Shown here: piece after piece, positions 1-64,000 of the stretch
Position numbering within the stretch: the first letter of the stretch is position 1
How the letters are laid out: the number at the start of each line of letters is the position of its first letter
From: a virus
Lineage: Duplodnaviria; Heunggongvirae; Uroviricota; Caudoviricetes
Reading direction: 5' to 3' (one strand)
DNA length: 64,000 nt
IMG/VR virus record: IMGVR_UViG_3300035492_000044
Coordinates: 46,179-110,178 of that record
Program-made: the position numbers and the translations under genes
The notes under the pieces: generated by a model
What the model was told of the DNA's origin: nothing
Seen by the model: only the letters and a program-made list of their open reading frames with translations
Database searches by the model: none

Positions 1-128
1 TCTTGAGAGACTTAAACAGCTTACTTAGTACGACGTTTAGGTACTCTGTAAGCCTGTTAGGTTGGGGTACGGGGTAAATCCGAGTATTCTAGTCCCCGTA
101 CATATTGTGAGAAAATGAGGTAAGTAAC

Positions 129-1049
129 GTGGATCTGAACAAACTGAAAGCTATTGCTGGTGATCTGAAGAAGAACCAGGAAGATCGTAAGAAGAATAGT
201 GGTGGGGGTGATTGGCCTAAGGCTACATTCCTCCCCGATGGTACCCACAAGGGTCGCTTCATCTTCGATCCGAATGAAGAAATCTATACCAAGTACGAGT
301 CCATCGGTTACTTTGCCAATGGTCTTCGTAACCCAGAGAACTACAAAGAGCAGTGGCCAGAAGGCTTCTACAATGAGATCCCCGATCTCAGCAAGGAGCT
401 GACTGGAGAGTACAAGATCTGGAAGTATGGTATGAAGACCAACTTCCTCGTATACTTCTACCTACTGGAGACTGATGCCAAGTCTGAGAACTGGCAGCCT
501 GGCACTCTGTATGCCATTATCGGCAACTGGAAGTTCGAAGATGCATTCACTGATCTTCTGACCAACATGGTGTCTGATGCCCCTGAGAAGATCCTGACCT
601 CCCTCGATCCGTCGAAGCCTGGTCCGGTATTCCAGATCACCTCTCAGGGTGGTAATCAGGGCAAGTGCAACATCTCGGCTACTTTCAAAGAGTCTCCGGA
701 GATCAGTATGGAAGGTCAGGGATACAAGTCCCTGGATGTCGCCTACATCCGTCCTGGCTTCGACCTCGAGAAGTACACCAAGATGGTCAAGGCTATGCGT
801 GAAGAACTGGCTCGATGCAAGCAGCGTCGTGCTGATGCTGGGTCTTCTGAGAAGAAGGAAGAGACTAAAGACGAGCCTAAGGCTCAAGAGTCTTCTTCTC
901 AAGCTCAGAGTGAGTCCACTCAGCAGGAACAATCTTCTACTGACGTGAAGCAGGAAGAAGCTAAGTCGGAGAATGTTGCAGAACAGGCTCAGTCTACTTC
1001 TACCGCTGAATCGACCGATGAGAATCCGTTCGCTAGATTCAAGCGTTAA
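129..1049 (+). CDS. ssDNA-binding protein, T4 gp32-like, with a long acidic S/E/Q-rich C-terminal tail
   Basis: N-terminal segment 'DWPKATFLPDGTHKGRFIFDPNEE' resembles the gp32 'W..L....G.AVIRFLP' region. Acidic low-complexity C-terminus is typical of SSBs. Preceded by a class-B motif at 31-65. Confidence 0.55.
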   Translation: MDLNKLKAIAGDLKKNQEDRKKNSGGGDWPKATFLPDGTHKGRFIFDPNEEIYTKYESIGYFANGLRNPENYKEQWPEGFYNEIPDLSKELTGEYKIWKYGMKTNFLVYFYLLETDAKSENWQPGTLYAIIGNWKFEDAFTDLLTNMVSDAPEKILTSLDPSKPGPVFQITSQGGNQGKCNISATFKESPEISMEGQGYKSLDVAYIRPGFDLEKYTKMVKAMREELARCKQRRADAGSSEKKEETKDEPKAQESSSQAQSESTQQEQSSTDVKQEEAKSENVAEQAQSTSTAESTDENPFARFKR

Positions 1050-1105
1050 GTGTTATGATGGGAGAGTTCGCAAGAGCTCTCCCATTTTATTTAGTGAGGA
1101 ATACC

Positions 1106-1963
1106 ATGCAACGAATAGTTATCGATGGCAACTGGCTAGGCATGAGAAACTTCCATGCTGCTGGTAAGATCCAGGATCGTAGTAAACTGGCCATCTCTAT
1201 CATGCAGTCCCTGTTGAAGATTATCCGGACAGATGAATATCGATCCCAGATTATTGTAGCATGGGACGGTGGTTCTTATCGGTATCGTGGATACCAAGAG
1301 GACTACAAAGAGGGTCGTGAGTATGACGAGGCATATAATTGTCTCTGGGAAGTACTGGCAACTCTACACGAACATCTACCTAAGATTGGCATCCACTCCA
1401 TTAGATGTAAGGGTGTTGAAGCAGATGATCTTGGGTACTATTACGGATGGCGTGCAGTTGAAGAGAATGTGTTCACTCTTCTTACTGCCATCGACCGTGA
1501 CTGGCTCATCTCCATAAATGAGAAGACATCGGTATTCCGTCCTGCTATCAATAAAGCACCTGAAGAGCTGGTTACTCACCAGAACATCGTTGAGAAGTTC
1601 CCTATCCAACACTTCTCCGAGTTCCTTATCTATAAGGCTATCTTCGGAGACGGTTCCGATAATATTCCAGGGGTAACTACTGGTGTTAATATTAACGAAG
1701 CTGTGTGCAAGTATAAGACAGGGCAACTCGGAGCTGATATTGTCGAGAAGATCGACAAGAACATCAACCTCATGCGACTTAATCACATTGTTACGGATAC
1801 AGAAGTCCATGAGATGATCAAAGAGTGTGAGAGTAAAATGGTACTTAATGTGCCTATCAGGGACCCTCTCACTGCTATTTGTGGCACCTTCCCTGAGTAC
1901 TTTAATGGTGTTGTTGGTAAATACCATCGTCTTCGCAAGTCAGAACTGATCGAGAGACTTTAG
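1106..1963 (+). CDS. 5'-3' exonuclease / flap endonuclease (T4 RNase H / PolI 5'-exo family)
   Basis: 'IVIDGNWLGMRNFHA', 'GVEADDL' and 'KAIFGDGSDNIPGV' match FEN/53EXO motifs. RBS 'gagga' before the ATG at 1106. Confidence 0.85.
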   Translation: MQRIVIDGNWLGMRNFHAAGKIQDRSKLAISIMQSLLKIIRTDEYRSQIIVAWDGGSYRYRGYQEDYKEGREYDEAYNCLWEVLATLHEHLPKIGIHSIRCKGVEADDLGYYYGWRAVEENVFTLLTAIDRDWLISINEKTSVFRPAINKAPEELVTHQNIVEKFPIQHFSEFLIYKAIFGDGSDNIPGVTTGVNINEAVCKYKTGQLGADIVEKIDKNINLMRLNHIVTDTEVHEMIKECESKMVLNVPIRDPLTAICGTFPEYFNGVVGKYHRLRKSELIERL

Positions 1964-1964
1964 C

Positions 1965-4742
1965 ATGAAATTTGTTATCTCAAGTGACGTACACATCTTC
2001 GACTTCCAACAGTTCAACTCTGGTGGTAATCGACTGAAGCAGTTCCCGCTTCTAGCTCATCGTCTTAATGCCATTGGTAGAGAGGAGGGGTCTAAGGACC
2101 TCATCCTCGCTGGTGACATTATTCACAAGGCAGTCCTCCGGCCATATGTAGTACACGTAGCTAAGGAGTTCTTCGATATCCTTCGGCTGCACTACACCAA
2201 CATCTATTACATCGTAGCTCAACACGATGCTGATAGTAAGGCTGAAGACTTAGGGTATGGTGATAGTCTTATCCCTATTATCTGCCCAGAAGCTAAGTAC
2301 ATGGACGGCCAGATCCTCGAGTTGGATAACAACCGTACTATGGCCTTCAGCAACTGGCGACCAGAGCAGAATTGGAGTTTCATTAAGGATAAGGTAGACA
2401 TTCTTATCGGGCATCTTACTCTGCATCCTATGTATGGCCAGGAGTACGATTGCAGCAAATACGAACTAGGATTCTTTGGTGACATACACCAGAAGTCCTC
2501 GTATGACAACGGTCGTACTAATACCATCAACGTTCCTATGCCTAACTACATCTCTGATGATCAGGAAGGCAGCGTAGTAGTTCTTGAGACTGATGACTTG
2601 TCATGGAAGCGTGTGCTGACTGAGTCTGAAGACTTCAAGTATCTGAAGATCTACTACGAAGACGAAGTACCTGCAGGTCTGGAAGGATATCCCAACCTAG
2701 CTCTGGTTGGACGATCGAAGGTGGATCCCTCCATTCAGCATATTCACACTTCAGTGAATGTTGATGAAGTAATCAAGGCGATTGTATCTAAGCTGGAGCT
2801 AGGTGAAATTCATAGCCAGCTTACTGGTCAAGTAGATCGTACTGATGTTTCTCCTCTCAATCTGAATTTCCGTCTCCGTACTATGGAGATCAACAACTTC
2901 AGGTCTATAGACAGGTTCGTATATGACTTTGATAGTGGTCTCACTACTATTACTGGCCATAATGGGGCTGGTAAGAGCTCCTTCATGGGAGCCCTTGACT
3001 ACGTACTTCGTGGATCATCCACGGCTCGTACTCTGGTTAAGAAAGGGACAGATAACATGTCTGTCACTATTACACTGGACTACGATGGTCGCTCTCACAC
3101 TATCATTCGTGGTGTTTCTGGTGGCAGCGGCATTATTAAGTACATTGTGGATGGTGAGGAGATGGTTGGAGCTGGCTCTCGTCAGATTGCAGCTGAAATC
3201 TCTGCCAAGCTTCCATTCTTAGCTCACTATGAGCTTATGTACCGTAGCCAGGAAGCTCCGGGACTACTTACCAGTTACGGTTATAATGACCGAATCAATA
3301 TGGTGAGTGAACTCCTGGGTCTTAGTCTGATCGGCAAATACCATGCAGTGGCTAAGACTAAGCTAGCTGAGGCTACCGCTCAGGTTAATCGTCGGAATAC
3401 TGAGATCGAAGGACTCAAGAGAGTTATTCTTGAGTACTCTGATGTTGATTTCTCTCTTCTTGACAATAAGAAGAACCTGGAAGATCAACTGGCATGGACC
3501 AATGAGTATCTCAAGTCCTATGAGGAGGATATGGGCAGACATAGAGAGCTTGCCCTAGTCCAGAATTCGATCAAGTCAACTCAGGACATGATCAATAGCC
3601 TTAATATTACCTTGACTGGTAATGAAGAGGCTGAAATCCAGGAACTACGTAAGCAGATTTCTGATGGGGAGAGCTTGATAGCTGAATTTACATCAGCCAA
3701 TAAGACTCACTCTGATGAAAGAGCAGCTAAGAAGCAGAGAGCCAAGTCCATTGAGAGTGATATTGAATCACTTAAGAAGCAGACTACTGGTGTTATGACT
3801 GCATGTCCTAGCTGTAAACGTGCATTCGATCCTTCGGATTATGAGAATGTTCTACAACACCTTCAGGATGAGATAGCCAAGAAGACTGAAGAGGCTAATC
3901 TGATACTCGAAGATATCCAGAAGACTGCTGAGCCTCCTCATGCAGAGTCTGATATCACTGAGATCAGAAATATCCTCAACGATCTTCGCAGCAAGATAAC
4001 CACTATCAATACTAAGATTGAGAACTACAATAAAGTTCGAGGTCTGGAAGAGAAGATGGTTACCCTCAAGCTACAGGAAGTTGGCATTCAAGCATCTATC
4101 AAGTATAAGCTGGATGAGATTACTAGTAAGAAGTCGGAGTTGCAAGGTCTGGCTGATGAATGCAATCGTCAACTGGGTGCTATCGATGGACTTCAGAAGC
4201 AATGGGATAAGCTCAAGTCATCTAAGACTGAACTGGCCGATGCTGAGAAGTGCTTAGAGGAGGATATTGCTACTAAGGAAGTACTTACTAAGTACGCAGG
4301 TATCTTCGCTCCGAGTGGTGATGTCACTGCATCTGTGTTCAAGTGTGTGGCTGATGAGATGACTGATGGTCGATTCAAGGTTCGTACCGTACGTGAGCTT
4401 GCTAGTGGTGAGACTCGCATTGACTTTGACATCGAACTCCAGGTTCACGATCTGATGCTACCTTATGGGGAACTGTCGGGAGGTCAACGTACCTATGCTG
4501 ACCTGTTCTTCATGAGTAAGCTGTTCAAGATGTCAGGTGTCGTAGGATGCTTGATTCTTGATGAATCACTTCGAGCTCTGGACCCAGATGCACTTGAAGA
4601 AGTTGTAGCTGAGATCAAGAGTGCTCCTATCAACAGCATCATTCTATCGACTCACGTAGAATCATTCCAGTTCTACGATGCCCGTCTGATGGCGCAACTG
4701 GTGGATAACACTACCAGATTCAGCGTTCACGGTAAGGTGTAA
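1965..4742 (+). CDS. Fused Mre11/SbcD-like phosphoesterase nuclease plus Rad50/SbcC-like ABC ATPase in one polypeptide
   Basis: N-terminus 'MKFVISSDVH..LILAGDIIH..IVAQHD..GHLTL' matches gp47/Mre11 metallophosphatase motifs. Then Walker A 'GHNGAGKSS', long coiled coil, zinc hook 'CPSCKRAF', signature 'LSGGQRTYADLFF', Walker B 'CLILDES'. Confidence 0.85.
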   Translation: MKFVISSDVHIFDFQQFNSGGNRLKQFPLLAHRLNAIGREEGSKDLILAGDIIHKAVLRPYVVHVAKEFFDILRLHYTNIYYIVAQHDADSKAEDLGYGDSLIPIICPEAKYMDGQILELDNNRTMAFSNWRPEQNWSFIKDKVDILIGHLTLHPMYGQEYDCSKYELGFFGDIHQKSSYDNGRTNTINVPMPNYISDDQEGSVVVLETDDLSWKRVLTESEDFKYLKIYYEDEVPAGLEGYPNLALVGRSKVDPSIQHIHTSVNVDEVIKAIVSKLELGEIHSQLTGQVDRTDVSPLNLNFRLRTMEINNFRSIDRFVYDFDSGLTTITGHNGAGKSSFMGALDYVLRGSSTARTLVKKGTDNMSVTITLDYDGRSHTIIRGVSGGSGIIKYIVDGEEMVGAGSRQIAAEISAKLPFLAHYELMYRSQEAPGLLTSYGYNDRINMVSELLGLSLIGKYHAVAKTKLAEATAQVNRRNTEIEGLKRVILEYSDVDFSLLDNKKNLEDQLAWTNEYLKSYEEDMGRHRELALVQNSIKSTQDMINSLNITLTGNEEAEIQELRKQISDGESLIAEFTSANKTHSDERAAKKQRAKSIESDIESLKKQTTGVMTACPSCKRAFDPSDYENVLQHLQDEIAKKTEEANLILEDIQKTAEPPHAESDITEIRNILNDLRSKITTINTKIENYNKVRGLEEKMVTLKLQEVGIQASIKYKLDEITSKKSELQGLADECNRQLGAIDGLQKQWDKLKSSKTELADAEKCLEEDIATKEVLTKYAGIFAPSGDVTASVFKCVADEMTDGRFKVRTVRELASGETRIDFDIELQVHDLMLPYGELSGGQRTYADLFFMSKLFKMSGVVGCLILDESLRALDPDALEEVVAEIKSAPINSIILSTHVESFQFYDARLMAQLVDNTTRFSVHGKV

Positions 4743-4750
4743 TTTGATTA

Positions 4751-4784
4751 GGGATAGTGGAGAAATCTGCTATCCCTTTTCATA
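4751..4784 (+). terminator. rho-independent terminator
   Basis: GGGATAG..CTATCCC hairpin + TTTTCAT after the SbcCD-like gene. Confidence 0.6.
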
Positions 4785-4796
4785 TGCAAAAATAGA

Positions 4797-4845
4797 GGGC
4801 GCTTACAGACGTCTAAAGCCAGTTAGGTTGGAAGGGGAATTCCCC
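4797..4845 (+). promoter_or_regulatory. Class-A conserved motif GGGCGCTTA-N9-AAAGCCAGTTARGGTGGAAG + GC hairpin (GGGGAATTCCCC)
   Basis: One of 9 near-identical copies: 4797, 16567, 22254, 28440, 32177, 57580, 61978, 62336, 63742. All on + strand, 25-60 nt upstream of a start codon. Confidence 0.6.
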
Positions 4846-4885
4846 AAATCAAAGCCAGTAAAAGGAAATGATCTTGAAAAATAAC

Positions 4886-5038
4886 ATGGTTCCGTTTGAT
4901 GCATCTTCGGTTGAATTCCTTATCACCAGCTACGACCCATTCGCTGGTGTATTCAACTGCGTTGACTCGGAGTTCAATGAATTCCGGGTATTCAAATGCA
5001 AGACTACTGGTAACCTGTTTATGGAGAAGTCGGTATGA
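4886..5038 (+). CDS. small hypothetical protein (50 aa)
   Basis: ORF found by eye below the track's size cutoff; lies between class-A motif 4797 and the next gene; ATGA overlap with the following ORF. Confidence 0.3.
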   Translation: MVPFDASSVEFLITSYDPFAGVFNCVDSEFNEFRVFKCKTTGNLFMEKSV

Positions 5039-5196
5039 AATTCAAATCTGGTCAGTCTTTCAAATATAAGGACAGGTACTTCGAAGTACTTGAACTGAAC
5101 ACTAATGAAGGGGCCTACATTTGCCTGGACGACCAGGAGGTTGTAGTTACCTTCCTAGTGACTGACGAGTCCGAGATGGAATTAGTGGAAGACTAA
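5035..5196 (+). CDS. small hypothetical protein (53 aa)
   Basis: ORF found by eye; translationally coupled to the upstream small ORF. Confidence 0.3.
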   Translation: MKFKSGQSFKYKDRYFEVLELNTNEGAYICLDDQEVVVTFLVTDESEMELVED

Positions 5197-5198
5197 AA

Positions 5199-5243
5199 CG
5201 ACGTTTTCTCATGTCGAAACCCTGTTAGGGGGAACGGTTCCCT
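5199..5243 (+). promoter_or_regulatory. Class-B conserved motif CGACGTTT-N7-10-TCGAAACCCTGTTAGGGTGGAAG + hairpin
   Basis: One of ~16 copies: 31, 5199, 8954, 9112, 12165, 17377, 26218, 33032, 34478, 35896, 36155, 36319, 41503, 43638, 47890, 52466. Some are degenerate. Confidence 0.6.
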
Positions 5244-5270
5244 TCCCTCTAACGTGATTGCGAGGACACT

Positions 5271-7268
5271 ATGTCGGCAGACATTAAGATTACAAAGTTG
5301 GTGTACCCGGAGACTATCCGCCAGAACGTGGGTATGTATCTGGGCGAGACTAAGGACTACACCACTCCGCTTCGTGAGATTATCAACAACTCCGAAGACG
5401 AAATCCTGAATAACCACGCCACTTGGATGCTGGTAGTCAACAAAGACAACGCCAAGATGGTCGTGGATAATGGCCGTGGTCTTCCAATCTACGAAGATCC
5501 TGACCATCCTGGTCGAGTGATTGCTCACTCCACCTTCACCGATGTCCACTCTGGTTCCAAGTTCGATAACCCGGATGAGGTTACTTCTGGTATCCACGGT
5601 GTAGGATCGTCGGCAGTAAACGCAGTAAGTGCACGCTACTGTGTGGCTGTCAACCTGAAGAAGAAAGATCTCAGCAAGACGACAGCAGCAATTCGTGCTG
5701 AAGTTGAGAACGAGAAGCTGAATAACCCCATCCTCTACATCGAGTACCAGAAGGGTCTGCTAGTGGCAGATCAAGTGCTGGATGGTGTCGAGTCTCTGAA
5801 GAATGTCTGGGGAGAAGATGTCCCTGAAGACTTTAGTACCGCAGTATTCATGGTACCGGACACCGATATCTACCAGTCCGGTCGAGCTAAGGTCTCGATG
5901 CTTCCGATTCAAATCATCCTGCAGGATAAGCCCAATGTGCGGATTACGGTGGACGGAGTAGAGGCTGAGCCCTACGACTTCGCTAAGTCCCTGGGTGATG
6001 AGGTAGCTCTATTCGAAGAAACTACTCTCAACTTCGAATACGAGCACAACTCCAGGCTGAAGATCAAAGGTGTGTTTGGTTTCGATACCAACACTATGAA
6101 CTACAACCACACCAGCTTGATTAACCTGATCGAGAACCCAGAAGGTGGTCTGATTGAGCGGGTAGTAACCCGAGCTCTTGGTGAATCCTTCAAGAAGCTG
6201 CATAGTGCACTTACCCCTTCGGATATCCGCATGGGGTTCAACCTGTTCACATCCAGCTTCAGCTCGTACAAGAAGAGCTTCGGATCTCAGACTAAGGAGA
6301 AACTGGTCAGCCTAGGTCTGCCAATGCACGAGGCATTGAGTAAGCTGAAGCTGCAGGGTCTGGAGGAGACTCCTGAGAATCTCTCGATTTACACCGTGAG
6401 TGAGGGGGAGATTCGTGATGGCCTGATCAAGTTCTTCGACAAGTTCATTAGCAAGAACAAGGCATTCTTCGAACTGCTAGCTGCTCGAGTAATTGAGTAT
6501 AAGCGTCAGATGAACCGCCTGTCTAGCATGGACTTCGTCAAGTCCAAGGTAATCATGGGCGATGAGAGTGACCGTAAGCGCTCTAATATCGCAGATGCTG
6601 CTAAGGTCTACGAGGCATCCTCGAGTGACTGGAAGCGACGTGAGCTCTACCTAACCGAGGGTCTCTCAGCATCAGGTGGCTTGATTAAGTTCCGTGATAA
6701 ACAACTTCAGTCCATTCTCCCACTTCGTGGTAAGATCCTGAACTGCTCTACCATGGAAGATGTTGACCTGGTGTCTAATGGTGAACTGCTGGCGGTGATT
6801 AACACCGTAGGTTGTGGTCTCGGAGAACTGGCCGATATCACCAAGTCCCGTTACGGCAAGATCATCATCGCAACAGACTCCGACTCGGACGGTAGCCATA
6901 TCGCCAACCTGATCCTTGCGATCTTCCTGATTCACGCCAGACCTCTGGTTGAAGCAGGTATGGTGTACAAGCTGACTCCTCCTTACTACCACGTGAAGAC
7001 AGGTAAGGAAGAGGCTTACTACAGCCACGCTGAACGTGACCTGATCGATTTCAATAAGTCGACGGTAACTAAGCGTAAGGGTCTTGGATCCTACAGCCCG
7101 GATGAAGTGAAAAAGTTCATGGTTAATCCGAGTACTCGCTGCCTTACCCAGATTACTCTGGATTCGGTGGATGAAGACACTCTGAAGCAAGCGATCTCCC
7201 TGCTCTACTCTAGCGCAGCACGTAAGAAGCTGATGATCGAAACTGGCGTACTGCGAGACGAGGAATAA
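5271..7268 (+). CDS. Type II DNA topoisomerase large subunit (GHKL ATPase + TOPRIM; T4 gp39/gp60-like)
   Basis: 'DNGRGLPI', 'IHGVGSSAVNAVS', TOPRIM 'YLTEGLSASG', 'IIIATDSDSDGSHI'. Confidence 0.9.
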   Translation: MSADIKITKLVYPETIRQNVGMYLGETKDYTTPLREIINNSEDEILNNHATWMLVVNKDNAKMVVDNGRGLPIYEDPDHPGRVIAHSTFTDVHSGSKFDNPDEVTSGIHGVGSSAVNAVSARYCVAVNLKKKDLSKTTAAIRAEVENEKLNNPILYIEYQKGLLVADQVLDGVESLKNVWGEDVPEDFSTAVFMVPDTDIYQSGRAKVSMLPIQIILQDKPNVRITVDGVEAEPYDFAKSLGDEVALFEETTLNFEYEHNSRLKIKGVFGFDTNTMNYNHTSLINLIENPEGGLIERVVTRALGESFKKLHSALTPSDIRMGFNLFTSSFSSYKKSFGSQTKEKLVSLGLPMHEALSKLKLQGLEETPENLSIYTVSEGEIRDGLIKFFDKFISKNKAFFELLAARVIEYKRQMNRLSSMDFVKSKVIMGDESDRKRSNIADAAKVYEASSSDWKRRELYLTEGLSASGGLIKFRDKQLQSILPLRGKILNCSTMEDVDLVSNGELLAVINTVGCGLGELADITKSRYGKIIIATDSDSDGSHIANLILAIFLIHARPLVEAGMVYKLTPPYYHVKTGKEEAYYSHAERDLIDFNKSTVTKRKGLGSYSPDEVKKFMVNPSTRCLTQITLDSVDEDTLKQAISLLYSSAARKKLMIETGVLRDEE

Positions 7269-7271
7269 GAA

Positions 7272-8519
7272 ATGACTGAAGCAATTCAAATCTCTGCTGA
7301 CAAGTTCCTGGTTGATAACTATCAGGACTACGGCAGTTACATCAACTTCAACCGAGTAATTCCTGGAGTTGATGGTCTCAAGCCATCGCTGCGTCGTATC
7401 CTGATGGCTCTTCATAAGGTAGCTGGTGGCTCACTTACCAGCACGGTGAATGCCATCGGTGCTACTCAGGTCTACCACCCATTCGGTGACATGTCCATCT
7501 TCAACACGATGACGGATATGGCCCGAGTTGGTGCAGTAGATAGCTTCGGTGACTTCGGAATCAAGCTGATCGAATCGGTCGATGCCTCTGCTCCTCGTTA
7601 TACCAAGGTAGGTCTGTCCAAGTCCCAAGACGACTACTACTTCAAGCTGCTGAACTACACTCCGCAGGTTGAAGGTGAAGAAACTATGGAGCCTGAGTTC
7701 CTTCTGGTTCCTGTTCCGTACTCTCTGATCTACGGCACCATGTCCTGGGGTCTGGGTATCAACGTCAGATCTCCGGCCTTCACTTACGACTCCATTGTGG
7801 AAGCGTATCGGTCAGATGACCCCAGCAAGCTAGTCCCTCAGTATGGCTATAAGATCAATCGTAGCCAGAGTGACCTAGAGGAACTCTGGAATAGAGGTAC
7901 TGGACGAGTAGCTCTGGGGTATAAGGTAGAGCGACTTGATTCGGACACCGTCCTTATGATTGGCTCTGGTGAGGTGTTTACTCCCAAGCTAGCTGCCTTC
8001 GGTAAATGGACTGAAGAGGGTCAGATCAAGGTAACTAACGAGTCCGACGAGAAGGTGATCATCCGGATTACCAGAATCAAGGGTGCTCGTAAGGTCAATA
8101 TGGACGAGGTCTACGAGACTGCAGTTCGAATTGGTACCAACATCCGACGCTACGATATCCGGATCGTACACGAGGGTAAGATTATCCGCCTCGGTATGAA
8201 GGACTGGCTGGATGTGACGATGACTCTGTTCAAGCAGAAGTACGAACAGTTCAAGTCAGATCGAGTTGCTAAGCTGGAAGAGGAGATCCGTGTACTGGAG
8301 ATCCTACCAGAAGTAGGTAAGCTGATTCTGGCTGGTAAGAGTAATGAGGAAATCGCTGATGCTGTCAAGGCTTCTGCCGAGGATGTAGCCAAGTGTATGA
8401 AGAAGCCTGTAGGCATGCTTCGTAAGGGTGAATTCACTGCAGAGATCAAGTCCAATGAAGACAAGATCAAGGCTATCAAAGCAGAGTCTGCCGAAGACCT
8501 GATTACCAAGGGCATGTAA
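7272..8519 (+). CDS. Type II DNA topoisomerase DNA breakage-reunion subunit (T4 gp52 / GyrA-like)
   Basis: 'GLKPSLRRILMAL' and the active-site region 'APRYTKVGLSKS'. Confidence 0.85.
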   Translation: MTEAIQISADKFLVDNYQDYGSYINFNRVIPGVDGLKPSLRRILMALHKVAGGSLTSTVNAIGATQVYHPFGDMSIFNTMTDMARVGAVDSFGDFGIKLIESVDASAPRYTKVGLSKSQDDYYFKLLNYTPQVEGEETMEPEFLLVPVPYSLIYGTMSWGLGINVRSPAFTYDSIVEAYRSDDPSKLVPQYGYKINRSQSDLEELWNRGTGRVALGYKVERLDSDTVLMIGSGEVFTPKLAAFGKWTEEGQIKVTNESDEKVIIRITRIKGARKVNMDEVYETAVRIGTNIRRYDIRIVHEGKIIRLGMKDWLDVTMTLFKQKYEQFKSDRVAKLEEEIRVLEILPEVGKLILAGKSNEEIADAVKASAEDVAKCMKKPVGMLRKGEFTAEIKSNEDKIKAIKAESAEDLITKGM

Positions 8520-8525
8520 TAAGTA

Positions 8526-8558
8526 GGGTGGGTGAAATATCCCACCCTATATTATTTT
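8526..8558 (+). terminator. rho-independent terminator (GGGTGGG..CCCACCC + TATATTATTTT)
   Basis: Hairpin + T-run after the topoisomerase genes. Confidence 0.65.
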
Positions 8559-8569
8559 GTAGGTGGCTC

Positions 8570-8938
8570 ATGATTGCATATCATTTCTCCCATCATGTGT
8601 TTAATCGTCCGGACTATGCCCAGATTCGAGCTAATCGAACTAACCATGAGAATGGCGCTCTAGGTCTATGGGTGGCGATGGAAGACACATGGGCCAGAGG
8701 CTTCGGAGAGAATAAGTATACTATCTGTTTTGATGATAGTCAAGCTTATCAGTTACCTGTCCATAAATTATCTCTAATGAGATTTGACGAGGAGCAGTTC
8801 TCGCAGATGAGAGATAATCTTATGGAGAAGGGGTATAAAGTAATTCACATAGTTGAGTCTAGTGGATCAATTGATATGATGGTCATTATGGACTTTGATT
8901 GTATCATTGATATCAAACATCAGAAAATAACTTCGTGA
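8570..8938 (+). CDS. hypothetical protein
   Basis: ORF; start moved to the ATG after RBS 'aggtgg' because the track start lies inside the terminator hairpin. Confidence 0.4.
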   Translation: MIAYHFSHHVFNRPDYAQIRANRTNHENGALGLWVAMEDTWARGFGENKYTICFDDSQAYQLPVHKLSLMRFDEEQFSQMRDNLMEKGYKVIHIVESSGSIDMMVIMDFDCIIDIKHQKITS

Positions 8939-9172
8939 AAAGTACAATCAGACCGACGTTTTAATCGCTCGAAACCCTGTTGGGGTGGAGGGCGGGTAGT
9001 AGGCCCAAGTGCTCTAGGATGCTCAGGCATCCTAGCCTACTTAATACACTACCACTATCAGGAGAGGAAAATAGAGGATATACATGAAGAGTGCACTTAT
9101 GAAAAATAGTACGACGTTCATGTACCTCGAAACCCTGTTAGGGTGGATTCCCCAATCACTAGGACCCAATAA

Positions 9173-10174
9173 ATGAACAATCTGGATTTACGTGCAGTAG
9201 TATTGCCAAAGGCAATCATCGAGAAATTCCTGAGCATCGAGAAAGAAGTACTCGAGTCTGGCAATCTGGCATGGTCAGTCTACGACAAGAACTGGTGGAA
9301 TGATGGTGGCATCTTCCGTATCCCAGTATCCAGCAATTGCACTGGTCAACTACTGGTAGCTATGTACCACATAGCTAAGCACGGTATCAAAGCTCTAGTC
9401 TACCCGAAGAATACCTTCGAGGGAATCAAGACTACTTATCGTATGCTTCATGCATTCGGTATTCAGACATACCAAGTGGATATGGGTCTCAATAACACCA
9501 ATATCCCATCTGCGGAAGATATCCGTGAACTCACTGGCCATTTTATCGATGACGTGCTTCTGGTAGCTACCAACATTGGTGGCATGAAGTTCGACTACGA
9601 TACCAGCGATTACCTCCATGTAATGCTGGATGGTGCACATGCCCAGTTCCTGGAATATGAAGAAGACGAGAACTACGACTCGGTAGTATACAGCTTCTTC
9701 GCTACTAAGTCTACTCCGGTGGGAGAAGGTGGTCTCATCGCTACTCGTGATGAAGAAATGGCTGACTGGCTCATCCAGACCCTTATGTACGACAAGCCTC
9801 ACTTCAAGGCTCTAGGTCTGAACTTCCGTGTATCTACGGCCACCGCTCTGAAGATGCGTTACCTCCTAACTAGTGGGGAGTCTACCAGTACTCTTCTCGA
9901 GCACAGAGTTGATATTTGGCAGATGTATGCCAAAGTATGTACTGAACTTGGAGTGAGCTTTGTCAATCCTCGTTCTGGTACCATGAACGGGTATAAGTTC
10001 ATGATTACCGATCCTCGGATCACTGACATGGAATGCCTGACTACCAGTAAGGCATTCGAACTGTACCACAACGTCTGCCCGGCTACTTATCCTCAACTGT
10101 CTGAGCAACTGCCAGAACTGGAAAGAGTATTCCGCAGTATCATCACCAAGAATCTGGAGAAAGCTTCAGCATGA
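9173..10174 (+). CDS. DegT/DnrJ/EryC1-like PLP sugar aminotransferase (short form)
   Basis: 'SFFATKSTPVGEGGLIATRDEEMADWL' resembles the DegT 'SFHxxKxxxxGEGG' lysine region. Preceded by two class-B motifs. Confidence 0.5.
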   Translation: MNNLDLRAVVLPKAIIEKFLSIEKEVLESGNLAWSVYDKNWWNDGGIFRIPVSSNCTGQLLVAMYHIAKHGIKALVYPKNTFEGIKTTYRMLHAFGIQTYQVDMGLNNTNIPSAEDIRELTGHFIDDVLLVATNIGGMKFDYDTSDYLHVMLDGAHAQFLEYEEDENYDSVVYSFFATKSTPVGEGGLIATRDEEMADWLIQTLMYDKPHFKALGLNFRVSTATALKMRYLLTSGESTSTLLEHRVDIWQMYAKVCTELGVSFVNPRSGTMNGYKFMITDPRITDMECLTTSKAFELYHNVCPATYPQLSEQLPELERVFRSIITKNLEKASA

Positions 10175-11307
10175 GTCACATGAACCTCAACCAACAAATC
10201 CCAGCTCGTCCTGTTCGTGAGTTCGACAAAGTAGTTGTCGTTACTGGTGGATCGGGATTCATCGGAGGTGCATGTGTCAAGCTCCTCAATGAAGATCCAT
10301 GCGTTTCTGAGATCCGAATCCTGGACGTAGCATTCCCTGACTACGAACTGACTTCGAAGATGCGCTACTTCCGAGTAGACGTCAACGATCTGGCAACTCT
10401 TCTGAAGTACTCTGTCGATGCTGACGAGTGGATCGACAACGTAGGTCTGCTCGGCACTGGTGATACTCATGAACTGGGTAGCTATCCTGCGACAGCTCTG
10501 GCGACTAACGTCAATGGCTTCCTCAATCAGCTGGAAGCTGCGTACCTCAACGGTGTACCTCGCTTCTTCCACCAGACCAAGAATCGCTTCGATACTACCA
10601 ATGGTACTGAAGGTGGTCTGTCTGAAAACTGGTATACTGCTACTAAGAGTATGGCGGAGATCGCTGCATTCTGGGCACGTAAGAGTCGTCATCAGCAGGT
10701 AACTGTAGTTCGTTACCTCAATGCATCCGGTCGTCGTCAGCATCTGGGTCCAGTTCGTAAGCTGTTCCCTCTGGCAGTAGTCAACGCTATTCTGGACATC
10801 GACTTCACTGTCTACGGTGATGGTCAGCAACTGGCCGACTTCATTCATGTGGAAGACCTGGCTTCTGCAGCTATGACCTTCATGCGTGCCGATAGCATGG
10901 ACAAGCCTGTCCGTATGCTGGATATCGGTACTGGTCAAGCTATCAGTATTCTTGATCTGGTCACCAAGATCAAGCAGAAGATTCCTAGCAGCAAGTCTGC
11001 TATCCAGTTCCTCCCTATGCGTAAGGGTGAGAAAGAGAATACTCGCATCGAAGCTGATCTTCGTGACATCGAGGAGGCTCGCAGCTATGGCTGGGAATGC
11101 AAGTTCTCTGAAGAAGATGTGATCAACGACTACATCCAGTACTACCTGTCTGGAGATGTGGACTACACTTACATCTACAATACCATGGTCTACTTCCAAG
11201 AGACCTACAGCCCATTCACTTCCAATGGTCAACCAATCAACATCCGTGATATGGGTGTCGAAGGTGTCCGTCAGAAGTTCATCGAGAAGATGCAGAACGA
11301 TGGCTAA
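10171..11307 (+). CDS. NAD-dependent sugar epimerase/dehydratase (extended SDR)
   Basis: 'VTGGSGFIGG' Rossmann motif and 'YTATKSMAE' YxxxK. Confidence 0.8.
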   Translation: MSHMNLNQQIPARPVREFDKVVVVTGGSGFIGGACVKLLNEDPCVSEIRILDVAFPDYELTSKMRYFRVDVNDLATLLKYSVDADEWIDNVGLLGTGDTHELGSYPATALATNVNGFLNQLEAAYLNGVPRFFHQTKNRFDTTNGTEGGLSENWYTATKSMAEIAAFWARKSRHQQVTVVRYLNASGRRQHLGPVRKLFPLAVVNAILDIDFTVYGDGQQLADFIHVEDLASAAMTFMRADSMDKPVRMLDIGTGQAISILDLVTKIKQKIPSSKSAIQFLPMRKGEKENTRIEADLRDIEEARSYGWECKFSEEDVINDYIQYYLSGDVDYTYIYNTMVYFQETYSPFTSNGQPINIRDMGVEGVRQKFIEKMQNDG

Positions 11308-12172
11308 ATACGACGTAGTGCTGACAGGTTCTGATGGCTACATTGGGACCTATGTCAAGAATGCTCTTTCCACTATGGGTCTGAGTGTTCTCTGTGTTGA
11401 CCTCAAGTCAGGTCTTCACATGGCTGACGTCATGGGTGTATCTGCTAAGTGGTTGATCCACTTAGCAGCACTTATTGATGTTCGAGAGAGCCATGACAAG
11501 AACCATGCTTACTTCGACAATAACTGTGGCGCCTACTACGATCTGGTGATGAAGAATGGTAACACATTCGAAAATATCATCTATGCTTCGAGTGCTGCAG
11601 TTTATGACGACCACGGGAACATCAATCCTCAGTCTGTCTACGGGATGACTAAGCTTAATGGGGAATACATCACTAAGATGGCTTCTCCTACTAATCACCT
11701 AGTTCTCCGGTTCGCTAACCCAGTTGGAGTCAGCCCGGTTAGTACTCCTAAGATGGGTGATGGTCTATTCTTCAAACTGGCTCAAGCAGCCGTTGATGAG
11801 AAGGTCTTCTCCATCCACAACTCCGAACATATGAAGCGGGACTTCTTCCCGGTAATCTGGATTCCTCTTCTGATCTCTGCGGTCATTAAGGATGAGAACT
11901 TCAGCATGTTCGGTACTCATGACCTATGTAGCGGAAAGCTGGTCACTGTTCGCAGTGTCGTTGAAGCTCTCTGCGATCTTCATGAGATCGGGTACAAACT
12001 GGTAGCACCTCCCATCGGAACTCTGGAGAATGTGGAAGAGCGTGATTGCCCTATCCTCAACCAGTACCTGGATATCGTTTATCGTGGGTATGATCCAGTT
12101 GCATTTGTTACTGAGCAGTTCCCCAACTATCTCAAGTTAGCAGCTAAGATCGCTATCAAGTCCAGCGTTTAA
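11300..12172 (+). CDS. NAD-dependent epimerase/reductase family (SDR)
   Basis: 'LTGSDGYIGTYV' and 'YGMTKLNGEY' YxxxK; ATG overlaps the upstream stop. Confidence 0.7.
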   Translation: MAKYDVVLTGSDGYIGTYVKNALSTMGLSVLCVDLKSGLHMADVMGVSAKWLIHLAALIDVRESHDKNHAYFDNNCGAYYDLVMKNGNTFENIIYASSAAVYDDHGNINPQSVYGMTKLNGEYITKMASPTNHLVLRFANPVGVSPVSTPKMGDGLFFKLAQAAVDEKVFSIHNSEHMKRDFFPVIWIPLLISAVIKDENFSMFGTHDLCSGKLVTVRSVVEALCDLHEIGYKLVAPPIGTLENVEERDCPILNQYLDIVYRGYDPVAFVTEQFPNYLKLAAKIAIKSSV

Positions 12173-12191
12173 GTACGGCGAAAGCCTGTTA

Positions 12192-12226
12192 GGGTAATGG
12201 CGCGAATGTCATTACCCTATTTATTT
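12192..12226 (+). terminator. terminator-like hairpin GGGTAATG..CATTACCC + TATTTATTTC, fused to a degenerate class-B motif
   Basis: The hairpin begins at the GGGT of the motif's GTTAGGGT. Confidence 0.5.
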
Positions 12227-12242
12227 CTAGGAGATATGATTC

Positions 12243-13385
12243 ATGAAGATTTCGTACATCCAGTCTGCGTATGGTGGTGCTCAATGTAAGCGTGGGTATC
12301 CACACGTACGTGACATCGTACCTCTTCTGAAAGGCCTGATGAATGATGGCCATGAAATCACCCAAGTATTCCCAGACTACGCTAAGGGTGGTCTGATTGA
12401 CCGTTACTGGCATGACCCTAAGGCTCGTCAAGAGAACTTGATGGAGCACTTCCGTCTAGGTGTTCGTCCGTATCACCATATCCAGAAGGAAGATACTGAC
12501 ATCGTTCTGATGTACGCTATGCCGTGGAGCGACATCAACACCAACTATGTAATCGAGGGTCTTCAGTGGTACACTGACCGCAAGATCCCCATCTATTACA
12601 TCTGCGCTGACTACGAGATCGAGAATACTCGCGCTGGTGATAGCGTGATCTTCAAGATCATTCGCACTCGTCATCCAGAAATCTGGGCGAATATCAAACA
12701 TATCTTCACGTGCATCCCGTTCTATCCAGAGAAGCTGAAGAATGAATTCGGTCTGGAGAATGTGACGTACATTCCGACTACTTATGACCCGAGCTATGAA
12801 CTTCCGATCCGTAATGTTCACGAACGTGACAGTACCCTAATTTTCGGAGGTCCTATCAGCTTCCGTCATAACCTGTTCGCTCATATGGACAAGCTGGTTA
12901 AGTCATCTGACCGACTGTGCCACTTCTATAATGAGTCGGACAAAGCTCGACGTAACTCTCGTGCCAAGGATCCGATCGATGTACGTGCTACGTACAAGGA
13001 CTCTCCGAACGTAGTAGTCTATGATGAGCCGATTTACATGGCTTATCCCGAGTATCTGGCCAAGCTGACTAATAGCTGCTTCGCTGTGGGTGATTCTACC
13101 TTTACTGATCTGAACATCGGTCATGATGTCAATCACCACACTACTCGCATCATCGATGGTCTCTATGCCGGCTGCCTGTCTCTGATGACTGAGACTCAGT
13201 CCATCAAGTTGTATGTAGGGAATCCTGATCAGTTCTTTATCGAGAGATTCGATCAGGACGATTTCATGGCAGTTCTGTCTAACAGTATCTTCTTTGATGA
13301 TGCAGTAAGAGCTCGTCGAGAAGCATTCAATGAGGCATTCGGTATCGATCGCTGGTACCCAATCTTCGCATCCAAACTGGTATAA
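12243..13385 (+). CDS. GT-B glycosyltransferase resembling T4 DNA beta-glucosyltransferase (Bgt)
   Basis: 'MKISYI', 'LIFGGPISFRH' vs Bgt 'VIYGGSFRSGQRE', and 'CFAVGDSTFTDL..RIIDGLYAGCLSLMTE' vs Bgt 'LIIGDKNYND..RVWETMASDAVMLIDE' (Bgt sequence recalled from memory). Confidence 0.45.
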   Translation: MKISYIQSAYGGAQCKRGYPHVRDIVPLLKGLMNDGHEITQVFPDYAKGGLIDRYWHDPKARQENLMEHFRLGVRPYHHIQKEDTDIVLMYAMPWSDINTNYVIEGLQWYTDRKIPIYYICADYEIENTRAGDSVIFKIIRTRHPEIWANIKHIFTCIPFYPEKLKNEFGLENVTYIPTTYDPSYELPIRNVHERDSTLIFGGPISFRHNLFAHMDKLVKSSDRLCHFYNESDKARRNSRAKDPIDVRATYKDSPNVVVYDEPIYMAYPEYLAKLTNSCFAVGDSTFTDLNIGHDVNHHTTRIIDGLYAGCLSLMTETQSIKLYVGNPDQFFIERFDQDDFMAVLSNSIFFDDAVRARREAFNEAFGIDRWYPIFASKLV

Positions 13386-13387
13386 TC

Positions 13388-14266
13388 ATGCTCAAGAATA
13401 CAGCTCTAGGCTACGTGATTGCATTCTACAATGAGACTGTGATCGATCGTTTCGTCAAGGGTGGTATTACTCGTCGTGTACCCCATGGGTACACTTCGGG
13501 TGACTCCACATACAGCACTCTGCTTCCTCTGGCTGAGTTCACTCCATACATAACTGTCTTCTTCGACCCAGCACTGGAAGATAAGATTAAGGAGTCTGGT
13601 GCATTCGATCTTATCAAGACCTTGTCTGATGAGTCGATGATCACTTATCACCATGAGATGTGCAAGCAATTCAAGGGTCGCTGGAGACTGATGCAGGAGA
13701 TGACTCAGCGTCAAGACGCTGAGTACCTGTTTATCGTCGAAGATGACTTTGTGCTGAACAAGCTGAACTATGACACCACTGTGCTTGATAATGCACTGGA
13801 GTCTGGCAAGTACGACTTCATCAGTCTTAATCGCAACTACAGCATGAAGGCCACTGAGGCTGAACATACTCATTCGTTCTATGGTATCCCCATGAGCGAG
13901 CGTGGTATGCGTGATGGATTTATTGTTCGTCGCACTATGACGAATGATCTCTTCGAGTATGCCATCAAGCACTTCTTCAAAGAATACAAGGCTGGTAACT
14001 ACAAGTACCACCACATCCATCAGTGGGATGACTGCCTCTGGGTTAGTGGAGTCAAGCACAATCCTCAGGTATTCTCCAGTGTAGTATACGAAGGAACTAT
14101 TCCTCTGATTCATGCTGAGTTCTATAGTAAGTCCGCCAGGTCTTCCTTCGTTCGTAACTACGAGATAGGTGGAGAGATTGCTCCACTGGAATCGTTCCTA
14201 CAAGAACTGATTGTGGAGTCTCATGTTGACTTCGCAACTAAACTCTATGGTGAACTCAATGTCTGA
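13388..14266 (+). CDS. putative GT-A fold glycosyltransferase (GT25-like)
   Basis: 'EYLFIVEDDFVL' DxD-like motif. Confidence 0.35.
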   Translation: MLKNTALGYVIAFYNETVIDRFVKGGITRRVPHGYTSGDSTYSTLLPLAEFTPYITVFFDPALEDKIKESGAFDLIKTLSDESMITYHHEMCKQFKGRWRLMQEMTQRQDAEYLFIVEDDFVLNKLNYDTTVLDNALESGKYDFISLNRNYSMKATEAEHTHSFYGIPMSERGMRDGFIVRRTMTNDLFEYAIKHFFKEYKAGNYKYHHIHQWDDCLWVSGVKHNPQVFSSVVYEGTIPLIHAEFYSKSARSSFVRNYEIGGEIAPLESFLQELIVESHVDFATKLYGELNV

Positions 14267-15071
14267 GATGCCAACAAGACAGAAATTAGTGATGTGTATT
14301 CTTAGTGGTGGATTCGATCCTATCCACTCTGCGCACATCGACATGATCAAAGATGCTGCAGAGAAGTATGACTTCGTCATTGTCGGTGTCAATAGTGACG
14401 AGTGGCTGACTCGCAAGAAGGGCATGAACTTCATGTCCATCAAGGATCGTATTGCAGTAGTCTCTCAATTCAAGGGAGTAACTGGTGTTCATACGTTCGA
14501 TGACTCTGACGATACAGCTAACCAGCTGATTCTGAAGATCCATGAAGAGTATGGGAATAACTACAAGATCGTCTTCGGTAATGGAGGTGATCGCGTAGCT
14601 GGTAAGACTATCCCAGAAGAAACCCTATGTAAGACTCTAGGTATCGACATCGTCGATGGCCTTGGCGGTACTACTAAGGGTAATAGCTCTTCGTGGATCC
14701 TGGGTCGCTGGTCTGACTTCGCACGTGAGGCTCAGCCAGTAGTCCGTAGATGGGGCAAGTTCTTCAGTCTGTTCAAGCAGGATGGAGTCAAGGTCAAGAA
14801 GCTGGTGATTGATTCTGGTAAGAGTATCAGTCTTCAGCTTCATCATCATCGTAGTGAGCACTGGATCGTAACTAGCGGCGCTGGTCTTTTCAGTGTAGAT
14901 GGACACGAACAATATCTGTCAGAAGGTAAGTCGGTATTCGTACCGGCATGTGCCCAGCACAAGATTACCAATACTGGCTCAATTCCTCTCGAGATCATTG
15001 AGGTTCAAACTGGCAAAATACTGTCAGAAGAGGACATCATCCGTTTCGAAACTATTGAAGGGTCTCTGTAA
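14259..15071 (+). CDS. Sugar-phosphate nucleotidyltransferase (cytidylyltransferase-like HxGH) fused to a C-terminal cupin domain
   Basis: 'SGGFDPIHSAHIDMI' nucleotidyltransferase motif. C-terminal 'HHHRSEHWIVTSGAG..VPACAQHKITNTG' is a cupin, like ManC/RfaE-type enzymes. Confidence 0.7.
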   Translation: MSEMPTRQKLVMCILSGGFDPIHSAHIDMIKDAAEKYDFVIVGVNSDEWLTRKKGMNFMSIKDRIAVVSQFKGVTGVHTFDDSDDTANQLILKIHEEYGNNYKIVFGNGGDRVAGKTIPEETLCKTLGIDIVDGLGGTTKGNSSSWILGRWSDFAREAQPVVRRWGKFFSLFKQDGVKVKKLVIDSGKSISLQLHHHRSEHWIVTSGAGLFSVDGHEQYLSEGKSVFVPACAQHKITNTGSIPLEIIEVQTGKILSEEDIIRFETIEGSL

Positions 15072-16567
15072 TGACACTCAAGATTGGCATCACTTCGTTT
15101 GGCTCTGGTGTACGTGGTATCTCCAAGTACGAGGAGAGTCTTAGTAATAGCGGTATCATCGATTCTGGTCTCTTCCAGATGTTGGTCCAAGAGATGGGTG
15201 CTGAACTCATCATTGTAGGTGCCATGCAGAAACGCTGTAAGGATATTGTGCAGGATGGCACTAATCCTTATCACGAGCCGTGGATGGACGGTATCCGAGT
15301 AGTTCAGTCATGGGCTGATATGCCAGAAGACCTGGATTGCCTAGTAGTGCAGCAAGGCGCTGAGAATCTTCGATTCACTGTCAGCTTTGATGGTGTCACC
15401 TGCACTGCTGCCTATCATGTCTACAAACTGATGGACGTATACCGCAACACTCCTGTTGTATACTTCCAGACAGACTTTGGCACTCCTCTCTGGATGCCAG
15501 AGACTTATGGTGGATTCTTCGCCAAGGCATTCAAGCCAGATGCTCTGTACAAGAAGCGTAAGGTGTATGTCCTTCCTGCTGGTCACATCAACAATGATGC
15601 AGCACGTAAGATCATGGTTAATACTCTGGCCTATCGTCATAGTGGAATCGAGATCCTGGACAACTATCCTGACATTCACTTCCTGACTGACATCAACTAC
15701 AAAGATAGTTACCCTATCACCAGTGCTCCGACAGGTCTGGCATTCGCTGGTAAGTCACGGAGATTCGGTGACAGATCTCCTCTCGTACGAGACATCATTA
15801 AGGCTCTGCCCAGTGAGATCAGCTTCACTCTCATGGGCAAGTGGTCTGAGATGGTAACTGAAGTCCTAAGAGAAAATGATGTCAATAAGGGTTATCTGCA
15901 GCAACATAGCGAAGTCTTGAAGACTTACAATGAAGCAGGATTCACTCTGTACATTACTGCCCCAGAGTATCGCACCATTCGAGCCTTCACGTCTCGTATG
16001 ACTGATGCCATTGTGGCTAATTGCCTGCCTATCATCTGGCACGAAGACTGGGATGTAATCAAGCATCAGTTCGGAGTTGATCCTGACGTAACTACTATCT
16101 TGGCTGGACTGGTAGTTGAAAAGGCAGAAGATATTCCCCATAAGATGGTTGAGTTCTACGATAAGGACAAGCGTGAGAGTATCCTGTCCATGCTTCGTAA
16201 TACTTTCCTCTATCAGTCGGATACTGCCAAGGAGAACATTGGTCGTAAGCTGGAGTACATCATCAATCACGACGATGCTGATGAGACTGTAGCGGTACCT
16301 ACTGAGATCTTCGGCTTGTACGTTGATGGGCAGTTGTCGGCACGTCGTAATAAGGCAGCCACTACTGAAGAAGCTCAAGCACGCTATGAAGAAGCATTCA
16401 ATAGCGAGCTGACAGCTAATGACATCTACAACGTTAAGATGCAGACTGGACTCTTCATGGAGTACGGTAGCAAGGAGACGTTCAAAGACGTACCTCAAGA
16501 GTGGCTGGAGAAGACCTTCAATACTCCATCTACTAAACGCTTCCTCGAGTACGCCCTATCCAACTAG
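15071..16567 (+). CDS. hypothetical; weak resemblance to T4 alpha-glucosyltransferase (Agt) N-terminus
   Basis: 'KIGITSFGSGVRGISKY' vs Agt 'RICIFMARGLEGCGVTKF'; 'RSPLVRDIIKA' vs 'RSPAFIAIKEKG'. Tentative. Confidence 0.3.
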   Translation: MTLKIGITSFGSGVRGISKYEESLSNSGIIDSGLFQMLVQEMGAELIIVGAMQKRCKDIVQDGTNPYHEPWMDGIRVVQSWADMPEDLDCLVVQQGAENLRFTVSFDGVTCTAAYHVYKLMDVYRNTPVVYFQTDFGTPLWMPETYGGFFAKAFKPDALYKKRKVYVLPAGHINNDAARKIMVNTLAYRHSGIEILDNYPDIHFLTDINYKDSYPITSAPTGLAFAGKSRRFGDRSPLVRDIIKALPSEISFTLMGKWSEMVTEVLRENDVNKGYLQQHSEVLKTYNEAGFTLYITAPEYRTIRAFTSRMTDAIVANCLPIIWHEDWDVIKHQFGVDPDVTTILAGLVVEKAEDIPHKMVEFYDKDKRESILSMLRNTFLYQSDTAKENIGRKLEYIINHDDADETVAVPTEIFGLYVDGQLSARRNKAATTEEAQARYEEAFNSELTANDIYNVKMQTGLFMEYGSKETFKDVPQEWLEKTFNTPSTKRFLEYALSN

Positions 16568-16642
16568 GGCGCTTAGAGTACTGGAGAGCCAGTTAGGGTG
16601 GGAGGAGTTTCGGCTCCCTCACCCTTCTACTTAGGAGACATC

Positions 16643-17362
16643 ATGAGCTACATGTCGTCACAAGAGATTCTGGATAGGTTAGTGGAATTGTCTGGTAAAG
16701 AAGACAAGACTGAGCTCATCCAGTTCGTAACTGATAAGCTGCCATGCATTAAGAATTCTGATATGTGCCAGCCTATCTTCGAATTCATCTACAAGAACGT
16801 ACCTGATCCATGGCATTACATGGATGACCGTCATAATGCCTTCAATATGAAGTTCATGAATGATCTTCGTCCACATATCGAAGGTAAGTCCGTAGTGGAT
16901 ATTGGATCTGGCGTAGGTGTTAAGTGGAACTATGCAGGATTTCCACTTCAGTCTGTTACTCTGGTGGATATTAGCCCAGAGTGCATTGAGAAGGCTAAGG
17001 AGCTGACTAAGCCTAATTCCTTCTTCGTGAACTACGTAGTCGGTGGATTCCAGGACTACGATATCCCAGAAGACTTGGATGTTCTCTATACGATGAACGC
17101 CCTGTACTATGTTCCGACCGGAGCACGTACTACCTTCTACCGTAATGTGGCTGTGAAGAAGCCTCGCATGATTATTACGGGATCGAATAATGTCGACCCT
17201 AATGACGACTGGCGTGACTACATGATCAAGTGGCCAGAACTCCTCAGCACCAGATACAAGTGTCAAGATGTACTTGGGGACAAGAAGTATGAGCTGGCTG
17301 GTGTAGTCCACACCGTTGACGGTGACTTGGATTACTACCTAAACGTCTACGTTTTGAAATAA
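16643..17362 (+). CDS. Class I SAM-dependent methyltransferase
   Basis: 'VVDIGSGVGV' motif I and 'DLDVLYTMNALYYV'. Start moved to the ATG after RBS 'aggaga', downstream of the class-A motif hairpin. Confidence 0.55.
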   Translation: MSYMSSQEILDRLVELSGKEDKTELIQFVTDKLPCIKNSDMCQPIFEFIYKNVPDPWHYMDDRHNAFNMKFMNDLRPHIEGKSVVDIGSGVGVKWNYAGFPLQSVTLVDISPECIEKAKELTKPNSFFVNYVVGGFQDYDIPEDLDVLYTMNALYYVPTGARTTFYRNVAVKKPRMIITGSNNVDPNDDWRDYMIKWPELLSTRYKCQDVLGDKKYELAGVVHTVDGDLDYYLNVYVLK

Positions 17363-17404
17363 AACGTGTAAAATCACGACGTTTAAGTCTCTTGAAAACC
17401 TGTT

Positions 17405-17436
17405 AGGGTAGGGGAACTCTTCCTCTACCCTATTTT
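17405..17436 (+). terminator. terminator-like hairpin GGGTAGGGGAA..TTCCTCTACCC + TATTTTTG, fused to class-B motif
   Basis: Hairpin + T-run immediately after the motif. Confidence 0.5.
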
Positions 17437-17451
17437 TGTGAGTAATTATTC

Positions 17452-18456
17452 ATGAGAAATAAGCCTGCAGACATACCTTATTGTGGGGTAGATAGAGCCA
17501 AGATTCTATCAGCACGCCCAATAATTAATGCTGATGTTCTCAGAATGTACGTGTCGTGGATCAAGCAGAGAGCTCACGTATACTACATGAAAGAGATTGT
17601 CGGAGAGCCTGGTCCATGGACCACTGATCCGATTCTTAGTAAGTACAAGTTCACCAATATCCGGCGAGAACTGGATCGGGAGACTAAGTGGCTTATTGAT
17701 AATGTGATCAACAGTGATAAGCTGTCTATCCTGGATAAGGCACTCAATTGTGCATTATTCCGGTGCATCAATACTGGGCAGTACTTCCAGGAAGTCTGGC
17801 ATGGTCCACTACGCCTTAGTAATATGAAGGATTTCGATTTCAATCATCTTAATGATATGGAACGAGATTCGGAATATTCTGGACCTCTGCAGTCTAATGC
17901 GTACTTCCTTTCTCAGATGAGACGAGTGGCTAACGACCTATGCAAGAGGCAGAATGCTAGTCATCTAGCATACAGCAATACTGCTCTAGCGTACTTCATA
18001 TGGTTCCATCGCCGGACTATTGAAGATGCATTAGCAGCTGATACTCCATCTAAGGCTACGATTCTTCTGGAGACTATCCCAGGATTCGGTAAGTTCATGT
18101 CATACCAAGTGTGGGTAGACTGGACTTACATGGAAGACTACGAGTTTAGTGAAAATGAGTTCGTACTATCTGGACCAGGATGTGACCTAGGCCTGTCGTA
18201 TCTATTCAAAGACCAGGATGGCATGTCTCCAGAAGAGACTCTATTCTGGATGAGAGACAATCTAGTTAAAGTCTGCAGAGACCTTGAAATAGATTTTGAT
18301 CCTGGAGTGATTCAGAGCTACTTACCACCAGATAAACGTAACTTTGGTGTTATGCAGCACGAAAATGGTCTATGTGAGCTAAGCAAGTATTACCGTCTTC
18401 ATACAGGTGAACGTATGAGGGCAAGATATTATGCCCCTGGTACTGATAGTAAATAA
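17452..18456 (+). CDS. hypothetical protein
   Basis: ORF preceded by class-B motif 17377 and RBS. Confidence 0.4.
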   Translation: MRNKPADIPYCGVDRAKILSARPIINADVLRMYVSWIKQRAHVYYMKEIVGEPGPWTTDPILSKYKFTNIRRELDRETKWLIDNVINSDKLSILDKALNCALFRCINTGQYFQEVWHGPLRLSNMKDFDFNHLNDMERDSEYSGPLQSNAYFLSQMRRVANDLCKRQNASHLAYSNTALAYFIWFHRRTIEDALAADTPSKATILLETIPGFGKFMSYQVWVDWTYMEDYEFSENEFVLSGPGCDLGLSYLFKDQDGMSPEETLFWMRDNLVKVCRDLEIDFDPGVIQSYLPPDKRNFGVMQHENGLCELSKYYRLHTGERMRARYYAPGTDSK

Positions 18457-18862
18457 GAGGACTTATCCTCTAACTGACATTGAGTATGTCGGGAGACCCT
18501 CTCCTCTTGGTAATCCGTTCGAGATAGGATGTGATGGTACCAGACGAGTTGTAATAGAAAAGTATCGATTGTGGTTACATGAGAAGATAAGTAATCGCGA
18601 CCCTCTTATTATTACTGAGCTGACAAGACTTCATAATGAGTTAGTCAGCAAGTATATGATTAAGTTAGCATGTTGGTGCTCCCCTCTTCAGTGTCATGCA
18701 TGTGTGATAAAACACGTTCTTGATAATTGGGAGAAGTATATGTCTACTGAAGTAGAAAGCTGTCTTGATGACATTAATGAAGTTATTCCGCCTGAGGATA
18801 AACCTCTGGAAGATGTAAATGACGGTGATGCTACACCGGCATATGTTAATCAAGACCGGTAA
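18431..18862 (+). CDS. hypothetical Cys-rich protein
   Basis: ORF overlapping the upstream gene end. Confidence 0.35.
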   Translation: MPLVLIVNKRTYPLTDIEYVGRPSPLGNPFEIGCDGTRRVVIEKYRLWLHEKISNRDPLIITELTRLHNELVSKYMIKLACWCSPLQCHACVIKHVLDNWEKYMSTEVESCLDDINEVIPPEDKPLEDVNDGDATPAYVNQDR

Positions 18863-18871
18863 GGACTAGTT

Positions 18872-21106
18872 ATGATTGAGTTAGTGACTAAGCGAGATGG
18901 ATCTGTAGTCCCATTTGATGCAGATAAACTCAATATGTGGGCTGAGTATGCTTCCAACGAGGGAGTATCTTGGTCGTCAGTAGTCCTTGAGGCTGTAGAT
19001 AAGCTTCATAATCTGATTGAAACACGCAAGATTCAGCAAGCCCTGGTTGATGTTCTTATCTCCAAGAAGACTGAGGCAGCTGCACGTATGGCAGCTAAAC
19101 TCACTATTGGTGATATTTACAAACAGGTTCATGGTGGACTGTGGCCATCTCCATTCTCCCAGAGATACCGTCAACTGGTAGCTGATGGCTACTGGAAGGA
19201 CTACAATCTGACTGATGAGGAACTGGCTCGACTAGAAGCAGAAATTGATCATGACTTTGATCACACGTACGAGTATGCTTCTCTCCATCAATGGGCCAGT
19301 AGATATGCACTGAGGCGTAAGTCTGATGAGGAACTCGTTGAGTCTCCACAAGAGACCCTTATGGGTATCGCTATCTGCCTATTCGAACATGAGAAAGGTG
19401 ATCGTGTTCATCAGATGCTGCGGTACTACCGTAAGTCTAAGCCACGTAAGCTCAATCAGGCTACTCCGATTCTAGCTGCCTCTCGTACCGGTGAGAATGC
19501 CCAGGCGTCCTGCTGTGTAATCACTGCGGGGGATAGTATCCCTAGTCTAATGGCGGCTGAGAACGTAGCATTCGGCATGACTGCTGCACGTGCAGGTCTA
19601 GGTGTCGAATTCGATATCCGCTCCTATGGGGATATCGTAGGTAATAATAAGTGCAAGCACTCAGGAAAGATACCTCAGTTTAATAAACTGCTGCATTCCA
19701 TCAAGTCTGTCACCCAAGGTGTACGAGCAGGTGCGGCTACAGTAAGCTTCAACTGCATGGACCCAGAGTTCGAAGATCTAATTCGACTCAAGCGAGTTAC
19801 TACTCCGGAAGATCGTCGTATCCTTCTTCTGGACTACTCTCTGGTTATCAATAACGACTTCCTGTCTCGAGTAGCTCGTAATGATGACTGGATGCTAGTC
19901 TCTAAGAGAGTTGCCCCAGACCTGTGGCATGCCTTCTACGAAGACAGAGATGCATTCCCAGGTATCATGCAGAGATATCTGGATGAGCGTAAGGTAGGTG
20001 TCGGTACTGTAGTTAAGGCTCGTGAAGTACTTACTGCGTACATTCAATCTCGTTACGATACTGGTCGTTACTACCGCTTCAATGTGGATAACGTCAATGA
20101 TCACACACCGTTCCGTGATGTTGTTCGTTTATCTAACCTATGCCAAGAGATTGCTCTGGTAACCAAGGAGTATGGTTCCGTCATGGAACTATTCCGTGAA
20201 TATCAGGATGGTGATGGTATTACTGCACTGTGCTTCCTCCTAGCTGTTGACGTAGCTAAGATTGAGGATGACGAAGACTATGCTGAGACCATTAGCATTG
20301 GTCAGCGTGCTCTTGATAATATCATCCAGCACATGCACTATCCATTCCCGAATATCGAATCCACTGCCAAAGGATTCAATAGCATTGGTATTGGTATCAC
20401 CAACTTAGCTTATCTGTTGGCTCGAGAAGACCTGACATATAGCAGCGAGGAAGGTCGTAACTTCATCCATCGTCTATCTGAAACTCACCTGTATCACTCC
20501 ATTAAGTCGTCCATTGAGCTGGCTAAGGAGAGAGGTGCATTCAAGTTTATTGATAAGACTAAGTGGGGTGATGGCTATCTACCCATTGACTCGTACAAGC
20601 GTGAAATTGACGAACATCACTCTCAACCTCTGCTGCGTGACTGGGAATCTCTGAGACCTCAGCTGAGAACCTATGGATGTCGCTTCAGTACTCACGTAGC
20701 TCATATGCCGTGTGAGTCTTCAAGCGTATTTGGTTACAGTACTAATGGTCTATATCCGATTCGTCAAGGTATCCTACTCAAAGGTAAGGAGAGACTTCTC
20801 TTCATCGCACCTGAGTGGGAACGTCTGCAAGATAAGTACGAGATGGCATGGGACATCGCTACTCGTGACTTGTATAAGTGCTATGGTCTTGTCCAGAAAT
20901 TCTCTGATCAAGCTATCAGTGCTGATACTTATGTGGACTTCAGCCAGTATCCAGACGGTAAGGTACCTCTTCGTGAGTCTATGTCTGACTTCCTATTTGG
21001 TAATAAGATAGGTATGAAGACAGATTACTACCTCACTCCAAAGACTAGTTTCGATCTAGGTGGTGACGAGGGAACTGATCCATGTGGCGGTGCATGTAAA
21101 ATGTAA
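18872..21106 (+). CDS. nrdA: Ribonucleotide reductase class I large subunit with ATP-cone
   Basis: N-terminal 'VTKRDGSVVPFDADKL' ATP-cone, 'SNLCQEI' active-site motif, C-terminal 'CGGACKM' redox tail. Confidence 0.9.
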   Translation: MIELVTKRDGSVVPFDADKLNMWAEYASNEGVSWSSVVLEAVDKLHNLIETRKIQQALVDVLISKKTEAAARMAAKLTIGDIYKQVHGGLWPSPFSQRYRQLVADGYWKDYNLTDEELARLEAEIDHDFDHTYEYASLHQWASRYALRRKSDEELVESPQETLMGIAICLFEHEKGDRVHQMLRYYRKSKPRKLNQATPILAASRTGENAQASCCVITAGDSIPSLMAAENVAFGMTAARAGLGVEFDIRSYGDIVGNNKCKHSGKIPQFNKLLHSIKSVTQGVRAGAATVSFNCMDPEFEDLIRLKRVTTPEDRRILLLDYSLVINNDFLSRVARNDDWMLVSKRVAPDLWHAFYEDRDAFPGIMQRYLDERKVGVGTVVKAREVLTAYIQSRYDTGRYYRFNVDNVNDHTPFRDVVRLSNLCQEIALVTKEYGSVMELFREYQDGDGITALCFLLAVDVAKIEDDEDYAETISIGQRALDNIIQHMHYPFPNIESTAKGFNSIGIGITNLAYLLAREDLTYSSEEGRNFIHRLSETHLYHSIKSSIELAKERGAFKFIDKTKWGDGYLPIDSYKREIDEHHSQPLLRDWESLRPQLRTYGCRFSTHVAHMPCESSSVFGYSTNGLYPIRQGILLKGKERLLFIAPEWERLQDKYEMAWDIATRDLYKCYGLVQKFSDQAISADTYVDFSQYPDGKVPLRESMSDFLFGNKIGMKTDYYLTPKTSFDLGGDEGTDPCGGACKM

Positions 21107-21156
21107 TATGAAGGGGAGTTGAAATATACTCCCCATCTCTTAATGTTGGAGATGTC

Positions 21157-22251
21157 ATGAGAGAGATTTTCAATCCGTCCAATAGTAATAACCTAAGAGG
21201 TCACTACCCTCTACTTCTGGGTGAAGACCTTGGATTCCATGATAACATCAACGTAACATATCCGAAGATAGCTAAGGTTCGTGACGAACTCAAAGCGAAT
21301 AACTGGGTGTGGGATGAGATCAAGCTGAAGCAGGATGCTCGTGACATCCTCAACCCAGCACTTGCTCCGTCAGTTGATGTAATGATCAAGACACTAAGTT
21401 TCCAGATGGCTGGTGATGCTATTGCGTCACGTAGCGTCCAGGATATCTTAGGTCTGTTCTGCAGTAATAACGAGTTAGATGGTCTTCTGAAGTACTGGGC
21501 ATGGAACGAGTATGTCCATGGCATGACTTACTCTGAGATTGTACGTGCAGCCTTCCGTAATAGCCAGGAAGTCTTCGAGTCGATTAAGAGCGACATGCAT
21601 GTACTTAAGAGAGCTAAGTCTGTAGCTAAGGTATTCAAAGAGACCTATGAACTAGGTCTTCGCTATAAGCTCGGTGAGAACATTCCTCGTGAAGTTCTGA
21701 TGAGAGCTATCCTGCGGTACCTGGTTGTACTGTACGCTCTGGAGACTATCAGCTTTGGTGCATCGTTCGCATCTACTTTTGCTCTGGTAGACTCTACTAA
21801 GAGCTTCGTAGGTATCGGATCTAATGTTCAGCTGATTGCCAAGGATGAGCTGAAGCACTCATTCGCTGGTAAGACTATTCTGATGATCCTGTTGAAGGAC
21901 ATTGAATGGCGTAAGGTGTATGCTTCTATCCTCCTTGAGGTTAAGTATCTTCTTGATGAAGTTATGACCCTTGAATTCTCATGGGGTCCATACTTGTTCA
22001 GTGAAGGTCGTCAGATCCTCGGTCTTAACTCCAAGCTACTGGCTAACTACACTACTCATCTGGCAGCTCCTGTCTATGATTTCCTGGAGATCAAGATGGA
22101 GTATCAAGCCCCGTCATCGAATCCTCTACCTTGGATGGATGATTGGCTTGATATGGATAAGTCCCAGAAAGCTGCTCAGGAAGAACAACTGGTTAACTAC
22201 AAAGTTAATAGTGTAGTTGACGATCTTGGTAGTGATGTTCTGACGTTCTAA
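21157..22251 (+). CDS. nrdB: Ribonucleotide reductase class I small subunit
   Basis: 'WNEYVHGMTYS' and 'ALETISFGASFASTFAL' ferritin-like motifs. Confidence 0.85.
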   Translation: MREIFNPSNSNNLRGHYPLLLGEDLGFHDNINVTYPKIAKVRDELKANNWVWDEIKLKQDARDILNPALAPSVDVMIKTLSFQMAGDAIASRSVQDILGLFCSNNELDGLLKYWAWNEYVHGMTYSEIVRAAFRNSQEVFESIKSDMHVLKRAKSVAKVFKETYELGLRYKLGENIPREVLMRAILRYLVVLYALETISFGASFASTFALVDSTKSFVGIGSNVQLIAKDELKHSFAGKTILMILLKDIEWRKVYASILLEVKYLLDEVMTLEFSWGPYLFSEGRQILGLNSKLLANYTTHLAAPVYDFLEIKMEYQAPSSNPLPWMDDWLDMDKSQKAAQEEQLVNYKVNSVVDDLGSDVLTF

Positions 22252-22253
22252 TC

Positions 22254-22307
22254 GGGGCGCTTACAGACTGTAAAAGCCAGTTAAGGTGCGAGGGGCGAAC
22301 TGCCCCT
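22254..22307 (+). promoter_or_regulatory. Class-A motif copy + hairpin AGGGGCGAACTGCCCCT
   Basis: 'GGGGCGCTTACAGACTGTAAAAGCCAGTTAAGGTGCGAGGGGCGAACTGCCCCT' upstream of 22330. Confidence 0.6.
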
Positions 22308-22329
22308 TCTACCTACTTTGGAGATCCAC

Positions 22330-22656
22330 ATGAGCAAGCAACTTGACCTTATCAAAGAAGCCTATGCCAAGCATAAGGATGTAATCGATGCCTACATAAT
22401 TGCTGTGGCAGACAAGTTCGTAGGTGAAGACCTCGATACGTCCTACGCCTACACCATGATGTTCGACGATGGATGCCTCGATGCATTCTCGAACTGCTAC
22501 GAGCCCTACCTGGAGTACGTAGCTGAATATGGAAATGACGATGATGATGCCGAGTTCGCCGGTCAAGTGTGGATTGATGTTCTGCGGGAAACTGGTGACG
22601 ATAAATACGAGGCAATCCTCGCTCGCTTCGTCGATATCCAGGAAAATGGTTTGTAA
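22330..22656 (+). CDS. small highly acidic protein
   Basis: D/E-rich composition ('GNDDDDAEFAG'); preceded by class-A motif 22254 and RBS 'ggaga'. Confidence 0.5.
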   Translation: MSKQLDLIKEAYAKHKDVIDAYIIAVADKFVGEDLDTSYAYTMMFDDGCLDAFSNCYEPYLEYVAEYGNDDDDAEFAGQVWIDVLRETGDDKYEAILARFVDIQENGL

Positions 22657-22717
22657 CCCTACGTGATCTAATGGGTGGAGAAATGTCCCTTCGCCCTATA
22701 CATAAGGAGATGCCCTC

Positions 22718-22978
22718 ATGAAATTCATTACCTCCCTCGCTATCGTAATGGCTATGGCTACTATCGCCCAGGCCGATCCTGTCAACTCTACCATGGATCT
22801 GAAGGAGTTCACTCCTCAGATTGTACTGGCGAAGTTCTACGACTTCGATGCCGACGTAATCTGCTACGCTCAAACTACCAATACCTTCTCGTGTGTCTCG
22901 GTAAATACCTTGACCACTGATGGCCAAGATCACTATCTGGAGAAGAAGGAACAATATCTCCGGTCGATAGATAAGTGA
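22718..22978 (+). CDS. small secreted protein with signal peptide
   Basis: 'MKFITSLAIVMAMATIAQA' signal-peptide-like N-terminus. Confidence 0.5.
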   Translation: MKFITSLAIVMAMATIAQADPVNSTMDLKEFTPQIVLAKFYDFDADVICYAQTTNTFSCVSVNTLTTDGQDHYLEKKEQYLRSIDK

Positions 22979-22986
22979 GGTAGCTT

Positions 22987-23400
22987 ATGAGTGCTCGAAG
23001 TCTAGGAGAGTTTAATCTCCTGTTAGAGGGAGCAGAGAGGGATGCGATGTGCTACCTAATACGTAAGCACTTGCCAGAGCACCTACATCTTCGACAAGAC
23101 CCAGAAGATCCATGCCTAGTAGCCACCGACCTTGAATGGGCTATTAAGATATTGGATGCCTGTCCTGAGTATTTAGTTCCTTATATGGAGCGAGTACTAG
23201 CCGAAGCGATAATCCGAGCTACTGCTCACATTGACCAGAAGATATTTAAGAAGTACTTCAATGAGCCCCTAACTGAGTTCACTGTCCAGAGAATGAACCA
23301 GACTCTGCGTGAATGGGAACATAAAGAGGTACGAGAAGGAAGATTTGGTCTTCGTGATTTGATTCTGCACTATTCTGGTGTAGTTCCAGCTAATAAATAA
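22987..23400 (+). CDS. hypothetical protein
   Basis: ORF; N-terminus 'MSARSLGEFNLLLEG' loosely fits the LxE paralog peptide. Confidence 0.4.
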   Translation: MSARSLGEFNLLLEGAERDAMCYLIRKHLPEHLHLRQDPEDPCLVATDLEWAIKILDACPEYLVPYMERVLAEAIIRATAHIDQKIFKKYFNEPLTEFTVQRMNQTLREWEHKEVREGRFGLRDLILHYSGVVPANK

Positions 23401-23672
23401 TAAGGAGAAGTTGCATGTGGTTGTTCATTGTATTTTCGTGTGGTCTGATGGATCATAATTGCCGGGTAGAGAAGACCCAGTATCCAACAGAAGAGTCATG
23501 CGGTATCCGATCGGAGTCATTTGCAGCTAGTCTCGAAGTAATTAAGCCTAAGGCACGTATTATCTACTACTGCCAAGAGGCTGCTCTGGAGGATGAACAA
23601 ACTCCATGAGAAAGAATTCCGTCTGGTATAACCAGTTAGAAAATAACTAACTTAAATATGAGGTTTATCACG

Positions 23673-23963
23673 ATGAGTAAAGCGAAAGAGGTGTTATCTC
23701 ACCTTAACGAGATAAACGAGGCTGCAGCTGTTGATATGCAGGGAGCAGCTAAGGCTATTAAGGCAGAGCTTGCCGGCAAGTATAACCGTGCAGTTCTATA
23801 CTCTGATCGAGATCAGCCAGGTGTGATCAATGTGGCTTTTAATATTGATATGGACGATGTTCCGGACTCTGTGGTTTATGGCCTAGAGAACATAGGGAAG
23901 AAGTTTAATGTTAAAGTGTGGTCAAGCCGAGCAATATACGGTGACAGCCTGGAGAGAATGTGA
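23673..23963 (+). CDS. paralog-family protein (N-terminal 'MSKAKEVLSHLNEI')
   Basis: Shares the N-terminal peptide with the four downstream paralogs; start chosen at the second ATG to match the family. Confidence 0.5.
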   Translation: MSKAKEVLSHLNEINEAAAVDMQGAAKAIKAELAGKYNRAVLYSDRDQPGVINVAFNIDMDDVPDSVVYGLENIGKKFNVKVWSSRAIYGDSLERM

Positions 23964-24862
23964 TGAGTAGGGCTAAATCTCTTATCGACTTATGTGAAGC
24001 AGTCGATAAATACGGGGTAGGTCAGGTGATTGATGTCGACTGGGATGGTCCCAGTAAGGCGCTAATTGCTAGTCGCGAAGGATCCGACAGCTACATACTG
24101 AAACGGGTTATCAATGGGAAGCCGTCTAATAAAGACGAAGACCATTGCGAAGTCAGTAAGGCTGAACTGGAAGATATGATGGAGTCCAAGACTGAATTCA
24201 ATCTAATCAAGTTCAACGACAGAAAGACTTACGACGCTGCCCTTCGTAAGTTCGATTCCCAGATCGAATTTGAGAATGAGGATCCGGACGAGCTTACTCT
24301 GAAGGTTCCATCGAGGGTATCCGATGCTATTGAAGACTACCTTAACGACAGTTCTCTGTACAAGGTGACCTTTAATATCCAAGAGGCAGTAGAAGATAAT
24401 GGATGCTACTGGGTTTGGACTAAGAGACTTAGTCACTTACAGAAATATGACTGGGTTATCGAGCGAGGCTATGAAACAGAGCAGGATGCCTATTCTGCCG
24501 CTAAGTCGATTATCCATAACGGTAAGAGGCCAGTGCTAGCGGCTATTGGCACTGAGACTATGCCTGGTTATCTGGTTAACTACGGGATGACTTTCAAAGA
24601 AGTCAAGAGTAAACCTCTAGCTAAAGCTGTTAATGAGGCCCTTGACCTTACTACTATGATGAAAGCGGGTAAGACTTATGCGGTCTACATGAATGATCCC
24701 CGTACTAATGAGTGGTCGTATCTTATGGGGTACTACGAAGCCAAACCTAATCAGGATCTCAAAGCATTCAAGAAGAGCATGCACCCAGACTGGGCGTACG
24801 TTTATGTGTTTGAAGAACCTGTCAGAGACAACAAGAAGGTAAAAGAGGTAGGTGAAAAATGA
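23960..24862 (+). CDS. paralog-family protein (N-terminal 'MSRAKSLIDLCEAV')
   Basis: Conserved N-terminal peptide; tandem array. Confidence 0.55.
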   Translation: MMSRAKSLIDLCEAVDKYGVGQVIDVDWDGPSKALIASREGSDSYILKRVINGKPSNKDEDHCEVSKAELEDMMESKTEFNLIKFNDRKTYDAALRKFDSQIEFENEDPDELTLKVPSRVSDAIEDYLNDSSLYKVTFNIQEAVEDNGCYWVWTKRLSHLQKYDWVIERGYETEQDAYSAAKSIIHNGKRPVLAAIGTETMPGYLVNYGMTFKEVKSKPLAKAVNEALDLTTMMKAGKTYAVYMNDPRTNEWSYLMGYYEAKPNQDLKAFKKSMHPDWAYVYVFEEPVRDNKKVKEVGEK

Positions 24863-25788
24863 ATAAGGCTAAGAAACTACTAAGCATATGTGAATCTATT
24901 CAGCAAGGAGATCGAGTTTTCCTGACTTCCGCTGGATGGTGGAAAAGCAGAGCCACTGCTATGACGGAAGAGTGGTCTCATGAGGACCGTCCAGGTCACG
25001 TCATTATTCTGAAGGACGATAGTTCAGATCCGTCTTACGTAGTAAATAGAAAGACAATTCACAATGGGCCTCTGGCTGGTAAGACCTTCCAGAATCTCAT
25101 TATGAAGGGGATTGAAGAATCGGGATCTCCGTACCAGGATCTGGTGGCTAAGTACATCAAAGAGAATGGTAAAGATGACAAGCCCGTCATCAATGCTCTT
25201 GAGAACTTCGCCAATATGTGCGATGATGGCGCAGATGAACAGGAAGCATTTGACGATGCTTTCCGTAAGTTCGCTCATGGTACCAAGGAGAATATCAAGC
25301 ATAAGCTGAAAGGCTTGGGTATTGATATTCAGGAGTCAAAGGACGAAGGATTCAAAGTTATTTGGACTGATCGTGACTATAAGGAGTTTAGCAAGAACTT
25401 TAGTAATAGCAAGTTAGGATCTCCAGATGAAGCTGAGAATAAAGCGCGTAGCTTCATGAAGAAACTGGAGAAGGATGAGAATATTCGCTCAGTGTCAATG
25501 AAGTCTATTAATGAGGCCCAAGCTGCTACGTGGGTAAAGACCACAGCTGACGGCAATCGTGCTCTCGAGTACTTTGATAAGTCAGGTAGCGGCGAGACTT
25601 ACGTTGTAGTTAAGGATCCTAAAGTATACAACAGATTCGAAGTGTATGCTATCGGATGGGAAGATGACTCTGTATCCTTCAAGGTAGATAATTACGACGC
25701 CTTCAAGAATACCTACGATAAGTCATTCGGCCATGGACCAGTTCCAGGAGAGAATGAGTATAATTATCTAGTAACAGGTAAGAAGTAG
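24859..25788 (+). CDS. paralog-family protein (N-terminal 'MNKAKKLLSICESI')
   Basis: Conserved N-terminal peptide; translationally coupled. Confidence 0.55.
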   Translation: MNKAKKLLSICESIQQGDRVFLTSAGWWKSRATAMTEEWSHEDRPGHVIILKDDSSDPSYVVNRKTIHNGPLAGKTFQNLIMKGIEESGSPYQDLVAKYIKENGKDDKPVINALENFANMCDDGADEQEAFDDAFRKFAHGTKENIKHKLKGLGIDIQESKDEGFKVIWTDRDYKEFSKNFSNSKLGSPDEAENKARSFMKKLEKDENIRSVSMKSINEAQAATWVKTTADGNRALEYFDKSGSGETYVVVKDPKVYNRFEVYAIGWEDDSVSFKVDNYDAFKNTYDKSFGHGPVPGENEYNYLVTGKK

Positions 25789-25789
25789 G

Positions 25790-26164
25790 ATGAATAGGTC
25801 TCAGAAACTAATATCTCTTTGTGAATCTATAAAACAAAAGAAGATTTCTGAAGAAGAGGCCAAGTCTAAAGGATGGTACTTACTCCCAGAACATAAGAAG
25901 TGGTTGGCAGACAATCTTTCAACTCTAGTTGAGGTTAATGTCGATGACTGTTATCAATGGGAATATAATCCACCTCTTGATGAAAACAACAAGACTGTGA
26001 TTAGTATAGTAGATGATATGAAACAGGGTTATCGTCTTCCTATTATCGAAATACGATATGACAGCTCTCGTAGAAAATACAAGATCTCTGACGGTCAGCA
26101 TAGATGGGTTGCATGGGGAAGTCTAGGTAATAAGACCATCCCAGCCTTGCTAACTAAAGAGTGA
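25790..26164 (+). CDS. paralog-family protein (N-terminal 'MNRSQKLISLCESI')
   Basis: Conserved N-terminal peptide. Confidence 0.55.
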   Translation: MNRSQKLISLCESIKQKKISEEEAKSKGWYLLPEHKKWLADNLSTLVEVNVDDCYQWEYNPPLDENNKTVISIVDDMKQGYRLPIIEIRYDSSRRKYKISDGQHRWVAWGSLGNKTIPALLTKE

Positions 26165-26286
26165 TTTAATGCTGGTACTCGATTTAGGGTACCAGCTTTT
26201 TATATGCCATTCATTCCAACGTCCAGATAAGTCGAAACCCTGTAAGGTCGGGGAAGGTCCTCCACTTAATTAGGAGTTTAATTAGT

Positions 26287-26571
26287 ATGTCCATTACTAT
26301 CAATGTCTTCAATGAGAATCGTGAGCTGGTATCTGATTATCCATTTCTGCGTATGTGGAAACAGTTCATTGATGCGTGGACTGGCAAGGACCTGTATATT
26401 GAGGAAGAAGGATGCTATCTCTGCGAGCTATCTCGTCTCGATGCTAAACACTTCTTCTCCTTCATTCTGAATGTAGGTACTAATGATAATGTCTGGGACA
26501 AGATGGATCTTCAGAAGCTCCTTCGTGACATCGAGTATTATAAAGACTGCACAGTGAGGATTGTTGGATGA
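26287..26571 (+). CDS. hypothetical protein
   Basis: ORF after class-B-like motif 26218. Confidence 0.4.
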   Translation: MSITINVFNENRELVSDYPFLRMWKQFIDAWTGKDLYIEEEGCYLCELSRLDAKHFFSFILNVGTNDNVWDKMDLQKLLRDIEYYKDCTVRIVG

Positions 26572-27101
26572 GTCATGTTCGGATCTACCACTACCACATA
26601 ACCGTGGAGTGTGATCGTGAAGAACTGATTAATTTCTCCAAACTATTAGGAGCTAAGGCAACTACTATCGATTTGCATCGAGATGCCAGGATGCAGATTG
26701 ACCGTATGCTAACCAAATACTCCACCGATCTGGCAGATATGAAGAGTATTACTGCCAGTCATTCAACCCAGATCCACGAATTAGGATATGAGGTAAAGAG
26801 AGCAAAGATCGAGGAAGTCCTTAGTACCTTCGTAGGTATTGACATAAAGGACTACTTGTATCTTGAGGCTCATATCAAAGTGGCTGATGACGGCCATCTC
26901 CCGGACGTAGATGGATTCTCAATGTCCACTAATCCATTCCAGGGAAATAGATTCTATAATGCTCGTATTTATACTGAGGAAGACCTCGTACGATACTGGC
27001 GGAATATTAAGTATCTACCTAACATAGTCAAGACTCAACTCGAAGGAGTAGTCTATGACTCAAACCAAGACCACGACAAGTGGTGGAGTAATCATGAATA
27101 A
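26568..27101 (+). CDS. hypothetical protein
   Basis: ORF, ATGA-coupled to the upstream gene. Confidence 0.4.
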   Translation: MSHVRIYHYHITVECDREELINFSKLLGAKATTIDLHRDARMQIDRMLTKYSTDLADMKSITASHSTQIHELGYEVKRAKIEEVLSTFVGIDIKDYLYLEAHIKVADDGHLPDVDGFSMSTNPFQGNRFYNARIYTEEDLVRYWRNIKYLPNIVKTQLEGVVYDSNQDHDKWWSNHE

Positions 27102-27588
27102 AGCACAGAAAGTTCTTAGTAAGCTTCGTAGCATTAATGAGGGCTATATCGCTATCTCATTTGATGCAGATACACGTCAGCGTCTGTCGGAGATCTGTGA
27201 TCTTATTGGCGAGACTTCTATCATGGAGGAAATCTCCTTCGTCGATAGTAACGAGTTCCATACGACCCTCATGTACTCTCCCACTACCCCGGTACTAGAC
27301 ATCATTCCGGAACTGGTAGGTAAGACTATCGTGGCACATAACCCACGATTCCAACTGTTCGGACCAGAAAATGATGTACTCGTAATTCAGTTCGAATCTC
27401 CCGAGCTGGATATTCTGAATCAGAAGTACAAGGATATGGGTGAGATTCCAAGTGAACTGAGTGCAGAGTACAAGCCTCACATTACTCTGGCTAAGGATGT
27501 AGTAGGCCTTGAAATGCCTACTCTTCCGGCACTACCTCTCAACATCCCATTGGTTATTACTGACCATTACGCTGAAGAAATCAAGTAG
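27094..27588 (+). CDS. 2H phosphoesterase (LigT/Acb1-like) carrying the paralog-family N-terminal peptide
   Basis: Two HxT/S motifs, 'FHTTLMYS' and 'PHITLAKD'; N-terminal 'MNKAQKVLSKLRSINEG'. Confidence 0.7.
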   Translation: MNKAQKVLSKLRSINEGYIAISFDADTRQRLSEICDLIGETSIMEEISFVDSNEFHTTLMYSPTTPVLDIIPELVGKTIVAHNPRFQLFGPENDVLVIQFESPELDILNQKYKDMGEIPSELSAEYKPHITLAKDVVGLEMPTLPALPLNIPLVITDHYAEEIK

Positions 27589-27593
27589 GTAAT

Positions 27594-28418
27594 ATGGCCA
27601 ATAAGGTTTATCGTGATGGCGAGCGAGACGGATACGGTCCTCGCCATACTAAGAACTTTAATCCCAATAACTACATCACTGTCTTTACTGATGCCTCCTA
27701 TTGTGATAGGACAGGTAAAGGAGGTATGGCTGCCTGGATCAAGGCAGCCGATGGAGTTACCCATAAACTGTACGAGAGCTTCCGAGCTAAGGACTCTGTA
27801 TCAGCAGAGAAGCAGGCTCTACAAACAGCGCTTGACTACATTATTCAGAACTTCCACACTGAGAACAAGACTCTTGTAATCAACTGTGACTGCATGCCTG
27901 TACTTGAGAGTCTGGATGTAGAGGAGATTGAAGAAGCTGGGATGTTCCTGAAGATTACTCTGAAACATGTCAAGGCTCACCGAGGTGTAAATGGACCTCG
28001 TTCATCAGTGAACACCTGGTGTGACAGCAGAGCTAAGGAGATCATGAGACTCTTCCGGGATCAGAATACGGAAGTAGGGTTTACTGTAGAAGTAGAAGAC
28101 TTCGCAGCCAGACATCGTGATAGTAAGAAGACAATAGAGGAACCATCTATGCAGGGTGAGTACAAGACATTCAACGAATGGAAGTCGTTGGGTAGAATAG
28201 TATGTAAGGGAGAACGCTCTCATAAGAGGAATGATGAGGGCAAGGCTGTATTTCATTATGACCAGACGGATAGTCTAGGTAAGAGTGAGGCTCCTCGTAA
28301 TGTCAATCACGTGAGAGGTTCCGGCATACCGGATCTTGAGAATTCTCGTGAGAATGAGAATCTGGTTAGTTCCTATACAATGTACGATGAGTACTGCAAG
28401 GAAGCTCCCTTCATGTAA
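27594..28418 (+). CDS. RNase H1-like ribonuclease with C-terminal extension
   Basis: 'VFTDASY' (D), 'AEKQAL' (E), 'INCDCM' (D), 'KAHRG..NTWCDSRAK' (H/D) catalytic pattern. Confidence 0.7.
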   Translation: MANKVYRDGERDGYGPRHTKNFNPNNYITVFTDASYCDRTGKGGMAAWIKAADGVTHKLYESFRAKDSVSAEKQALQTALDYIIQNFHTENKTLVINCDCMPVLESLDVEEIEEAGMFLKITLKHVKAHRGVNGPRSSVNTWCDSRAKEIMRLFRDQNTEVGFTVEVEDFAARHRDSKKTIEEPSMQGEYKTFNEWKSLGRIVCKGERSHKRNDEGKAVFHYDQTDSLGKSEAPRNVNHVRGSGIPDLENSRENENLVSSYTMYDEYCKEAPFM

Positions 28419-28511
28419 CGAAAAATAGTTTAGTATATCGGGGCGCTTAGGAGCCTCTAAAGCCAGTTAAGTTGGAAGGCGGGACTTCCCGCCGTACTTA
28501 CTACTTTAGAG

Positions 28512-28826
28512 GTGACAAGCATGGTTCGTCCAGTTTCGGTTATTATGCGCGAATATCGTCAGTCCACTGTTTCTTCGATTGCAGTATTCGACGAGCTTCT
28601 CAGCTACCTTCGACTGGAGGTTCGCCACGTATCTCTTGACGTGATCGCTGACCGCTGCAATATGCACCCGAATACTCTGGCTCGTTGGATGTCTGGTGAC
28701 ACCAAGTACCCCAGAACAATTTCTATCATGCAAGTGGCAGAGTACTTCGGTCTTGAACTCCAGCTTGTAGCTATCCGCAGCAAGACTATCAAGGCCAAGT
28801 CGAAGATCGATATCCGGAAAGTATGA
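28512..28826 (+). CDS. HTH DNA-binding protein (XRE-like)
   Basis: 'VSLDVIADRCNMHPNTLARWMSG' helix-turn-helix; preceded by class-A motif 28440. Confidence 0.5.
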   Translation: MTSMVRPVSVIMREYRQSTVSSIAVFDELLSYLRLEVRHVSLDVIADRCNMHPNTLARWMSGDTKYPRTISIMQVAEYFGLELQLVAIRSKTIKAKSKIDIRKV

Positions 28827-28833
28827 GGTAAAT

Positions 28834-29208
28834 ATGCAGCTTCCTTCAAATCTTCTTGAGATCCAACTTAACTCGTCCTCAGTCCAGACTGCTATTGAAG
28901 TGGTTCTGGACGAGATTATCGGGGCATATGTTCCAGTGAAAGCTAACCTGGAGATAGGGCCAGAAGGTCCCATGATTCAGGTTACCTCGACATCCGAGCT
29001 CAGTACTCCCCGTCCTCGAGTATTTAAGAGCCTCAAGCTCGAGAGTAAGGGTGGCTGCTGGGATGCTGAGAAAGAAGTTTACCGCATCCCGATGATCTAC
29101 GTTTACACCAACATCAACGATGAGTCTGGTGAGATCCCGATTGTCGAAATACGAGTTAACTCTCGCGGGACTTACCACAGTAATTCCAACGATGGGGAGA
29201 TTGTGTAA
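28834..29208 (+). CDS. hypothetical protein
   Basis: ORF. Confidence 0.35.
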   Translation: MQLPSNLLEIQLNSSSVQTAIEVVLDEIIGAYVPVKANLEIGPEGPMIQVTSTSELSTPRPRVFKSLKLESKGGCWDAEKEVYRIPMIYVYTNINDESGEIPIVEIRVNSRGTYHSNSNDGEIV

Positions 29209-29519
29209 TGAGAAAGTGTCTGAAGAATGGCGTCAACCTGCTGGTAGATGGCAAGCTGAGTCGTGGTGACCTCTACCTCGAAAATGGTGCTCTGATGGTT
29301 CGTGGAACTGATCCTATTGTTCACCCTGAGATGCACCACATCGACATGAAGATCCTGGCTCATAAGTCGGAGGAGGAACGTGGCTACGTCAACTTCTATC
29401 CTGACCCATCGGAGCAGATTATCTTCTCCATTCAGTTCTTAAATGAGGTCTGTAAAATCAACCCAGATCTGGATCTCAAGTCTTCCTGTCGTATTTCCGT
29501 CGTCGGAATAATCCACTAA
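29208..29519 (+). CDS. hypothetical protein
   Basis: ORF. Confidence 0.35.
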   Translation: MRKCLKNGVNLLVDGKLSRGDLYLENGALMVRGTDPIVHPEMHHIDMKILAHKSEEERGYVNFYPDPSEQIIFSIQFLNEVCKINPDLDLKSSCRISVVGIIH

Positions 29520-29532
29520 GTAGGACCCTGAA

Positions 29533-29724
29533 ATGATCAAGACGTTGACACTGCAGTGCTCAGGTATTCGGTCTACTGACCGAGGTGTAGTTGTCTCACA
29601 TGATGACTCCTTGGACATTGTAATTCACGGAAAGAATAGTTCTGTCAACTCACTTGTTCTTAGCCTCGAGGACACCATACGTCTTCGGGACTTCCTTAAT
29701 GACCACATAGAGAAGAGAACATAA
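29533..29724 (+). CDS. hypothetical protein
   Basis: ORF. Confidence 0.3.
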   Translation: MIKTLTLQCSGIRSTDRGVVVSHDDSLDIVIHGKNSSVNSLVLSLEDTIRLRDFLNDHIEKRT

Positions 29725-30065
29725 TGGAAGAGTTTAATGGGTATAAGGAAATCGTAACTCAGTTCTGGGGATTCGATGGCCGTTATGCCAGCCAGCTGAT
29801 GTATGCTCTCCCTGATAGGGAATTCCTGGAGAGTCCAGTATTGTTTCTAGATACTGACGAATGCCCTGAGGGCTTTATTGAGGGAAGCCGTCTCCTTAAG
29901 TATATGGGGACTGACATGGTGCGGGTCACTATCCCCATCAACGGCGAAGAGATACCGGCAGTTACTATGACAGCTGACGGCGGATTTATCAGCTTACTGT
30001 TTCTTGCCAAGCACAAAGACAAGATTGAAGCAGAGTTCCCTGGTATAGCGTGGGTGAAGAAGTGA
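29724..30065 (+). CDS. hypothetical protein
   Basis: ORF. Confidence 0.35.
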   Translation: MEEFNGYKEIVTQFWGFDGRYASQLMYALPDREFLESPVLFLDTDECPEGFIEGSRLLKYMGTDMVRVTIPINGEEIPAVTMTADGGFISLLFLAKHKDKIEAEFPGIAWVKK

Positions 30066-30232
30066 TTGAAGACGAGAAAGAGAAAGACTTCCATAAGCTT
30101 TCTGCAGCTAAACGATTCGGTGTACCTGTCGAGAAGGTGACTCCTGAACAGAGGAGGGCAGCTAAGTCTGCCAATTACTTCGATATGTACCACGATCCTG
30201 AATCCTTCAATAAGTTCTTCCAGTCTTTGTAG
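30050..30232 (+). CDS. hypothetical protein
   Basis: ORF, weak. Confidence 0.3.
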   Translation: MGEEVIEDEKEKDFHKLSAAKRFGVPVEKVTPEQRRAAKSANYFDMYHDPESFNKFFQSL

Positions 30233-30246
30233 AAGATAACAATAAA

Positions 30247-30579
30247 ATGACTAAATCCTTTATTGACCGGGTTGAGGACACTAGTATCCTCCAGTACATC
30301 GATCTCTCGTCAGATAACACCGAGTTCCATTGTGACGGAGAAGTTATCTGTCAAGTCGATGGAAATATGGCTTTCCTGACGGATAGCCTAGGTGTCCGCA
30401 TAGGTCGATTCCACCTCCATAATGGTGAAGGTGGATATCGCTGGGTATTCAAACGTGAAGAGTTCCCGGACGATGACTATGGTCGCTCAGTTCGTGATGA
30501 CCTGATCAGCTACGAACGAACTGTAGTCGCGAGACTAGTTGCTGAGAAAGTAATCAAAGTACCTGAGGTGTCTGAGTAA
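30247..30579 (+). CDS. hypothetical protein
   Basis: ORF. Confidence 0.35.
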   Translation: MTKSFIDRVEDTSILQYIDLSSDNTEFHCDGEVICQVDGNMAFLTDSLGVRIGRFHLHNGEGGYRWVFKREEFPDDDYGRSVRDDLISYERTVVARLVAEKVIKVPEVSE

Positions 30580-31112
30580 TGAATAAGCCCTGGATGATTC
30601 AAGTTGATAACGCAATGCAGACTAACTATCAGTACGCGCTTATCATGCCAGTTGGTGATCTAAGTGATCTTCCTAACTTCAAGCCAGAATTAACTCCATT
30701 CCAGATGCTGGAGTATGGAGTATTTGGTGGTAAGTACTTCGGTGATATCCCAGATACTACGGAGTACAACGAAGAGTTCAGGGAGCTTATTCGTCGTAAG
30801 TCGGCAGGGGTAGGTAAGCCCTACGATGTAAATCTCAATTACTTCAAGGTAGATGCAAGTCAGTCTCTGACTGATTGGGTAGCTAGTGGCTGGGTACGTG
30901 AGCAAGATCCTCGTGGATGGTTCGAGTGGTATTGCCGTACCTGGTTCGGTCGCAGAAGTCCCGACGATAATCGGCAGATTGGAAGATGGTCAGCCATTAC
31001 TCGCCATATTGGACAGATTAAGAAGCACTGTGAAATAGGTGACCATAACTGCCGTCCTCGTCAACGTCAAGCTCTACTTCACTGGGCTTATGACACTGTA
31101 GGTAAGTATTAA
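30579..31112 (+). CDS. hypothetical W/R-rich protein
   Basis: 'PRGWFEWYCRTWFGRRSPDDNRQIGRW'; no family recognised. Confidence 0.4.
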   Translation: MNKPWMIQVDNAMQTNYQYALIMPVGDLSDLPNFKPELTPFQMLEYGVFGGKYFGDIPDTTEYNEEFRELIRRKSAGVGKPYDVNLNYFKVDASQSLTDWVASGWVREQDPRGWFEWYCRTWFGRRSPDDNRQIGRWSAITRHIGQIKKHCEIGDHNCRPRQRQALLHWAYDTVGKY

Positions 31113-31543
31113 TGGAAAGAATAGATTCATTCAGAGGAGAGTATGAATTCCTCTCCAATATGTACCCAGTTAAGCTGGTGTACGAAGGGATCGAATATCC
31201 GTCTTCTGAGAATGCCTATCAAGCAGCTAAGTACACGGATGTCAAAGTCAAGATGCATATAGCTACCTTGACACCTAAGGAATCGAAGAAGTATTCACGT
31301 GAGCACCCAATTACTACTCCTAATTGGAATGCTGTTCGTCTCCACACTATGTACCGAATCCTTGAGATTAAGTTCTCTGTCCCTGAGTTGTTATTCAAGC
31401 TCTTGAAGACAGGTAATGCTGAGCTTGTTGAAGGGAACTGGTGGGGAGACATCTACTGGGGTAAAGTAGATGGATGTGGCCATAACTTCATGGGCAAGCT
31501 ATTAACCGGAATACGTGAAGTAAATAAGGACGTGAGGATATAA
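31112..31543 (+). CDS. NADAR (YbiA-like, DUF1768) domain protein
   Basis: 'FRGEYEFLSNMYP', 'SSENAYQAAKY', and the C-terminal 'ELVEGNWWGDIYWG' match the NADAR/YbiA pattern. Confidence 0.75.
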   Translation: MERIDSFRGEYEFLSNMYPVKLVYEGIEYPSSENAYQAAKYTDVKVKMHIATLTPKESKKYSREHPITTPNWNAVRLHTMYRILEIKFSVPELLFKLLKTGNAELVEGNWWGDIYWGKVDGCGHNFMGKLLTGIREVNKDVRI

Positions 31544-31545
31544 CG

Positions 31546-31947
31546 ATGTCTGACAACGAAGTTCAAATGAATCCCTATGAAGTCAAGTTCAAAGACCACT
31601 TCATGGCTGCTACTACCTTGACAAAGCAGATAATTCAGAAGAGTCAGGATACTGAGAACAAGATTATGCAGGCGTGCAGAGATCTTGATTCTCTCGATGC
31701 ATCTCTGAATCTCCTGGAAGATCAGGTAGCTAAGGATGCTATAACAGCCAAGATGGACTCTCTTCGCGAAGACATCAAGTCTTTGAATCGTCTCCTTGAG
31801 ACGTACAAGAGACAAGGTACGGAGAACTCGAATAAGATCCGTATTCTCCAGGAAGTATGCCCTCATACTGAAACTGTATGGGATCACGACAATCCTCATA
31901 CTCGTGAGGACTACTACCGCTGCACTCTGTGTAATTCTGTTAACTAA
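31546..31947 (+). CDS. hypothetical protein with C-terminal zinc ribbon
   Basis: 'CPHTE..CTLCNS' Cys pairs. Confidence 0.4.
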   Translation: MSDNEVQMNPYEVKFKDHFMAATTLTKQIIQKSQDTENKIMQACRDLDSLDASLNLLEDQVAKDAITAKMDSLREDIKSLNRLLETYKRQGTENSNKIRILQEVCPHTETVWDHDNPHTREDYYRCTLCNSVN

Positions 31948-32111
31948 TAAGGAACTTCTGTGGACACTTACGAATTCAATGTACTGATGAAGAACGGCAC
32001 TCAGGACAAGGTACGTGCTACCGGTCATGACTATAAGTCGGCTCACCAGACTGCAAAGAATAGTAATAAGAAGATCGTGAAGATTATCTCCGGTCGCAAG
32101 ATGTAAGTATA

Positions 32112-32146
32112 GTCGGGAGTGGGAAACTGCTCCCGACTATTATTTT
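32112..32146 (+). terminator. rho-independent terminator (GTCGGGAG..CTCCCGAC + TATTATTTT)
   Basis: Hairpin + T-run. Confidence 0.65.
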
Positions 32147-32253
32147 GATATTCACTGAAAAATATTTTCAAATACAGGGGCGCTTACAGACTCCAAAAGC
32201 CAGTTAAAGTGGAAGGGCCGGTTGGCCGCAACTAAATAAACTGGAGCTAAATC

Positions 32254-32718
32254 ATGGGTAACTTCTCTTACATCTCCCAGAACCGTAATGAAGCAGTAAC
32301 CAATCCGTGGCATAACGAGACTCTCTGCGAAATCCAATACGTGAAGGATGGCGTAGTTCGGGAGACCTTCCGCGGTATTTACGATGGTTACGGCTGCGTT
32401 AAGCTGGATCGTCAGTTCAAGCACATGGTCTGGAGCGGTGAGGTGAACTGCCTGGTTGACGTTACTGAGAATACCAGGTTCTCCTACGAGCAGAAGGAAT
32501 TCGCATGCTCCGGTAGTGCTTGGCAGTATGAGACTACCGAAAACTCCGATGGTTGGGGTGAAATGGTTGATGTCCACTTCGGTAATGGAACTGACGGTTT
32601 CGCTATCTGGCACCTGCGTGACATGAACGAGCTGGTGCCGATGGCTACCCAACGTAGTAAGAACGACCCTAATCAGGGTGACCTCTTCGACGATGAAGAA
32701 GACGACGAAGAATACTAA
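32254..32718 (+). CDS. hypothetical protein with acidic C-terminal tail
   Basis: Preceded by class-A motif 32177; ends 'DDEEDDEEY'. Confidence 0.45.
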   Translation: MGNFSYISQNRNEAVTNPWHNETLCEIQYVKDGVVRETFRGIYDGYGCVKLDRQFKHMVWSGEVNCLVDVTENTRFSYEQKEFACSGSAWQYETTENSDGWGEMVDVHFGNGTDGFAIWHLRDMNELVPMATQRSKNDPNQGDLFDDEEDDEEY

Positions 32719-32764
32719 TTTAAATAGGGGCTCTTAATTGAGCCCCTTATCTGGAGAAAAGAAG

Positions 32765-33022
32765 ATGATCGTTGAATACACTATCCGCCAAGTAAATCCG
32801 GAAATGCCGGTTAGTACCGTAACCGTTACTCGAGTTGACGGTAAGGTAGCTAGTATGGAAATCCCGGTAGCTGCTAGCAAGATCCTGAAGTGGTTCGGTA
32901 CTCCGAAGACTGTACGTCCCTTTGCACAGGATTACTTCCAGGAGCTCAATGCCAGTCAACGGGAATTCCTTATCAGTGGAATTACTCCTGAAGAATGGGA
33001 TGAAATGTTCAAGGAGATGTGA
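32765..33022 (+). CDS. hypothetical protein
   Basis: ORF; start at the ATG after RBS 'ggagaaaagaag'. Confidence 0.35.
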   Translation: MIVEYTIRQVNPEMPVSTVTVTRVDGKVASMEIPVAASKILKWFGTPKTVRPFAQDYFQELNASQREFLISGITPEEWDEMFKEM

Positions 33023-33135
33023 AACTCCAAACGACGTTTATGTCCTGCGAAAACCTGTTAGGGTGGCGGGTGGGTCCAGTACTCCCGCTTACTGTACTTA
33101 CTCAGAGACTACTTAGGAAGAGAGGAAAGAAGAGT

Positions 33136-33327
33136 ATGAATAGTGACACTAAGAATAAGAAGAGGTACACTGGTGCAGTACTGCTGGTGATCATTGTAGT
33201 CCTATACGGAATTACTGGGAATATGTCCTACGATGACGCTAAGGATAGTGTGTCTACCTATTGCTCAATGGTAGAGCAAGGGACATGGCCTGATTATAAC
33301 GAGAACTATAATCAGGTGTGTAAGTAG
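33136..33327 (+). CDS. small membrane protein
   Basis: TM helix 'AVLLVIIVVLYGI'; RBS 'aggaaagaagag'; class-B motif 33032 upstream. Confidence 0.4.
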   Translation: MNSDTKNKKRYTGAVLLVIIVVLYGITGNMSYDDAKDSVSTYCSMVEQGTWPDYNENYNQVCK

Positions 33328-33335
33328 GGAGTAGA

Positions 33336-33364
33336 TGGGGCCATCAAGGCCCCACTATATTTTT
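33336..33364 (+). terminator. rho-independent terminator (TGGGGCC..GGCCCCA + CTATATTTTT)
   Basis: Hairpin + T-run. Confidence 0.65.
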
Positions 33365-33384
33365 GACAATACCTGGAGATTAGC

Positions 33385-33636
33385 ATGGCGGTAATTCAGG
33401 GTATACTTTACTGGGATTTATTCAATCCCTCGTCAAGACCAAGTAGTCAGAAACTACGTGACGTACTTAAGAAGATGGGCTTCTCTGAAAGAGATATGCC
33501 TGGGGATCTACATTCCCTTATTGAATGGACCCAGACTAAAGTCCATCTGTTCATGGGGAGATATTTAGCATGTCCTCCTGAGGACTTCTTCCAGACAACG
33601 ATAGTACTTCCTACCGGAATTAGGGTAATAGCATAA
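33385..33636 (+). CDS. hypothetical protein
   Basis: ORF after terminator 33336. Confidence 0.35.
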   Translation: MAVIQGILYWDLFNPSSRPSSQKLRDVLKKMGFSERDMPGDLHSLIEWTQTKVHLFMGRYLACPPEDFFQTTIVLPTGIRVIA

Positions 33637-33998
33637 TGAAGCGTAAATACATCGAGCCTCCATATCCGGCCAAGATAAGCGACATAGTAAGGTTCTATGC
33701 TCAACTTCAGGCAGAGCATGGTGACATAGTTGTTCATCAAGATGCAGGTCATAATAATATCGAGACCTACATCAACGAGGAAGATAACTGGATCATCCAA
33801 GTACGCGACAAGTCTGCGAAGAGAAACGCTACTAAAGAGTATATCTTTAGTGTAAGAGCTTCAGTTGATTCTCTGGAAGTAGAGACTACCTTTGCTAAGG
33901 AGTCTGCTGAACAGTTTACAGATAGTAAAGTCGAAGTACTCCGGAAGCTAGCAGCACTGCTGGGGTATGACAAGATTATTGAGGCAATAAAGCTGTGA
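33636..33998 (+). CDS. hypothetical protein
   Basis: ORF. Confidence 0.35.
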   Translation: MKRKYIEPPYPAKISDIVRFYAQLQAEHGDIVVHQDAGHNNIETYINEEDNWIIQVRDKSAKRNATKEYIFSVRASVDSLEVETTFAKESAEQFTDSKVEVLRKLAALLGYDKIIEAIKL

Positions 33999-34243
33999 GG
34001 AAGTTAGTTATGAAGATCGATGACAATAGTCTCCCACGGTTCGCGGCTGATAAAGTAGCCGTTCAGCTGAGTAAGGGAGTTCAGAAAGGTTACTCCAGAT
34101 CTAGCTGGACTGACCCAGACCGTTGTGATACTGAACATCTCCACAGAATGGCAGAGCAGAAGTTAGCTGAGAAGGATTACGATTCGGCTATGACTTACTG
34201 TGCCATGCTCTCTGCCAGAGAACGTAATAAGGAAGCTAGCTAA
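33995..34243 (+). CDS. hypothetical protein
   Basis: ORF. Confidence 0.3.
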   Translation: MRKLVMKIDDNSLPRFAADKVAVQLSKGVQKGYSRSSWTDPDRCDTEHLHRMAEQKLAEKDYDSAMTYCAMLSARERNKEAS

Positions 34244-34470
34244 TGACTCTCGAAGAAGCTAAAGTATATAAGGCTTCACTCAAGCCTGAAGGCATGGATG
34301 AAATCTACGCTGAGATCAAGAAGAGCATAGACAAGAATCATTCATACACCACGTACTACAATCTTGATCATCTCCAGATACTTAAACTGGAGCAAGATGG
34401 CTATGAGGTCGTTAATCAGGGGAAGAATCAGATGGATCAGAACACTATGTTCAGAATCTCTGGTTGGTAA
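34243..34470 (+). CDS. hypothetical protein
   Basis: ORF. Confidence 0.3.
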   Translation: MTLEEAKVYKASLKPEGMDEIYAEIKKSIDKNHSYTTYYNLDHLQILKLEQDGYEVVNQGKNQMDQNTMFRISGW

Positions 34471-34556
34471 CTCCAAACGACGTTCAGATAAGTCGAAACC
34501 CTGTTAGTGTGTAAGTCCCGAAACTCTGTTCTCAACTAAATAAAGGAAATAGCTTC

Positions 34557-35885
34557 ATGCTCGTATCTATCGCTATTGGCGTAGTTATCGCTCTGCTGGC
34601 TCTGGCAGTTATCGTTGCATTCATGTTCCGTCGTGTAGTACCGACTAACATGGTGCATATCGTGCAGTCCTCCAAGAAGACTACGGCCTATGGTCGGGGT
34701 AAAGATGACGGCAACACCTACTATGAATGGCCGAGCTTCCTGCCATTCATCGGTGTCAATGTCACTACCTTCCCTGAGTCGATCTTCCAGGTGAACCTGT
34801 CCGACTATGAAGCCTATGATTCGGCACGTCTGCCATTCATGGTTGATGTTGGTGCATTCTTCCGTGTCGATGACGCTAGCACTGCAGCTCAGCGTGTATC
34901 CTCCTTCGGTGAACTGCAACAGCAACTGGTATCGGTACTGCAGGGTGCAGTTCGTCGTATCCTGGCTACTAACTCTCTGGAAGAGATTATGCAGGAGCGT
35001 AGCAGCTTCGGCGTACAATTCACCAATGAGGTGAAGGATCAAATCAAAGAGTGGGGTGTTCTGCCTGTCAAGACTATCGAGTTCATGGACATCCGTGACT
35101 CCAAGGGTTCTCAGGTGATTCAGAACATCATGGCTAAGGAGAAGTCTCGTATCGAGATGGAATCCCGTGTCCAGGTAGCTGAGAACATGCAGAATGCTCA
35201 GCTGAAAGAGATCGATGCTCAGCGTACTGTTGACGTTCAGCAACAGGATGCACTGCAGCAGGTAGGTATCCGTACTGCTGAGAAAGACAAGATCGTTGGT
35301 ATTGCTAAAGAGCAATCTCAGCAGGAGATCAAGGCTCAGGCCAAGATTACCACTGAGCGTTCGATGGAAGTTACCAAGGTCGAACAAGTCCGTCATGCAG
35401 AAATCGCACGTGATGTGGCTGTAGTTCATGCTGAACAGCAGGCCAAGGTAGCTGTAGTGGCAGCTGATGCTGACAAGCAGACTACCATCGTCCGTGCTGA
35501 CGGTCAGCTGGAAGCTGCTAAGCGTGAAGCTGAGGGTATCAAGGTCAATGGTCTGGCAGCAGCTGAAGCTGAGAAGGCCATGCTCATGGCACCGGTCGAT
35601 ACCCAGATTACTCTGGCGAAAGAGATCGGTGAGAATCAGGGTTATCAGCAGTACCTGATCACCATCGAGCAAGTCAAGGCCAATCAGTTCGTAGGTATCG
35701 AGATGGCGAAAGCTCTCGGCCAGTCGGATCTGAAGATCATCGCCAACTCCGGCGATATCGGTGGTGGTGTGAAGAACTTGGTAGATCTGCTGTCTCCTCA
35801 GGGCGGTACTGCTATTGGCGGTATGCTGGAAGCTCTGAAGAACACTGATGCTGGTAAGGCTCTGCTGTCGAAAGTCGGTCAGTAA
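34557..35885 (+). CDS. SPFH/Band-7 (flotillin/YqiK-like) membrane protein
   Basis: N-terminal TM 'IAIGVVIALLALAVIVAF', PHB domain, long Q/A/E-rich coiled-coil, Gly-rich C-terminus. Confidence 0.75.
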   Translation: MLVSIAIGVVIALLALAVIVAFMFRRVVPTNMVHIVQSSKKTTAYGRGKDDGNTYYEWPSFLPFIGVNVTTFPESIFQVNLSDYEAYDSARLPFMVDVGAFFRVDDASTAAQRVSSFGELQQQLVSVLQGAVRRILATNSLEEIMQERSSFGVQFTNEVKDQIKEWGVLPVKTIEFMDIRDSKGSQVIQNIMAKEKSRIEMESRVQVAENMQNAQLKEIDAQRTVDVQQQDALQQVGIRTAEKDKIVGIAKEQSQQEIKAQAKITTERSMEVTKVEQVRHAEIARDVAVVHAEQQAKVAVVAADADKQTTIVRADGQLEAAKREAEGIKVNGLAAAEAEKAMLMAPVDTQITLAKEIGENQGYQQYLITIEQVKANQFVGIEMAKALGQSDLKIIANSGDIGGGVKNLVDLLSPQGGTAIGGMLEALKNTDAGKALLSKVGQ

Positions 35886-35895
35886 GACTCCAGAA

Positions 35896-35934
35896 CGACG
35901 TTTTCATAAGTCGAAAACCTGTTAGGTTGGAAGT
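35896..35934 (+). promoter_or_regulatory. Class-B motif copy at the entrance of the tRNA island
   Basis: 'CGACGTTTTCATAAGTCGAAAACCTGTTAGGTTGGAAG'; further copies at 36155 and 36319 precede tRNAs. Confidence 0.6.
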
Positions 35935-36059
35935 GGGAATAACTGGTGCTATCAGTCTGGCAGATTAGTTCGCAACTAATTGTCAATTCACTAGTGAGAA
36001 CGAAAACGAGATCCTCAGGATAAACGTCTTCTCAAGTCAAGACTGAATTCCCACGATTT

Positions 36060-36144
36060 CCGGGTATGGTGAAATCGGTAGACACAAGAGCCTTAAACCC
36101 TCTGGACTATTGTCATGCCAGTTCGAGTCTGGCTACCCGGACCA
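36060..36144 (+). tRNA. tRNA-Leu (anticodon TAA), type II
   Basis: Acceptor CCGGGTA/TACCCGG, long variable arm, T-arm GCCAG-TTCGAGT-CTGGC, encoded CCA. Confidence 0.75.
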
Positions 36145-36359
36145 TATTTCTAAACGACGTTTTACTACGTCGAAACCCTGTTAGGGTGGAAGACGAGTGT
36201 ATTTGAGAAGGCTGGCCAGAATAGCTTCTGGTAGGGTGAACTCTCTGGAGACCGATGACGCCATGCTTCGGTAGCGCATGAAGATGATCCGTCAGTCCTT
36301 CTCCAATACAATCTAGACCGACGTCCAAATAAATCGAAACCCTGTTAGGTTGGAAGTGC

Positions 36360-36438
36360 GATTAAAAGGACCCTAGGCTAACCTCAGTAGGTCTCCCCCA
36401 GATGCTGAAGCTGGATGTCCTAGGATCCTTTTAATCTC
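36360..36438 (+). repeat. Long imperfect inverted repeat (~17 bp arms, ATTAAAAGGACCCTAGG / CCTAGGATCCTTTTAAT) forming an ~80 nt stem-loop
   Basis: Lies directly between class-B motif 36319 and tRNA-Arg. Confidence 0.5.
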
Positions 36439-36443
36439 ATTTC

Positions 36444-36520
36444 GCGTCCATAGCTCATCTGGATAGAGCAGGGGATTTCTAATCCCCTGGTGGTAGGTTC
36501 GAGTCCTACTGGACGCGCCA
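36444..36520 (+). tRNA. tRNA-Arg (anticodon TCT)
   Basis: Acceptor GCGTCCA/TGGACGC, anticodon loop TTTCTAA in stem GGGGA/TCCCC, GGTTCGAGTCC T-arm, CCA. Confidence 0.8.
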
Positions 36521-36969
36521 TATACCCGGCACTTACTGATGTCGTAGCTCGATAAACTCTAGTATCATTAGTTAGGATCGAAACCTCTACTAATGCTCTA
36601 TTAGATAAGGTTGGGTCAGTGGAGCAGTAGCCCTTACGTGGAGTGGGTATGTGTCAGAAGAGGCACTCCGCTCGATAACTGTCACGTGTGAATAATGAAT
36701 ACTATGCAGCTAGTTTTATTATTCTGGGTTTAGATGTCATGCTGCTACTCATGCATTATTTCTCCTGTTGGAGAGTGCAGGCGGAGAGGAGGCATCCTCG
36801 TAGAAGCCGAGTAGAGTCGACCACGGTCTAGCGGTGGAGGCAGTGCCCGTACTGTCATTTAGAATGATATCCTTCGGCTGTAAGGATGACGGGTAATAGA
36901 GCAAGCGGTGAGTACTAACTGCCTGCAGGACTTTGATGTGGTGTCAGAGTCCTGTGGAGTAAGTATTCT

Positions 36970-37046
36970 GCGGAATTAGCTCAGTTGGATAGAGCATCTG
37001 CCTTCCAAGCAGAGGGTCACGAGTTCGAGTCTCGTATTCCGCTCCA
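36970..37046 (+). tRNA. tRNA-Gly (anticodon TCC)
   Basis: Acceptor GCGGAAT/ATTCCGC, loop CTTCCAA, U73, CCA. Confidence 0.8.
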
Positions 37047-37050
37047 TTAT

Positions 37051-37127
37051 TGGGGTATAGCACAGTTGGTAGTTGCGTCTGACTGTTAATCAGAATGTCG
37101 TAGGTTCGAGCCCTACTACCCCAGCCA
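37051..37127 (+). tRNA. tRNA-Asn (anticodon GTT)
   Basis: Acceptor TGGGGTA/TACCCCA, loop CTGTTAA, GGTTCGAGCCC T-arm, CCA. Confidence 0.7.
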
Positions 37128-37371
37128 AATTTGGTGTTACTCCCGATCGAAAGATACTGAAACATGAAATCGTCTCCGCACGATGTAGGCCTTACGAGGT
37201 CATGATCAGCCAAGAGATGACAGGTCCGAGTAGATTAGTAGCACCGTCTTAATCACGCAGAGGCGGACTGCATCGAGAGCCATTAGAAAAGTGTAACTCC
37301 ACGAGAACCTCAGACTCTGGACTACATGACCGGCACTAGCTTCACTCGATCTAATAATTAAACGCAACCAT

Positions 37372-37456
37372 GCGGATGTGGTGAAATTGGTAGACACACC
37401 TGGTTTAGGTCCAGACGCCTACGGGCGTGAGAGTTCGAATCTCTCCATCCGCACCA
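37372..37456 (+). tRNA. tRNA-Leu (anticodon TAG), type II
   Basis: Acceptor GCGGATG/CATCCGC, long variable arm, loop TTTAGGT, CCA. Confidence 0.65.
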
Positions 37457-37711
37457 TATTCGAGACCCCACTAGTCAGCCGAAGTACTGGTGGAGATTAG
37501 TGTCATGAGCTAGTCTGCCCAGGTCTCGAATCAAAACAGGAGAGTCCTTAGATGGTGCTATCTAGCCAGTTGCATTCGTAGTCTACCCGTCGGCTACATT
37601 GAATGCCTAAGTGACTCTCCGCCTATTATGGGGTATGCCTCGTCTAAAGCATTGGGATCTGTGATGATACCAGGGTGGGTAACTACGTAGTCCCACATAC
37701 TCCACCAGTTT

Positions 37712-37787
37712 GCCGGTATAGCTCAGCTGGTAGAGCAGCTGACTTGTAATCAGCAGGTCGTGAGTTCGAATCCCACTGCCGGCACCA
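37712..37787 (+). tRNA. tRNA-Thr (anticodon TGT)
   Basis: Acceptor GCCGGTA/TGCCGGC, stem GCTGA/TCAGC with loop CTTGTAA, CCA. Confidence 0.8.
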
Positions 37788-37799
37788 TATTGTGGTTAC

Positions 37800-37916
37800 T
37801 GGTTCCTATCATTATGTGGTTGGAAGCAAAAAGTCTAGTAATCACAACCTAATTGCTGTAATCCCTCTTGAAGTGAAACATGATGGACGGGAGTTCGACT
37901 CTCCCCAGCTCCACCA
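37800..37916 (+). ncRNA. ssrA: tmRNA acceptor piece (3' half of a permuted ssrA): T-arm + 3' acceptor strand + CCA
   Basis: 'GGACGGGAGTTCGACTCTCCCCAGCTCCACCA' ends 37916 and closely matches the E. coli tmRNA 3' end '..GGGTTCAACTCCC.CCAGCTCCACCA'. No matching 5' acceptor strand upstream. Left boundary is approximate. Confidence 0.65.
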
Positions 37917-37986
37917 TAGTTACCCTGGTAGTGACAGCCTTTGAGTGCGGTCTTAATCTACCATGGCTATCAGAGTAACTATGATG

Positions 37987-38240
37987 GGGCTGATCTGGAT
38001 TCGACATTGTGCGTAGTGAATAGAGGCAGCACAGGTAGATGACTGCCTGAAGTTGAGCCACCTTGCGGAAGGTCTGGGCTCAGCTGAAATAGCATAAATC
38101 AAGTAACTGCCAACGATGAATCGTTCGCACCTCTGGCTCTGGTTGCTTAAGTAACCTGATGCTGGTCGGGTATCTTCGGATCGCTCTCCTGCTATAGCTA
38201 ATACCTATAGTTGCCTCGGAACAGAAAGAGAGCACCTATT
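37987..38240 (+). ncRNA. ssrA: tmRNA coding piece (5' acceptor strand GGGGCTGATCTGGATTCGAC..., tag ORF ANDESFAPLALVA-stop)
   Basis: 'GGGGCTGATCTGGATTCGAC' at 37987 matches the tmRNA 5' end 'GGGGCUGAUUCUGGAUUCGAC'. Tag frame 'GCC AAC GAT GAA TCG TTC GCA CCT CTG GCT CTG GTT GCT TAA' at 38109-38150. Lies downstream of the CCA end, so the gene is circularly permuted. 3' boundary approximate. Confidence 0.7.
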
Positions 38241-38257
38241 TCATTAGTGAGGACTAA

Positions 38258-38467
38258 ATGGAACATCACATCCTTAATCTCACTGCCCAGAAGGGTCGCC
38301 TGTATTACTACCAGGGTAATTTCTACCATCCGCTTGATCTGGTAGGTAACTCGGTAGGTCTAGTGAAGAGAGGAATTCGAGAGTTCCTCGCTAAGAATAA
38401 AGATATGGTAGCTCGTGACAGAGCTAGCCCAGACTACAAGACTCTGGTTGAATTATCAGGTCTTTAA
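38258..38467 (+). CDS. hypothetical small protein
   Basis: ORF within the tRNA island. Confidence 0.3.
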   Translation: MEHHILNLTAQKGRLYYYQGNFYHPLDLVGNSVGLVKRGIREFLAKNKDMVARDRASPDYKTLVELSGL

Positions 38468-38570
38468 CTAATCCTGTCGTTGGGACTACCCAGTAGCCAT
38501 GAACTTCTGGGCGTCAGTAGAAGATACTGGACCAGTACGAAACCTGGTAATAATTAATTAGGAGAGCAGC

Positions 38571-38774
38571 ATGATGCTATCTGAGTTGGGTCAACGTATC
38601 TTGGCCCACTATGTTGAAAGACGTAGCGGTAAGTCGGGTAACTACATCCCTACTGACTGTGATCGTAAAGCAGCTCAACTAGCTGCTGAGAATACCACGG
38701 ATCATCTACGTGGAGCTACTGTTATGGCTCGGATGTATGATGACAAGCTTGCTGGTAAGGCTCCTATTAAGTAG
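38571..38774 (+). CDS. hypothetical small protein
   Basis: ORF with RBS 'ggagag'. Confidence 0.3.
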   Translation: MMLSELGQRILAHYVERRSGKSGNYIPTDCDRKAAQLAAENTTDHLRGATVMARMYDDKLAGKAPIK

Positions 38775-38917
38775 GAGCCGACTCGTACTTTCTGATGAGT
38801 AGCCCGAGTATAAAAGGCACGAAACTGTAATAGTCAAAGAGCCACTGATGGTGGCCAGTTAGTAACTCACACTGTAGCTAACTGAATTACGTTTGCAGAG
38901 GACCGTCAATCTGAAGC

Positions 38918-39625
38918 ATGAAGTGTACGCCTATGGTACTGACACTACCTTGGAAGTTGTACTGTGCTGGCGCTATACCAGCACTTAATACAGTGCAGCC
39001 TACAATCTATTCTTGCCTCGAACTGGATGAGTCCACAGAGGATGCGCACTTGAGTAGATTGTGGGAAGTACTGGAGATAATCATGACCAGAGAAGATTTA
39101 ATAAATCTATCCAAGATACCTCCTTCAAATATATCAGTAGCAAAGTCTCTTGAAGCTAGAGGTTATCCATATTATGGTAACCTAAAATCTTCATATCCGA
39201 TTCATTGGGCCAGCTTCTCTGCTATGCACGGAAGAGTTAGAGATTTTGGCCTTGATTGTGATTTTCCTAGAAATGTGGATGGATTTATTGATTTTATCCT
39301 TTATGTCGGACCTGTTCCTGGAGATATGATTAGGCCAACTCTTGGTAGATCAGATCATTCAATTGGGTACTTAAAGGGTAATTTTAAGTGGCAGGAGTCC
39401 AGTGATAATACATCGGAGTCTGCTACAAGAAACAAGACTGTAGTCAAGATTCAAGAGTGTCGTTTAAATAGGTTGGAAGACCTAGTAAGTAGTCTAGGGG
39501 ATAAAGTTGAAATAGACTCCTTATTTACGACCTCTCACTTTAGATATAAGAAGGATTTGTACAGGCTACTTAGAAGTAGGGGATATAAAATATCTTCTGA
39601 CTATAAAGTAGCTAGTAAAGTTTAA
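38918..39625 (+). CDS. HNH homing endonuclease (paralog 1)
   Basis: 'LGRSDHSIGYLKGNFKWQ' resembles the HNH 'RIDNxxGYxxxNxRW' motif; AT-rich codon usage differs from the neighbours; embedded between tRNAs. Confidence 0.5.
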   Translation: MKCTPMVLTLPWKLYCAGAIPALNTVQPTIYSCLELDESTEDAHLSRLWEVLEIIMTREDLINLSKIPPSNISVAKSLEARGYPYYGNLKSSYPIHWASFSAMHGRVRDFGLDCDFPRNVDGFIDFILYVGPVPGDMIRPTLGRSDHSIGYLKGNFKWQESSDNTSESATRNKTVVKIQECRLNRLEDLVSSLGDKVEIDSLFTTSHFRYKKDLYRLLRSRGYKISSDYKVASKV

Positions 39626-39626
39626 T

Positions 39627-39716
39627 GGAGAGTTGGCCGAGTGGTTTAAGGCACCTGACTTGAAATCAGACGGATCAGCAATGGTCCCCAGGGTTCGAAT
39701 CCCTGGCTCTCCACCA
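39627..39716 (+). tRNA. tRNA-Ser (anticodon TGA), type II
   Basis: Acceptor GGAGAG../..CTCTCC, long variable arm, loop CTTGAAA, GGTTCGAATCC T-arm, CCA. Confidence 0.7.
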
Positions 39717-40045
39717 TATTGACCTAAGAAGATTACACTCATCATGGGTGGGATTAGCCTCTTATCTTCTTGGTCAATATTCTCTGTTACTCACAAGTAC
39801 CTTAACTAACAACTGCACAGACGTTAGCCAACCAGATGTGAGTAATCGAGGTTCCACTCTCATTCCGAGAGTGTTGATAAGGGGGTGATCCTTATCTCCG
39901 GCTGCAGCTACGGATACTGCAGAAAGGCTAGTTAATGTCGTGAGACATCGACAGGCCTACCGTTGTACCAGAGGCGAATAGGGTAGCTCCCGTTCCAGCA
40001 CTGCTTTGCTGGATAGCCTCTTCTTATACCTAAGCAGAGGTTAGT

Positions 40046-40585
40046 ATGAACATACCTGAAATAAAATATGATACCGAGTACCTAATAAAAATAGCTTTCC
40101 ATAATTTTGATTTATGGAGCCATCACGAGCAAATGGCCGTTAAGTCTATGGAAGCTAGAGGTATTCCATGTTATGGTTTATTACCTAAAATGTTTCCGAT
40201 TCATCGGAACCGTTTTAGAAATATGCATAATAGAATAGACGAACAGTGTTTAGAGACTTCGTTTAAAAGAGATTTAGAAGGTTTTGCTAAATTTGTGGAA
40301 TATCTTGGACCAGTTCCTACTGAAATGAAAGTCCCGTCTTTAGGAAGAATCGATCATTCTAAAGGTTATGTAATAGGCAACTTTACATGGCAGGAACTTA
40401 GAGATAATATAGAAGAAATGGCCAATAGAACCAAGTCTTCAGATAATAAGTTCTGGGTAAACAGCCCAGGATGCACAGGTTATAGATGGTATAACGACGG
40501 ACAGACTGAATTCTTTCTGAGAGAAAATAATCCTTTAATTGAAGACGCTGGTCTAGTTAGAGGTCGGTTTTCTAATCGACGTTAA
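40046..40585 (+). CDS. HNH homing endonuclease (paralog 2)
   Basis: 'SLGRIDHSKGYVIGNFTWQ' HNH motif; clear paralogy to 38918-39625 ('EARGIPCYG', 'LGPVPTEMKVPSLGR'). Confidence 0.55.
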   Translation: MNIPEIKYDTEYLIKIAFHNFDLWSHHEQMAVKSMEARGIPCYGLLPKMFPIHRNRFRNMHNRIDEQCLETSFKRDLEGFAKFVEYLGPVPTEMKVPSLGRIDHSKGYVIGNFTWQELRDNIEEMANRTKSSDNKFWVNSPGCTGYRWYNDGQTEFFLRENNPLIEDAGLVRGRFSNRR

Positions 40586-40638
40586 TCCATCAGAAGCCAC
40601 TAATGCTGTGGAAAACTCTGCAAAAATTTAGGTGACTT

Positions 40639-40932
40639 ATGAATAAGGTAGTTAGATTCCTTAATGCCATTCGTAGGTCACACCCAGATATGGTCGAGTT
40701 GTATACTCAGGGCCAATGCTACAACTTCCATCTTATCCTCCGAGAGGTCTTCCCAGATGCTGTTGCCTGGTATGACCCAGTTGAGGGCCATGTGTACTCC
40801 AAGATTGGAGACTGCTGGTACGATATAAGAGGAAGACATTTCAAACTGGATCCACGAGCTAGTATTCTGGATCATCGTATGTCCGACAAACCTCATCGCT
40901 GGGGTGGACGTGATAGAAGAAGACTAAGGTGA
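40639..40932 (+). CDS. hypothetical protein
   Basis: ORF. Confidence 0.4.
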   Translation: MNKVVRFLNAIRRSHPDMVELYTQGQCYNFHLILREVFPDAVAWYDPVEGHVYSKIGDCWYDIRGRHFKLDPRASILDHRMSDKPHRWGGRDRRRLR

Positions 40933-40935
40933 GTT

Positions 40936-41502
40936 ATGGCTCGTAAATCATTCAAGGACATGACCCAGTTTCAAGTAGGCCAGCACTTCTGTGAATGTGA
41001 TCTAGGCCAGGTACTCGAGTTCGCTATCACTACCGAACCTGTAGTTAAGGACGTGGATGGTCGACGCCAGATTACCTGGACAGGTCGTGACGTGAAGACT
41101 CAGCGGGATATTGAGTATCTCGTTACTGAGGGCTTCGAACATTATGGCCCTAAGATCTACGACCCAGCTGACATGTTCAGCCCAGAGGATGTAGCTCTTG
41201 CTCTCCGACAGTTGCGCCAGTCTCCTAATGTCCTTCAGAAGGTCGAGGTAGATCCTGGTGCACCTGGTGGTGATGAGACGGTAGTTAGCTGTATAGTTCC
41301 TATTAATGGAAAAGATCATCACCTAGTCCTACCGGTTACATTGCATTATCGTGGTATCTGCAGACTGGCTGGATATAATGACGACAGACTGTACACCATT
41401 ACCTACGTCTCTCAGCAAGGTAGTGGTATAGTCGGGCCTAATGACTCTCTCCAGATTACAGCTGGTACAAAGATAAATGTGGCATTGACCAACAATGCAT
41501 AA
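40936..41502 (+). CDS. hypothetical protein
   Basis: ORF. Confidence 0.4.
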   Translation: MARKSFKDMTQFQVGQHFCECDLGQVLEFAITTEPVVKDVDGRRQITWTGRDVKTQRDIEYLVTEGFEHYGPKIYDPADMFSPEDVALALRQLRQSPNVLQKVEVDPGAPGGDETVVSCIVPINGKDHHLVLPVTLHYRGICRLAGYNDDRLYTITYVSQQGSGIVGPNDSLQITAGTKINVALTNNA

Positions 41503-41546
41503 CGACTTCCAGATAGTCCGAAACCCTGTTAGGGTGGAAGTCGGAA

Positions 41547-41888
41547 ATGGAGAGAGTTATGCTTGGTAAACCCATGAAGTCGATTAAGGTTCAATATGAG
41601 CCTGGCTGGAATGGTGGAACTTGGTCTGTAGTCAGTCGGAAGATTGATGCAGTATCTAAAGTCCACGATCTTCCTATGGATGTCAAGGTCAAGATACGGG
41701 GTATCCTAATCGACGCCTGTAAATCTACTCGAAAGGGTACTGACTATGACATGGGCCATCAGTACGACTGGGAATCCTGGGACCTGACTCTTAAGGTCAA
41801 GACTGAACTGGGTGTAATGGAGTTCAGTTTCTATGAGTATGCCCAGAAGCATCCTCGAGTCAAGACCTGGGAGATCTTCTACGAATAA
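41547..41888 (+). CDS. hypothetical protein
   Basis: ORF after class-B motif 41503. Confidence 0.4.
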   Translation: MERVMLGKPMKSIKVQYEPGWNGGTWSVVSRKIDAVSKVHDLPMDVKVKIRGILIDACKSTRKGTDYDMGHQYDWESWDLTLKVKTELGVMEFSFYEYAQKHPRVKTWEIFYE

Positions 41889-41966
41889 GGGCCTCTAGCA
41901 TAACTGGTAAATGCGTCCGGCTCATAACCGGAGGACAGATCGGTTCGAATCCGACGGGGCCCACCA
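41889..41966 (+). tRNA. tRNA-Met/Ile2 (anticodon CAT)
   Basis: Acceptor GGGCCTC/GGGGCCC, stem TCCGG/CCGGA with loop CTCATAA, GGTTCGAATCC T-arm, CCA. G1-C72 pair means it is not an initiator. Confidence 0.75.
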
Positions 41967-42484
41967 CACATCCTTGTCAAAAGTGCCTACTGGGAACAAA
42001 TAATCCAAGAGGCTGGAATGGCGTAATGGCCTACTGCACACATGTTGACCCGAATGTGTTAAGACATGAAATAATCGGGTCCTGAATCTAAATAACACGA
42101 GGTGTGTATTATGTTGCTAGCAGCCTACTGCGCTGCGGTGATTATGATGCATACTCAGATTCCAACGATAGACATCTGCACTGCGCCGTCTCTGTACGCC
42201 GCTCCTGATGTCATTCTGCGGAATATCGTGCAACCTGCCATAGTCAAATTATCCTCACCTGATAAGAAGACTATTGGTGTTTTCATAATCGACCTGACTA
42301 TCCCGGGACCTGTCGAGGTATTCCGGGACATGGCTAGACGGCCAACTAATAGTACGGATCGAATATGAAGCTCGGGTTGTCGCTGAGTGAGCAGCTAATC
42401 CCGCCAGCAAATTATCATGAAGGTCAGATACTTATCCCCCATATCCGTGTAGCTATGGCAGGGTGAGATAAGTCAGTGCCTAGT

Positions 42485-42510
42485 AAAAGCCCGCTCAGTG
42501 CGGGCTTTTA
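42485..42510 (+). terminator. rho-independent terminator (AAAAGCCCGC..GCGGGCTTTT)
   Basis: Perfect bidirectional-type hairpin flanked by A and T runs. Confidence 0.8.
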
Positions 42511-42688
42511 TGTAGTCATCATAGTAGTCCACTATCACACGTACTGACCATCTCTTCATCTCGAAGGTAGGTGCCGTTAGTAGAGTCGGACTAAGTAGCT
42601 CATTAATGAGACCACCGATTCCAGGAGTACCCATTGAATGGTACTTGATAGTGGACTCCTATGATGATTCCTACTGAGGAAGTGTAGT

Positions 42689-42880
42689 ATGAACGGTGAG
42701 ACTCTGGTACAGAAGTACCGTAAAGCTATCGCCAGTTATTATGCAGAGGTTGAGAAGGTAGACCGGTGCCGTCGTCTCAACCTCCGTCATAAGGACAAGC
42801 GTGACCTTATTAAGGTCAAGGTAGCTAAACTCAAGAAGCAACTGGATCAACAAGCTAAGGGTGTGGTAATCAAACCATGA
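42689..42880 (+). CDS. small basic protein
   Basis: ORF translationally coupled to the dUTPase gene. Confidence 0.35.
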   Translation: MNGETLVQKYRKAIASYYAEVEKVDRCRRLNLRHKDKRDLIKVKVAKLKKQLDQQAKGVVIKP

Positions 42881-43581
42881 ATGAAGCACAACTACGTACA
42901 ATGCTAGGTCTGCAATATGACCTGAACAAGGCCATCTTCCCAGACTTCCTGGAACGTAAGCTACCGTACTATCGAGCTACCTGGATCGAAGCAGGTGAGC
43001 TGATGGACCACGTAGGTTACAAGTGGTGGAAGAAGCGTAATGATGACCTGAGTCAGGCTCGCCTGGAACTGGTTGACATGTGGCACTTCATCCTCAGTGA
43101 ACTGATGGTCGGTGCTTATGTACTGATCAAGACCACTGATCGTGACCGCATCATCGAGACTGCTATCGATATGGTGCTCGATGACGTTACCTCTGAGATG
43201 GGTGTCATTGAGGGTGTCGATGTACTCGACCTGATCGAGCAGTTCACCTGTAATCTCCTCCAGACTCGTCTTGGTCAGGGAGCTAACTTCTGCAGTGACA
43301 TCAGTATGTTCCGTCAACTGTGCCTGACTCTGGGCCTGACTGATGAGCAGCTGTTCCTGCAGTATATCGGCAAGAATACCCTGAATCACTTCCGTCAGCA
43401 ACATGGGTACAAAGAAGGTACCTATCGGAAGAATACCTGGGGTATGTCGTCCAATCAGGAAGACAATGAATTCCTGACCGACGTCCTGAATGCATATCAG
43501 GAACAGCTGCTGAGCTCCAATCCGGAAGAGGTCTCGGAGAAGGTATATGACCTGCTCCGGATCAACTATCCGAAGATGTAA
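42877..43581 (+). CDS. All-alpha (dimeric-type) dUTPase/dCTPase, T4 gp56-like NTP pyrophosphatase
   Basis: 'YYRATWIEAGELMDHVGYKWWKK' and 'ARLELVDMWHFILS' are hallmark motifs of dimeric dUTPase/dCTPase. Confidence 0.7.
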   Translation: MNEAQLRTMLGLQYDLNKAIFPDFLERKLPYYRATWIEAGELMDHVGYKWWKKRNDDLSQARLELVDMWHFILSELMVGAYVLIKTTDRDRIIETAIDMVLDDVTSEMGVIEGVDVLDLIEQFTCNLLQTRLGQGANFCSDISMFRQLCLTLGLTDEQLFLQYIGKNTLNHFRQQHGYKEGTYRKNTWGMSSNQEDNEFLTDVLNAYQEQLLSSNPEEVSEKVYDLLRINYPKM

Positions 43582-43590
43582 GTGAAGATA

Positions 43591-43626
43591 GGGTAGATTC
43601 CTCACGGGGTCTACCCTATTTATTTA
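43591..43626 (+). terminator. rho-independent terminator (GGGTAGA..TCTACCC + TATTTATTT)
   Basis: Hairpin + T-run after the dUTPase gene, immediately before class-B motif 43638. Confidence 0.65.
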
Positions 43627-43697
43627 CCTATTTATTCCGACGTTTATGTGCTTCGAAACCCTGTTAGGGTGTAGGTTGTTCAACGTGAGGTATAACC

Positions 43698-44438
43698 ATG
43701 TCAAGTAAGAAACACTCAGTAGTGTTTACTGGACCTCAGGGATCTGGTAAGACTACTCTCGCACAAGCCTGGAGTCAGCACTACGATGTACCGTATGCTG
43801 GTATTGAGACTCGCAAGTTCCTACCACCAGGTATCAAGAGCCATCTGGACGTACTGAGTCTCGCAGTAAACGAGCCTGACTCTGGTATCTCATTCCAGGA
43901 GAATCTCATCCGCAAGAGAGCCGAACTATTCAAGGATCTCCGGGATACTAAGAAAGTGTATACTAGTGATCGAGCTGTCATTGATAGCTTCGTCTACTAC
44001 GCTATGCACAACTCGATGTTCTCCTCTGCTGAGAAGAGTAAGGAACTCGAAGAGATCACTCGTGAGGCTCTGTGCTACCCAGATATCACGATCATGCTCT
44101 ACCCATCGTCCATCCAGATCGCTGATGACGGTGTTCGTATTCACAGTAGCCCATACTACTCTGCATTCGGCGCTACTATGAACTACGTAATGAATGCCAT
44201 GCTGCGAGAGAAGACATCTCCTGATCTTCCTCCTGTCCAGATTACTATCAGTGACAAGCTGACTGTTCAAGTGGCAGTAACGACAGAAGGTAGTCTGGTA
44301 GCATTCTTCCTGGAGAATAATGGATTCTCTAGCATGGAAGATCGTATTGCTGGAGTCGAGTGGCTTACTCACTTCAAGAGTAATCCGAAGGCTACCTATG
44401 GTAACCACTATCCTGTCAATGTTCAGACTGTTCACTGA
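43698..44438 (+). CDS. Deoxynucleoside/deoxynucleotide kinase-like P-loop kinase
   Basis: Walker A 'FTGPQGSGKTTLA' and dNK-type 'TSDRAVIDSFVYY' (ERS-like) motif. Confidence 0.6.
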   Translation: MSSKKHSVVFTGPQGSGKTTLAQAWSQHYDVPYAGIETRKFLPPGIKSHLDVLSLAVNEPDSGISFQENLIRKRAELFKDLRDTKKVYTSDRAVIDSFVYYAMHNSMFSSAEKSKELEEITREALCYPDITIMLYPSSIQIADDGVRIHSSPYYSAFGATMNYVMNAMLREKTSPDLPPVQITISDKLTVQVAVTTEGSLVAFFLENNGFSSMEDRIAGVEWLTHFKSNPKATYGNHYPVNVQTVH

Positions 44439-44449
44439 GAGTTCATCCC

Positions 44450-45514
44450 ATGCACGTAGTAAAGGCACGTGGCATTAATGATGCCGTCAAGCAACTGATC
44501 CATGATGTTCACCATTTCGGTACTGAGACTAAGTCCGATAAGGGGACAGTGAAGGAAATCAATCGTCTACTACTGGAGATCGAGCGGCCTGTCAATCGAT
44601 ATCTGTGCATCCCTGGACGTAAGAACAACATCTACGCCATGATCGCCGAGACCATGTGGGTACTGTCAGGCACCAATCTGATTGAACCATTGCTGTCGGC
44701 AGTTCTCCCAAGAGCTAAGGACTTTAGTGATGATGGAGTTTCCTGGAGAGCTGGCTACGGTCCTCGACTCTATAAGGATGGGCAGCTCGATACTGCTATT
44801 AATCGTCTTAGGAAGTCACCTGCTACTCGCCAGTCTGTTATCTCGATTTACGATCCTGCTCTTGATACCGATAGTGCAATTCACGCGCAGCTTGGTGTAT
44901 CTGCTAGTAAGGATGTACCTTGCAACAATATGCTGTATCTCTATACTGACCCTGATAATCGCAATAGACTCAATCTGAGTGTGATTCAGCGCAGTGGTGA
45001 TGCACTATGGGGCTTTGGTAGCATCAATATCTTCGAGTGGTCGTTCCTCCAGGAAGTGGTGGCATCTGTTCTGGGTATGGATGTGGGTACTTACGCCCAC
45101 TACTGCAACAATACCCATATCTACTACGACAAGCCGGTAGTGCTCCGCCAAGTCCAGGATATCGTCGCCAATACTGATGCCGTATCGCCGAATATGGCTA
45201 CTGGAATGCAGATGGACATTGGTGTCATTCACAGTGCTCACGATATCCGCATGTTCTTCAATCTGGTATGCCAGGTTATGGGACGAGTGGCTATCAAAGA
45301 GCTCGACCGTGAAGCAGGCATGTCTGCTATTCGTAATGTCTTCGAGACTTACCGAGTAGCTCGCACTACTAACAAGCTGTGGCACTACTGCGAACTGGTA
45401 GTAGCTCAGTTGACTCCGGAAGAAGAGGAACAGATCGATCTCTCTGGGTATTCTCAGGACTTGATCAATGCTGTATGCTGCAGCACGTTCACTAAGTTCA
45501 AGTACATTATTTAA
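44450..45514 (+). CDS. Thymidylate synthase family enzyme (ThyA or dUMP hydroxymethylase) with ~80 aa C-terminal extension
   Basis: Catalytic Cys 'DVPCNNMLYLY' (vs 'APCHAFFQFYV'), 'IQRSGDALWGFGSINIFEWSF' (vs '[20 protein letters not shown]'). Asn at the pyrimidine-discriminating position suggests a uracil substrate. Confidence 0.85.
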   Translation: MHVVKARGINDAVKQLIHDVHHFGTETKSDKGTVKEINRLLLEIERPVNRYLCIPGRKNNIYAMIAETMWVLSGTNLIEPLLSAVLPRAKDFSDDGVSWRAGYGPRLYKDGQLDTAINRLRKSPATRQSVISIYDPALDTDSAIHAQLGVSASKDVPCNNMLYLYTDPDNRNRLNLSVIQRSGDALWGFGSINIFEWSFLQEVVASVLGMDVGTYAHYCNNTHIYYDKPVVLRQVQDIVANTDAVSPNMATGMQMDIGVIHSAHDIRMFFNLVCQVMGRVAIKELDREAGMSAIRNVFETYRVARTTNKLWHYCELVVAQLTPEEEEQIDLSGYSQDLINAVCCSTFTKFKYII

Positions 45515-45526
45515 GGTAGGTTCGTT

Positions 45527-46192
45527 ATGAGCATTGCTCAGTTAGTTACTTTCATGAAGGAAGTTGATGGTCTCCGATTCACTGGTCGCTGGAATGGCCA
45601 CTTTATGTTCGATCGGAGTAATGTTGCTGAGCACAGCTTCCGGGTAGCATGGTGGGCTAGTCTCATCACCGACACGTACACCACTACCGATCGTGGTGAT
45701 AATACTCCTCTCTGCACAGTGAACGAGCATGAGCTCTACTCCTGTGTCCAGCGTACCATCCTGTCTCACGACATGGCTGAGAAGTACACTGGTGATGTTC
45801 GTCATGACATCAAGCGTGAGTACCCCACTCTGAAGGCAGTGCTGGATGATGTGGAAGAGGATCTCCTCAATCGTGTCATGCCATTCCGGAATAAGGTCAC
45901 TTATAGTGACGAAGTCCGTAAGATCACCAAGGCTATCTACAAGGGAGCTGACATTCTCGACTTCACTCTGGAGGCATTGAAAGAGATGAAGCGTGGTAAT
46001 GAGATCGTCGACTTCCCAGTAGCAGTAGTCCGTGGTCTGGTTCATATCCAGAGCCTTCCAGTCGAGGATGTTTCCTACATCTGCGAGGCTATGTTCTCCT
46101 ACATGCTGAACTCGTACGGTTATGAGTACAATAAACTCCGTGACCAGTACGCCAGTCAAGCTCAGTTCCACACTGATGGCGTTAGTGCCTAA
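45527..46192 (+). CDS. HD-domain phosphohydrolase (YfbR-like 5'-deoxynucleotidase)
   Basis: 'VAEHSFRVA' (H) and 'ILSHDMAE' (HD) motifs. Confidence 0.65.
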   Translation: MSIAQLVTFMKEVDGLRFTGRWNGHFMFDRSNVAEHSFRVAWWASLITDTYTTTDRGDNTPLCTVNEHELYSCVQRTILSHDMAEKYTGDVRHDIKREYPTLKAVLDDVEEDLLNRVMPFRNKVTYSDEVRKITKAIYKGADILDFTLEALKEMKRGNEIVDFPVAVVRGLVHIQSLPVEDVSYICEAMFSYMLNSYGYEYNKLRDQYASQAQFHTDGVSA

Positions 46193-46207
46193 TAAGTTGA
46201 GGTAGGT

Positions 46208-47182
46208 ATGAAGATCGACCTTGCTCGTATGATCAAACAGCCTACTTCAATGTTAGTGAATACTTCCACATTATCGAAGAAGGTGTTTGAGTTCGATCCT
46301 GCTGAACATGAGGTTCATGGCCACAGTAAGAATCACGAGCACTACATCTGTCCGTTGTGTAAGGAAGAACATGGAGATGACTACGCTAAGGTCAAGCTCT
46401 ATTGGAACTACGAGAAGCTAATTGGGTTCTGCTTCATATGTGAACATGTGGCAATCCTCAAGACTGATCGTCCACGCTACGAGGTGGCTCTGACAGTAAT
46501 TCTAAATAGGTTGCTGTCAGACCTCTCTCATAATCCCGAGATTATGGAGCGTGAGCTTAGGAGCTTCAGTGAAATCAATTATTCTGGGATAGCTAAAGCA
46601 CCTACTGATGTAGCGGTCGAGTACTTAGCTCATCGTGTACCTATCTACCCAGACTTACTTGATGTCTTCAGATTCGGAGAGGTGCCGAAGACAGGAGTAA
46701 CTGTACCTGTCTTCATTAATGGCAAGATAGTGTCGTACATCCTCCGGTTCTACAAGCCGCCAGGTAAGATGAAGTACTACCTGCCTGAGAACTCCAAGGT
46801 ATTGTATTCGCCTACTGGGGATCTCTGGATAGGTAAGCATGTCGAAGAGATTACTCTAGTTGAGGGTCCATTCGATGCGATAGCTGCGGCTATTGATGGC
46901 TTCCCTAATCCTATGGCAGTATTTGGCAAGACTATTACTCCATTCCAGACCTATCTGCTTCGCAGTATGGCCCCAGATAAGATTAACTTCTATCTGGACG
47001 AGACTGAGTTATCTCAGAAGATGAGGATGGAAGTACGTGGCCAGTTGCCGACTGTTAGTAGTACTCGTGTAATTAGATCTCCTGGAGACGATCCTGAGGA
47101 GAGGCTATTGTGGAAATTAATGAACTACGGAGACGACTATCTTCAAAAGTTAAGTGAGAATATTCAGAGACTAAAAGGGTAA
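46208..47182 (+). CDS. DNA primase (N-terminal zinc ribbon + TOPRIM)
   Basis: 'CPLCKEEHGDD..CFICEH' Zn ribbon; TOPRIM 'ITLVEGPFDAIAAAIDG'. Confidence 0.6.
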   Translation: MKIDLARMIKQPTSMLVNTSTLSKKVFEFDPAEHEVHGHSKNHEHYICPLCKEEHGDDYAKVKLYWNYEKLIGFCFICEHVAILKTDRPRYEVALTVILNRLLSDLSHNPEIMERELRSFSEINYSGIAKAPTDVAVEYLAHRVPIYPDLLDVFRFGEVPKTGVTVPVFINGKIVSYILRFYKPPGKMKYYLPENSKVLYSPTGDLWIGKHVEEITLVEGPFDAIAAAIDGFPNPMAVFGKTITPFQTYLLRSMAPDKINFYLDETELSQKMRMEVRGQLPTVSSTRVIRSPGDDPEERLLWKLMNYGDDYLQKLSENIQRLKG

Positions 47183-47186
47183 TCTG

Positions 47187-47903
47187 ATGAGTAAGATACT
47201 TGAGATAGCTCTTAAGTCAAAGATATGCAGACCATCGAAGAAGGTGGTGGATGACTACAAGCCATGGGGCATCTCCATCACCCAAACGATGAATTGCATG
47301 AGGTTCAACTGGATTAACTACAATCGACCTAAGGAGATTGATGGGTACGAATTCGTCTACATGAAGGATGACCCTTACAACTACTCTGGTTCGCTGATTG
47401 TAGGTATGGGGTACTGTGTTGAGAATATTGTGGCAGAGTTCCTCAAGGAGTCTGGCATCTTCATCTCCACTCAGGATAAGGTCCGGGACCTAGGTAACAA
47501 GTGGAGAGGTAACCTCGACTACCTAGTCAATCTCAAGCCATGGGGTTATGGTATTGGTGACTGTAAGGGTATGTCAGAGAGGAAGTTCCAGGGATTCCTG
47601 GAGAGACCACTCAAAGAGGTTATGTTCGACTACTACGTCCAGTTGACCTCTTACATCCACATCATGGATGTACCGTACGGATTCATCGTTGGAGTAAACC
47701 GAAGTAATGGCAAGGTAGAAGTACGTGTCATTACTAAGGAAGAGACCAAGGATGACTTCCTGTTCTATCGTGGTCGAGTCAAGCAGACCCTAGATGCTCA
47801 GAGTGTGTACGATCTCCCTATCGAGGAAGATAAGTGCCATGGGTGCAGTAATGTACCTTTCTGTCATCGAGGTAAGCCTGAATTGATTGCGACGTTCACG
47901 TAA
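47187..47903 (+). CDS. Cas4/RecB-like PD-(D/E)xK nuclease with Cys cluster
   Basis: 'LDYLVN..IGDCKG' (D..DxK) and 'YYVQLTSY' (QxxxY). One N-terminal Cys plus C-terminal 'CHGCSNVPFCH' (Fe-S-like). Confidence 0.5.
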   Translation: MSKILEIALKSKICRPSKKVVDDYKPWGISITQTMNCMRFNWINYNRPKEIDGYEFVYMKDDPYNYSGSLIVGMGYCVENIVAEFLKESGIFISTQDKVRDLGNKWRGNLDYLVNLKPWGYGIGDCKGMSERKFQGFLERPLKEVMFDYYVQLTSYIHIMDVPYGFIVGVNRSNGKVEVRVITKEETKDDFLFYRGRVKQTLDAQSVYDLPIEEDKCHGCSNVPFCHRGKPELIATFT

Positions 47904-47950
47904 CTCGAGAACCTGTTAGGGTGTTGGAAGACACCCTACTGGAGGTATGT

Positions 47951-48199
47951 ATGAGTGACAACGAAACATCTGGTGCATGTATCGGAACATTCGATCGACG
48001 AGTGTCCTTTGATGTAACCAGTCAGCGACATGGTAACCACAGCTTCTGTATCGATCTGGACGACCTCTCGGCAGCTAAGTTCGAGGATGACCCCATGACC
48101 ATTATCGTGAAGCATCGTGGTACTACGGAGAAGACCAATATCCTCTTCGAAGATAAGGCTCAGTACGAGTCTGCTAAGGCTCTCCTCACCGGCAAGTAA
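47951..48199 (+). CDS. hypothetical protein
   Basis: ORF; start after RBS 'ggagg', downstream of class-B motif 47890. Confidence 0.4.
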   Translation: MSDNETSGACIGTFDRRVSFDVTSQRHGNHSFCIDLDDLSAAKFEDDPMTIIVKHRGTTEKTNILFEDKAQYESAKALLTGK

Positions 48200-48210
48200 T
48201 AGGTACCGTT

Positions 48211-49830
48211 ATGTCAGATGTTGAACGTCTGTTAGATTCTGTAGTGGCGGATGTATTTCCGTCATTCCAGTGGCGTCCTAACCAGAAAGAAGCAGTGATG
48301 GAAGTGCTCACTGCCTTTCTGGTGGATAACTACACCAAGGTAGTCCTGGATGCACCTACTGGTGCTGGTAAGTCATGGATTGCACGGATCATCGCTGAGT
48401 GTCTGAATCGGGTAGTGGGTCAGGTAGCATCTACTCTGTTCCTCACCAAGACCATCAGTCTCCAGAATCAGTATCTTCGTGACTTCCCTAGCATGAAGAA
48501 GTTGATGGGAGCTAGTAACTACAGCTGCCATACTGATAATCCGCCGGCAATTCTCCCAGCACATAAACACCATACGTCGTGTAAGTATTCCACTTCTGAT
48601 GGTCAGTGTGAGTACAATATCGCCCGTAGTGAGTACAAGGCTGCTCCTCTCAAGACCCTGAACTATGCATTCTATTTTACTGGGTATCCTCGCTATGCAG
48701 GCGTTGATACTCTTATTGTGGATGAGTGCCACAATCTACCAGATTTCCTCATTGATTATACGAAGGTCGAGTTCAACCTTAATCGTATTAATGAGATGAC
48801 TCCTGAAGTCACCATGACGGATTACTTCAATCCGATCGAACTGAATAAGCGTGGTCTTCAGTTCAGTGACCTACCGGAGATCTATGAGTTCATTCGTGAT
48901 ACTCAATCCGCAGTTCAAATGGCATTCAATGAACTGATGGACTCCATTGAGAATATGCCTGAAGATAGTAAGCTGGCTAAGCTACTGTCCGATAAGCTGA
49001 TTCCTCTAGAGAAGGATGTTAAGTATCTTCAGGGTCTAGGTGGCAAGCTACTGAATATGGCTAGCCAGGACAAGAGTAATCTGGTGATCGATAGTGACGA
49101 GAATGAGAGCCTGAAGTTCTCCATTACTCCTATCTTCATTCCGGATTATGCCATGGAGATTCTGGATAAGAGCACATTCACTCTGCTTATGTCCGCTACT
49201 CCATTCCTGATGGTACGTGAACTGGATCGCTGCAAGGTACGCTACAAGCGTGTCATCATGCCGTACTCCTACCCAGTTGAGCATCGTCCGTTCATCATCC
49301 AAGGTGAGATGCCGAAGATCAACCACAGTACTCGTCAGCAAGTAATTCAAGAGTACGTTGAGCAAGTAGACAAGATTCTGGACCAGGCTACTGAGTCCGG
49401 ACTTATTCACTCCTCATCGTACAGCTATGCTGAAGATGTACTTAAGTACTCTCGTCATCGTAACCGTCTGTATATCCCACGTGGTGAAGAGCTACGTAAC
49501 ATCAAGTCCGTAGTCCGTCCAGGTCGAGTACTGGTGAGTCCATCTCTCATTGAAGGTGTTGACTTCGCTGGTGATATGGCTGAGTTCCAGATTATTCTCA
49601 AGGTACCGTATCCGGCACTGGGTGATAACTGGATCAAGACTAAGATGGATGTGGATGAAGGGTGGTATGATGCAGTCACCATCACCAATATCATTCAGGC
49701 CTCTGGTCGACCTATCCGTAGTGCTGAGGATGTGGCAGTAACTATCTGTCTGGACCCATCCTTCAAGTGGCTACTCAATCGAGTTAGAAATGACGTACCG
49801 TCCTGGTTCATGGACTCCGTCAGTCAATAG
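48211..49830 (+). CDS. SF2 DNA helicase, DinG/Rad3 (XPD)-like
   Basis: Q-motif, Walker A 'DAPTGAGKSW', 'LIVDECHNL' DEAH box, motif VI 'QASGRPIRS'. Confidence 0.75.
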   Translation: MSDVERLLDSVVADVFPSFQWRPNQKEAVMEVLTAFLVDNYTKVVLDAPTGAGKSWIARIIAECLNRVVGQVASTLFLTKTISLQNQYLRDFPSMKKLMGASNYSCHTDNPPAILPAHKHHTSCKYSTSDGQCEYNIARSEYKAAPLKTLNYAFYFTGYPRYAGVDTLIVDECHNLPDFLIDYTKVEFNLNRINEMTPEVTMTDYFNPIELNKRGLQFSDLPEIYEFIRDTQSAVQMAFNELMDSIENMPEDSKLAKLLSDKLIPLEKDVKYLQGLGGKLLNMASQDKSNLVIDSDENESLKFSITPIFIPDYAMEILDKSTFTLLMSATPFLMVRELDRCKVRYKRVIMPYSYPVEHRPFIIQGEMPKINHSTRQQVIQEYVEQVDKILDQATESGLIHSSSYSYAEDVLKYSRHRNRLYIPRGEELRNIKSVVRPGRVLVSPSLIEGVDFAGDMAEFQIILKVPYPALGDNWIKTKMDVDEGWYDAVTITNIIQASGRPIRSAEDVAVTICLDPSFKWLLNRVRNDVPSWFMDSVSQ

Positions 49831-49842
49831 GAAGTACCCTTT

Positions 49843-50385
49843 ATGTCTATGTTGAGCTACCGTCGTATTATGGAACTGGTTGAGGCTGGTTCTATCCTGG
49901 TCGATAAGAAGTATGTTCAGAGTGCTAGTGTGGATGTTCACTTGAGTGAGAACCTCAAGCTGGAGAGTCCATTCGCTGCACTACTGGACCCCATGAATCC
50001 ATCGAATACTCCCCATCTGCGTGATATCAAGATCCACAAGAGTGGGTACATGCTACGTCCTCGCCAGATCTTCCTAGGTGTTACTGTGGAGCGATTCAAT
50101 CTCCCCAATAACATCGTAGGTGAGTTCACCATGAAGTCATCGATCGCTCGTTGCTTCCTGAATCACCTGCACAGTGATCACATGGATCCAGGCTTCAATG
50201 GTCACTTGACTCTGGAGATGGTGAACATGAATGAACAGCATTCTATTCGCCTGAGTGCAGGTATGCCTATTGGCCAGATCAAGTTCTACGAAGTAGAGCC
50301 GGTACCTGACCACATCCTGTACTCCAATGTGGGCCAGTACAACAATCAGTCTGAGATGCCTGTAGCTAGTAAGGGCGCTCGATAG
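49843..50385 (+). CDS. dcd: dCTP deaminase (Dcd/dUTPase trimeric superfamily)
   Basis: 'SSIARCFLNHLHSDHMDPGFNGHLTLEMVN' and 'AGMPIGQIKF' match Dcd signature regions. Confidence 0.75.
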   Translation: MSMLSYRRIMELVEAGSILVDKKYVQSASVDVHLSENLKLESPFAALLDPMNPSNTPHLRDIKIHKSGYMLRPRQIFLGVTVERFNLPNNIVGEFTMKSSIARCFLNHLHSDHMDPGFNGHLTLEMVNMNEQHSIRLSAGMPIGQIKFYEVEPVPDHILYSNVGQYNNQSEMPVASKGAR

Positions 50386-50394
50386 GAGTCTATT

Positions 50395-50850
50395 ATGGGC
50401 GATGTTATCAATGCCGGAATTATTCACGCTGAGACTGGAGACCTCTTCGATGTCAACGTAGAGGGTAAGAAGAGAGTTAATCTTCATCTTATCTGCCGAG
50501 ACTACAATGCTATCGAGGAAGGTAGTAAGCCTTATGTGGTATTCCGGTTTGATAGCATCGGTGTCCCATGGCCTAAGGAAGTAGCTCCTGATGTAGTGAC
50601 TCAGGTACTCCGGCCACTGCTGACTAAGTACCGTCTTCATAAGTGTCAGCTCCGGGCTGATGAGCTAAGAGCTGACATTGAGAAGATAGGTAGAATTAGA
50701 AAAGAAGTGGAGACCCTCTCCGAAGAAGCACAGGATACTCTGAAATCCCTACTTGAGGATGAGGAGAATGAGACCGAGGGATATCTCCGGAATAAACTGA
50801 TCGAAATACGTGATCTTAGTAAACAGCTTGGAGTGAAGAGTAATGGGTAA
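50395..50850 (+). CDS. hypothetical protein
   Basis: ORF. Confidence 0.4.
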   Translation: MGDVINAGIIHAETGDLFDVNVEGKKRVNLHLICRDYNAIEEGSKPYVVFRFDSIGVPWPKEVAPDVVTQVLRPLLTKYRLHKCQLRADELRADIEKIGRIRKEVETLSEEAQDTLKSLLEDEENETEGYLRNKLIEIRDLSKQLGVKSNG

Positions 50851-51229
50851 GTATGTCAAGAAGCCTATCGTAATCGAGGCACACCAGTGGTTCAAGAATG
50901 GTGATCATCCTCTGGACTACAGTAAGGAACATGATGGCCTACGTGATGGTGTGATGAGTGTCTTCACTCCAGAAGAGCGTAAGGCTAATAACTGGGAGGG
51001 AGATATCGTACGGTACTTCCGCCATCCAGATATCCCAGGTGACTGCAAGTGTGAGATCTGCGGTGTAACTATGCATAACCACGGTTATATCGAAACTCAG
51101 ACTGGTGGTAATATCGTATGCCCTGGTGACTATGTAGTTGAGACACACTCTGGATGGTATGGAGCGATTAAGAAGGATATCTTCGAGGCTACCTACGATA
51201 AGGTAACTGAAGATGAACAGACCGTTTAA
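50843..51229 (+). CDS. hypothetical Cys-containing protein
   Basis: ORF. Confidence 0.4.
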   Translation: MGKYVKKPIVIEAHQWFKNGDHPLDYSKEHDGLRDGVMSVFTPEERKANNWEGDIVRYFRHPDIPGDCKCEICGVTMHNHGYIETQTGGNIVCPGDYVVETHSGWYGAIKKDIFEATYDKVTEDEQTV

Positions 51230-51497
51230 TCTGGAAGACCTGATCGCTCTTCGAGAGAAGATGAAGGAGCTAAATCCTATTAGCCCTGCTCTCCAGGAAA
51301 TTCTCAATAGGATGGGTGCTAAGTGCGACTTCGATCCAGCTAAGCATACTATGATCCTCCATAGTCGATTTCAGAGCATGATCCCTCACCCGCCAGAGTG
51401 GCTATCATTCTCCTCTATGATTGAGCCTAATCAGGTAATCATGATGGAGAGACCTAACATCGACTTCCTCGATATTGAGATGAAGTTCACTTACTGA
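51213..51497 (+). CDS. hypothetical protein
   Basis: ORF. Confidence 0.35.
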   Translation: MNRPFNLEDLIALREKMKELNPISPALQEILNRMGAKCDFDPAKHTMILHSRFQSMIPHPPEWLSFSSMIEPNQVIMMERPNIDFLDIEMKFTY

Positions 51498-51504
51498 GGT
51501 AAGC

Positions 51505-51714
51505 ATGAATAGTCTACTGTCTCTTCTAATAGGCATGGTCCTAGGAGTTACTCTGGCTGCTAGCTTAATGCAATCCAATTTCAAGACAGACTGCACTGAA
51601 GCCGGTGAGACTAGAATCGGTGATACCTTCTATAGCTGCGATCCAGTAGGAGCTATGGTTAATGGTGAACGACGTGCATTTAATGATGCATTCAACGATC
51701 CGTCTAATGACTAA
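51505..51714 (+). CDS. small membrane/secreted protein
   Basis: Hydrophobic N-terminus 'LLSLLIGMVLGVTLAASL'. Confidence 0.4.
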   Translation: MNSLLSLLIGMVLGVTLAASLMQSNFKTDCTEAGETRIGDTFYSCDPVGAMVNGERRAFNDAFNDPSND

Positions 51715-51756
51715 CTAAGTGTTAGTTTTAGTTTATCTCTCCATAAGGAGTTAGTA

Positions 51757-52275
51757 ATGAAACAGTCTAAGTTGATGTCTCTTATCGAGACTATCGTCAA
51801 TACCATCATCGGATTTCTCCTGTCACTGTTCGTAGTATGGCCTTTAGTGAGTATTGTCCTAGGTCTCGAGCATAGTGCTAAGGAGGACTTCCTCATCGTT
51901 ACTCTGTTCACTGTCGTAAGTATCATCCGGGGGTATGTAATCCGTAGATGGTTCGAGACTAAGATCCATGGACTATCTGCCTGGATCACTGAGTTCTTCG
52001 ATACTGAACCAGAGAACTCACCTACTCGGATAGTGAAGAAGTACGTACTATTCCCTGGATGGATACGTAGCCGTAGCGATAATCAACGGCACTACATCAG
52101 TTATGTCAAGCTAGCTAATCTGTATGGAGTCGACCTTAAGGAGTGCATAGTCATGCCTGATGTTGACAGTCCTCAGTACCACACTGAACTACAGAGACTG
52201 GCTGATATGAGAGAGTTGATCATGCTCCATCCTCAGTACGACGGTAACTACACTATCTCGGAGGTTCTCGCATGA
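51757..52275 (+). CDS. membrane protein (2 TM)
   Basis: 'IVNTIIGFLLSLFVVWPLVSIVLGL' and 'FLIVTLFTVVSIIRGYVI'. Confidence 0.45.
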   Translation: MKQSKLMSLIETIVNTIIGFLLSLFVVWPLVSIVLGLEHSAKEDFLIVTLFTVVSIIRGYVIRRWFETKIHGLSAWITEFFDTEPENSPTRIVKKYVLFPGWIRSRSDNQRHYISYVKLANLYGVDLKECIVMPDVDSPQYHTELQRLADMRELIMLHPQYDGNYTISEVLA

Positions 52276-52409
52276 AATACGAAGTATCGGTAGCCATCAT
52301 CTGCCTAACTATTCTGGGTATCTTCTTTGCAGGTGAACATGACCTGATGGATAGTATCAAGGAGAGGATGGCTACTCCAGTATGTGAAGTAGTAGATCGT
52401 TCAGAATAA
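52272..52409 (+). CDS. small membrane protein (45 aa)
   Basis: ORF found by eye; ATGA-coupled; 'VAIICLTILGIFFAG' TM segment. Confidence 0.3.
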   Translation: MKYEVSVAIICLTILGIFFAGEHDLMDSIKERMATPVCEVVDRSE

Positions 52410-52465
52410 AGTAGTATGGGTAGCCTCTTGATGAGCCTACCCTATTACTGTGGGTACTGTCAGTA

Positions 52466-52503
52466 CGACGTTTTACTGTCTCGAAACCCTGTTAGGTTGG
52501 AGC
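52466..52503 (+). promoter_or_regulatory. Class-B motif copy upstream of the DNA polymerase gene
   Basis: 'CGACGTTTTACTGTCTCGAAACCCTGTTAGGTTGGAGCAG'. Confidence 0.6.
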
Positions 52504-52525
52504 AGTCCTACACTAGGAATCAACA

Positions 52526-55500
52526 ATGAAGTTAATCACTGAACCATCGAAGAGTAAGTATGCTGTCGTAGGTATCGGTCTGGGGCAGAGTGAGGGTGCA
52601 TTCTCCACTGATGCTGGCGACATGATGCGAGCTATCTTCCTCTCCCAGACCGTCTTCCCGCACTATGTAGAACTCCGTAAGGATAACTTCGATGACGAAG
52701 AAATTCCTGATGAGCTAAAGTCTGCTGTTTATTCGTATCTGGCAGACAACGGTATCGAGAAAGTCATCCTACTGGGTTCTCAGACTGCACGGCAGCTAGC
52801 ACCTAGTCTTACTGCCAAGTCCACTATCGCTAAGCTCAACAGTATGCCATTCCTAGGCGTACAAGAGTTTACTGCACAGGCAGCAGTGATCCACCATCCT
52901 CGATTCGTAGTGCATGCACTGAAGAATAACCCTGACTCCGAGATCGAGTATTCCAATCGTATTCAAGGTCTACTGAAGCACACACCTCAAGCCTACAATA
53001 TCCACATCAATAGTATCTCGATCGATGGACTGATATCGGATATCCTACCATGGCTACTCAATAACTATCGAGGCAAGATAGGGGTAGACTTCGAGACTAA
53101 TGGAGAGGAGATCTGGCATAAGGACTTCAAGATCACCCTATTCAGTCTATCGATGAAGGATGACGATGGATCCCACATTACATGGTGGATACCTGTAACG
53201 GGTAATGAGACCGAATGGGAATTAGAACAGCTGCGCTCATTCTTTTTGGGAACTAAGGATAGGCTGTGGGCATTCAACTGTCCATTCGAGATGAAGGTAT
53301 TCTGGCGATGGCTAGGAGTATTTATCGGGATCAACGACTCGATGGTACTGATCACGATGGAGTCCTCGCGTAGTAGCTTGAAGGACGCAGTACGTCGTCA
53401 CCTAGCATCAGACTTCTGGGAAGCTGAAGTACACGAGCAGCTGAACGCATTCTCAGCTACCTTTAAGCAGATGACCAAGATGATTAAGGGTCAACCTGAA
53501 CTCATCGAGACTCTTCGTAATGGTGGATATCCTGCCATGGAAGAGATTCAGCACAACGAGAGTCTGCAATTCATCCGTGAAAACCACGAGGATATTCTCG
53601 AGGATTACGGTATTGAAGAACTAGCACGATGCATTACTGGATACCCGTATCACTGGGCGGCAGTTCCCCACGAGATTCTGGGACCATACTGCTGTCGTGA
53701 CTCGGCGTACGGTGTAATCCTAGCTGAGAAGTTCGAAGACAAGTTCCGTGATGGATATCCGGTGTATATCCGCCATCCATGGCTTGCAACAGTGTTCGAA
53801 TCGTATGGAATCACCTACGATCGTGATGTTTCCTATGAGGAACAGAACAAATTCACTCAAGAAATGATCGCGTCGCTGAACCTAATCATCCAAGACTTGG
53901 ACATTCCGATTGAGTCAAAGATGAAGGCTAACGACATCCTGTCATGGAACCTTCCGCATACGATCGTGTCATATACCGAGAAGACCAAGAAGGAGAAGCG
54001 TAGGGTCATTAAGGATGAAGGTGATCGTCACGAAGAACTGAAGGGTATCTTCAATCCTGCGAGTAACCATAGTACTACTCGGGATATGTTCTGGAACCAC
54101 TATCTTGATGAAAGTATCGAGATGGCAACTATTCTGTGGGCATTCGTAACCGAATTGCGTAATCGGGATATCTGGCCTGAAGTATTGAAGAACTTGAGTA
54201 CCTTCAGTACCGAGGAAGAGTTCCTTAGGTCCAAGCCTGCTGATGAAATGATGGATTCCCTTATTGGGCTAATGCAGCAGCATCAGGGCAAAATATTCGG
54301 TATCGATATTCAGAACTGTCTGGTCGAGGCTACGAACAACTACAAGGAGCTTTATACTGGTCGATTTGCACGTGATGTAATGGAAGCTCAGTACAAGGTC
54401 CACACTTACTTCTTCGGCGTCAATGTCGACGATAAGTCAACGTGGAATCCTAAGTTCGAGCTACTGTTCAACCTGCATAAGTGGAAGAAGCTAGCTAAGA
54501 CGGTAAGTACTTACATCACGGGTTCTATCGGCCGTGACTCAGTCTACCTGTCTAAGTACGATCCCAAGGACATTACTAAACCGCCAATTCGGATAGCTAA
54601 GGCTGACCTCCTGCCTCTGGATTACCAATTGAAGGAGGATGAGTGCTGGGTATTCAACGTAGGGTTCAACTCTCTATCGGCGATTACTCATCGTTGGTCA
54701 TCGGGAGCACATACGATCCCTTCGGGATCATCAGTAAGACGCATGCTCATTCCGCGTAATCCTGACGGTGTGTGGTTCCATGCTGACTTCAGTCAGGCTG
54801 AACTAGTTATCCTATCGTTCTTCAGTCAAGACCCGAAGATGCTTCAGGTATTCTTGTCTGGTGGTGACATGCACCGTTATGTTGCTAGCCAGGTATTCAA
54901 GAAGCCCGAAGATGAGGTTACTAGTGAGGAGCGACGTGGAGCTAAGGCAGTATCGTTCGGTATTATTTACGGTAAGTCCATTGAATCTACTGCGGTAGAG
55001 ATCTTCGGTGGTGACGTAGGTCGTACTCAAGCGATGTTCGATGCATTCTTCCTCCAGTTCCCTGGTATTAAGGTCTGGATGGAGGAGCGTTACAAGGAGG
55101 TCGATACTCACGGTAAGGTAACCAACATGTTTGGTGCACTTATCCAGGTTGAGACTGACGCGCCAGGTAACGCTAAGTACCGTCAAGGCTGCAACTATCC
55201 GATTCAGTCATCAAGTAGCATGCTTGCTGGTACTTCCATGTGGAACTTGCATGAGCACTGCCAGACGATTGATCTGACTCAGCTGTCTCACAACTTCACC
55301 CATGACGCCCTCGATTCTGAGTGCGAAGTAAGAAGGATATTCGACTACACCAAAGCTCTGCGATTCAAGATGCAGGACGAGTTGTATGAGCAGCTTGGTG
55401 CACCTATGCGTATTGACCACGAGGTAGGTATTAACTGCTTCCACATCTGCGGTATTGGAGATATCGAGGAGACCCCTGACGGGATCAAATTCGAGCTTGA

Positions 55501-55702
55501 AGGCACTCAAGAGGCAGTTGATCTTCTTCTGGACAAGATGAATAAGCATAGTCCATGGGTAGTTGACAGTACCGAGATCGTTAAGACTAAGGAACTGTAC
55601 ACTAGCTGGGATGAGATGTTCACTACCAAGTCAGCTTACAAGAGCTACTGGGGTGTTACTCAGACCAAGATCGTTGCACATATTCAACTGAAGAATAAGT
55701 GA
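52526..55702 (+). CDS. Family A DNA polymerase with 3'-5' exonuclease and an N-terminal UDG-like domain
   Basis: Motif A 'HADFSQAELVIL', motif B 'RRGAKAVSFGIIYGKS', motif C 'THDALDSE', Exo I 'GVDFETNG'. N-terminal 'VVGIGLGQSEGAFSTDAGDMMRAIF ... VIHHPRF' loosely resembles family-4 UDG motifs. Confidence 0.9.
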   Translation: MKLITEPSKSKYAVVGIGLGQSEGAFSTDAGDMMRAIFLSQTVFPHYVELRKDNFDDEEIPDELKSAVYSYLADNGIEKVILLGSQTARQLAPSLTAKSTIAKLNSMPFLGVQEFTAQAAVIHHPRFVVHALKNNPDSEIEYSNRIQGLLKHTPQAYNIHINSISIDGLISDILPWLLNNYRGKIGVDFETNGEEIWHKDFKITLFSLSMKDDDGSHITWWIPVTGNETEWELEQLRSFFLGTKDRLWAFNCPFEMKVFWRWLGVFIGINDSMVLITMESSRSSLKDAVRRHLASDFWEAEVHEQLNAFSATFKQMTKMIKGQPELIETLRNGGYPAMEEIQHNESLQFIRENHEDILEDYGIEELARCITGYPYHWAAVPHEILGPYCCRDSAYGVILAEKFEDKFRDGYPVYIRHPWLATVFESYGITYDRDVSYEEQNKFTQEMIASLNLIIQDLDIPIESKMKANDILSWNLPHTIVSYTEKTKKEKRRVIKDEGDRHEELKGIFNPASNHSTTRDMFWNHYLDESIEMATILWAFVTELRNRDIWPEVLKNLSTFSTEEEFLRSKPADEMMDSLIGLMQQHQGKIFGIDIQNCLVEATNNYKELYTGRFARDVMEAQYKVHTYFFGVNVDDKSTWNPKFELLFNLHKWKKLAKTVSTYITGSIGRDSVYLSKYDPKDITKPPIRIAKADLLPLDYQLKEDECWVFNVGFNSLSAITHRWSSGAHTIPSGSSVRRMLIPRNPDGVWFHADFSQAELVILSFFSQDPKMLQVFLSGGDMHRYVASQVFKKPEDEVTSEERRGAKAVSFGIIYGKSIESTAVEIFGGDVGRTQAMFDAFFLQFPGIKVWMEERYKEVDTHGKVTNMFGALIQVETDAPGNAKYRQGCNYPIQSSSSMLAGTSMWNLHEHCQTIDLTQLSHNFTHDALDSECEVRRIFDYTKALRFKMQDELYEQLGAPMRIDHEVGINCFHICGIGDIEETPDGIKFELEGTQEAVDLLLDKMNKHSPWVVDSTEIVKTKELYTSWDEMFTTKSAYKSYWGVTQTKIVAHIQLKNK

Positions 55703-55816
55703 CTTGAAGGGAGACTTGGGTAACCATTTCTCCCTAATAGTCGTTTATGAGAAGTGTACTGATGATCCTAAGTGCATGGTTAATCCTGGATCAAACTGTC
55801 TATTTAGGAGAGATAA

Positions 55817-56974
55817 ATGGACTCCAACCCTATGAATGGCGGTATCCATACGATTGAGGAGGCTCTGGGGGATATTACTCGATATCTTGACGAACAGACC
55901 ATTGCCCACCTCATTGCGGATCAGAAACAGGCTGATCAACGAGGCGTAATGTCTCAGTATCAGCGTTTCTCCCGTATGGCTGAACAAGAGCCTGATGCTC
56001 GCAAGAAGATCTACTACGAGTTCCGGGCACTTCTCCCAGAAGACCTAGCTCGTAAGCTAGCTATGGAGTATTACCAGAAGGAGATCCGTAATGGGGTTTA
56101 CTCTCTGGACTCGATGATGGATAGCCCTGATGGTGAAGGTGAGATGGAATCATCCGCACTGAACATCAAGGGATCCTACGGTAATCCGAATATCACCAAG
56201 GGCATGTTCGAGACTATGCTCAATAAGGGCATGGACACTCCTGAACGTCGTCTTGAGGTATCGGACCTGTTCGAGAAACTCATCGATAATCTGGGCAGAG
56301 CTGCACGAATCATCCTGATTACTCGCCTCGTAACTGGGGCAAGTACTGGTAAAATACGTCAGAAGGAAGGTAGTCCGATGTTTGGACTCGACCTTACCCA
56401 GATCGTTCGTAAGATCCCTGCCGAGTACAATCTGGTGATGAATCAGATTAAGGCTCTCGAGAAGGAGACTCTGGTTAAGCCTGAGCACATCACTTCTACT
56501 CTTATCTTCAACGGCACCACTAAGATGGTTGGTAACGATGAACGTAAGGTCGAGCGGATTATCGGTAAGCGAGAAATCACTTCTGGTAATGAGGAGCTTC
56601 AGAAGGCTCTGATGAAGCTATCTGGTGCATCGGATCTGAAAGAGCTAGTTGCATTCCTGGATGTTCGTGAGTCTAAGGACGACGTTCCGGCTGGAGCTAT
56701 GCTGAAGGCTATCGAAGCTATCCTGTCGGGGGGTAAGGTAGAACTCAGTACTCTTATTCGTGTAATCGTGATGGCTGTTAGTGCGAATATCAAAGGAGCT
56801 ACCGACCTAAGTCTGAGTAAGGCATGGTCTGGTCGTCCTCTGAAAGAGATCGCCAGGAGCTACCTCAATATGGCCAAGATAGCTCGTACTGAGCTTGACT
56901 GGATGCCTCTTCAAGATCTAATTATGGCTCCGGTTTTTGATAAAGAGAATCCGTTAGCTAAATTAGTTAAGTAA
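55817..56974 (+). CDS. hypothetical protein
   Basis: ORF. Confidence 0.4.
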   Translation: MDSNPMNGGIHTIEEALGDITRYLDEQTIAHLIADQKQADQRGVMSQYQRFSRMAEQEPDARKKIYYEFRALLPEDLARKLAMEYYQKEIRNGVYSLDSMMDSPDGEGEMESSALNIKGSYGNPNITKGMFETMLNKGMDTPERRLEVSDLFEKLIDNLGRAARIILITRLVTGASTGKIRQKEGSPMFGLDLTQIVRKIPAEYNLVMNQIKALEKETLVKPEHITSTLIFNGTTKMVGNDERKVERIIGKREITSGNEELQKALMKLSGASDLKELVAFLDVRESKDDVPAGAMLKAIEAILSGGKVELSTLIRVIVMAVSANIKGATDLSLSKAWSGRPLKEIARSYLNMAKIARTELDWMPLQDLIMAPVFDKENPLAKLVK

Positions 56975-57024
56975 AATGGAGAGGGGTGAGTTAATACCCA
57001 CCCCTCTCTTACGAGAACTTAGAT

Positions 57025-57486
57025 ATGGAAGATATTGGTCTACTTAGGCGAAAATATAAGCAGAAAATAATCAATGCCCAAAAGGATGGTTTTAATGTCT
57101 ACCTGACATTCGAAGAGTATTTAGCCAAGGCAGAAGAAGCTGGGATTAAACATCCTGATGAGATATCTCCTAGTGGGTTTCATTTATCTCGAGTTAATGA
57201 CGAGGGAGATTACAGAAATGATAACTGCCGATTCTTACCGTGTAAGGAGAATCATAGAGAGAAGAAACACTTACGTGGGGTTAATCACCCATGTTATGGG
57301 AAGCCTGGTAATTTACTAGGTAAGAAGGTAGTGAGGAGTTGTAATAGAAAGCTCTCTGACGATATGGTAGTTGCTATCTTTAATGACACCAGAAAAGTAG
57401 GTGAAATATGCAAAGAGTATAATGTAGTTGTCTCTACTGTCAATAAGATAAAGAGACGAGAAATTTATAGCTATCTTACAAGTTAG
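57025..57486 (+). CDS. putative HNH homing endonuclease
   Basis: 'GFHLSRVNDEGDYRNDNCRF' HNH-like; AT-rich codons differ from neighbours; free-standing between large conserved genes. Confidence 0.45.
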   Translation: MEDIGLLRRKYKQKIINAQKDGFNVYLTFEEYLAKAEEAGIKHPDEISPSGFHLSRVNDEGDYRNDNCRFLPCKENHREKKHLRGVNHPCYGKPGNLLGKKVVRSCNRKLSDDMVVAIFNDTRKVGEICKEYNVVVSTVNKIKRREIYSYLTS

Positions 57487-57645
57487 TTCTCTGGGTATCA
57501 GTGTTGAGTACTCAGAGATTCGGAGGATAAATTATTTTTCTGAAATACGAAAAATACTTTATCTATTCGTGGTTTTTCAGGGCGCTTACAGACTGTTAAA
57601 GCCAGTTAGTTTGGCCTTGGAGGCCTAACCTCTTGCAATAAGGCA

Positions 57646-58233
57646 ATGCTAATGTCAGACCAACGGAAATTATCAACACTAAAACTGGATACCTCGGGGG
57701 AATTCCTTGACCTTAGCTTCTACGATACGGTGCTTAAAGAGAAGTCCGTTGACCGGATGGACTACTACTTAAGTCGGGTTACTAATAACCCAGCCTACTC
57801 TGAATCTCTTCGTCTCGAAGCATACAACCACTTCCATCCGCGATTTGGTAAGTTCTGCTCTCTTGGTGAAGTGTCCGACTCGGTGGCTACTACGCCCACC
57901 TCTCAAGTTACGGTACTTGAGTCCACTTCTGTTAAGCAAGCAAGTCCTTCTTCTGACGCTAAGACCGACTTGACCTTAACTCGGTTAGTACGTATTATCA
58001 GCACTAAGCCGAATTCTGACAACCTACTCAAAGTCCTTGCATGGCATCTGGTGATGTGCAACATTACATTCTCCAATCCCATGCTGGATGAGCTTATCGC
58101 ACAATTCCGTCGTATATCCAATCTCACCTTCAACCACTTAATAGAGTGTATTGGATCGCGGTACGGTGCAGAACGAGCTAGAGAGAGTTTCAAATCGGTT
58201 TACAATAAGCACGTTCTGGGACAAATGGAGTAA
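57646..58233 (+). CDS. hypothetical protein
   Basis: ORF after class-A motif 57580. Confidence 0.4.
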   Translation: MLMSDQRKLSTLKLDTSGEFLDLSFYDTVLKEKSVDRMDYYLSRVTNNPAYSESLRLEAYNHFHPRFGKFCSLGEVSDSVATTPTSQVTVLESTSVKQASPSSDAKTDLTLTRLVRIISTKPNSDNLLKVLAWHLVMCNITFSNPMLDELIAQFRRISNLTFNHLIECIGSRYGAERARESFKSVYNKHVLGQME

Positions 58234-58239
58234 TTAGGG

Positions 58240-59694
58240 ATGCGTCCTGTACTTAAGATCAAACTTATGTCAGACAGCAATATTAAGTCTGTCAGTTCTG
58301 GGGAAATTGAGTCCTACCGTCTGTACAACTTCAAGTACAAGACACCTCGCCCAGTACCGGGTGGTCTATTCTGCGAGAAGATCTTTGGTCCTATCCAGGA
58401 TTACACCTGTGCCTGCGGTATCCGTCACTCTATTGCCTTGAAAGTATGCGAGACCTGCGGTGTGCCTATTCTTAGTGCACGTGAACGCCGTAATCGTATG
58501 GGGCATATCAATTGTCGCCTCCCCTACCTAAATCCAATTGCCTCTGACCTAGTCGGCGGTATCTTCGGAGTTAGTGGTAAGGCTCTCCTCGATGTGGCAG
58601 TAGGTACCTCGCGGTACTACATAGAGGAGGCAGCTGGTTCAGGTCCATTGATCAGTTCGAGCGGTGTGCGTTATCGCATTCAAATCGTAGGTAAGGAAGA
58701 TCCTGAGTGGGAGAACTCCGATTACTCGATTTACTCGCTTCTCTCTGACCTGATTGACCTGGACATTAGTGGTGAGGAGACACTCTCCAAGCACAAAAAT
58801 CCTGATGTTCGTCGGTATTATGAAAACGGGTTCACTTCGGTCCTGAATTTCTTCAATACCTCAGTTCTTGTTCCGCCACCTCTCCACCGAGATATCTCCA
58901 TCTCGAATGGTGAGATTTCGTATCACCCCACTAATATCCTCTACCTTCGACTCATTCGAGTAGCTCATCGATTCCAGGTTATTATGGAATCGGAGAACGA
59001 GGATATGTTGGTTCTACTCCGTGAAGAAGCTCGAGTTCTCCAGCATCTGGTGAATTCAGTTTACACTGAAGGAGCTAAGGACCATCGCGGTAACGCTATC
59101 CCAGCCATTATGGACAAACTGGGAGGTAAAGAGGGTCTGTTTCGTGGTAATATGCTAGGCAAGCGTATTGACTACTCCGGACGTTCCTCGATTACTACAG
59201 GTCCCGATCTCCCGATTGATACCTGCGCTGTACCGTTCAAAATGATGTACACTCTGCTTGAACCCCATATCCTCGGAAGGCTAGTTACTCTGGCAGAAGA
59301 GCGATTCAATGGGGAGGCTAATCCGTACACTGTGGCTTCTCGTTGGTATAAGAGGCAGACCACTGAGGCGGTTGAAGCCTGCTATGACCTTGCCAAGGAG
59401 GCTATTGTAATCCTTAACCGAGCTCCATCGCTCCATCGCTATTCGGTAATGGGATTTAAGGTAGTTCTTCACTCTGGTAAGAGTATCCGGATACCTCCGC
59501 TAATCTGCTCCCCATTCAACGCAGACCATGATGGCGACACCATGGCGATTCACCTGCCGTTGTCTAAGCAGGCACTAGCTGAGTTCCCTCTGTATTCGGT
59601 TCAGCATAATCTGATGAGTTCTATCGATTATGACACCCCGAATATGTCTCCGTCCCACGAGGCTGTAGTGGGTCTGTACCAGCTCACCCTGTGA
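58240..59694 (+). CDS. Multisubunit RNA polymerase beta' subunit, N-terminal half
   Basis: Zn-binding 'DYTCACGIRHS..CETCGV', 'ARERRNRMGHINCRLPYLNPI' (vs 'RRERMGHIELASPTAHIW'), catalytic 'NADHDGDTMAIHLPLS' (vs 'NADFDGDQMAVHVPLT'). Confidence 0.9.
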   Translation: MRPVLKIKLMSDSNIKSVSSGEIESYRLYNFKYKTPRPVPGGLFCEKIFGPIQDYTCACGIRHSIALKVCETCGVPILSARERRNRMGHINCRLPYLNPIASDLVGGIFGVSGKALLDVAVGTSRYYIEEAAGSGPLISSSGVRYRIQIVGKEDPEWENSDYSIYSLLSDLIDLDISGEETLSKHKNPDVRRYYENGFTSVLNFFNTSVLVPPPLHRDISISNGEISYHPTNILYLRLIRVAHRFQVIMESENEDMLVLLREEARVLQHLVNSVYTEGAKDHRGNAIPAIMDKLGGKEGLFRGNMLGKRIDYSGRSSITTGPDLPIDTCAVPFKMMYTLLEPHILGRLVTLAEERFNGEANPYTVASRWYKRQTTEAVEACYDLAKEAIVILNRAPSLHRYSVMGFKVVLHSGKSIRIPPLICSPFNADHDGDTMAIHLPLSKQALAEFPLYSVQHNLMSSIDYDTPNMSPSHEAVVGLYQLTL

Positions 59695-59775
59695 TTTAGA
59701 AGGATTTAGAATGTAATCTGACTAACAATAAGTTAGAATTACTTAGTCTTGTTAATTAATCTGAGGTAATCCATA

Positions 59776-61299
59776 ATGCTGGTAAATAACGTTCATTATT
59801 TCAACAATCCTCAAGCAATTCACGAAGCGTATGAGAACGGGTTGATTACTTACCATACCGAGGTTAAGTATAAGTTCCGGGACACTACTGAGTGGGTTGA
59901 CATTACTTATGGGCGATTCCTGATCTGGGAATTCACTGGGTACCTCCCAGAGGGTGCCCTTAGTAAGAAGGGTGTGAAGAATCTCGTTATCCACATTAAC
60001 CGGGAGTACAGCCCTGAAGTAGCTGTTAAGAAGATGAAACAGCTACAAGATCTGGCTTTCAAGATCGCCACTGAGAAGGGAATTACCCTTGGGATGGACG
60101 ACTTCCACCCAATGCCTGGTACTAACGAGATCATGGCAGAAGAGCAGGTCCGTATCTCGGCTCTTCCTATCGAAGAGCGAGCTGAAGAGTGGGATACCGT
60201 TATTAACGGCCAGGTAGATCGCTGGATTAACGAGGTCGATCGAAATAACCCTCTCTACGCCATGTACCAGTCAGGTGCTCGAGTAACTCCCTCCCAGATA
60301 CGCCAGATGGTTGTTGGTAAGGGTCTTCTCACTAAGATGAACGGTGAGATTAACCCGGATGCAGTTACTCAGTCTCTGGCAACAGGACTTAGTGTGTACA
60401 ATTACTTCATGACATGTGGGCCTGCTCGGAGAGGTCTGGCTAACAACTTCTTCGTAGTTCCTGCCTCTGGATACTTCGCACGGCAGCTGGTTAATGCTGC
60501 GCGTGACCTTACCATCGTAGAAGAGGACTGCGGTACTCGAGAGGGGGTAGAGGTCAAGTCGAAATACGCAGTAGGTCGCTACCTTGCAGGTACATCCGAA
60601 CTCTGGACTAAGGACAGCAAGACTGACATGCCTTACCTCAAGGTGAGGAGTCCTCTTACCTGCTCCTCTGTTCTAGGTGGACTCTGCGCTAAGTGCTGTG
60701 GACAGGATCCTGCCACTAACGAGGATTGGAGAGTAGGTTTCGGTATGGGGACAGCGTCGGCTCAGCATATCTCGGAACCAGCTACTCAGGCCGGTCTACG
60801 TGGTAAGCATACCTCAGGTTCGGTTACTCTGGCGGATTACCGTAACTCGGTTGATAACGTACTTCCGAACATCATCAGGGCTTTCGGTGGTATCGGTACT
60901 CAGTTCGTAACTACTGAGGGAGCTACTTCGAAGACCCTATACGACTTCAGCAAGACTGAGAAGGATCCTATTACTGCAGCTGAGAAGCTCTGCCAGCACA
61001 TTAAGGACCTGTTCGTGGAGGGTGGTCTGGGTGTAGCTAGCATCCACATCGAGGTAATTATTCGCTCCTGTATTGAGCAGGTAATTAAGAAAGATGGTGA
61101 AGTAGGTCTTCGGTCTCATGGAGATGAGGGCCGAATCAAGTGCCTCAACGTGAGTCAGGTTCCTCTTAATTACCCGAGCTGGCTGAAGTCTATCAGCTTC
61201 GGCTACACCTCCAGCCGACTCCGTAAGGCAGTATGCCGGATGGAGAAGACTTACGGCGTAATGACGGAGCAGATTATGACAACTGCGTTCCAACACTAA
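59776..61299 (+). CDS. Multisubunit RNA polymerase beta' subunit, C-terminal half
   Basis: 'VPASGYFARQLVNAARDLTIVEEDCGT' (vs '[26 protein letters not shown]') and trigger-loop 'SEPATQAGLRGKHTSG' (vs 'GEPGTQLTMRTFHIGG'). Confidence 0.85.
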   Translation: MLVNNVHYFNNPQAIHEAYENGLITYHTEVKYKFRDTTEWVDITYGRFLIWEFTGYLPEGALSKKGVKNLVIHINREYSPEVAVKKMKQLQDLAFKIATEKGITLGMDDFHPMPGTNEIMAEEQVRISALPIEERAEEWDTVINGQVDRWINEVDRNNPLYAMYQSGARVTPSQIRQMVVGKGLLTKMNGEINPDAVTQSLATGLSVYNYFMTCGPARRGLANNFFVVPASGYFARQLVNAARDLTIVEEDCGTREGVEVKSKYAVGRYLAGTSELWTKDSKTDMPYLKVRSPLTCSSVLGGLCAKCCGQDPATNEDWRVGFGMGTASAQHISEPATQAGLRGKHTSGSVTLADYRNSVDNVLPNIIRAFGGIGTQFVTTEGATSKTLYDFSKTEKDPITAAEKLCQHIKDLFVEGGLGVASIHIEVIIRSCIEQVIKKDGEVGLRSHGDEGRIKCLNVSQVPLNYPSWLKSISFGYTSSRLRKAVCRMEKTYGVMTEQIMTTAFQH

Positions 61300-61312
61300 T
61301 AAGGCGGAGTAG

Positions 61313-61978
61313 ATGTCCGGTCGAGTTTACAACATAGCTAAACTCACCAGTTCTCCCTCGAAGATATTCTTCGAGGGAGATATTTTAATATCTGGTGATA
61401 GTCTAACGGTTAGGAGTAAGAATCTGGAGTCAGATGTATTTGCTAACTCACGTAGAGGCCGGAATGTTAATCTCCGAGTCACTGAGGAAGCATGCGTAAG
61501 ACTACTCCAGACATTTGATAATCCTCAATATCCATATAACGATTTCATCTGCTATTCCATACTCACAGTTAAGAAGATAAGGCTATCGAGTTACAGAGAG
61601 GTTGCTCATGACCTTAAGTATCTAGATCTTCTTCTGATGAAGCCAGGTATAACGAACATCGTTACTAGAATCTGCCATCAATTTGACGTTATACTTACAG
61701 ACTACCCCACTCTGATTGGTAAGACACAGTCGAAGATAATTGATCTTAATAAGGTATCCCTAGATGGAATTCCTCTTCCTAAGGTCAGATCCCGAGATAT
61801 TCTAGTAGAGAAGAATATTATGCAGGAGATAAACAACCAGACTAATGCTGGGATAAATCACAGGCATAAAGTTCTAGTACTGCTATATGACAATCAGTTA
61901 GTGGCCCATGATATATCTATGTTCGATAGACATAAGATTCTACCTTGTACACTCCTGAAATATCCAGGGTGTATTTAG
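61313..61978 (+). CDS. hypothetical protein
   Basis: ORF directly downstream of the beta' genes. Confidence 0.4.
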   Translation: MSGRVYNIAKLTSSPSKIFFEGDILISGDSLTVRSKNLESDVFANSRRGRNVNLRVTEEACVRLLQTFDNPQYPYNDFICYSILTVKKIRLSSYREVAHDLKYLDLLLMKPGITNIVTRICHQFDVILTDYPTLIGKTQSKIIDLNKVSLDGIPLPKVRSRDILVEKNIMQEINNQTNAGINHRHKVLVLLYDNQLVAHDISMFDRHKILPCTLLKYPGCI

Positions 61979-62053
61979 GGGCGCTTACAGAGCTCTAAAG
62001 CCAGTTAAGGTGAGGGGGAAGTTCCCCAGACTTCTGTTTAGGTGGAGAAAATT

Positions 62054-62317
62054 ATGTTTCGTGAACGTGATGAAGGTTTTACTTACGCACCCACTCTCAC
62101 TTCTGAGAAGGGTCGAGTGACTCTTACTTGGGACCATTCCGACAACATGTACTACGTTTTCGTACATGGTGAGGATGAAAATCCTCGAGCTTACCGGAAT
62201 ATCCTTGATAGCATTATCGGAGCCAAGGCTGCTGCAGATCACCTTCTGGACTCGTTCAGTCAGGTTGATATGGAGAAGTTTATTGACTTCCGAGTCGGTC
62301 ATCCTCACGCAGCGTAA
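62054..62317 (+). CDS. hypothetical protein
   Basis: ORF after class-A motif 61978; RBS 'aggtggag'. Confidence 0.4.
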   Translation: MFRERDEGFTYAPTLTSEKGRVTLTWDHSDNMYYVFVHGEDENPRAYRNILDSIIGAKAAADHLLDSFSQVDMEKFIDFRVGHPHAA

Positions 62318-62335
62318 AAATAATTTGCTGTTTGA

Positions 62336-62392
62336 GGGCGCTTAGAACGTCCAAAAGCCAGTTAAAGTGGAAGGGCGGACTTACCGCTTTCC
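62336..62392 (+). promoter_or_regulatory. Class-A motif copy + hairpin
   Basis: 'GGGCGCTTAGAACGTCCAAAAGCCAGTTAAAGTGGAAGGGCGGACTTACCGCTTTCC' upstream of 62419. Confidence 0.6.
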
Positions 62393-62418
62393 TTTAGTAC
62401 TTACTTAGGAGAAACATC

Positions 62419-62799
62419 ATGGTTGCTGCAACTACTACCCCGAAGAAGAAAAACACCACTAAGCCGATGGGTGCTAAGGCCCGGTCTTTCCTGAATCAGG
62501 TGGCTGAGACCGTAGAGTCCAAGTCCAAGACAGCGGCTACTGAGGAGCTCTTCACCGGCCAGAAGCAGGAGGAGGCTCCTGTAGCTCCGGTAGCTGCTCC
62601 GTCGGTTACTGAGGAAATGGCCAAGAAAGGTCTTCAGTGCTGGGCCTGGATCGAAGAGCACAGTAAGTACTACCGTGCTCGAATCACTGAAGTGGTGGAA
62701 CCTGGTAAGTACAACGTGATCTACCGTGACTTCAAGGCAACTGTCGGCCTGGATGACCTCCAGCTGGAGAAGCCGAGTAATCTCAAGGCTAAGGCCTGA
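62419..62799 (+). CDS. small basic protein (Lys-rich N-terminus)
   Basis: After class-A motif 62336; 'TTTPKKKNTTKPMGAKAR'. Confidence 0.45.
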   Translation: MVAATTTPKKKNTTKPMGAKARSFLNQVAETVESKSKTAATEELFTGQKQEEAPVAPVAAPSVTEEMAKKGLQCWAWIEEHSKYYRARITEVVEPGKYNVIYRDFKATVGLDDLQLEKPSNLKAKA

Positions 62800-62811
62800 T
62801 TCAAATCCCTA

Positions 62812-62846
62812 GGGTGAGTGTACTTTGTGTACTCACCCTATTTTTG
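62812..62846 (+). terminator. rho-independent terminator (GGGTGAGTGTAC..GTACTCACCC + TATTTTTG)
   Basis: Hairpin + T-run. Confidence 0.7.
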
Positions 62847-62857
62847 TGCTAAATTAA

Positions 62858-63738
62858 TGAGGTTGAAAATGAAGTGCCGTAGAATTATTTCTCATCTCCT
62901 TGCTGAAGCTCGTCGTCTGGAGGATGAGGGAGATAAATGGCGTAGTATCGCCCATCGTAAGGGTGCTTCTGCCATTAGTCAAGTTCTTAAGTCGAACGAG
63001 GAAGTACCTAAGGATTTTGACTGGATGAGCATAAGTGGAATAGGTCCAAGTCTTAATTCCAAGATTCAAGCAGTATTGGCCGGAGAAGTGAGTACAAATA
63101 CATCTTGGATGGACTGGATGAGTAAGGAAGATAGAGCCGAAATTCTTAAATACTTTGACTGTCAGAGTGATCACGAATTTCTACTCGAGATTAGAAAATC
63201 TCCGTACTATACCCACGTGTCCGATGCCGTACTAAAGCACTACGGGCTATTTAGGATCCCAGAATTATTATACCCGTTGACTCAGGTACTAGAGACCTAC
63301 TTGGGAGACTTGGTAATCCAAGTTACTGGAGGTATACGTAGGAAGAACAATGTGGGGCACGATATTGATTACGTAGCTGCGTGCTCACATGAGGAGTTGA
63401 TGAAGAGGATTGACAAGATAAATAATTCCTCTAAAGTGCAATTGACTCCAATTAATCAGGGTGAGAGCTTCCCTCGATTTATAGCTGATTTCCGAGGACA
63501 TAAAATCAATGTGGACTTCCGTCTCTGTGAACCCAGATTCTTCGCATCCATGGTCCTTTATTTAACTGGGTCTAAGGAGCATAATATTCGGCTTCGTTCG
63601 ATAGCCAAGAAGAAGGGATTCCTTCTTAATGAGTATGGACTTACCAGAATAGGTGCAGAATCCCCTATGGAAATATGGTCTGAGATGGGAATATTTGAGG
63701 TACTTGGTGAGCCTTATATAAAACCAGAGTACCGCTGA
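62858..63738 (+). CDS. Family X DNA polymerase (Pol beta-like, minimal)
   Basis: HhH 'ISGIGPSLNSKI', 'GGIRRKNNVGHDIDYV' (vs Pol beta 'GSFRRGAESSGDMDVLL'), 'YLTGSKEHNIRLRSIAKKKGFLLNEYGL' (vs '[28 protein letters not shown]'). Confidence 0.8.
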
Positions 63739-63825
63739 TTAGGGGCGCTTAGAAGCTTCTAAAGCCAGTTAAAGTGCAGGGGAAGCGCCGCCGCTTACCT
63801 AATTATTTCCTTCGGAGAATGTAAA

Positions 63826-64000
63826 ATGGAAAACGTTGACTTCAATAAGATTAAAGACAAAATCCGTAAGCTGCTGGCTGTAGCTAATGGCAAGGCTAAT
63901 GAGAACGAGTCGCTGATTGCAGCTCGTCAAGCTAACAAGCTAATGGAGAAGTACAACCTCTCGATGGCTGACGTGATTGTCAAGGATCTGGAGAAGGACG
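63826..64000 (+). CDS. DUF2786-like protein (5' partial, runs off the window)
   Basis: 'KIRKLLAVANGKANENESLIAARQANKLMEKYNLS' after class-A motif 63742. Confidence 0.4.
   Translation, partial: MENVDFNKIKDKIRKLLAVANGKANENESLIAARQANKLMEKYNLSMADVIVKDLEKD

Follow-up and report, generated by a model that had tools for sequence, protein, structure and literature searches.

Transcription directed by sigma70-family factors starts 6-8 nt past the -10 hexamer, which in extended -10 promoters lies within TGnTATAAT. In T4 middle promoters a phage-specific box stands in for the -35 element ahead of TAnnnT; this MotA box has the consensus TGCTTtA. Promoters for phage sigma factors and their partners (T4 gp55, late promoter TATAAATA; SPO1 gp28 and gp33/34; phiEco32 gp36) are phage-specific and of sigma type, with a different consensus for each time class. 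T7-type promoters are one contiguous block of ~23 bp across the start, and the recognition element of the N4 virion RNAP, ahead of the start, is a hairpin in the DNA with a 5-7 bp stem and a 3-nt loop. The phiKZ and AR9 nvRNAPs (PMC5449584, PMC7598289) are assembled from very divergent beta and beta' fragments. Their promoters are short, AT-rich and close to the start and have no -35-like box.

The window, by which we mean the whole 64-kb stretch of phage DNA that was analyzed, contains 25 copies of a motif of 38 nt, nine of class A (GGGCGCTTA-N9-AAAGCCAGTTARRGTG) and 16 of class B ((a)CGACGTTT-N7-TCGAAACCCTGTTAGGGTGGAAG). A degenerate 11-mer of the core matched 23 times on the + strand and never on the - strand, and the chance expectation for the motif in shuffled sequence was ~0. 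The two families, with about 25 copies all on the + strand, were found as the preliminary description had proposed. All 25 copies were aligned without a gap, in one register common to both classes and with a distance of 25 nt between the first base of the upstream box and GTTA in each, so the variable spacing of 7-10 nt once assigned to class B was dropped. The 3' core that the classes were said to share retains this common register, but its sequence is also class-specific (AAAGCCA in class A, AAACCCT in class B). CTCCAAA, previously given as a prefix of class B, was exact or nearly exact in only three copies. The spacer between the boxes is variable in sequence and fixed in length, and the motif shows no covariation. 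An internal hairpin (CGACGT/ACGTCG; ACCCT-GTT-AGGGT) was also considered and was rejected because compensating changes do not preserve its pairs from copy to copy. An Rfam search matched the motif to no known RNA family.

With the T in the "TA" of GTTA numbered -12, the upstream box occupies -39 to -31 (GGGCGCTTA in class A, CGACGTTTn in class B), and is followed by the 9-nt variable spacer and by AAAsCC, conserved at -21 to -16. G-14 is kept in 25/25 copies, T-12 and A-11 in 24/25 each and T-7 in 23/25, with -10 to -8 variable, as in the -10 hexamer of sigma70-family promoters. The TG of an extended -10 promoter stands at -15/-14 in 16/16 class B copies; class A has AG there in 9/9, that is, G-14 only. 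A G-rich discriminator, GGAAG, lies downstream of T-7, and the second element sits ~35 bp upstream at fixed spacing, two further likenesses to extended -10 promoters. Unlike these, in which a TTGACA-like -35 element stands 16-18 bp upstream of the -10, the motif has at the right distance GGGCGCTTA or CGACGTTT, and carries the additional AAAsCC; its conservation over 38 nt is far above that of host promoters, and its spacing is invariant. Among known -35 elements there is none like the upstream box. A sigma70 consensus scan did not call the motif sites, and host-type sigma70 consensus promoters were under-represented in positions 1-20000 (18 found against 30.6 expected), which counts in favor of the motifs as promoters. 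The geometry of the motif is of the type read by sigma70-family initiation factors, and the start is predicted at or just past the last G of GGAAG.

The form had earlier been likened to promoters of phage-encoded RNAPs, a comparison that gave way to the sigma70-family pattern (TAnnnT at -12 to -7, G or TG at -14/-15). Like T7-type promoters, the motif is present in many highly conserved copies that lie in intergenic gaps and point the same way as the genes; unlike them it is bipartite and 38 nt long, and no gene for a T7-like single-subunit RNAP was found among the large ORFs of the window. The hairpins near the motif differ from the N4 element: they lie downstream, have no constant sequence or loop, and are absent from half of class B. 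The phiKZ and AR9 systems are similar in having phage-specific promoters and phage-encoded relatives of the large RNAP subunits, but the motif is bipartite, 38 nt long and GC-balanced. Promoters for phage sigma factors have an unrelated consensus, and no sigma-family protein was identified among the proteins scanned from the window or from the related phage EP_H11.

All nine class A copies are on the + strand. The copy at 4797-4834 has a GC hairpin at 4834-4845 and a predicted +1 at 4836. The copy at 16567-16604 precedes a methyltransferase gene and shares its first base with the stop codon of the gene before it; its hairpin (16595-16625) takes in the TAGGGT core. A run of small ORFs without assigned function begins behind the copy at 22255-22292 (hairpin 22291-22307). 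At 28441-28478 (hairpin 28478-28493) and 32178-32215 (hairpin 32216-32227), AAAAATA stands 13 nt upstream of the box. The copy at 57580-57617 (hairpin 57619-57633) heads an operon encoding a 195-aa protein and the N- and C-halves of an RNA polymerase beta' subunit. The remaining copies are at 61979-62016 (hairpin 62014-62027), at 62336-62373 (hairpin 62372-62390), before a 126-aa gene and a PolX gene, and at 63743-63780 (hairpin 63779-63800).

The 16 class B copies are also on the + strand. The copy at 31-68 (core AAGCCTGTTAGGTT) precedes genes for a 306-aa protein, an exonuclease and an SbcC-like protein, and that at 5199-5236, whose core is taken in by a hairpin, a topoisomerase II gene. At 8954-8991 G replaces A-11, and the next putative promoter, at 9112-9149 before aminotransferase and sugar-nucleotide enzyme genes, is reached without a long ORF. 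At 12163-12200 the TAGGGT core supplies the 5' arm of a hairpin (12191-12218) that resembles a terminator, with a T-run after it, and the core of the copy at 17377-17414, before the 5-hmdU DNA kinase gene, does the same (hairpin 17405-17431, then a T-run). A weak copy (GTAAGGTC) at 26217-26254 has a terminator upstream. The copy at 33032-33069 comes shortly after a stop codon (33020-33022), and 34478-34515 precedes an SPFH/Band 7 gene. Three copies cluster around tRNA genes: 35896-35933 before tRNA-Leu(taa), 36155-36192, a perfect consensus just 3' of tRNA-Leu with ~135 nt of non-coding DNA downstream, and 36319-36356 before tRNA-Arg(tct). The copy at 41503-41540 lies before a gene of 109-113 aa and tRNA-Met. 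The copy at 43638-43675 has a terminator upstream (43590-43617) and AAA_28 (dNMP-kinase-like) and thymidylate-synthase-like genes downstream; that at 47890-47927 overlaps the end of the upstream gene and precedes a small ORF and a helicase gene. For the copy at 52466-52503, the predicted +1 is 21 nt before the family A DNA polymerase gene.

The intergenic position noted before holds strictly for 21/25 copies, which lie wholly outside ORFs of at least 60 aa, in a window that is 11% non-coding; the remaining four overlap coding sequence only at the end of a gene or at a GTG start that was called mechanically. The distance from the predicted +1 to a start codon with a Shine-Dalgarno sequence was 21-65 nt, and 33-44 nt in all class A copies, and the predicted start accords with both elements. 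In a few copies (EP_H11 97487; window 41528) the Shine-Dalgarno sequence lies only 4-8 nt past T-7, which would leave a very short leader and counts against the promoter reading. Genes behind the motif are those of replication, nucleotide metabolism, tRNA and RNA polymerase. The tRNA-Arg and tRNA-Leu genes begin 86 and 125 nt downstream of the predicted +1, respectively, and the motif is thus not adjacent to tRNAs, contrary to what had been stated. Because it precedes tRNA genes as well as ORFs, the motif is tied to transcription and not to translation.

A GC hairpin immediately after every copy had been described. This was true for class A, where a downstream hairpin was seen in 9/9 copies, each ranking in the top quarter for stability against 1500 random windows of 36 nt. 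It failed for class B, where 3/16 copies have a downstream hairpin, 4/16 have the TAGGGT core as the 5' arm of one and the others have none. With the start at the end of GGAAG, the class A hairpin would be placed at the extreme 5' end of the transcript, and the suggested role as a stabilizing 5' mRNA stem-loop was accordingly limited to class A. The core lies inside a hairpin in five copies, two of them terminator-like, and for these a start within the 5' arm has to be assumed in addition. A T-run follows the hairpin only at 12163 and 17377 (2/25), the only copies that fit an intrinsic terminator (GC hairpin, then T-run). Terminator-like hairpins also occur directly upstream of several motif copies. 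Stand-alone terminator-like hairpins have an AGGGT/ACCCTA stem base in common with the motif core.

Homologous two-class bipartite motifs were found in the phages EP_H11 (E. coli) and Ab1-TPeters (Acinetobacter) and in two metagenomic contigs, L061 and L062, whose proteins are 30-45% identical to those of the window phage and whose hosts differ. EP_H11 and Ab1-TPeters belong to the same clade, together with IME392; RP13, the RHph_TM30 group and YerA41/Carin-5 are its more distant members, and a megablast search of INPHARED returned no near-identical phage genomes. The 26 copies in EP_H11 all precede + strand genes and are themselves on the + strand; the 37.6-kb minus-strand structural (late) block of that phage is served by none. 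The pairing of class and gene is kept across phages: units of PolA, dNMP kinase and 5-hmdU kinase follow class B (class i in the relatives), and units of beta' N, beta' C and PolX follow class A (class ii). A class ii homologue of the 57580 motif is at the equivalent place in EP_H11 and L061, the position before PolA (52466) is matched in the same two, and a class i motif of EP_H11 precedes the orthologue of the gene behind 43638. The proposal of two classes was supported, because the relatives keep two classes before the same gene sets. TAnnnTG is present in 22/22 class i copies of EP_H11. Class ii of the relatives has C, not A, at -11 (GTTCTTTTGG), so the TAnnnT reading misses some classes of the family.

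YerA41 yielded cTAGGGAGCTCCCTAg palindromes but no counterpart of the motif. Its RNAP subunits are expressed early and its PolA and nucleotide enzymes in the middle period, an analogy for the timing proposed below, and its virions contain RNAP subunits (PMC7354516). Its published annotation lists nothing beyond generic sigma70 predictions (PMC9023294), and the final record does not annotate the "sigma factor" of the 2020 YerA41 paper. No description of the present motifs was found in the literature searched on relatives, phage promoters and RNAPs.

Taken together, the motifs are probably DNA-level promoters of the early and middle units of the phage, in two classes conserved across the clade. 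The copies are co-oriented with genes and intergenic, have rigid two-box spacing around a variable spacer, stand before both tRNAs and ORFs, recur at the same gene positions in relatives and are missing from the EP_H11 late block. Among the readings considered, this one is the best supported, and well supported, although initiation itself we infer. Class A, which stands at the head of runs of small ORFs and of the operons for beta' and PolX, is probably early, and class B, which does so for replication, nucleotide-metabolism, DNA-modification and tRNA units, probably middle. The division into two classes may reflect two time classes or two specificity determinants, and the enzyme that reads them could contain the phage split beta' and either a sigma-like specificity factor or host sigma.

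The preliminary description had supposed a phage multisubunit RNAP. A split beta' is indeed encoded, with the N-half (58240-59694, +) containing the NADHDGD active site and a Zn finger and the C-half at 59776-61299 (+), and the phage beta' is ~31-37% identical to bacterial RpoC. On the other hand, tblastn with Salmonella RpoB and YerA41 beta probes detected no beta subunit in the 64-kb window, with ~46 kb of the phage genome lying outside it, or in EP_H11 and Ab1-TPeters, two complete genomes that contain the split beta' only. Hhalign of the conserved neighbors against beta was negative as well, and a beta' pattern scan of IMG/VR gave nothing. The phage thus has an RpoC-like beta' and no detectable beta, unlike phiKZ and AR9, which encode both types of subunit. 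Because no beta was found, a self-sufficient phage RNAP is doubtful, and the supposed enzyme was not established. No Sigma70 Pfam domain was present in ~40 window proteins or in 59 EP_H11 proteins, and Pfam and PHROGs scans for a sigma or specificity subunit were negative. The 195-aa protein (57646-58233, +) adjoins beta' in all relatives and is a candidate accessory or specificity subunit. Profiles of the 195-aa and 221-aa families were negative against PDB sequences, and a low-confidence AF2 model of the 195-aa protein (pLDDT 57) had no Foldseek match below E = 1; its match to sigmaE (E = 2.5) was treated as noise.

The same sites could be extended -10 promoters for unmodified host RNAP-sigma70, at which a phage activator bound to the upstream box replaces the -35 contact, akin to sigma appropriation by MotA/AsiA at T4 middle promoters, with beta' serving another role. 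Class B and class i of EP_H11 both have TGnTAnnnT, the sequence that sigma70 requires at extended -10 promoters. Neither a beta nor a sigma of phage origin was detected, and the constancy of the -10 part across phages of different hosts, with a lineage-specific upstream box, fits a phage-specific activator site. The genes served, those of replication and nucleotide metabolism, are alike, and the class A box, GCGCTTA, is loosely like the MotA box. But the gap from box to hexamer is 18 bp in 25/25 copies, not ~12 bp, the window phage has its own beta' and two box classes, and no scanned protein matched MotA or AsiA in Pfam or PHROGs, in a set that lacked many small ORFs. Moreover, AAAsCC and the invariant G-14 and T-13 exceed what sigma70 requires, and the DNA is probably hypermodified at thymidine (5-hmdU kinase), which should hinder host sigma70 at T-12 and T-7. 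That a conserved catalytic beta' (NADHDGD) follows class A promoters is an argument for modification of the polymerase itself by the phage, and use of the unmodified host enzyme seems unlikely to us. As for signals acting on RNA, no terminator separates the preceding gene from the copies at 16567, 33032 and 47890, each of which starts at that gene's end or within it, so read-through RNA must contain the motif; an endoribonuclease of host or phage might then cut polycistronic RNA, with the hairpin that follows every class A copy guarding the new 5' end. Two boxes around a spacer of fixed length and variable sequence are instead a signature of DNA recognition, the motif has no conserved pairing, covariation or Rfam match, half of class B has no hairpin, and TAnnnT would be left unexplained, which makes such processing very unlikely.

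A module of termination, insulation or antitermination, in which motif and hairpin let a factor stop or modify a polymerase arriving from upstream, would account for the fusion of 12163 and 17377 to a hairpin with T-run and for the stem base that stand-alone terminator-like hairpins share with the motif core. It is highly improbable given that the other 23 of the 25 copies have no T-run and many no hairpin, that separate terminators are already located upstream of several copies and that genes follow at short, fixed distances. A selfish or REP-like repeat without a part in gene expression, which would fit a multi-copy intergenic element, can be given almost no weight. REP and MITE elements occur in both orientations, contain imperfect palindromes and spread through host or unrelated genomes; the motif is on one strand only, is not palindromic as a whole and keeps its position before orthologous genes in distant phages. 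No multi-copy motif was found in IMG/VR and no class A pattern in metagenome contigs, and the class B core gave only single chance matches in metagenomes and genomes, none with an upstream box; the bipartite unit was absent from 596 Gb of genomes, a metagenome collection and IMG/VR. The kinship with REP-like repeats that would have spoken against promoters was thus looked for and not seen.

Within the promoter reading, a hybrid polymerase is a tentative and distinctly unlikely option, in which the split, catalytically intact phage beta' would replace host beta' in the host core, together with host beta, alpha and omega. AAAsCC (-21 to -16) would sit at the point of the promoter DNA that the beta' zipper comes close to and, with the upstream box, could be read by phage beta' and a small partner such as the 195-aa neighbor, with the sigma-type -10 contacts retained.

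To our knowledge, transcription has not yet been studied in this clade, which combines hypermodified DNA with bacterial-type beta' genes. The 38-nt two-class consensus offers a ready map of its transcription units and a handle for biochemistry, that is, for the enzyme or factor of each class and the role of thymidine modification. The motifs may also serve as compact, strong and orthogonal promoter parts, and EP_H11 grows on E. coli. Together with the apparent lack of beta, they make the role of the lone phage beta' testable. If the hybrid enzyme is real, phages with hypermodified thymidine would re-target host RNAP by the swap of one subunit, without a whole polymerase of their own.

Pattern searches were carried out in the window for the 38-nt two-box signal. 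The class A upstream box, GGGCGCTTA, gave nine matches, all on the + strand, against 0.15 expected, and eight of these nine copies fit the full 38-nt class A pattern with ≤3 mismatches, where 0 were expected. For the class B core, TCGAAACCCTGTTAGGGTGGAAG, ten matches were obtained at ≤3 mismatches, and the class B total of 16 copies was reached with looser cores. A degenerate 11-mer core had 23 matches on the + strand and 0 on the - strand. The motif was thus recovered as first described (9 class A, 16 class B, + strand only), and the observation itself is real, subject to corrections. Coding sequence, on the + strand throughout, makes up 89% of the window, and 21 of the 25 copies lie wholly inside the 11% outside ORFs. 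The other four overlap gene ends or one doubtful GTG start and nothing more. All 25 copies align gap-free, class A and class B in one common register. The spacing is therefore constant, not N7-10 as the preliminary description had claimed.

The bases were numbered with the T of the 'TA' within GTTA as -12. The upstream box (GGGCGCTTA in class A, CGACGTTTn in class B) occupies -39 to -31 and is followed by a spacer of nine variable bases, with TCG at its 3′ end in class B. An element at -21 to -16 (AAAGCC in class A, AAACCC in class B) precedes A or T at -15 and the invariant G-14 and T-13. The -10 region consists of T-12 (24/25), A-11 (24/25), three variable bases and T-7 (23/25), after which come G-6 and GAAG. 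Sigma70-family factors recognize a -10 signature of T-A-n-n-n-T with a variable middle, (T)G at -15/-14 before it and a G-rich discriminator after it; judged from the aligned copies, the -10 part of the motif carries this signature. The rigidly spaced second box, some 35 bp upstream, is in keeping with a two-domain reader. Its sequence differs from TTGACA, and a sigma70-consensus scan did not call the motif sites; such consensus sites numbered 18 in positions 1-20000 of the window, fewer than in shuffled sequence (30.6, sd 5.9). No conserved base pairing was found inside the motif across the aligned copies, and an Rfam search of the window matched only tRNAs and tmRNA.

When the predicted +1 was placed 7 nt after T-7, the leader measured 33-44 nt in every class A copy; class B leaders were 21-65 nt long, and the Shine-Dalgarno sequences remained intact. 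Two copies are separated from a downstream tRNA gene by 86 and 125 nt that hold no ORF, indicating that the motif is tied to transcription, not translation. Downstream of the class B copies at 8954 and 36155, about 120-135 nt without a convincing ORF precede the next promoter; these stretches (8993-9111 and 36194-36318) could be small RNAs. The heptamer AAAAATA on the + strand stands upstream of a promoter box, mostly of class A, in six of its eight copies (4788, 9102, 28421, 32158, 57550 and 62316). In size order, the gaps to the box are 2, 3, 13, 13, 13 and 23 nt, in steps of about one helical turn. The second class of the Escherichia coli phage EP_H11 has AAAATAAA / TTTCAAATAA at this place. 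AAAAATA may be a UP-like element or a second overlapping signal.

A GC hairpin directly after each copy had also been proposed. This is true of class A, where a GC stem of 4-7 bp starts 0-4 nt downstream in 9/9 copies, each hairpin ranking within the top quarter for stability among 1500 random windows (∼4e-6, assuming independent copies). By the same comparison no enrichment was found downstream of class B. Transcripts would open with the class A hairpin as their first structure, and a 5′ stem-loop slowing 5′-end-dependent decay would be its simplest reading. The TAGGGT core itself forms the 5′ arm of a stable hairpin in five copies, four of class B and the class A copy 16567. In copies 12163 and 17377, the -10/discriminator region doubles as the 5′ arm of a terminator-like hairpin with a T-run behind it. 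If initiation occurs within this arm, promoter-started RNA would be unable to form the hairpin and read-through RNA would be stopped, and the arrangement would act as a compact insulator. Terminator-like hairpins were seen at 4750-4777, 8525-8548, 12191-12218, 17405-17431, 43590-43617 and 62811-62839, sharing the stem base (T)AGGGT...ACCCT(A) and then ATTT(A/T)TTT; the TAGGGT of this base is identical to that of the promoter -10 region. Repeated cTAGGGAGCTCCCTAg palindromes occur in the more distant phage YerA41 (L053/L056/L058).

The window is phage DNA, encoding an SbcCD-like nuclease, topoisomerase II, ribonucleotide reductase, a DinG-type helicase, family A DNA polymerase and PolX. Genes for a 5-hmdU DNA kinase and for sugar-nucleotide enzymes imply hypermodified thymidine. 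The hypermodification block (9173-18456) holds aminotransferase-like, epimerase, cytidylyltransferase/mannose-6-P isomerase-like, GT47-like and methyltransferase genes and the kinase (17452-18456); at 44450-45514 there is a thymidylate-synthase-like gene. Eight tRNAs and a tmRNA form an RNA island (35900-42700), 7 kb and mostly non-coding, with several hundred-base stretches lacking an ORF or known RNA family. The tmRNA (37807-38241) scores above threshold in both the permuted and the betaproteobacterial models. An Acb1 (anti-CBASS) homologue is found at 27055-27588, and an HNH endonuclease gene (57025-57486) is inserted between the polymerase module and the beta' operon. No close relative was found in INPHARED. 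The same phage is present in a 110-kb JGI contig and in SRA run SRR11791770; a 9452-nt Logan contig of that independent run (L059) carries a 100% identical 195-aa-family protein and four class A copies whose sequences match those of the window. The nearest cultured relatives, Acinetobacter phage Ab1-TPeters and E. coli phages EP_H11 and IME392, share 30-45% protein identity and a syntenic replication module; Ralstonia RP13 and the Rhizobium RHph_TM30 group are more distant. The relatives have been grouped with YerA41 and Carin-5 as phages having T-hypermodified DNA (PMC12686479).

Comparison among these phages provides the strongest argument for promoters. EP_H11 (L113+L052+L057+L114) has 22 genome-wide copies of a class i motif, the counterpart of class B, CCGCTCTTT-N-TCGAAAGGCTGTTAAAGTG, in the same register as in the window and with TAnnnTG in 22/22. 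Its class ii, the counterpart of class A, has four copies of AACGAAnTnTGGG-N-AAAGCCCGTTCTTTTGGGTGGGGCG with a GC hairpin behind it. The 26 copies of the two classes all lie on the + strand ahead of + strand genes, and none serves the minus-strand structural block (37.6 kb). Ab1-TPeters (L116+L051+L117) carries CTGTYTCTTAA-N-AAAACCTGTTAAGTTG, and both classes are present in Logan contigs L061 and L062. The AT-rich L054 and L060, with the closest beta' (46-50% identity), retain a degenerate core (AAATCTTGTTAGGGCGGAAGGG, AACCTGTCAGGGTGG). They also contain other long GC-rich intergenic repeats, e.g. CTCAGGTGCAACAyTGwTCT...CCyAyTTTyCTyTTGsGGGyG in L054 (6660-6760, 9297-9410, 11560-11656, 15077-15179) and CTCTAAGGGTTTTCAC...TTCCGTTCTGA in L060 (6225-6536, 8950-9405, 11443-11612), which, alongside the degenerate TGTTAGGG core, may be lineage-specific promoter classes. 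The proposed division into two classes is supported, since class assignment tracks genes in the window and in EP_H11/L061. PolA, a dNMP-kinase-like gene and the 5-hmdU-kinase operon lie behind class B and class i; behind class A and class ii lie the operons of the beta' N-half (which includes the conserved 195-aa gene), of the beta' C-half and of PolX. Class A and class ii have further features in common: the AAAGCC core, a trailing GC hairpin and an upstream A/T-rich stretch (AAAAATA / TTTCAAATA). The bipartite unit was not found elsewhere in IMG/VR, 596 Gb of genomes or the metagenome collection. A REP-like family in non-phage DNA, named in the preliminary description as a refuting observation, was therefore not seen in these collections.

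The window encodes a split beta' (58240..59694 and 59776..61299). The N-half retains the Zn finger and the active-site NADHDGD, and shows 31% identity to Salmonella RpoC along its full length (blastp), tblastn HSPs over about three-quarters of the length averaging 37%. Salmonella RpoB and YerA41 beta probes gave no credible beta match at E ≤ 1 in the window or the complete EP_H11 and Ab1-TPeters genomes; their only sub-threshold alignments were short, spurious ones (E = 0.039-0.1) in an Ab1 structural gene. The RpoC probe detects the beta' halves at E 1e-13 to 1e-33, and the same beta probes do pick up the strongly diverged betas of phiKZ- and AR9-type phages. Among the matches listed for them, there was no Escherichia, Rhizobium or Ralstonia relative. 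Three conserved beta' neighbours showed no profile similarity to beta. The constant neighbour of 195 aa (57646..58233) gave a low-confidence model with no fold match, and the window and EP_H11 proteins scanned yielded no Sigma70 domain. On sequence comparison, this clade appears to encode a split beta' with intact catalytic NADHDGD but without detectable beta.

Because no beta was detected, the suggestion of a phage multisubunit RNAP as the reader of these promoters should not be taken literally. Either a beta is present beyond detection, or the phage beta' joins host subunits. The latter enzyme would agree with the sigma70-like -10 geometry, but that it reads the motifs seems quite unlikely. 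In the main rival, also unlikely, host holoenzyme is assisted by an activator of the phage that binds the upstream box, in the manner of T4 middle promoters. Against it stand the box-to-hexamer distance of 18 bp, the additional conserved AAAsCC, G-14 and T-13, and the likely thymidine modification.

Promoters that are specific to a phage and fall into temporal or specificity classes are an already known kind of element. In the literature searched, no promoter consensus was found described for this phage group, and published YerA41 predictions are generic BPROM sigma70 only (PMC9023294). This consensus, the sigma70-like geometry joined to an upstream box and a spacer element that are both novel, and the two-class conservation across an unstudied clade thus appear undescribed there. 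In YerA41, RNAP subunits are present in virions and expressed early (PMC7354516). Comparative genomics gives good support to the promoter interpretation, and the motifs are likely promoters of early and middle transcription units, with class A/ii probably early and class B/i probably middle by analogy with the YerA41 expression classes.

Follow-up and report, generated by a model that had tools for sequence, protein, structure and literature searches.

The window analysed here, the whole stretch of 64,000 nucleotides (64 kb), carries a single unbroken open reading frame (ORF) of 925 amino acids with an ATG start (Table 1), as given by the list of ORFs. An earlier start is ruled out by an in-frame stop at 1947-1949. 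For this gene, it had been predicted that an Mre11-like nuclease is fused at the N-terminal side to a complete Rad50-like ATPase with a coiled coil and a CxxC motif, and the evidence from sequence, profiles, fold and family agrees on this architecture. The gene directly upstream encodes a FEN-type exonuclease, whose stop codon ends 2 nt ahead of the ATG of the fusion, and two subunits of a type II topoisomerase are encoded downstream. In E. coli phage IME392, the gene order is the same as in the window, namely, 5'-3' exonuclease, fusion, topoisomerase II B and A. Synteny with the upstream exonuclease is shared with IME392, YerA41 and RHph_TM39. The fusion gene is part of a replication module, and this synteny is conserved across phages of different hosts.

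Table 1. Features of the fusion gene and of its neighbours in the window. Residue numbers are those of the fusion protein.
Feature	Position	Strand	Remarks
FEN/T4 RNase H-type 5'-3' exonuclease gene	1055..1963	+	phrog_107 'exonuclease', E 7e-24; Pfam 5_3_exonuc_N on Logan contig
Whole CDS, single-chain Mre11-Rad50 (SbcDC-type)	1965..4742	+	925 aa; stop codon counted; ORF list
Mre11/SbcD-type di-metal phosphoesterase (nuclease) core, about residues 1-199	1965..2561	+	boundary approximate, from AF2 secondary structure
Motif I SDVHI, residues 7-11	1983-1997	+	nuclease core
Motif II GDIIH, residues 50-54	2112-2126	+	nuclease core
Motif III AQHD, residues 85-88	2217-2228	+	nuclease core
Motif IV IGHLT, residues 148-152	2406-2420	+	nuclease core
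Motif V GDIH, residues 172-175	2478-2489	+	nuclease core
Beta-rich capping-like domain, about residues 200-250	2562..2714	+	
Flexible loop, residues 251-262	2715..2750	+	sole segment with pLDDT <50; alignment variable, gapped
Helix-loop-helix (HLH), residues 263-290	2751..2834	+	AF2; helices 266-276 and 280-287, H283 inside
Linker and fusion junction, residues 291-301	2835..2867	+	frame unbroken; D/L-F/L-N-F motif leads into first Rad50 strand
Rad50 ATPase N-lobe, residues 302-453	2868..3323	+	Pfam SMC_N, AAA_23, AAA_29; PDB Rad50 5f3w/3aux, E ~1e-11
Walker A GHNGAGKSS, residues 331-339	2955-2981	+	N-lobe
Ascending coiled-coil arm, residues 454-608	3324..3788	+	AF2 helices 454-492, 497-545, 554-608
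Zinc-hook apex, residues 609-622	3789..3830	+	AF2; hook motif in loop joining two long helices
CPSC (CxxC), residues 614-617	3804-3815	+	canonical CPxC hook
Descending coiled-coil arm, residues 623-780	3831..4304	+	AF2 helices 623-653, 661-711, 716-780
Rad50 ATPase C-lobe, residues 781-925	4305..4739	+	second stretch of PDB Rad50 alignment, residues 714-918
Signature LSGGQ, residues 837-841	4473-4487	+	C-lobe
Walker B LILDE, residues 863-867	4551-4565	+	C-lobe
D-loop SLRALD, residues 868-873	4566-4583	+	C-lobe
H-loop STHV, residues 895-898	4647-4658	+	C-lobe
Type II topoisomerase large subunit	5271-7268	+	phrog_543, E 4e-93
Type II topoisomerase A-like subunit	7272-8519	+	phrog_551, E 5e-35

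Continuity of the gene

The junction between the two halves had been placed at about position 2860. This corresponds to LNLNFRL at residues 298-304 (nt 2856-2876), and the frame runs across it unbroken. The D/L-F/L-N-F motif of the junction is conserved in the alignment of relatives, and F302 is kept in 139 of 146 full-length relatives; here and below, conservation counts refer to these 146, which are 146 clusters at 50% identity. Production of a separate Rad50 from a conserved internal start was rejected, since M307, the sole Met near the junction, is not conserved.

The Logan assembly of run SRR11791770 contains a 19-kb contig that overlaps the window by 7,742 bp. All of these bases are identical, and the whole gene is covered. 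The exact protein (P0001) was found only on one JGI contig (110,178 bp) and one Logan contig. The phage collection contained no DNA nearly identical to the window, so that the genome is taken to be absent from GenBank, which holds relatives at the protein level only. Two 306-aa ORFs with GTG starts at the window ends suggested a long direct repeat; this was rejected, as their proteins are unrelated and the window is without a long repeat.

The nuclease half

Domain annotation, one of the checks proposed along with the original prediction, came out on its side. Pfam Metallophos matches residues 1-161 with 26.7 bits against a gathering score of 21.5 (30.2 bits with the domain scanned alone), and AAA_15, SMC_N, AAA_23 and AAA_29 match from residue 303 on. 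All five motifs of calcineurin-like phosphoesterases are found in the nuclease domain, together with the di-metal ligands and the catalytic His. Six of the eight active-site positions of PfMre11 are identical in the window protein; at the other two, Gln86 stands in place of Asn84 and Asp173 in place of His206. D51 and G172 are kept in all 146 relatives, D8, H10, H87, H150 and H175 in 145 each, and D173 in 144. Ala85 is peculiar to the window protein, since Gly occupies this place in 145 of the 146. The departures at Ala85, Gln86 and Asp173 suggest that nuclease activity or metal preference could differ from those of canonical Mre11.

By comparison of folds, the modelled domain belongs with Mre11, capping domain included, and not with metallophosphatases in general. 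The HLH lies where canonical Mre11 carries its Rad50-binding HLH. Its H283 is invariant in two alignments (A1 and A2) and kept in 131 of the 146 relatives, and residues 281-290 have a pLDDT of 91 in the full-length model versus 64 in the model of the isolated N-domain.

The ATPase half

The bipartite head of an ABC ATPase is complete, with Walker A, signature, Walker B, D-loop and H-loop. G334, G336 and K337 are kept in every one of the 146 relatives, and so are S838 and D866, while E867 is found in 145. H897 is kept in 132, and Gln replaces it in 10 more. For the Q-loop, YRSQE at 426-430 is a candidate, an assignment that family conservation supports poorly. In the AF2 model, two coiled-coil arms, antiparallel and each about 155 residues long, are inserted between the ATPase lobes. 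The hook cysteines are kept as well (C614 in 144 and C617 in 143 of 146); Pfam Rad50_zn_hook matches residues 614-643 with 19.2 bits, under its gathering score of 24.3. The distances are close to those of the family, as Walker A and the hook are 277 residues apart (median 278) and the hook and the signature 224 (median 225).

PHROG 77 (SbcC-like) matches with E 5e-47, and both ATPase lobes align to M. jannaschii Rad50 in a sequence search of the PDB. No NCBIfam model passed for either half, and the best Rad50 equivalog, NF003034, scored 77 bits where its cut-off demands 700. Judged by such matches, the window protein is a distant Rad50-like homolog and not an ortholog of archaeal Rad50. The full-length model has a pLDDT of 84.7 with head, arms and hook all present, and the fold that it matches best in the PDB is that of Rad50 from the MRN complex of C. 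thermophilum (7zr1, E 1.6e-18).

Conservation of the fused state

Matches to homologs extend down to E 1e-196, and both this E-value and that of PHROG 77 are much too low to be due to chance. Comparison with related phages had been another suggested check, and it likewise favoured the fusion, because 133 of the best 150 nuclease-domain relatives share the layout of the window protein, being 814-1344 aa long with the nuclease domain at residues 1-300. Among these 150, no unfused member was found. Fifteen relatives shorter than 500 aa were considered as stand-alone Mre11 genes, and this was rejected; the ten fetched are truncated fragments that all reach the fusion junction, seven running clearly into the Rad50 head and three ending at the junction motif. 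In GenBank, about 20 phage records match over the full length in a single piece. 'Split' relatives were also rejected as the trace of a separable ancestor, as their breaks do not fall on the boundary between Mre11 and Rad50. The gene of YerA41 is interrupted (827 + 185 aa) with the cut ahead of the Rad50 C-lobe, and GN1, a relative of YerA41, matches in one piece. The two CDS of RHph_TM39 are a partial tandem duplicate, both copies of which begin at query residue 46. By the counts given above, strong purifying selection acts on the catalytic residues and on those of the hook across a large family, all members of which are fused. Conservation of 98-100% across the 146 relatives in the metal ligands, Walker A/B, signature and hook cysteines suggests that both activities are probably intact.

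Proposed function and alternative readings

Taken as a whole, the gene is assigned with good confidence to a genuine single-chain Mre11-Rad50 (SbcDC-type) enzyme, probably catalytically competent, of a tailed phage of about 110 kb. In T4, the role of gp46/47 is end resection for recombination-dependent replication. This role is also found in the discussion of the 2011 study of natural fusions (PMC3175470). By analogy, processing of DNA ends for recombination and replication, as by gp46/47, is the likely function of the window protein. No biochemical, structural or functional study of a natural Mre11-Rad50 fusion was found in the searchable literature, and a mechanism may be drawn from SbcCD, Mre11-Rad50 and T4 gp46/47. 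Two chains would pair via their nuclease domains, their ATP-engaged heads and a zinc shared at the hook, giving an equivalent of M2R2. Binding and hydrolysis of ATP would toggle the head between resting and cutting states, by which the nuclease would gain access to DNA ends, hairpins and blocked ends. The HLH probably still binds at the foot of the coiled coil, in the way that Mre11 proteins encoded apart from Rad50 use their Rad50-binding domain. During infection, the probable task of the enzyme is to initiate the resection of ends in recombination-dependent replication and in the repair of breaks. The FEN-type exonuclease encoded next to it is a presumptive partner, and breaks tied to the neighbouring type II topoisomerase are possible substrates.

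The canonical Mre11-Rad50 complex is already M2R2. For this reason, the fixed 1:1 stoichiometry that had been ascribed to the fusion is no distinguishing consequence and was dropped. What the fusion guarantees is that nuclease and ATPase are co-expressed, co-assembled and co-transferred.

ABC ATPases are also joined to nuclease effectors in conflict systems (OLD, Gabija, PARIS, Lamassu-like), and the window protein might serve superinfection exclusion, degradation of host DNA or counter-defence in this manner. The P-loop region matches PtuA, retron effectors and OLD-family ATPases weakly, and SMC-like heads of Lamassu and JetABC are among the fold matches. In addition, T4 gp46/47 contributes to degradation of host DNA (2026 preprint 10.64898/2026.07.21.739742), and cellular carriers of a fusion usually also keep the canonical pair, suggesting a different role there (PMC3175470). 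However, the matches to defence proteins are limited to the generic Walker A region (E 0.02-0.5), and Rad50 is the best match in both sequence and fold. The fold of the nuclease is that of Mre11, with its capping domain, and differs from TOPRIM and other folds of defence effectors, and a CPxC hook at the apex of a coiled coil is a hallmark of Rad50. Furthermore, the gene is flanked by replication genes in an order that holds across phages of different hosts, and no other copy of Mre11 or Rad50 is present in the 64-kb window, although the rest of the genome of about 110 kb may carry a separate gp46/gp47 pair or a recombinase. A role in conflict is thus improbable.

Still less probable is that the N-terminal domain is a degenerate, catalytically dead metallophosphatase that lends a Rad50-like ATPase nothing more than a module for structure or DNA binding. 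AQHD instead of GNHD in motif III, GDIH instead of GHxH in motif V and the modest Metallophos score point in this direction. Against it, the other ligands and the catalytic His (H87) are kept in 145-146 of 146 relatives, and Asp173, itself kept in nearly all of them, is able to bind metal. Mimivirus R555 has an equal exchange of Asp for His206 and is still read as having a nuclease domain (PMC3175470). Moreover, six identical positions out of eight is the threshold at which a nuclease is called intact in the 2026 preprint (10.64898/2026.07.21.739742). Both marks by which that preprint recognises an intact fusion, these six PfMre11 positions and the CPxC hook, are found in the window protein.

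Lastly, an artefact or a recent frameshift, by which adjacent gp47-like and gp46-like genes were wrongly merged into one ORF, has next to no likelihood: the two contigs with the exact protein possibly come from the same sample and the gene is interrupted in YerA41 and RHph_TM39, but these interruptions lie away from the boundary, the junction sequence is conserved, single-piece records are many in GenBank, and assembly error is excluded, to the extent that is possible without reads, by the base-identical independent assembly together with the fused relatives.

A possible single lineage

It is conceivable, although doubtful at present, that the single-chain enzyme belongs to one ancient, fused-only Mre11-Rad50 lineage common to tailed phages and giant viruses, in which the HLH, retained within the chain, and a short tether could alter ATP gating of the nuclease relative to two-subunit complexes. 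Such a lineage might be marked by GDxH as motif V, which 144 of 146 members have, and by a motif III with Gln or Asn. If true, a single fused lineage would contradict the 2011 view of repeated, unrelated fusions, and the compact, confidently modelled 925-aa protein would be a good minimal model for the mechanism of Mre11-Rad50. The conservation of the fused state across the family is in any case a data point on the number of fusion origins. A compact and well-folding single-chain enzyme with a cultivable relative (IME392) would also be a convenient model for control of the Mre11 nuclease by ATP.

Comparison with known systems

Natural fusions of Mre11 and Rad50 were described in 2011 for Mimivirus (R555) and Bacillus phage 0305phi8-36, with plasmid and eukaryotic examples as well (Yoshida, Claverie and Ogata, 2011; PMC3175470). 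They have since been reported in a variety of viruses that infect bacteria, archaea or eukaryotes, e.g., Listeria phage LMTA-57 and Lactobacillus phage LfeInf (2026 preprint 10.64898/2026.07.21.739742), both of which are also among the fold matches of the window model. The architecture is thus not new but published in 2011, reported again in 2026 and common in phages, and for this reason it would not surprise a specialist. The fusion had been called unusual. This stands relative to T4 and bacteria; it does not stand against the published natural fusions and the fused clusters, of which there are at least 146 at 50% identity.

In the published fusions, the domains come in the same order as in the window protein, the Mre11-like nuclease at the N-terminus and the Rad50-like ATPase after it. 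Again as in the window protein, a segment of the length of a capping domain and HLH and a short linker precede Rad50 (PMC3175470). The layout of Yoshida et al. (2011) is found here in full, that is, an Mre11-like part N-terminal to a Rad50-like part in one ORF with a linker that fits the geometry of the complex. R555, by its published description, has two departures in common with the window protein, GDxxH in motif II and Asp for His206 of PfMre11. It is 1351 aa long against 925 aa, and the arms of the window protein are short and T4-like. Over its whole length, the window model can be aligned with proteins of 1200-1390 aa from giant viruses (Harvfovirus, Tupanvirus, Catovirus and others), at an identity of only 12-14%. 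Whereas the fusions of the 2011 study are non-monophyletic (PMC3175470), the window protein belongs to a large phage clade in which all members are fused.

In GenBank, fused homologs with the length and architecture of the window protein, each of them matching end to end in a single piece, are found in E. coli phage vB_EcoM_IME392 (AXY86089.1, 921 aa) and Ralstonia phage RP13. The same holds for Acinetobacter phages vB_AbaM_3098 and Ab1-TPeters, the Rhizobium RHph_TM30 group, Vibrio phages Va2 and 1.031.O, Cobetia phage Carin-5 and Thermus phage phiLo. Identity of the fused homologs to the window protein is only 24-37%. Their labels are inconsistent (hypothetical protein, SMC family ATPase, SbcC-like, SbcD-like, coil containing protein), and therefore the fusion goes mostly unremarked in database records. 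The correct label would be fused Mre11-Rad50 (SbcDC) end-processing nuclease, and not 'SbcC ATPase', 'SMC family ATPase' or 'hypothetical protein'.

Outside the fusions, defence proteins of the OLD, Gabija and PARIS type combine TOPRIM or another defence nuclease with a hookless ABC ATPase, in contrast to the Mre11 fold and hook of the window protein. In E. coli SbcCD and in archaeal and eukaryotic Mre11-Rad50(-Nbs1) (6s6v, 3av0, 5f3w, 7zr1), separate subunits are joined by the C-terminal HLH of Mre11, whereas the connection is covalent here. Identity of these structures to the window protein is only 10-15%, and the arms of SbcC and eukaryotic Rad50 are much longer. Unlike cellular Mre11, the window protein shows Gln or Asn at motif III, and Asp is part of its motif V. 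T4-like Klebsiella phages have gp46-type proteins that match window residues 302-726 at about 22% identity, and the nuclease half gave no tblastn match in these phages. T4 gp47/gp46 have the same two activities that are predicted for the window protein, and the coiled coil is short in both. In T4, however, these are two separate genes and polypeptides, while a single ORF encodes them in the window.

Architecture of the fused protein

The original prediction of a natural Mre11-Rad50 (SbcDC-type) fusion in a single chain is correct: one ORF encodes an Mre11-type and a Rad50-type half, and it belongs to a fused family. The ORF lies at 1965-4742 (+) of the window, as predicted, and comprises 925 codons from an ATG located 2 nt past the stop codon of the upstream gene. 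No earlier start is possible because of an in-frame stop at 1947-1949. Domain annotation, which had been proposed as a check, gives Metallophos at residues 1-161 in Pfam (26.7 bits, gathering score 21.5; a scan restricted to the first 300 residues gives 30.2 bits), and the Rad50/SMC-type ATPase families AAA_15, SMC_N, AAA_23 and AAA_29 are placed from residue 303 onwards. The expected N-terminal domain of about 300 aa, the CxxC motif (CPSC, residues 614-617, with a sub-threshold Pfam match to the Rad50 zinc hook at 614-643) and the junction near nt 2860 (residues 298-304) were likewise recovered. Of the 20 top PDB sequence matches of the N-terminal profile, 18 are Mre11/SbcD nucleases, among them those of P. 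furiosus (Mre11, E 1.6e-9) and E. coli (SbcD, E 7e-7); the remaining two are MPE, a related nuclease. The C-terminal 630 residues match phrog_77, 'SbcC-like subunit of palindrome specific endonuclease' (E 5e-47), and the closest solved structures by sequence are the archaeal Rad50 heads 5f3w and 3aux (E about 1e-11), to which both ATPase lobes align. With 77 bits where 700 are required, the protein falls outside the curated archaeal Rad50 equivalog families.

A fold search with the full-length structural model (pLDDT 84.7) ranks Rad50 of the Chaetomium MRN complex first among solved structures (7zr1; E 1.6e-18), ahead of SMC-family heads. Between the two halves lies a conserved helix-loop-helix, at the position where separate Mre11 proteins bear their Rad50-binding element. 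Residues 281-290 have a pLDDT of 91 in the full-length model versus 64 in a model of the isolated domain, which suggests that this element may still dock on the base of the coiled coil.

Features of the 925-aa fusion protein. Structural elements are those of the full-length model; conservation is counted in an alignment of 146 full-length fused representatives.
Feature	Residues	Conserved in (of 146)	Remark
Nuclease metal ligands and catalytic His	D8, H10, H87, H150, H175	145
Nuclease	D51, G172	146
Nuclease	D173	144
Disordered loop	251-262		only one in the model
Two short helices	266-276 and 280-287
Rad50 N-lobe	starts at 302
Walker A	K337	146
Long helical arms	454-608 and 623-780		linked by the CPSC loop, then C-lobe
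Zinc hook	C614; C617	144; 143
Signature motif	S838	146
Walker B	D866; E867	146; 145
H-loop	H897	132	Q in 10 more

Gene neighbourhood and proposed role

The fusion gene is directly preceded by a gene for a FEN/T4 RNase H-type 5'-3' exonuclease and followed by genes for two type II topoisomerase subunits. The same gene order surrounds the homolog in E. coli phage vB_EcoM_IME392, and the exonuclease gene is also found upstream of the homologs in Yersinia phage YerA41 and Rhizobium phage RHph_TM39. The remainder of the window encodes a ribonucleotide reductase, a helicase and a DNA polymerase; it holds no second copy of an Mre11 or Rad50 domain. Upstream of the exonuclease, a 306-aa ORF at 129-1049 (+), which has no match in PHROG, carries a C-terminal tail that is long, acidic and rich in Ser, Gln and Glu and finishes with ...DENPFARFKR; in location and tail the ORF recalls a single-stranded DNA-binding protein.

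The original prediction held that fusion fixes a 1:1 stoichiometry, but this argument is weak since the canonical Mre11-Rad50 complex is already 1:1. What fusion does guarantee is co-expression, co-assembly and joint transfer, as was also argued in 2011 (PMC3175470). By analogy with T4 gp46/47 and SbcCD, the protein would act as a homodimer equivalent to the canonical M2R2 complex (discussed in PMC3175470), in which ATP would control whether the nuclease can reach DNA ends, hairpins or blocked ends, and it would begin resection for recombination-dependent replication and break repair. That the ATPase-nuclease fusion serves in defence or conflict instead is improbable in view of the Mre11 fold of the nuclease, the presence of a Rad50 hook and the location of the gene in a replication module with conserved synteny; likeness to OLD/PtuA-type ATPases is confined to the P-loop.

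Conservation of the catalytic centres

Both catalytic centres and the hook are strongly conserved, which argues that the protein would work as a real nuclease-ATPase machine. A dead nuclease domain is very unlikely, because its ligands are kept across the 146 relatives. Two positions set the family apart from canonical Mre11: Asp replaces His206 of P. furiosus Mre11 (motif V reads GDxH), and the motif III residue is Gln in 82 members and Asn in 63. The window protein alone has Ala at residue 85 (nt 2217-2219; AQHD), where 145 of the 146 have Gly (GQHD/GNHD). Spacing between motifs is close to the family median, both from Walker A to the hook (277 versus 278 residues) and from the hook to the signature motif (224 versus 225), and the predicted arms, roughly 155 residues long, are typical of the family.

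Authenticity of the fusion

Wrong joining of the ORF during assembly is excluded for practical purposes by three lines of evidence. First, the exact protein occurs both on the 110,178-bp JGI contig and on a 19-kb contig of a separate Logan assembly (run SRR11791770), which is identical to the window at 7,742/7,742 overlapping bases. Second, a profile built on the first 300 residues retrieved 255 clusters at E <= 1e-30 from a set of 1.84 billion representative proteins, and 133 of the best 150 share the fused layout (814-1344 aa, nuclease domain at residues 1-300). Ten short relatives were fetched as possible stand-alone nucleases; all extend to the junction (seven clearly enter the Rad50 head and three end at the junction motif), and they are therefore truncated pieces of fused proteins. 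Third, the comparison with related phages that had been called for revealed about 20 GenBank phage records matching the entire protein in a single piece, from hosts including Escherichia, Ralstonia, Acinetobacter, Rhizobium, Vibrio, Cobetia and Thermus.

The homologs of RHph_TM39 and YerA41 appear split, in neither case at the Mre11-Rad50 boundary. In YerA41 (2902-5939 of its record), the homolog is interrupted just 5' of the Rad50 C-lobe and annotated as two genes with a 4-nt overlap, one of 827 aa (nuclease, Rad50 N-lobe and coiled coil) and one of 185 aa (C-lobe). This break is either a sequencing frameshift or a truly split ATPase; the homolog of its close relative vB_Yru_GN1 matches in a single piece. 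In the partial genome of RHph_TM39 (3070-6916), a truncated 443-aa copy (query residues 46-465) immediately precedes a near-complete 815-aa copy (46-920); either the gene is partly duplicated in tandem or the record contains an assembly artefact.

Other features of the window

A permuted (two-piece) tmRNA is encoded at 37807-38241 (+) within a tRNA cluster at 36060-41966 (Rfam tmRNA_permuted, 104 bits against a gathering score of 47; beta_tmRNA, 86.6 against 84). ARAGORN predicts the tag peptide ANDESFAPLALVA, and eight tRNA genes (Leu-taa, Arg-tct, Gly-tcc, Asn-gtt, Leu-tag, Thr-tgt, Ser-tga and Met-cat) flank the gene. The betaproteobacterial tmRNA type may be a pointer to the host. Adjacent ORFs of 484 and 507 aa at 58240-59694 and 59776-61299 (+) match the RNA polymerase beta subunit families phrog_2987, phrog_3015 and phrog_25354. 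They suggest a putative split multisubunit RNA polymerase; phiKZ-like and AR9-type phages are known to have enzymes of this kind, and the present genome measures only about 110 kb. Two ORFs at 10171-11307 and 11156-12172 (+) share a match to phrog_540 'nucleotide-sugar epimerase' and occupy different frames, with an overlap of about 150 nt; they may represent either two paralogs or one gene that has been frameshifted or duplicated.

Relation to known fusions

The fused architecture is of a known kind: Yoshida, Claverie and Ogata (2011; PMC3175470) described natural Mre11/Rad50 fusions in Mimivirus (R555), Bacillus phage 0305phi8-36, Clostridium kluyveri and Deferribacter plasmids and several eukaryotes, and considered the many metagenomic R555 homologs to be probably phage-derived. 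In a July 2026 preprint (10.64898/2026.07.21.739742), metallophosphatase-ATPase fusions are reported from bacterial, archaeal and eukaryotic viruses; its exemplars from Listeria phage LMTA-57 and Lactobacillus phage LfeInf are both among the fold matches of our model. Judged by its sequence, the window protein counts as a high-confidence intact fusion in the sense of that preprint, because at least six of the eight reference active-site positions are identical and a CPxC hook is present. The class turns out to be common in phages, and the window protein is a new, fairly divergent representative, sharing only 24-37% identity with the nearest phage proteins in GenBank. Giant-virus proteins of 1200-1390 aa also align end to end with its model in the fold search; they and the uniformly fused clade may share one origin. 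As a compact natural single-chain enzyme, the window protein would be of practical use in mechanistic work. As reported for R555 (PMC3175470), its motif II ends in His and Asp stands at the position of His206. Its arms are short, as in T4 gp46 and unlike those of cellular SbcC/Rad50.

Follow-up and report, generated by a model that had tools for sequence, protein, structure and literature searches.

Terminator-like hairpins with a conserved stem base, some overlapping candidate promoters, in an uncharacterised phage encoding its own multisubunit RNA polymerase

How is one transcription unit set off from the next in a phage whose intergenic gaps carry both a recurrent promoter-like motif and a recurrent hairpin, and why do the two have a hexamer in common? 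The question is raised by a window of 64,000 nucleotides (the whole stretch of DNA analysed), all genes of which lie on the + strand. The phage is an uncharacterised member of the RP13/YerA41/SP-15-like group with its own multisubunit RNA polymerase (RNAP), and the best homologue of its RNAP beta' C-terminal subunit is 55% identical. In this group thymidine is hypermodified and a multisubunit RNAP is encoded. Sigma-70-like sites in the window are ~2 SD below shuffles. Exact-protein look-ups matched only pieces of this phage itself, all from a single sample. Megablast against phage records returned no match to the window, protein-seeded scans of viral contigs no close relative, and the 31-nt promoter pattern no match in viral or metagenome contigs, while a 15-mer scan gave single-match loci only, in keeping with chance. 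Likewise, no genome >80% identical was found for a comparison of orthologous terminators, and in the literature searched neither promoters nor terminators had been mapped for the RP13/YerA41/SP-15-like clade.

The candidate promoter motif is bipartite, ~38 nt long and intergenic, with two alternative upstream halves and the core AAA-S-S-C-W-GTTA-NNN-TG. There are ~25 copies, all on the + strand and 20-55 nt ahead of start codons. The class-B motif, CGACGTT-N9-CGAAAMCCTGTTAGGGTG, is the main candidate promoter of this phage. From sequence we infer that the motif is a promoter, where transcription starts on it, that 3' ends lie at the hairpins described below, and which polymerase responds. The core ACCCTGTTAGGGT was also considered as a small hairpin of its own and was rejected by inspection, since among the copies no co-variation links AACCT, AGCCT or GCCA to GGGT or GGTT. 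Four class-B copies lie at or next to hairpins of interest:

12163 to 12196, + strand: class-B motif, CAGCGTTTAAGTACGGCGAAAGCCTGTTAGGGTA; its upstream half overlaps the stop codon of gene 11156-12172, and its core ends TA where other copies end TG
17377 to 17410, + strand: class-B motif, CGACGTTTAAGTCTCTTGAAAACCTGTTAGGGTA, providing the 5' arm of the hairpin at 17404
43638 to 43671, + strand: class-B motif directly 3' of the candidate terminator at 43589, in tandem terminator-then-promoter order
52466 to 52499, + strand: class-B motif between the hairpin at 52416 and the DNA polymerase gene

The hairpins form a family of six core and three degenerate members:

8524 to 8562, + strand: core hairpin, TAGGGTGGG...CCCACCCTA then TATTATTTTG; -18.9 kcal/mol, z -4.4; 4 nt past the stop of the topoisomerase II small-subunit gene
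12190 to 12229, + strand: core hairpin of the fused type, TAGGGTAATGGC...GTCATTACCCTA then TTTATTTC; -18.0 kcal/mol; a class-B motif provides its 3' end as the 5' arm
17404 to 17439, + strand: core hairpin of the fused type, TAGGGTAGGGGAA...TTCCTCTACCCTA then TTTTTGTG; -20.2 kcal/mol
43589 to 43637, + strand: core hairpin, (GA)TAGGGTAGATTCC...GGGGTCTACCCTA then TTTATTT; -24 kcal/mol, z -5.9; 7 nt past a stop codon, with 3' end and tail tandemly duplicated (ACCCTATTTATT then ACCTATTTATT)
52416 to 52452, + strand: core hairpin by its stem, ATGGGTAGCC...GGCCTACCCTA, with the tail TTACTGTG, a poor T run; -14.3 kcal/mol; 6 nt past a stop codon
62810 to 62847, + strand: core hairpin, TAGGGTGAGTGTAC...GTACTCACCCTA then TTTTTGTG; -18.8 kcal/mol, z -5.4; 10 nt past a stop codon
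47917 to 47938, + strand: degenerate hairpin fused to the class-B motif at 47890-47923, TAGGGTGT...ACACCCTA; -14.1 kcal/mol; no T tail, CTGGAGG (a ribosome-binding site) following the stem directly
16594 to 16634, + strand: degenerate hairpin fused to the class-A-like motif at 16569-16600, AGGGTGGGAGGAG...CTCCCTCACCCT then TCTACTT; -21 kcal/mol; tail TTCTACTT
22673 to 22707, + strand: degenerate hairpin, intergenic, GGGTGGAG...CTTCGCCC then TATACATAAGG; ends GCCC-TATACAT, a weak tail

The stems are near-perfect, of 9-16 bp, with loops of 3-8 nt. Folding energies range from about -14 to -24 kcal/mol (z -4.0 to -5.9), and none of 200 shuffles was as stable. Base pairs 1-6 of the stem are invariant (TA AT GC GC GC TA), position 7 alternates between A-T and G-C, and deeper positions vary from copy to copy with pairing kept. 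These compensatory changes indicate that the structure is conserved and that the hairpins are not plain duplicates. The pattern TAGGGT-N6-32-ACCCTA occurs six times (8524, 12190, 17404, 43589, 47917 and 62810); in 500 dinucleotide-pool shuffles the mean was 0.096 and no shuffle had more than 2. Exactly four copies of ACCCTATTT are present, all on the + strand (12214, 17427, 43613 and 62835), where 0.39 are expected and the shuffle maximum was 2. The looser pattern GGGT-N6-32-ACCCTAT has seven matches, from six hairpins, on the + strand and one on the - strand (expected, 0.34).

An earlier note on this DNA had described at least eight terminators with a common ACCC-TATTT tail. The core motif is indeed far above chance, but the number was an over-count, and positions 32112, 4751 and 52418 need correction. 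The first is a good terminator candidate whose stem ends CCCGAC and is followed by TATTATTTT; the second ends TATCCC and then TTTTCATATG; the third does end ACCC but continues TATTACTG, with no T run. The hairpin listed at 8526 ends ACCC as described, and its tail is TATATTATTTT. Five hairpins that overlap a motif had been missed (16594, 47917, 22284, 5221 and 57605). The observation that the hairpins at 12188 and 17402 start inside the motif's GTTAGGGT holds, the precise starting point being the TA two bases before GGGT.

Position and strand point to the ends of transcription units. Family copies lie 4-41 nt past stop codons and 12-81 nt ahead of the next start codon, mostly just upstream of the next candidate promoter, and their tails are found on the coding strand (seven, against one on the opposite strand). 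At 8524, 12190, 17404, 43589 and 62810, the 9 bases that follow the last G-C pair include at least six T. The label of intrinsic terminator given to them earlier thus fits their anatomy: a G+C-closed stem-loop with a T-rich tail, on the coding strand and just past a stop codon. Judged by that anatomy, these predicted terminators are of the ordinary intrinsic kind, with a stem base whose conservation is specific to the lineage. The nascent RNA would fold into a hairpin of 9-16 bp closed by G-C pairs, and the CCC and UA of the stem base would run directly into the U-rich tail UAUUU[A/U]UU. A hairpin combined with a weak hybrid at a U-rich tail is the classical, generic release signal of multisubunit RNAPs.

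The tails are not uniformly strong. Family T-tracts are interrupted by A, several are weak by E. coli standards, and the two hairpins with a family stem and no U-tract (52416 and 47917) indicate that some members may not terminate. Furthermore, neither gene 8570, next after the hairpin at 8524, nor the PolX-like gene 62869, next after the hairpin at 62810, has a promoter motif ahead of it. Read-through must therefore occur, and the A-interrupted U-tracts together with these two genes suggest that termination at the hairpins is partial. The tail-less members and promoter-less genes would also suit mRNA 3'-end protectors or endonuclease processing sites that release no transcript. Against such a role, 5-6 T are found in the first 8-9 tail bases of four of the six core members, and Rfam gave no match for the hairpins. 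RNase III sites (T7 R sites) are helices of ~20 bp or more with internal loops, quite unlike these short, near-perfect stems, and we regard protection or processing without release as very doubtful. Sequence alone leaves some chance to a processing site, a role that the earlier note had also raised.

The class-B motif ends, on its 3' side, in the same TAGGGT as is found at the stem base, and through this common hexamer some candidate promoters and predicted terminators overlap. Four family members adjoin or overlap a class-B motif. The motif itself forms the 5' arm of the hairpin at 12190 and 17404, and also at 16594 and 47917. With the promoter core serving as 5' arm, the presumed start site falls inside the hairpin. 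In AR9 and phiKZ, the conserved element of the late promoter (A-11ACA-6N-T-1 R+1 and T-3ATG+1, respectively) reaches the start site (PMC7598289). By analogy with these two phages, both of which have multisubunit RNAPs with mapped late promoters, transcription would start at the T-G/A with which the motif closes, or directly past it, within the stem; the RNAPs on which the analogy draws are only ~30% identical.

Such a start would give the fused units two outcomes. Where the intergenic gap is short, the terminator would borrow its 5' arm from the TAGGGT of the promoter. RNA arriving from upstream would contain the whole hairpin and be released, whereas RNA born at the fused promoter would lack the UAGGGU arm, form no terminator and read into the gene. 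Predicted folding is in keeping with this: at 12190, RNA starting after GGGT folds at -7.4 versus -18.0 kcal/mol for the full hairpin, and at 17404, RNA starting inside the stem folds at -6.6 kcal/mol (z -0.01). In RNA truncated to start at the motif end, the residual stem is separated from the U-tract by ACCCUA. We consider it probable that the hairpins are factor-independent terminators on the coding strand, that in the fused units the promoter's TAGGGT is reused as the 5' arm and that transcription there starts inside the stem.

Relatives offer an independent view of the fused units. The motif core recurs in Acinetobacter phage Ab1-TPeters, E. coli phage EP_H11 and a metagenomic contig (L053), all at only 35-50% protein identity. 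The composite promoter-hairpin design is found in L053 (794-819) and in EP_H11 (L057, 303-336), appearing independently in these distant relatives as far as their sequences tell. At 17907-17947 of EP_H11 the whole promoter core is the 5' arm of a hairpin of -28 kcal/mol. Another hairpin, of -33 kcal/mol, surrounds the promoter at 3856-3915 and is followed by UUUAUUUUU. The earlier suggestion that the fused units act as terminator plus promoter is plausible and is strengthened by this recurrence.

At 12190 and 17404, and also at 16594 and 47917, the fused hairpin might instead be a 5'-leader structure of the transcript that its promoter starts, either a stabilising 5'-terminal stem-loop or a promoter-proximal attenuator giving a short RNA. 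There is precedent in phiKZ, where 42 termination sites lie in 5'UTRs just past promoters and yield short RNAs (PMC10914365), and in 201phi2-1, with terminators directly after promoters (PMC11512511). At many copies of the motif, in this phage as in its relatives, a G+C-rich hairpin and then a pyrimidine-rich stretch separate the motif from the ribosome-binding site; in relatives, these hairpins and U-rich leaders leave the core free, which keeps a leader role a live alternative for the fused units. However, the 5' arm coincides with the motif core, conserved clade-wide to its final T-G, so a leader structure would need a start site upstream of the conserved segment. The strongest motif-associated hairpins start at +1 to +5 of GTTAGG, unlike ordinary leader hairpins at +7 to +14. 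A leader structure could not swallow an entire promoter as the EP_H11 hairpin does, and the same hairpin type is found promoter-free right past stop codons. A leader role is accordingly possible and, on this balance, unlikely.

The inverted repeat could also act as DNA. TAGGGT...ACCCTA is a perfect 6-bp inverted repeat, as expected of a duplex site for a dimeric phage regulator, and an N4-type cruciform promoter comes to mind as the RNAP of the relative YerA41 is virion-associated, as in N4. A dimeric operator has fixed half-site spacing and a free interior; here the half-sites are 10-19 nt apart and every interior can pair with itself, neither of which a protein site needs. Every N4-type hairpin promoter has a stem of 5-7 bp and a 3-nt loop at a fixed position, whereas only ~6-7 of the ~25 motif copies here have a hairpin over the core. 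With the core of most copies free of a hairpin, promoters in general do not need the structure. Moreover, the T tails are strand-specific, and a DNA-level site of either kind is highly implausible.

Terminator function as favoured here leaves the identity of the stem base to be explained. The shared base TAGGGTR/YACCCTA is, in the comparisons made here, specific to this phage lineage. One explanation, which addresses only why the base is shared and is compatible with factor-independent termination, is common descent or recombination of promoter-terminator cassette copies, with no function of the base itself. Duplication or illegitimate recombination would have spread such copies, a route reportedly proposed for the promoter-stem-loop cassettes of T4-type phages. 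At 43613-43638 the 3' arm and its tail are seen to be duplicated in tandem, the base is lineage-specific, and TAGGGT is not enriched genome-wide (20 versus 16.5 expected), being concentrated in motif copies and hairpins. Stem interiors and loops lack similarity, however, so that any duplication must date far back, unless selection has preserved the six base pairs. Nor was any remnant of the promoter's upstream half seen 5' of the free terminators: upstream of 8524, 43589 and 62810 lies coding sequence, with motif similarity at chance level (both by eye only). Descent as the whole explanation is a possibility worth keeping, although not a likely one. The invariant TAGGGT in four free-standing terminators is not accounted for by function and could reflect shared descent.

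Alternatively, the UAGGGU/ACCCUA base and UAUUU tail might be a sequence-specific signal for the phage RNAP or for a termination or antitermination factor, the hexamer shared with the promoter perhaps coupling release to re-initiation. The six invariant pairs in an otherwise freely varying stem would fit, as would the promoter motif ending in the same hexamer, the association of family members with class-B and not class-A promoters, and the sequence-conserved terminators of phiKZ-type phages (PMC10914365). Yet at least four equally strong hairpins on the same strand do without the base:

1054 to 1099, + strand: terminator-like hairpin outside the family, ATGGGAGAGC...GCTCTCCCAT then TTTATTT
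4750 to 4787, + strand: terminator-like hairpin outside the family, AGGGATAG...CTATCCCT then TTTCATATG; a class-A motif is next, at 4799
26168 to 26209, + strand: terminator-like hairpin outside the family, GCTGGTAC...GTACCAGC then TTTTTATATG; a degenerate class-B motif is next
32109 to 32150, + strand: terminator-like hairpin outside the family, ATAGTCGGGAG...CTCCCGACTAT then TATTTTG; a class-A motif is next, at 32180

Likewise, the TAGGGT stem base was looked for in relatives with homologous RNAPs and is not shared by them, nor do they have another common stem base. CCTATTT is not significantly enriched there, and its candidacy as a clade-wide tail signal was dropped: it is sporadic in the relatives' terminators, with weak and inconsistent enrichment (five copies versus a mean of 2.9 and a shuffle maximum of 7 in L052; none in L054; five versus a mean of 0.86 and a shuffle maximum of 3 in L053, most of them away from terminator tails). 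PHROGs and Pfam identified no sigma-like or antiterminator-like protein among ten proteins scanned around the RNAP genes. With no such protein there and the base absent in relatives, the dedicated termination/antitermination logic proposed in the earlier note is unsupported. A sequence-specific signal is thus improbable, and it is equally doubtful that the base is a signal common to initiation and termination, read by the phage RNAP or a promoter-specificity subunit. Were this so, termination would hand RNAP directly to the adjacent or overlapping promoter, a built-in junction element recycling a non-canonical RNAP along heavily thymidine-modified DNA.

Overall, the window offers a testable transcription-unit grammar made up of a bipartite candidate promoter, a conserved family of predicted terminators and a compact element that uses the promoter core a second time, as 5' arm of the terminator. 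Should the presumed start site be right, this composite would be a minimal insulator of ~60 nt that stops incoming transcription and starts new transcription with no self-termination, a useful synthetic-biology part and a probe of termination by non-canonical RNAPs. As the composite design is also present in EP_H11 and IME392, relatives that can be grown on E. coli, the model is directly testable.

In keeping with canonical Rho-independent terminators, the elements described here have a G+C-rich stem-loop followed in most cases by a U-tract, lie past stop codons and are strand-specific. They differ in that the U-tract is usually broken by A at position 2 (UAUUU...), that the UA pairs with an upstream UA and so becomes part of the stem, and that six base pairs are fixed. 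PeSL cassettes of T4-type phages, ascribed to Arbiol et al. 2010, are reportedly repeated promoter-stem-loop units in intergenic regions and possible recombination substrates; they are said to have host sigma-70 early promoters and to flank small orphan genes in hyperplastic regions. The units here are likewise repeated combinations of promoter and stem-loop in phage intergenic regions that may serve as recombination substrates. Unlike PeSL, their motif is not sigma-70-like, and they flank replication and nucleotide-metabolism genes.

Late promoters of AR9 and phiKZ resemble the present motif in having a short conserved element up to the presumed start site, but the motif here is bipartite, ~38 nt long, has two alternative upstream halves and is unrelated in sequence (PMC7598289). 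The AR9 non-virion RNAP reads the template strand of uracil-containing DNA (PMC7598289). The closest parallels for the terminators are two jumbo phages, phiKZ, in which 61 experimentally mapped terminators share one motif ending TTAT (PMC10914365), and 201phi2-1, a multisubunit-RNAP phage with mapped, sequence-conserved intrinsic terminators (PMC11512511). Together they show that in multisubunit-RNAP phages it is nothing unusual for intrinsic terminators to be conserved in sequence. As in both, the present phage has its own multisubunit RNAP, many predicted terminators have a sequence motif in common in addition to their structure, and some adjoin candidate promoters; as in phiKZ (...YTTATKYYGT), T-rich tails are broken by A (here TATTTATTT, TTATTTTGT and TATTTTTGTG). 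In contrast, the 5' arm is G-rich here (TAGGGTR) and C-rich in phiKZ (CCYCCCC...GGGRRGG), and the phiKZ motif BCCYCCCCHWWDGGGRRGGBYTTATKYYGT has no match in the window with up to three mismatches allowed. Whereas phiKZ 3' ends were mapped by experiment, the elements here are known from sequence alone; the family probably works like phiKZ terminators but is no sequence member of their motif. Placing termination and initiation signals of adjacent units within a few tens of bases is common to the fused units, the premature terminators in phiKZ 5'UTRs and, in the part of that account available to us, bacterial coupled terminator-promoter elements (10.64898/2026.08.19.745784). What sets the present phage apart from the overlapping elements compared is that one segment, the conserved 3' core of the candidate promoter, also makes up the 5' arm of the predicted terminator, whose stem base matches the promoter's 3' end, an identity not reported for phiKZ.

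Terminator-like hairpins with a common stem base and a T-rich tail were overrepresented in the window. The string ACCCTATTT occurs four times, on the + strand only, versus 0.39 expected, and TAGGGT-N6-32-ACCCTA occurs six times versus 0.096 (500 shuffles, shuffle maximum 2); GGGT...ACCCTAT has seven + strand matches and one - strand match. An unbiased scan of every + strand hairpin, combined with consensus terminator scans, returned about 12 strong hairpins that have a T-rich tail; six carry the TAGGGT...ACCCTA base (named by start coordinate: 8524, 12190, 17404, 43589, 52416, and 62810). The exact TAGGGT is thus carried also by the four of these six that are free-standing. Three further members are degenerate (47917, 16594, and 22673). 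The earlier note had proposed at least eight terminators ending in ACCC-TATTT; the counts against shuffles support a real family, but one of six core and three degenerate members. Hairpin 32112 in fact ends in ...CGAC followed by TATTATTTT, and 4751 in ...TCCC followed by TTTTC, while 52416 (placed at 52418 in that note) has the family stem but TATTACTG as its tail.

Pairs 1 to 6 from the base of the family stem are invariant (T-A, A-T, G-C, G-C, G-C, and T-A), and pair 7 is A-T or G-C. The deeper pairs differ in each copy yet stay paired, and hence the hairpins are not plain duplicates and their structure is maintained. Folding energies range from -14.3 to -24 kcal/mol, no shuffle folds as well, and every member lies 4 to 41 nt after a stop codon. 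Judged by sequence, the hairpins have intrinsic-terminator anatomy and are of an ordinary type, with a conserved base that is specific to the lineage. The variable TAGGGT-ACCCTA spacing (10 to 19 nt) and an interior that is self-complementary in all copies argue against a protein operator; likewise, the short, nearly perfect helices argue against RNase III sites. An Rfam search of the window detected only tRNAs and a tmRNA, and nothing for the hairpins.

All substantial open reading frames of the window are on the + strand. They encode an SbcC-like nuclease, both topoisomerase II subunits, ribonucleotide reductase, a helicase, an A-family DNA polymerase, and an RNA polymerase (RNAP) beta' subunit, and eight tRNAs and one tmRNA are also present:

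9173-12172, three sugar-nucleotide enzyme genes (DegT/DnrJ/EryC1 aminotransferase, NAD-dependent epimerase/dehydratase, RmlD-like reductase)
36060-41966, tRNA cluster (Leu, Arg, Gly, Asn, Leu, Thr, Ser, Met) and tmRNA
about 37807-38241, tmRNA, matching the Rfam permuted-tmRNA and beta-tmRNA models
58240-59694 and 59776-61299, + strand, two halves of RNAP beta'

The contig that holds the window measures 110,178 bp. No nucleotide-level match to the window was found among deposited phages. The closest relatives, at only 29 to 44% protein identity, are Acinetobacter phage Ab1-TPeters, Escherichia coli phages EP_H11 and IME392, Ralstonia phage RP13, and Rhizobium RHph phages, which published work assigns to the RP13/YerA41/SP-15-like group with hypermodified thymidine. 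The RNAP subunits of YerA41 are virion associated, as published. The DNA polymerase (1,058 amino acids, 52526-55702) is most similar to those of this group, and the sugar-nucleotide genes are compatible with the glycosylated thymidine hypermodification described for it.

A bipartite motif, about 38 nt long, ends in GTTAGGGT and always lies on the + strand, 20 to 55 nt upstream of a start codon. Class B (CGACGTT-N9-CGAAAMCCTGTTAGGGTG, about 16 copies in the window) precedes replication genes, nucleotide-metabolism genes, and tRNAs, and class A (GGGCGCTTACAGAC-N5-AAAGCCAGTTARNKTG, about nine copies) precedes the RNAP beta' operon, among others. Class-B motifs are scattered among the tRNAs at 35921, 36180, and 36344. 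Example sites of the approximately 25 are:

4799-4830, 9112-9145, 22257-22288, 28443-28474, 32180-32211, 35896-35929, + strand, bipartite motif
36155-36188, 41503-41536, 57582-57613, 62338-62369, 63745-63776, + strand, bipartite motif

Both classes have the common core CC(T/A)GTTA-NNN-TG; within GTTA-[GA]-[GAT]-[GT]-T-G, conservation ends after T-G or T-G-G. Versions with the same core logic were found in Ab1-TPeters (...CC(T/A)GTTAAATTGT and GCTGTTTAAAGTG), in the metagenomic relative contig L053 (AAAGCGAGTTCTTTTGG and CTAAAAGGCTGTTAAGGTG), and in EP_H11 (CGAAAGGCTGTTAAGGTG and related forms). Furthermore, sigma-70-like sites were about 2 standard deviations rarer in the window than in shuffles (18 versus 30.6, 23 versus 32.5, and 21 versus 33.6 by 20-kb block), a scarcity consistent with transcription independent of the host RNAP. 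As the core recurs in relatives and sigma-70-like sites are rare, we infer that the motif is a promoter of the phage RNAP, with class A and class B probably representing two promoter classes.

The TAGGGT ending class B also serves as the 5' arm of family hairpins with good T tails at 12190 and 17404, as the earlier note had recognized. Motif and hairpin also overlap at 47917, which lacks a T tail, at 16594 (class-A-like motif, tail TCTACTT), and more loosely at 22284, 5221, and 57605. When all motif copies are compared, the strongest of their associated hairpins mostly start at +1 to +5 of GTTAGG, and the weaker ones, of the ordinary leader kind, mostly start at +7 to +14. Late promoters have been mapped for two phage multisubunit RNAPs, those of AR9 (A-11ACA-6N-T-1 R+1) and phiKZ (T-3ATG+1), and in both the conserved element reaches the start site (PMC7598289). 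Given this analogy, and as conservation in the clade stops at T-G and gives way to variable G+C-rich sequence, transcription probably starts at or just after the motif-ending T-G/A, and hence within the fused-hairpin stems. RNAs from 12196 and 17410 onward fold at only -7.4 and -6.6 kcal/mol (z of -0.01 for the latter), with the residual stem six bases from the U-tract. RNA initiated at a fused promoter would have an incomplete 5' arm and should escape termination, and read-through RNA would form the full hairpin (-18 to -20 kcal/mol) and terminate. A pyrimidine-rich leader element was also observed, recurring right before the ribosome-binding site and 3' of motif-associated hairpins:

16625-16642, 22314-22329, 28495-28520, 33112-33135, 62395-62418, (C)TACTTA/T element

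Candidate composites of promoter and hairpin recur independently, in different registers, in L053 and EP_H11 (L057; OP688485):

L053 794-819, 5' arm beginning in ...GTTAAGGTG, tail ATTTTCT
L057 303-336, same arrangement and genomic position, 3' of the thymidylate synthase gene
L057 17907-17947, 5' arm formed by the whole core GGCTGTTAAC, -28 kcal/mol, then UAUUUUUAUUU
L057 3856-3915, entire promoter enclosed in a hairpin of -33 kcal/mol, then UUUAUUUUU

In the last of these, the 3' arm starts at the presumed start site; the promoter copy itself folds into a hairpin, in which the upstream half TTTAGCGGCCT pairs with the core AGGCTGTTAAA and which is nested in an outer 9-bp stem. The fused hairpins could instead be leader or attenuator structures rather than terminators of upstream transcripts, but the L053 and EP_H11 hairpins include promoter sequence, and an untranscribed promoter cannot be part of a leader structure. 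Therefore, a terminator for upstream transcripts that overlaps a promoter is favored. Sequence comparison indicates that this overlap is clade-wide, and it is open to testing in EP_H11.

A common stem base was looked for among the relatives and not found, and at least four terminator-like hairpins of equal strength in the window lack the family base. Thus, the base is no general requirement of the polymerase. Other hairpins in the window include:

42483-42511, AAAAGCCCGC...GCGGGCTTTTAT, typical bacterial bidirectional-terminator form
56979-57008, - strand, 13-bp G+C-rich hairpin, T-containing tail CATTTTAC on the non-coding strand
61352-61380, strong terminator-like hairpin, TCTCCCTCGAAG...CTTCGAGGGAGA then TATTTTAAT, -21.8 kcal/mol

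The first differs from the phage-type terminators and lies in a non-coding stretch 3' of tRNA-Met. The second has no T tail on the + strand and might block antisense transcription. The third is intragenic, spanning codons 14 to 23 of a 221-amino-acid open reading frame (61313-61978) that comes after the beta' gene in every relative and whose N terminus aligns with theirs. Family members associate with class-B promoters, and the two terminators located ahead of class-A motifs, 4750 and 32109, do not belong to the family. Descent from one promoter-terminator unit is as likely as any functional explanation of the shared base and is supported by a tandem duplicate of a terminator 3' arm and tail at 43613-43638 (ACCCTATTTATT then ACCTATTTATT), immediately before a class-B motif. 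A sequence-specific factor reading the base is possible but unsupported.

Phages with multisubunit RNAPs are already known to have sequence-conserved or promoter-near terminators. In phiKZ, 61 intrinsic terminators have one common motif, ending in TTAT (PMC10914365), which is absent from the window, and 201phi2-1 has five terminator motifs, with some terminators just 3' of promoters (PMC11512511). New here are the clade, for which a literature search found no published transcription signals, promoter or terminator, the identity of the terminator stem base with the promoter 3' end, and the overlapped geometry, with a start site predicted by analogy to lie within the stem. Overall, the terminators themselves are ordinary in kind, and the interesting part is their putative overlap with promoters.
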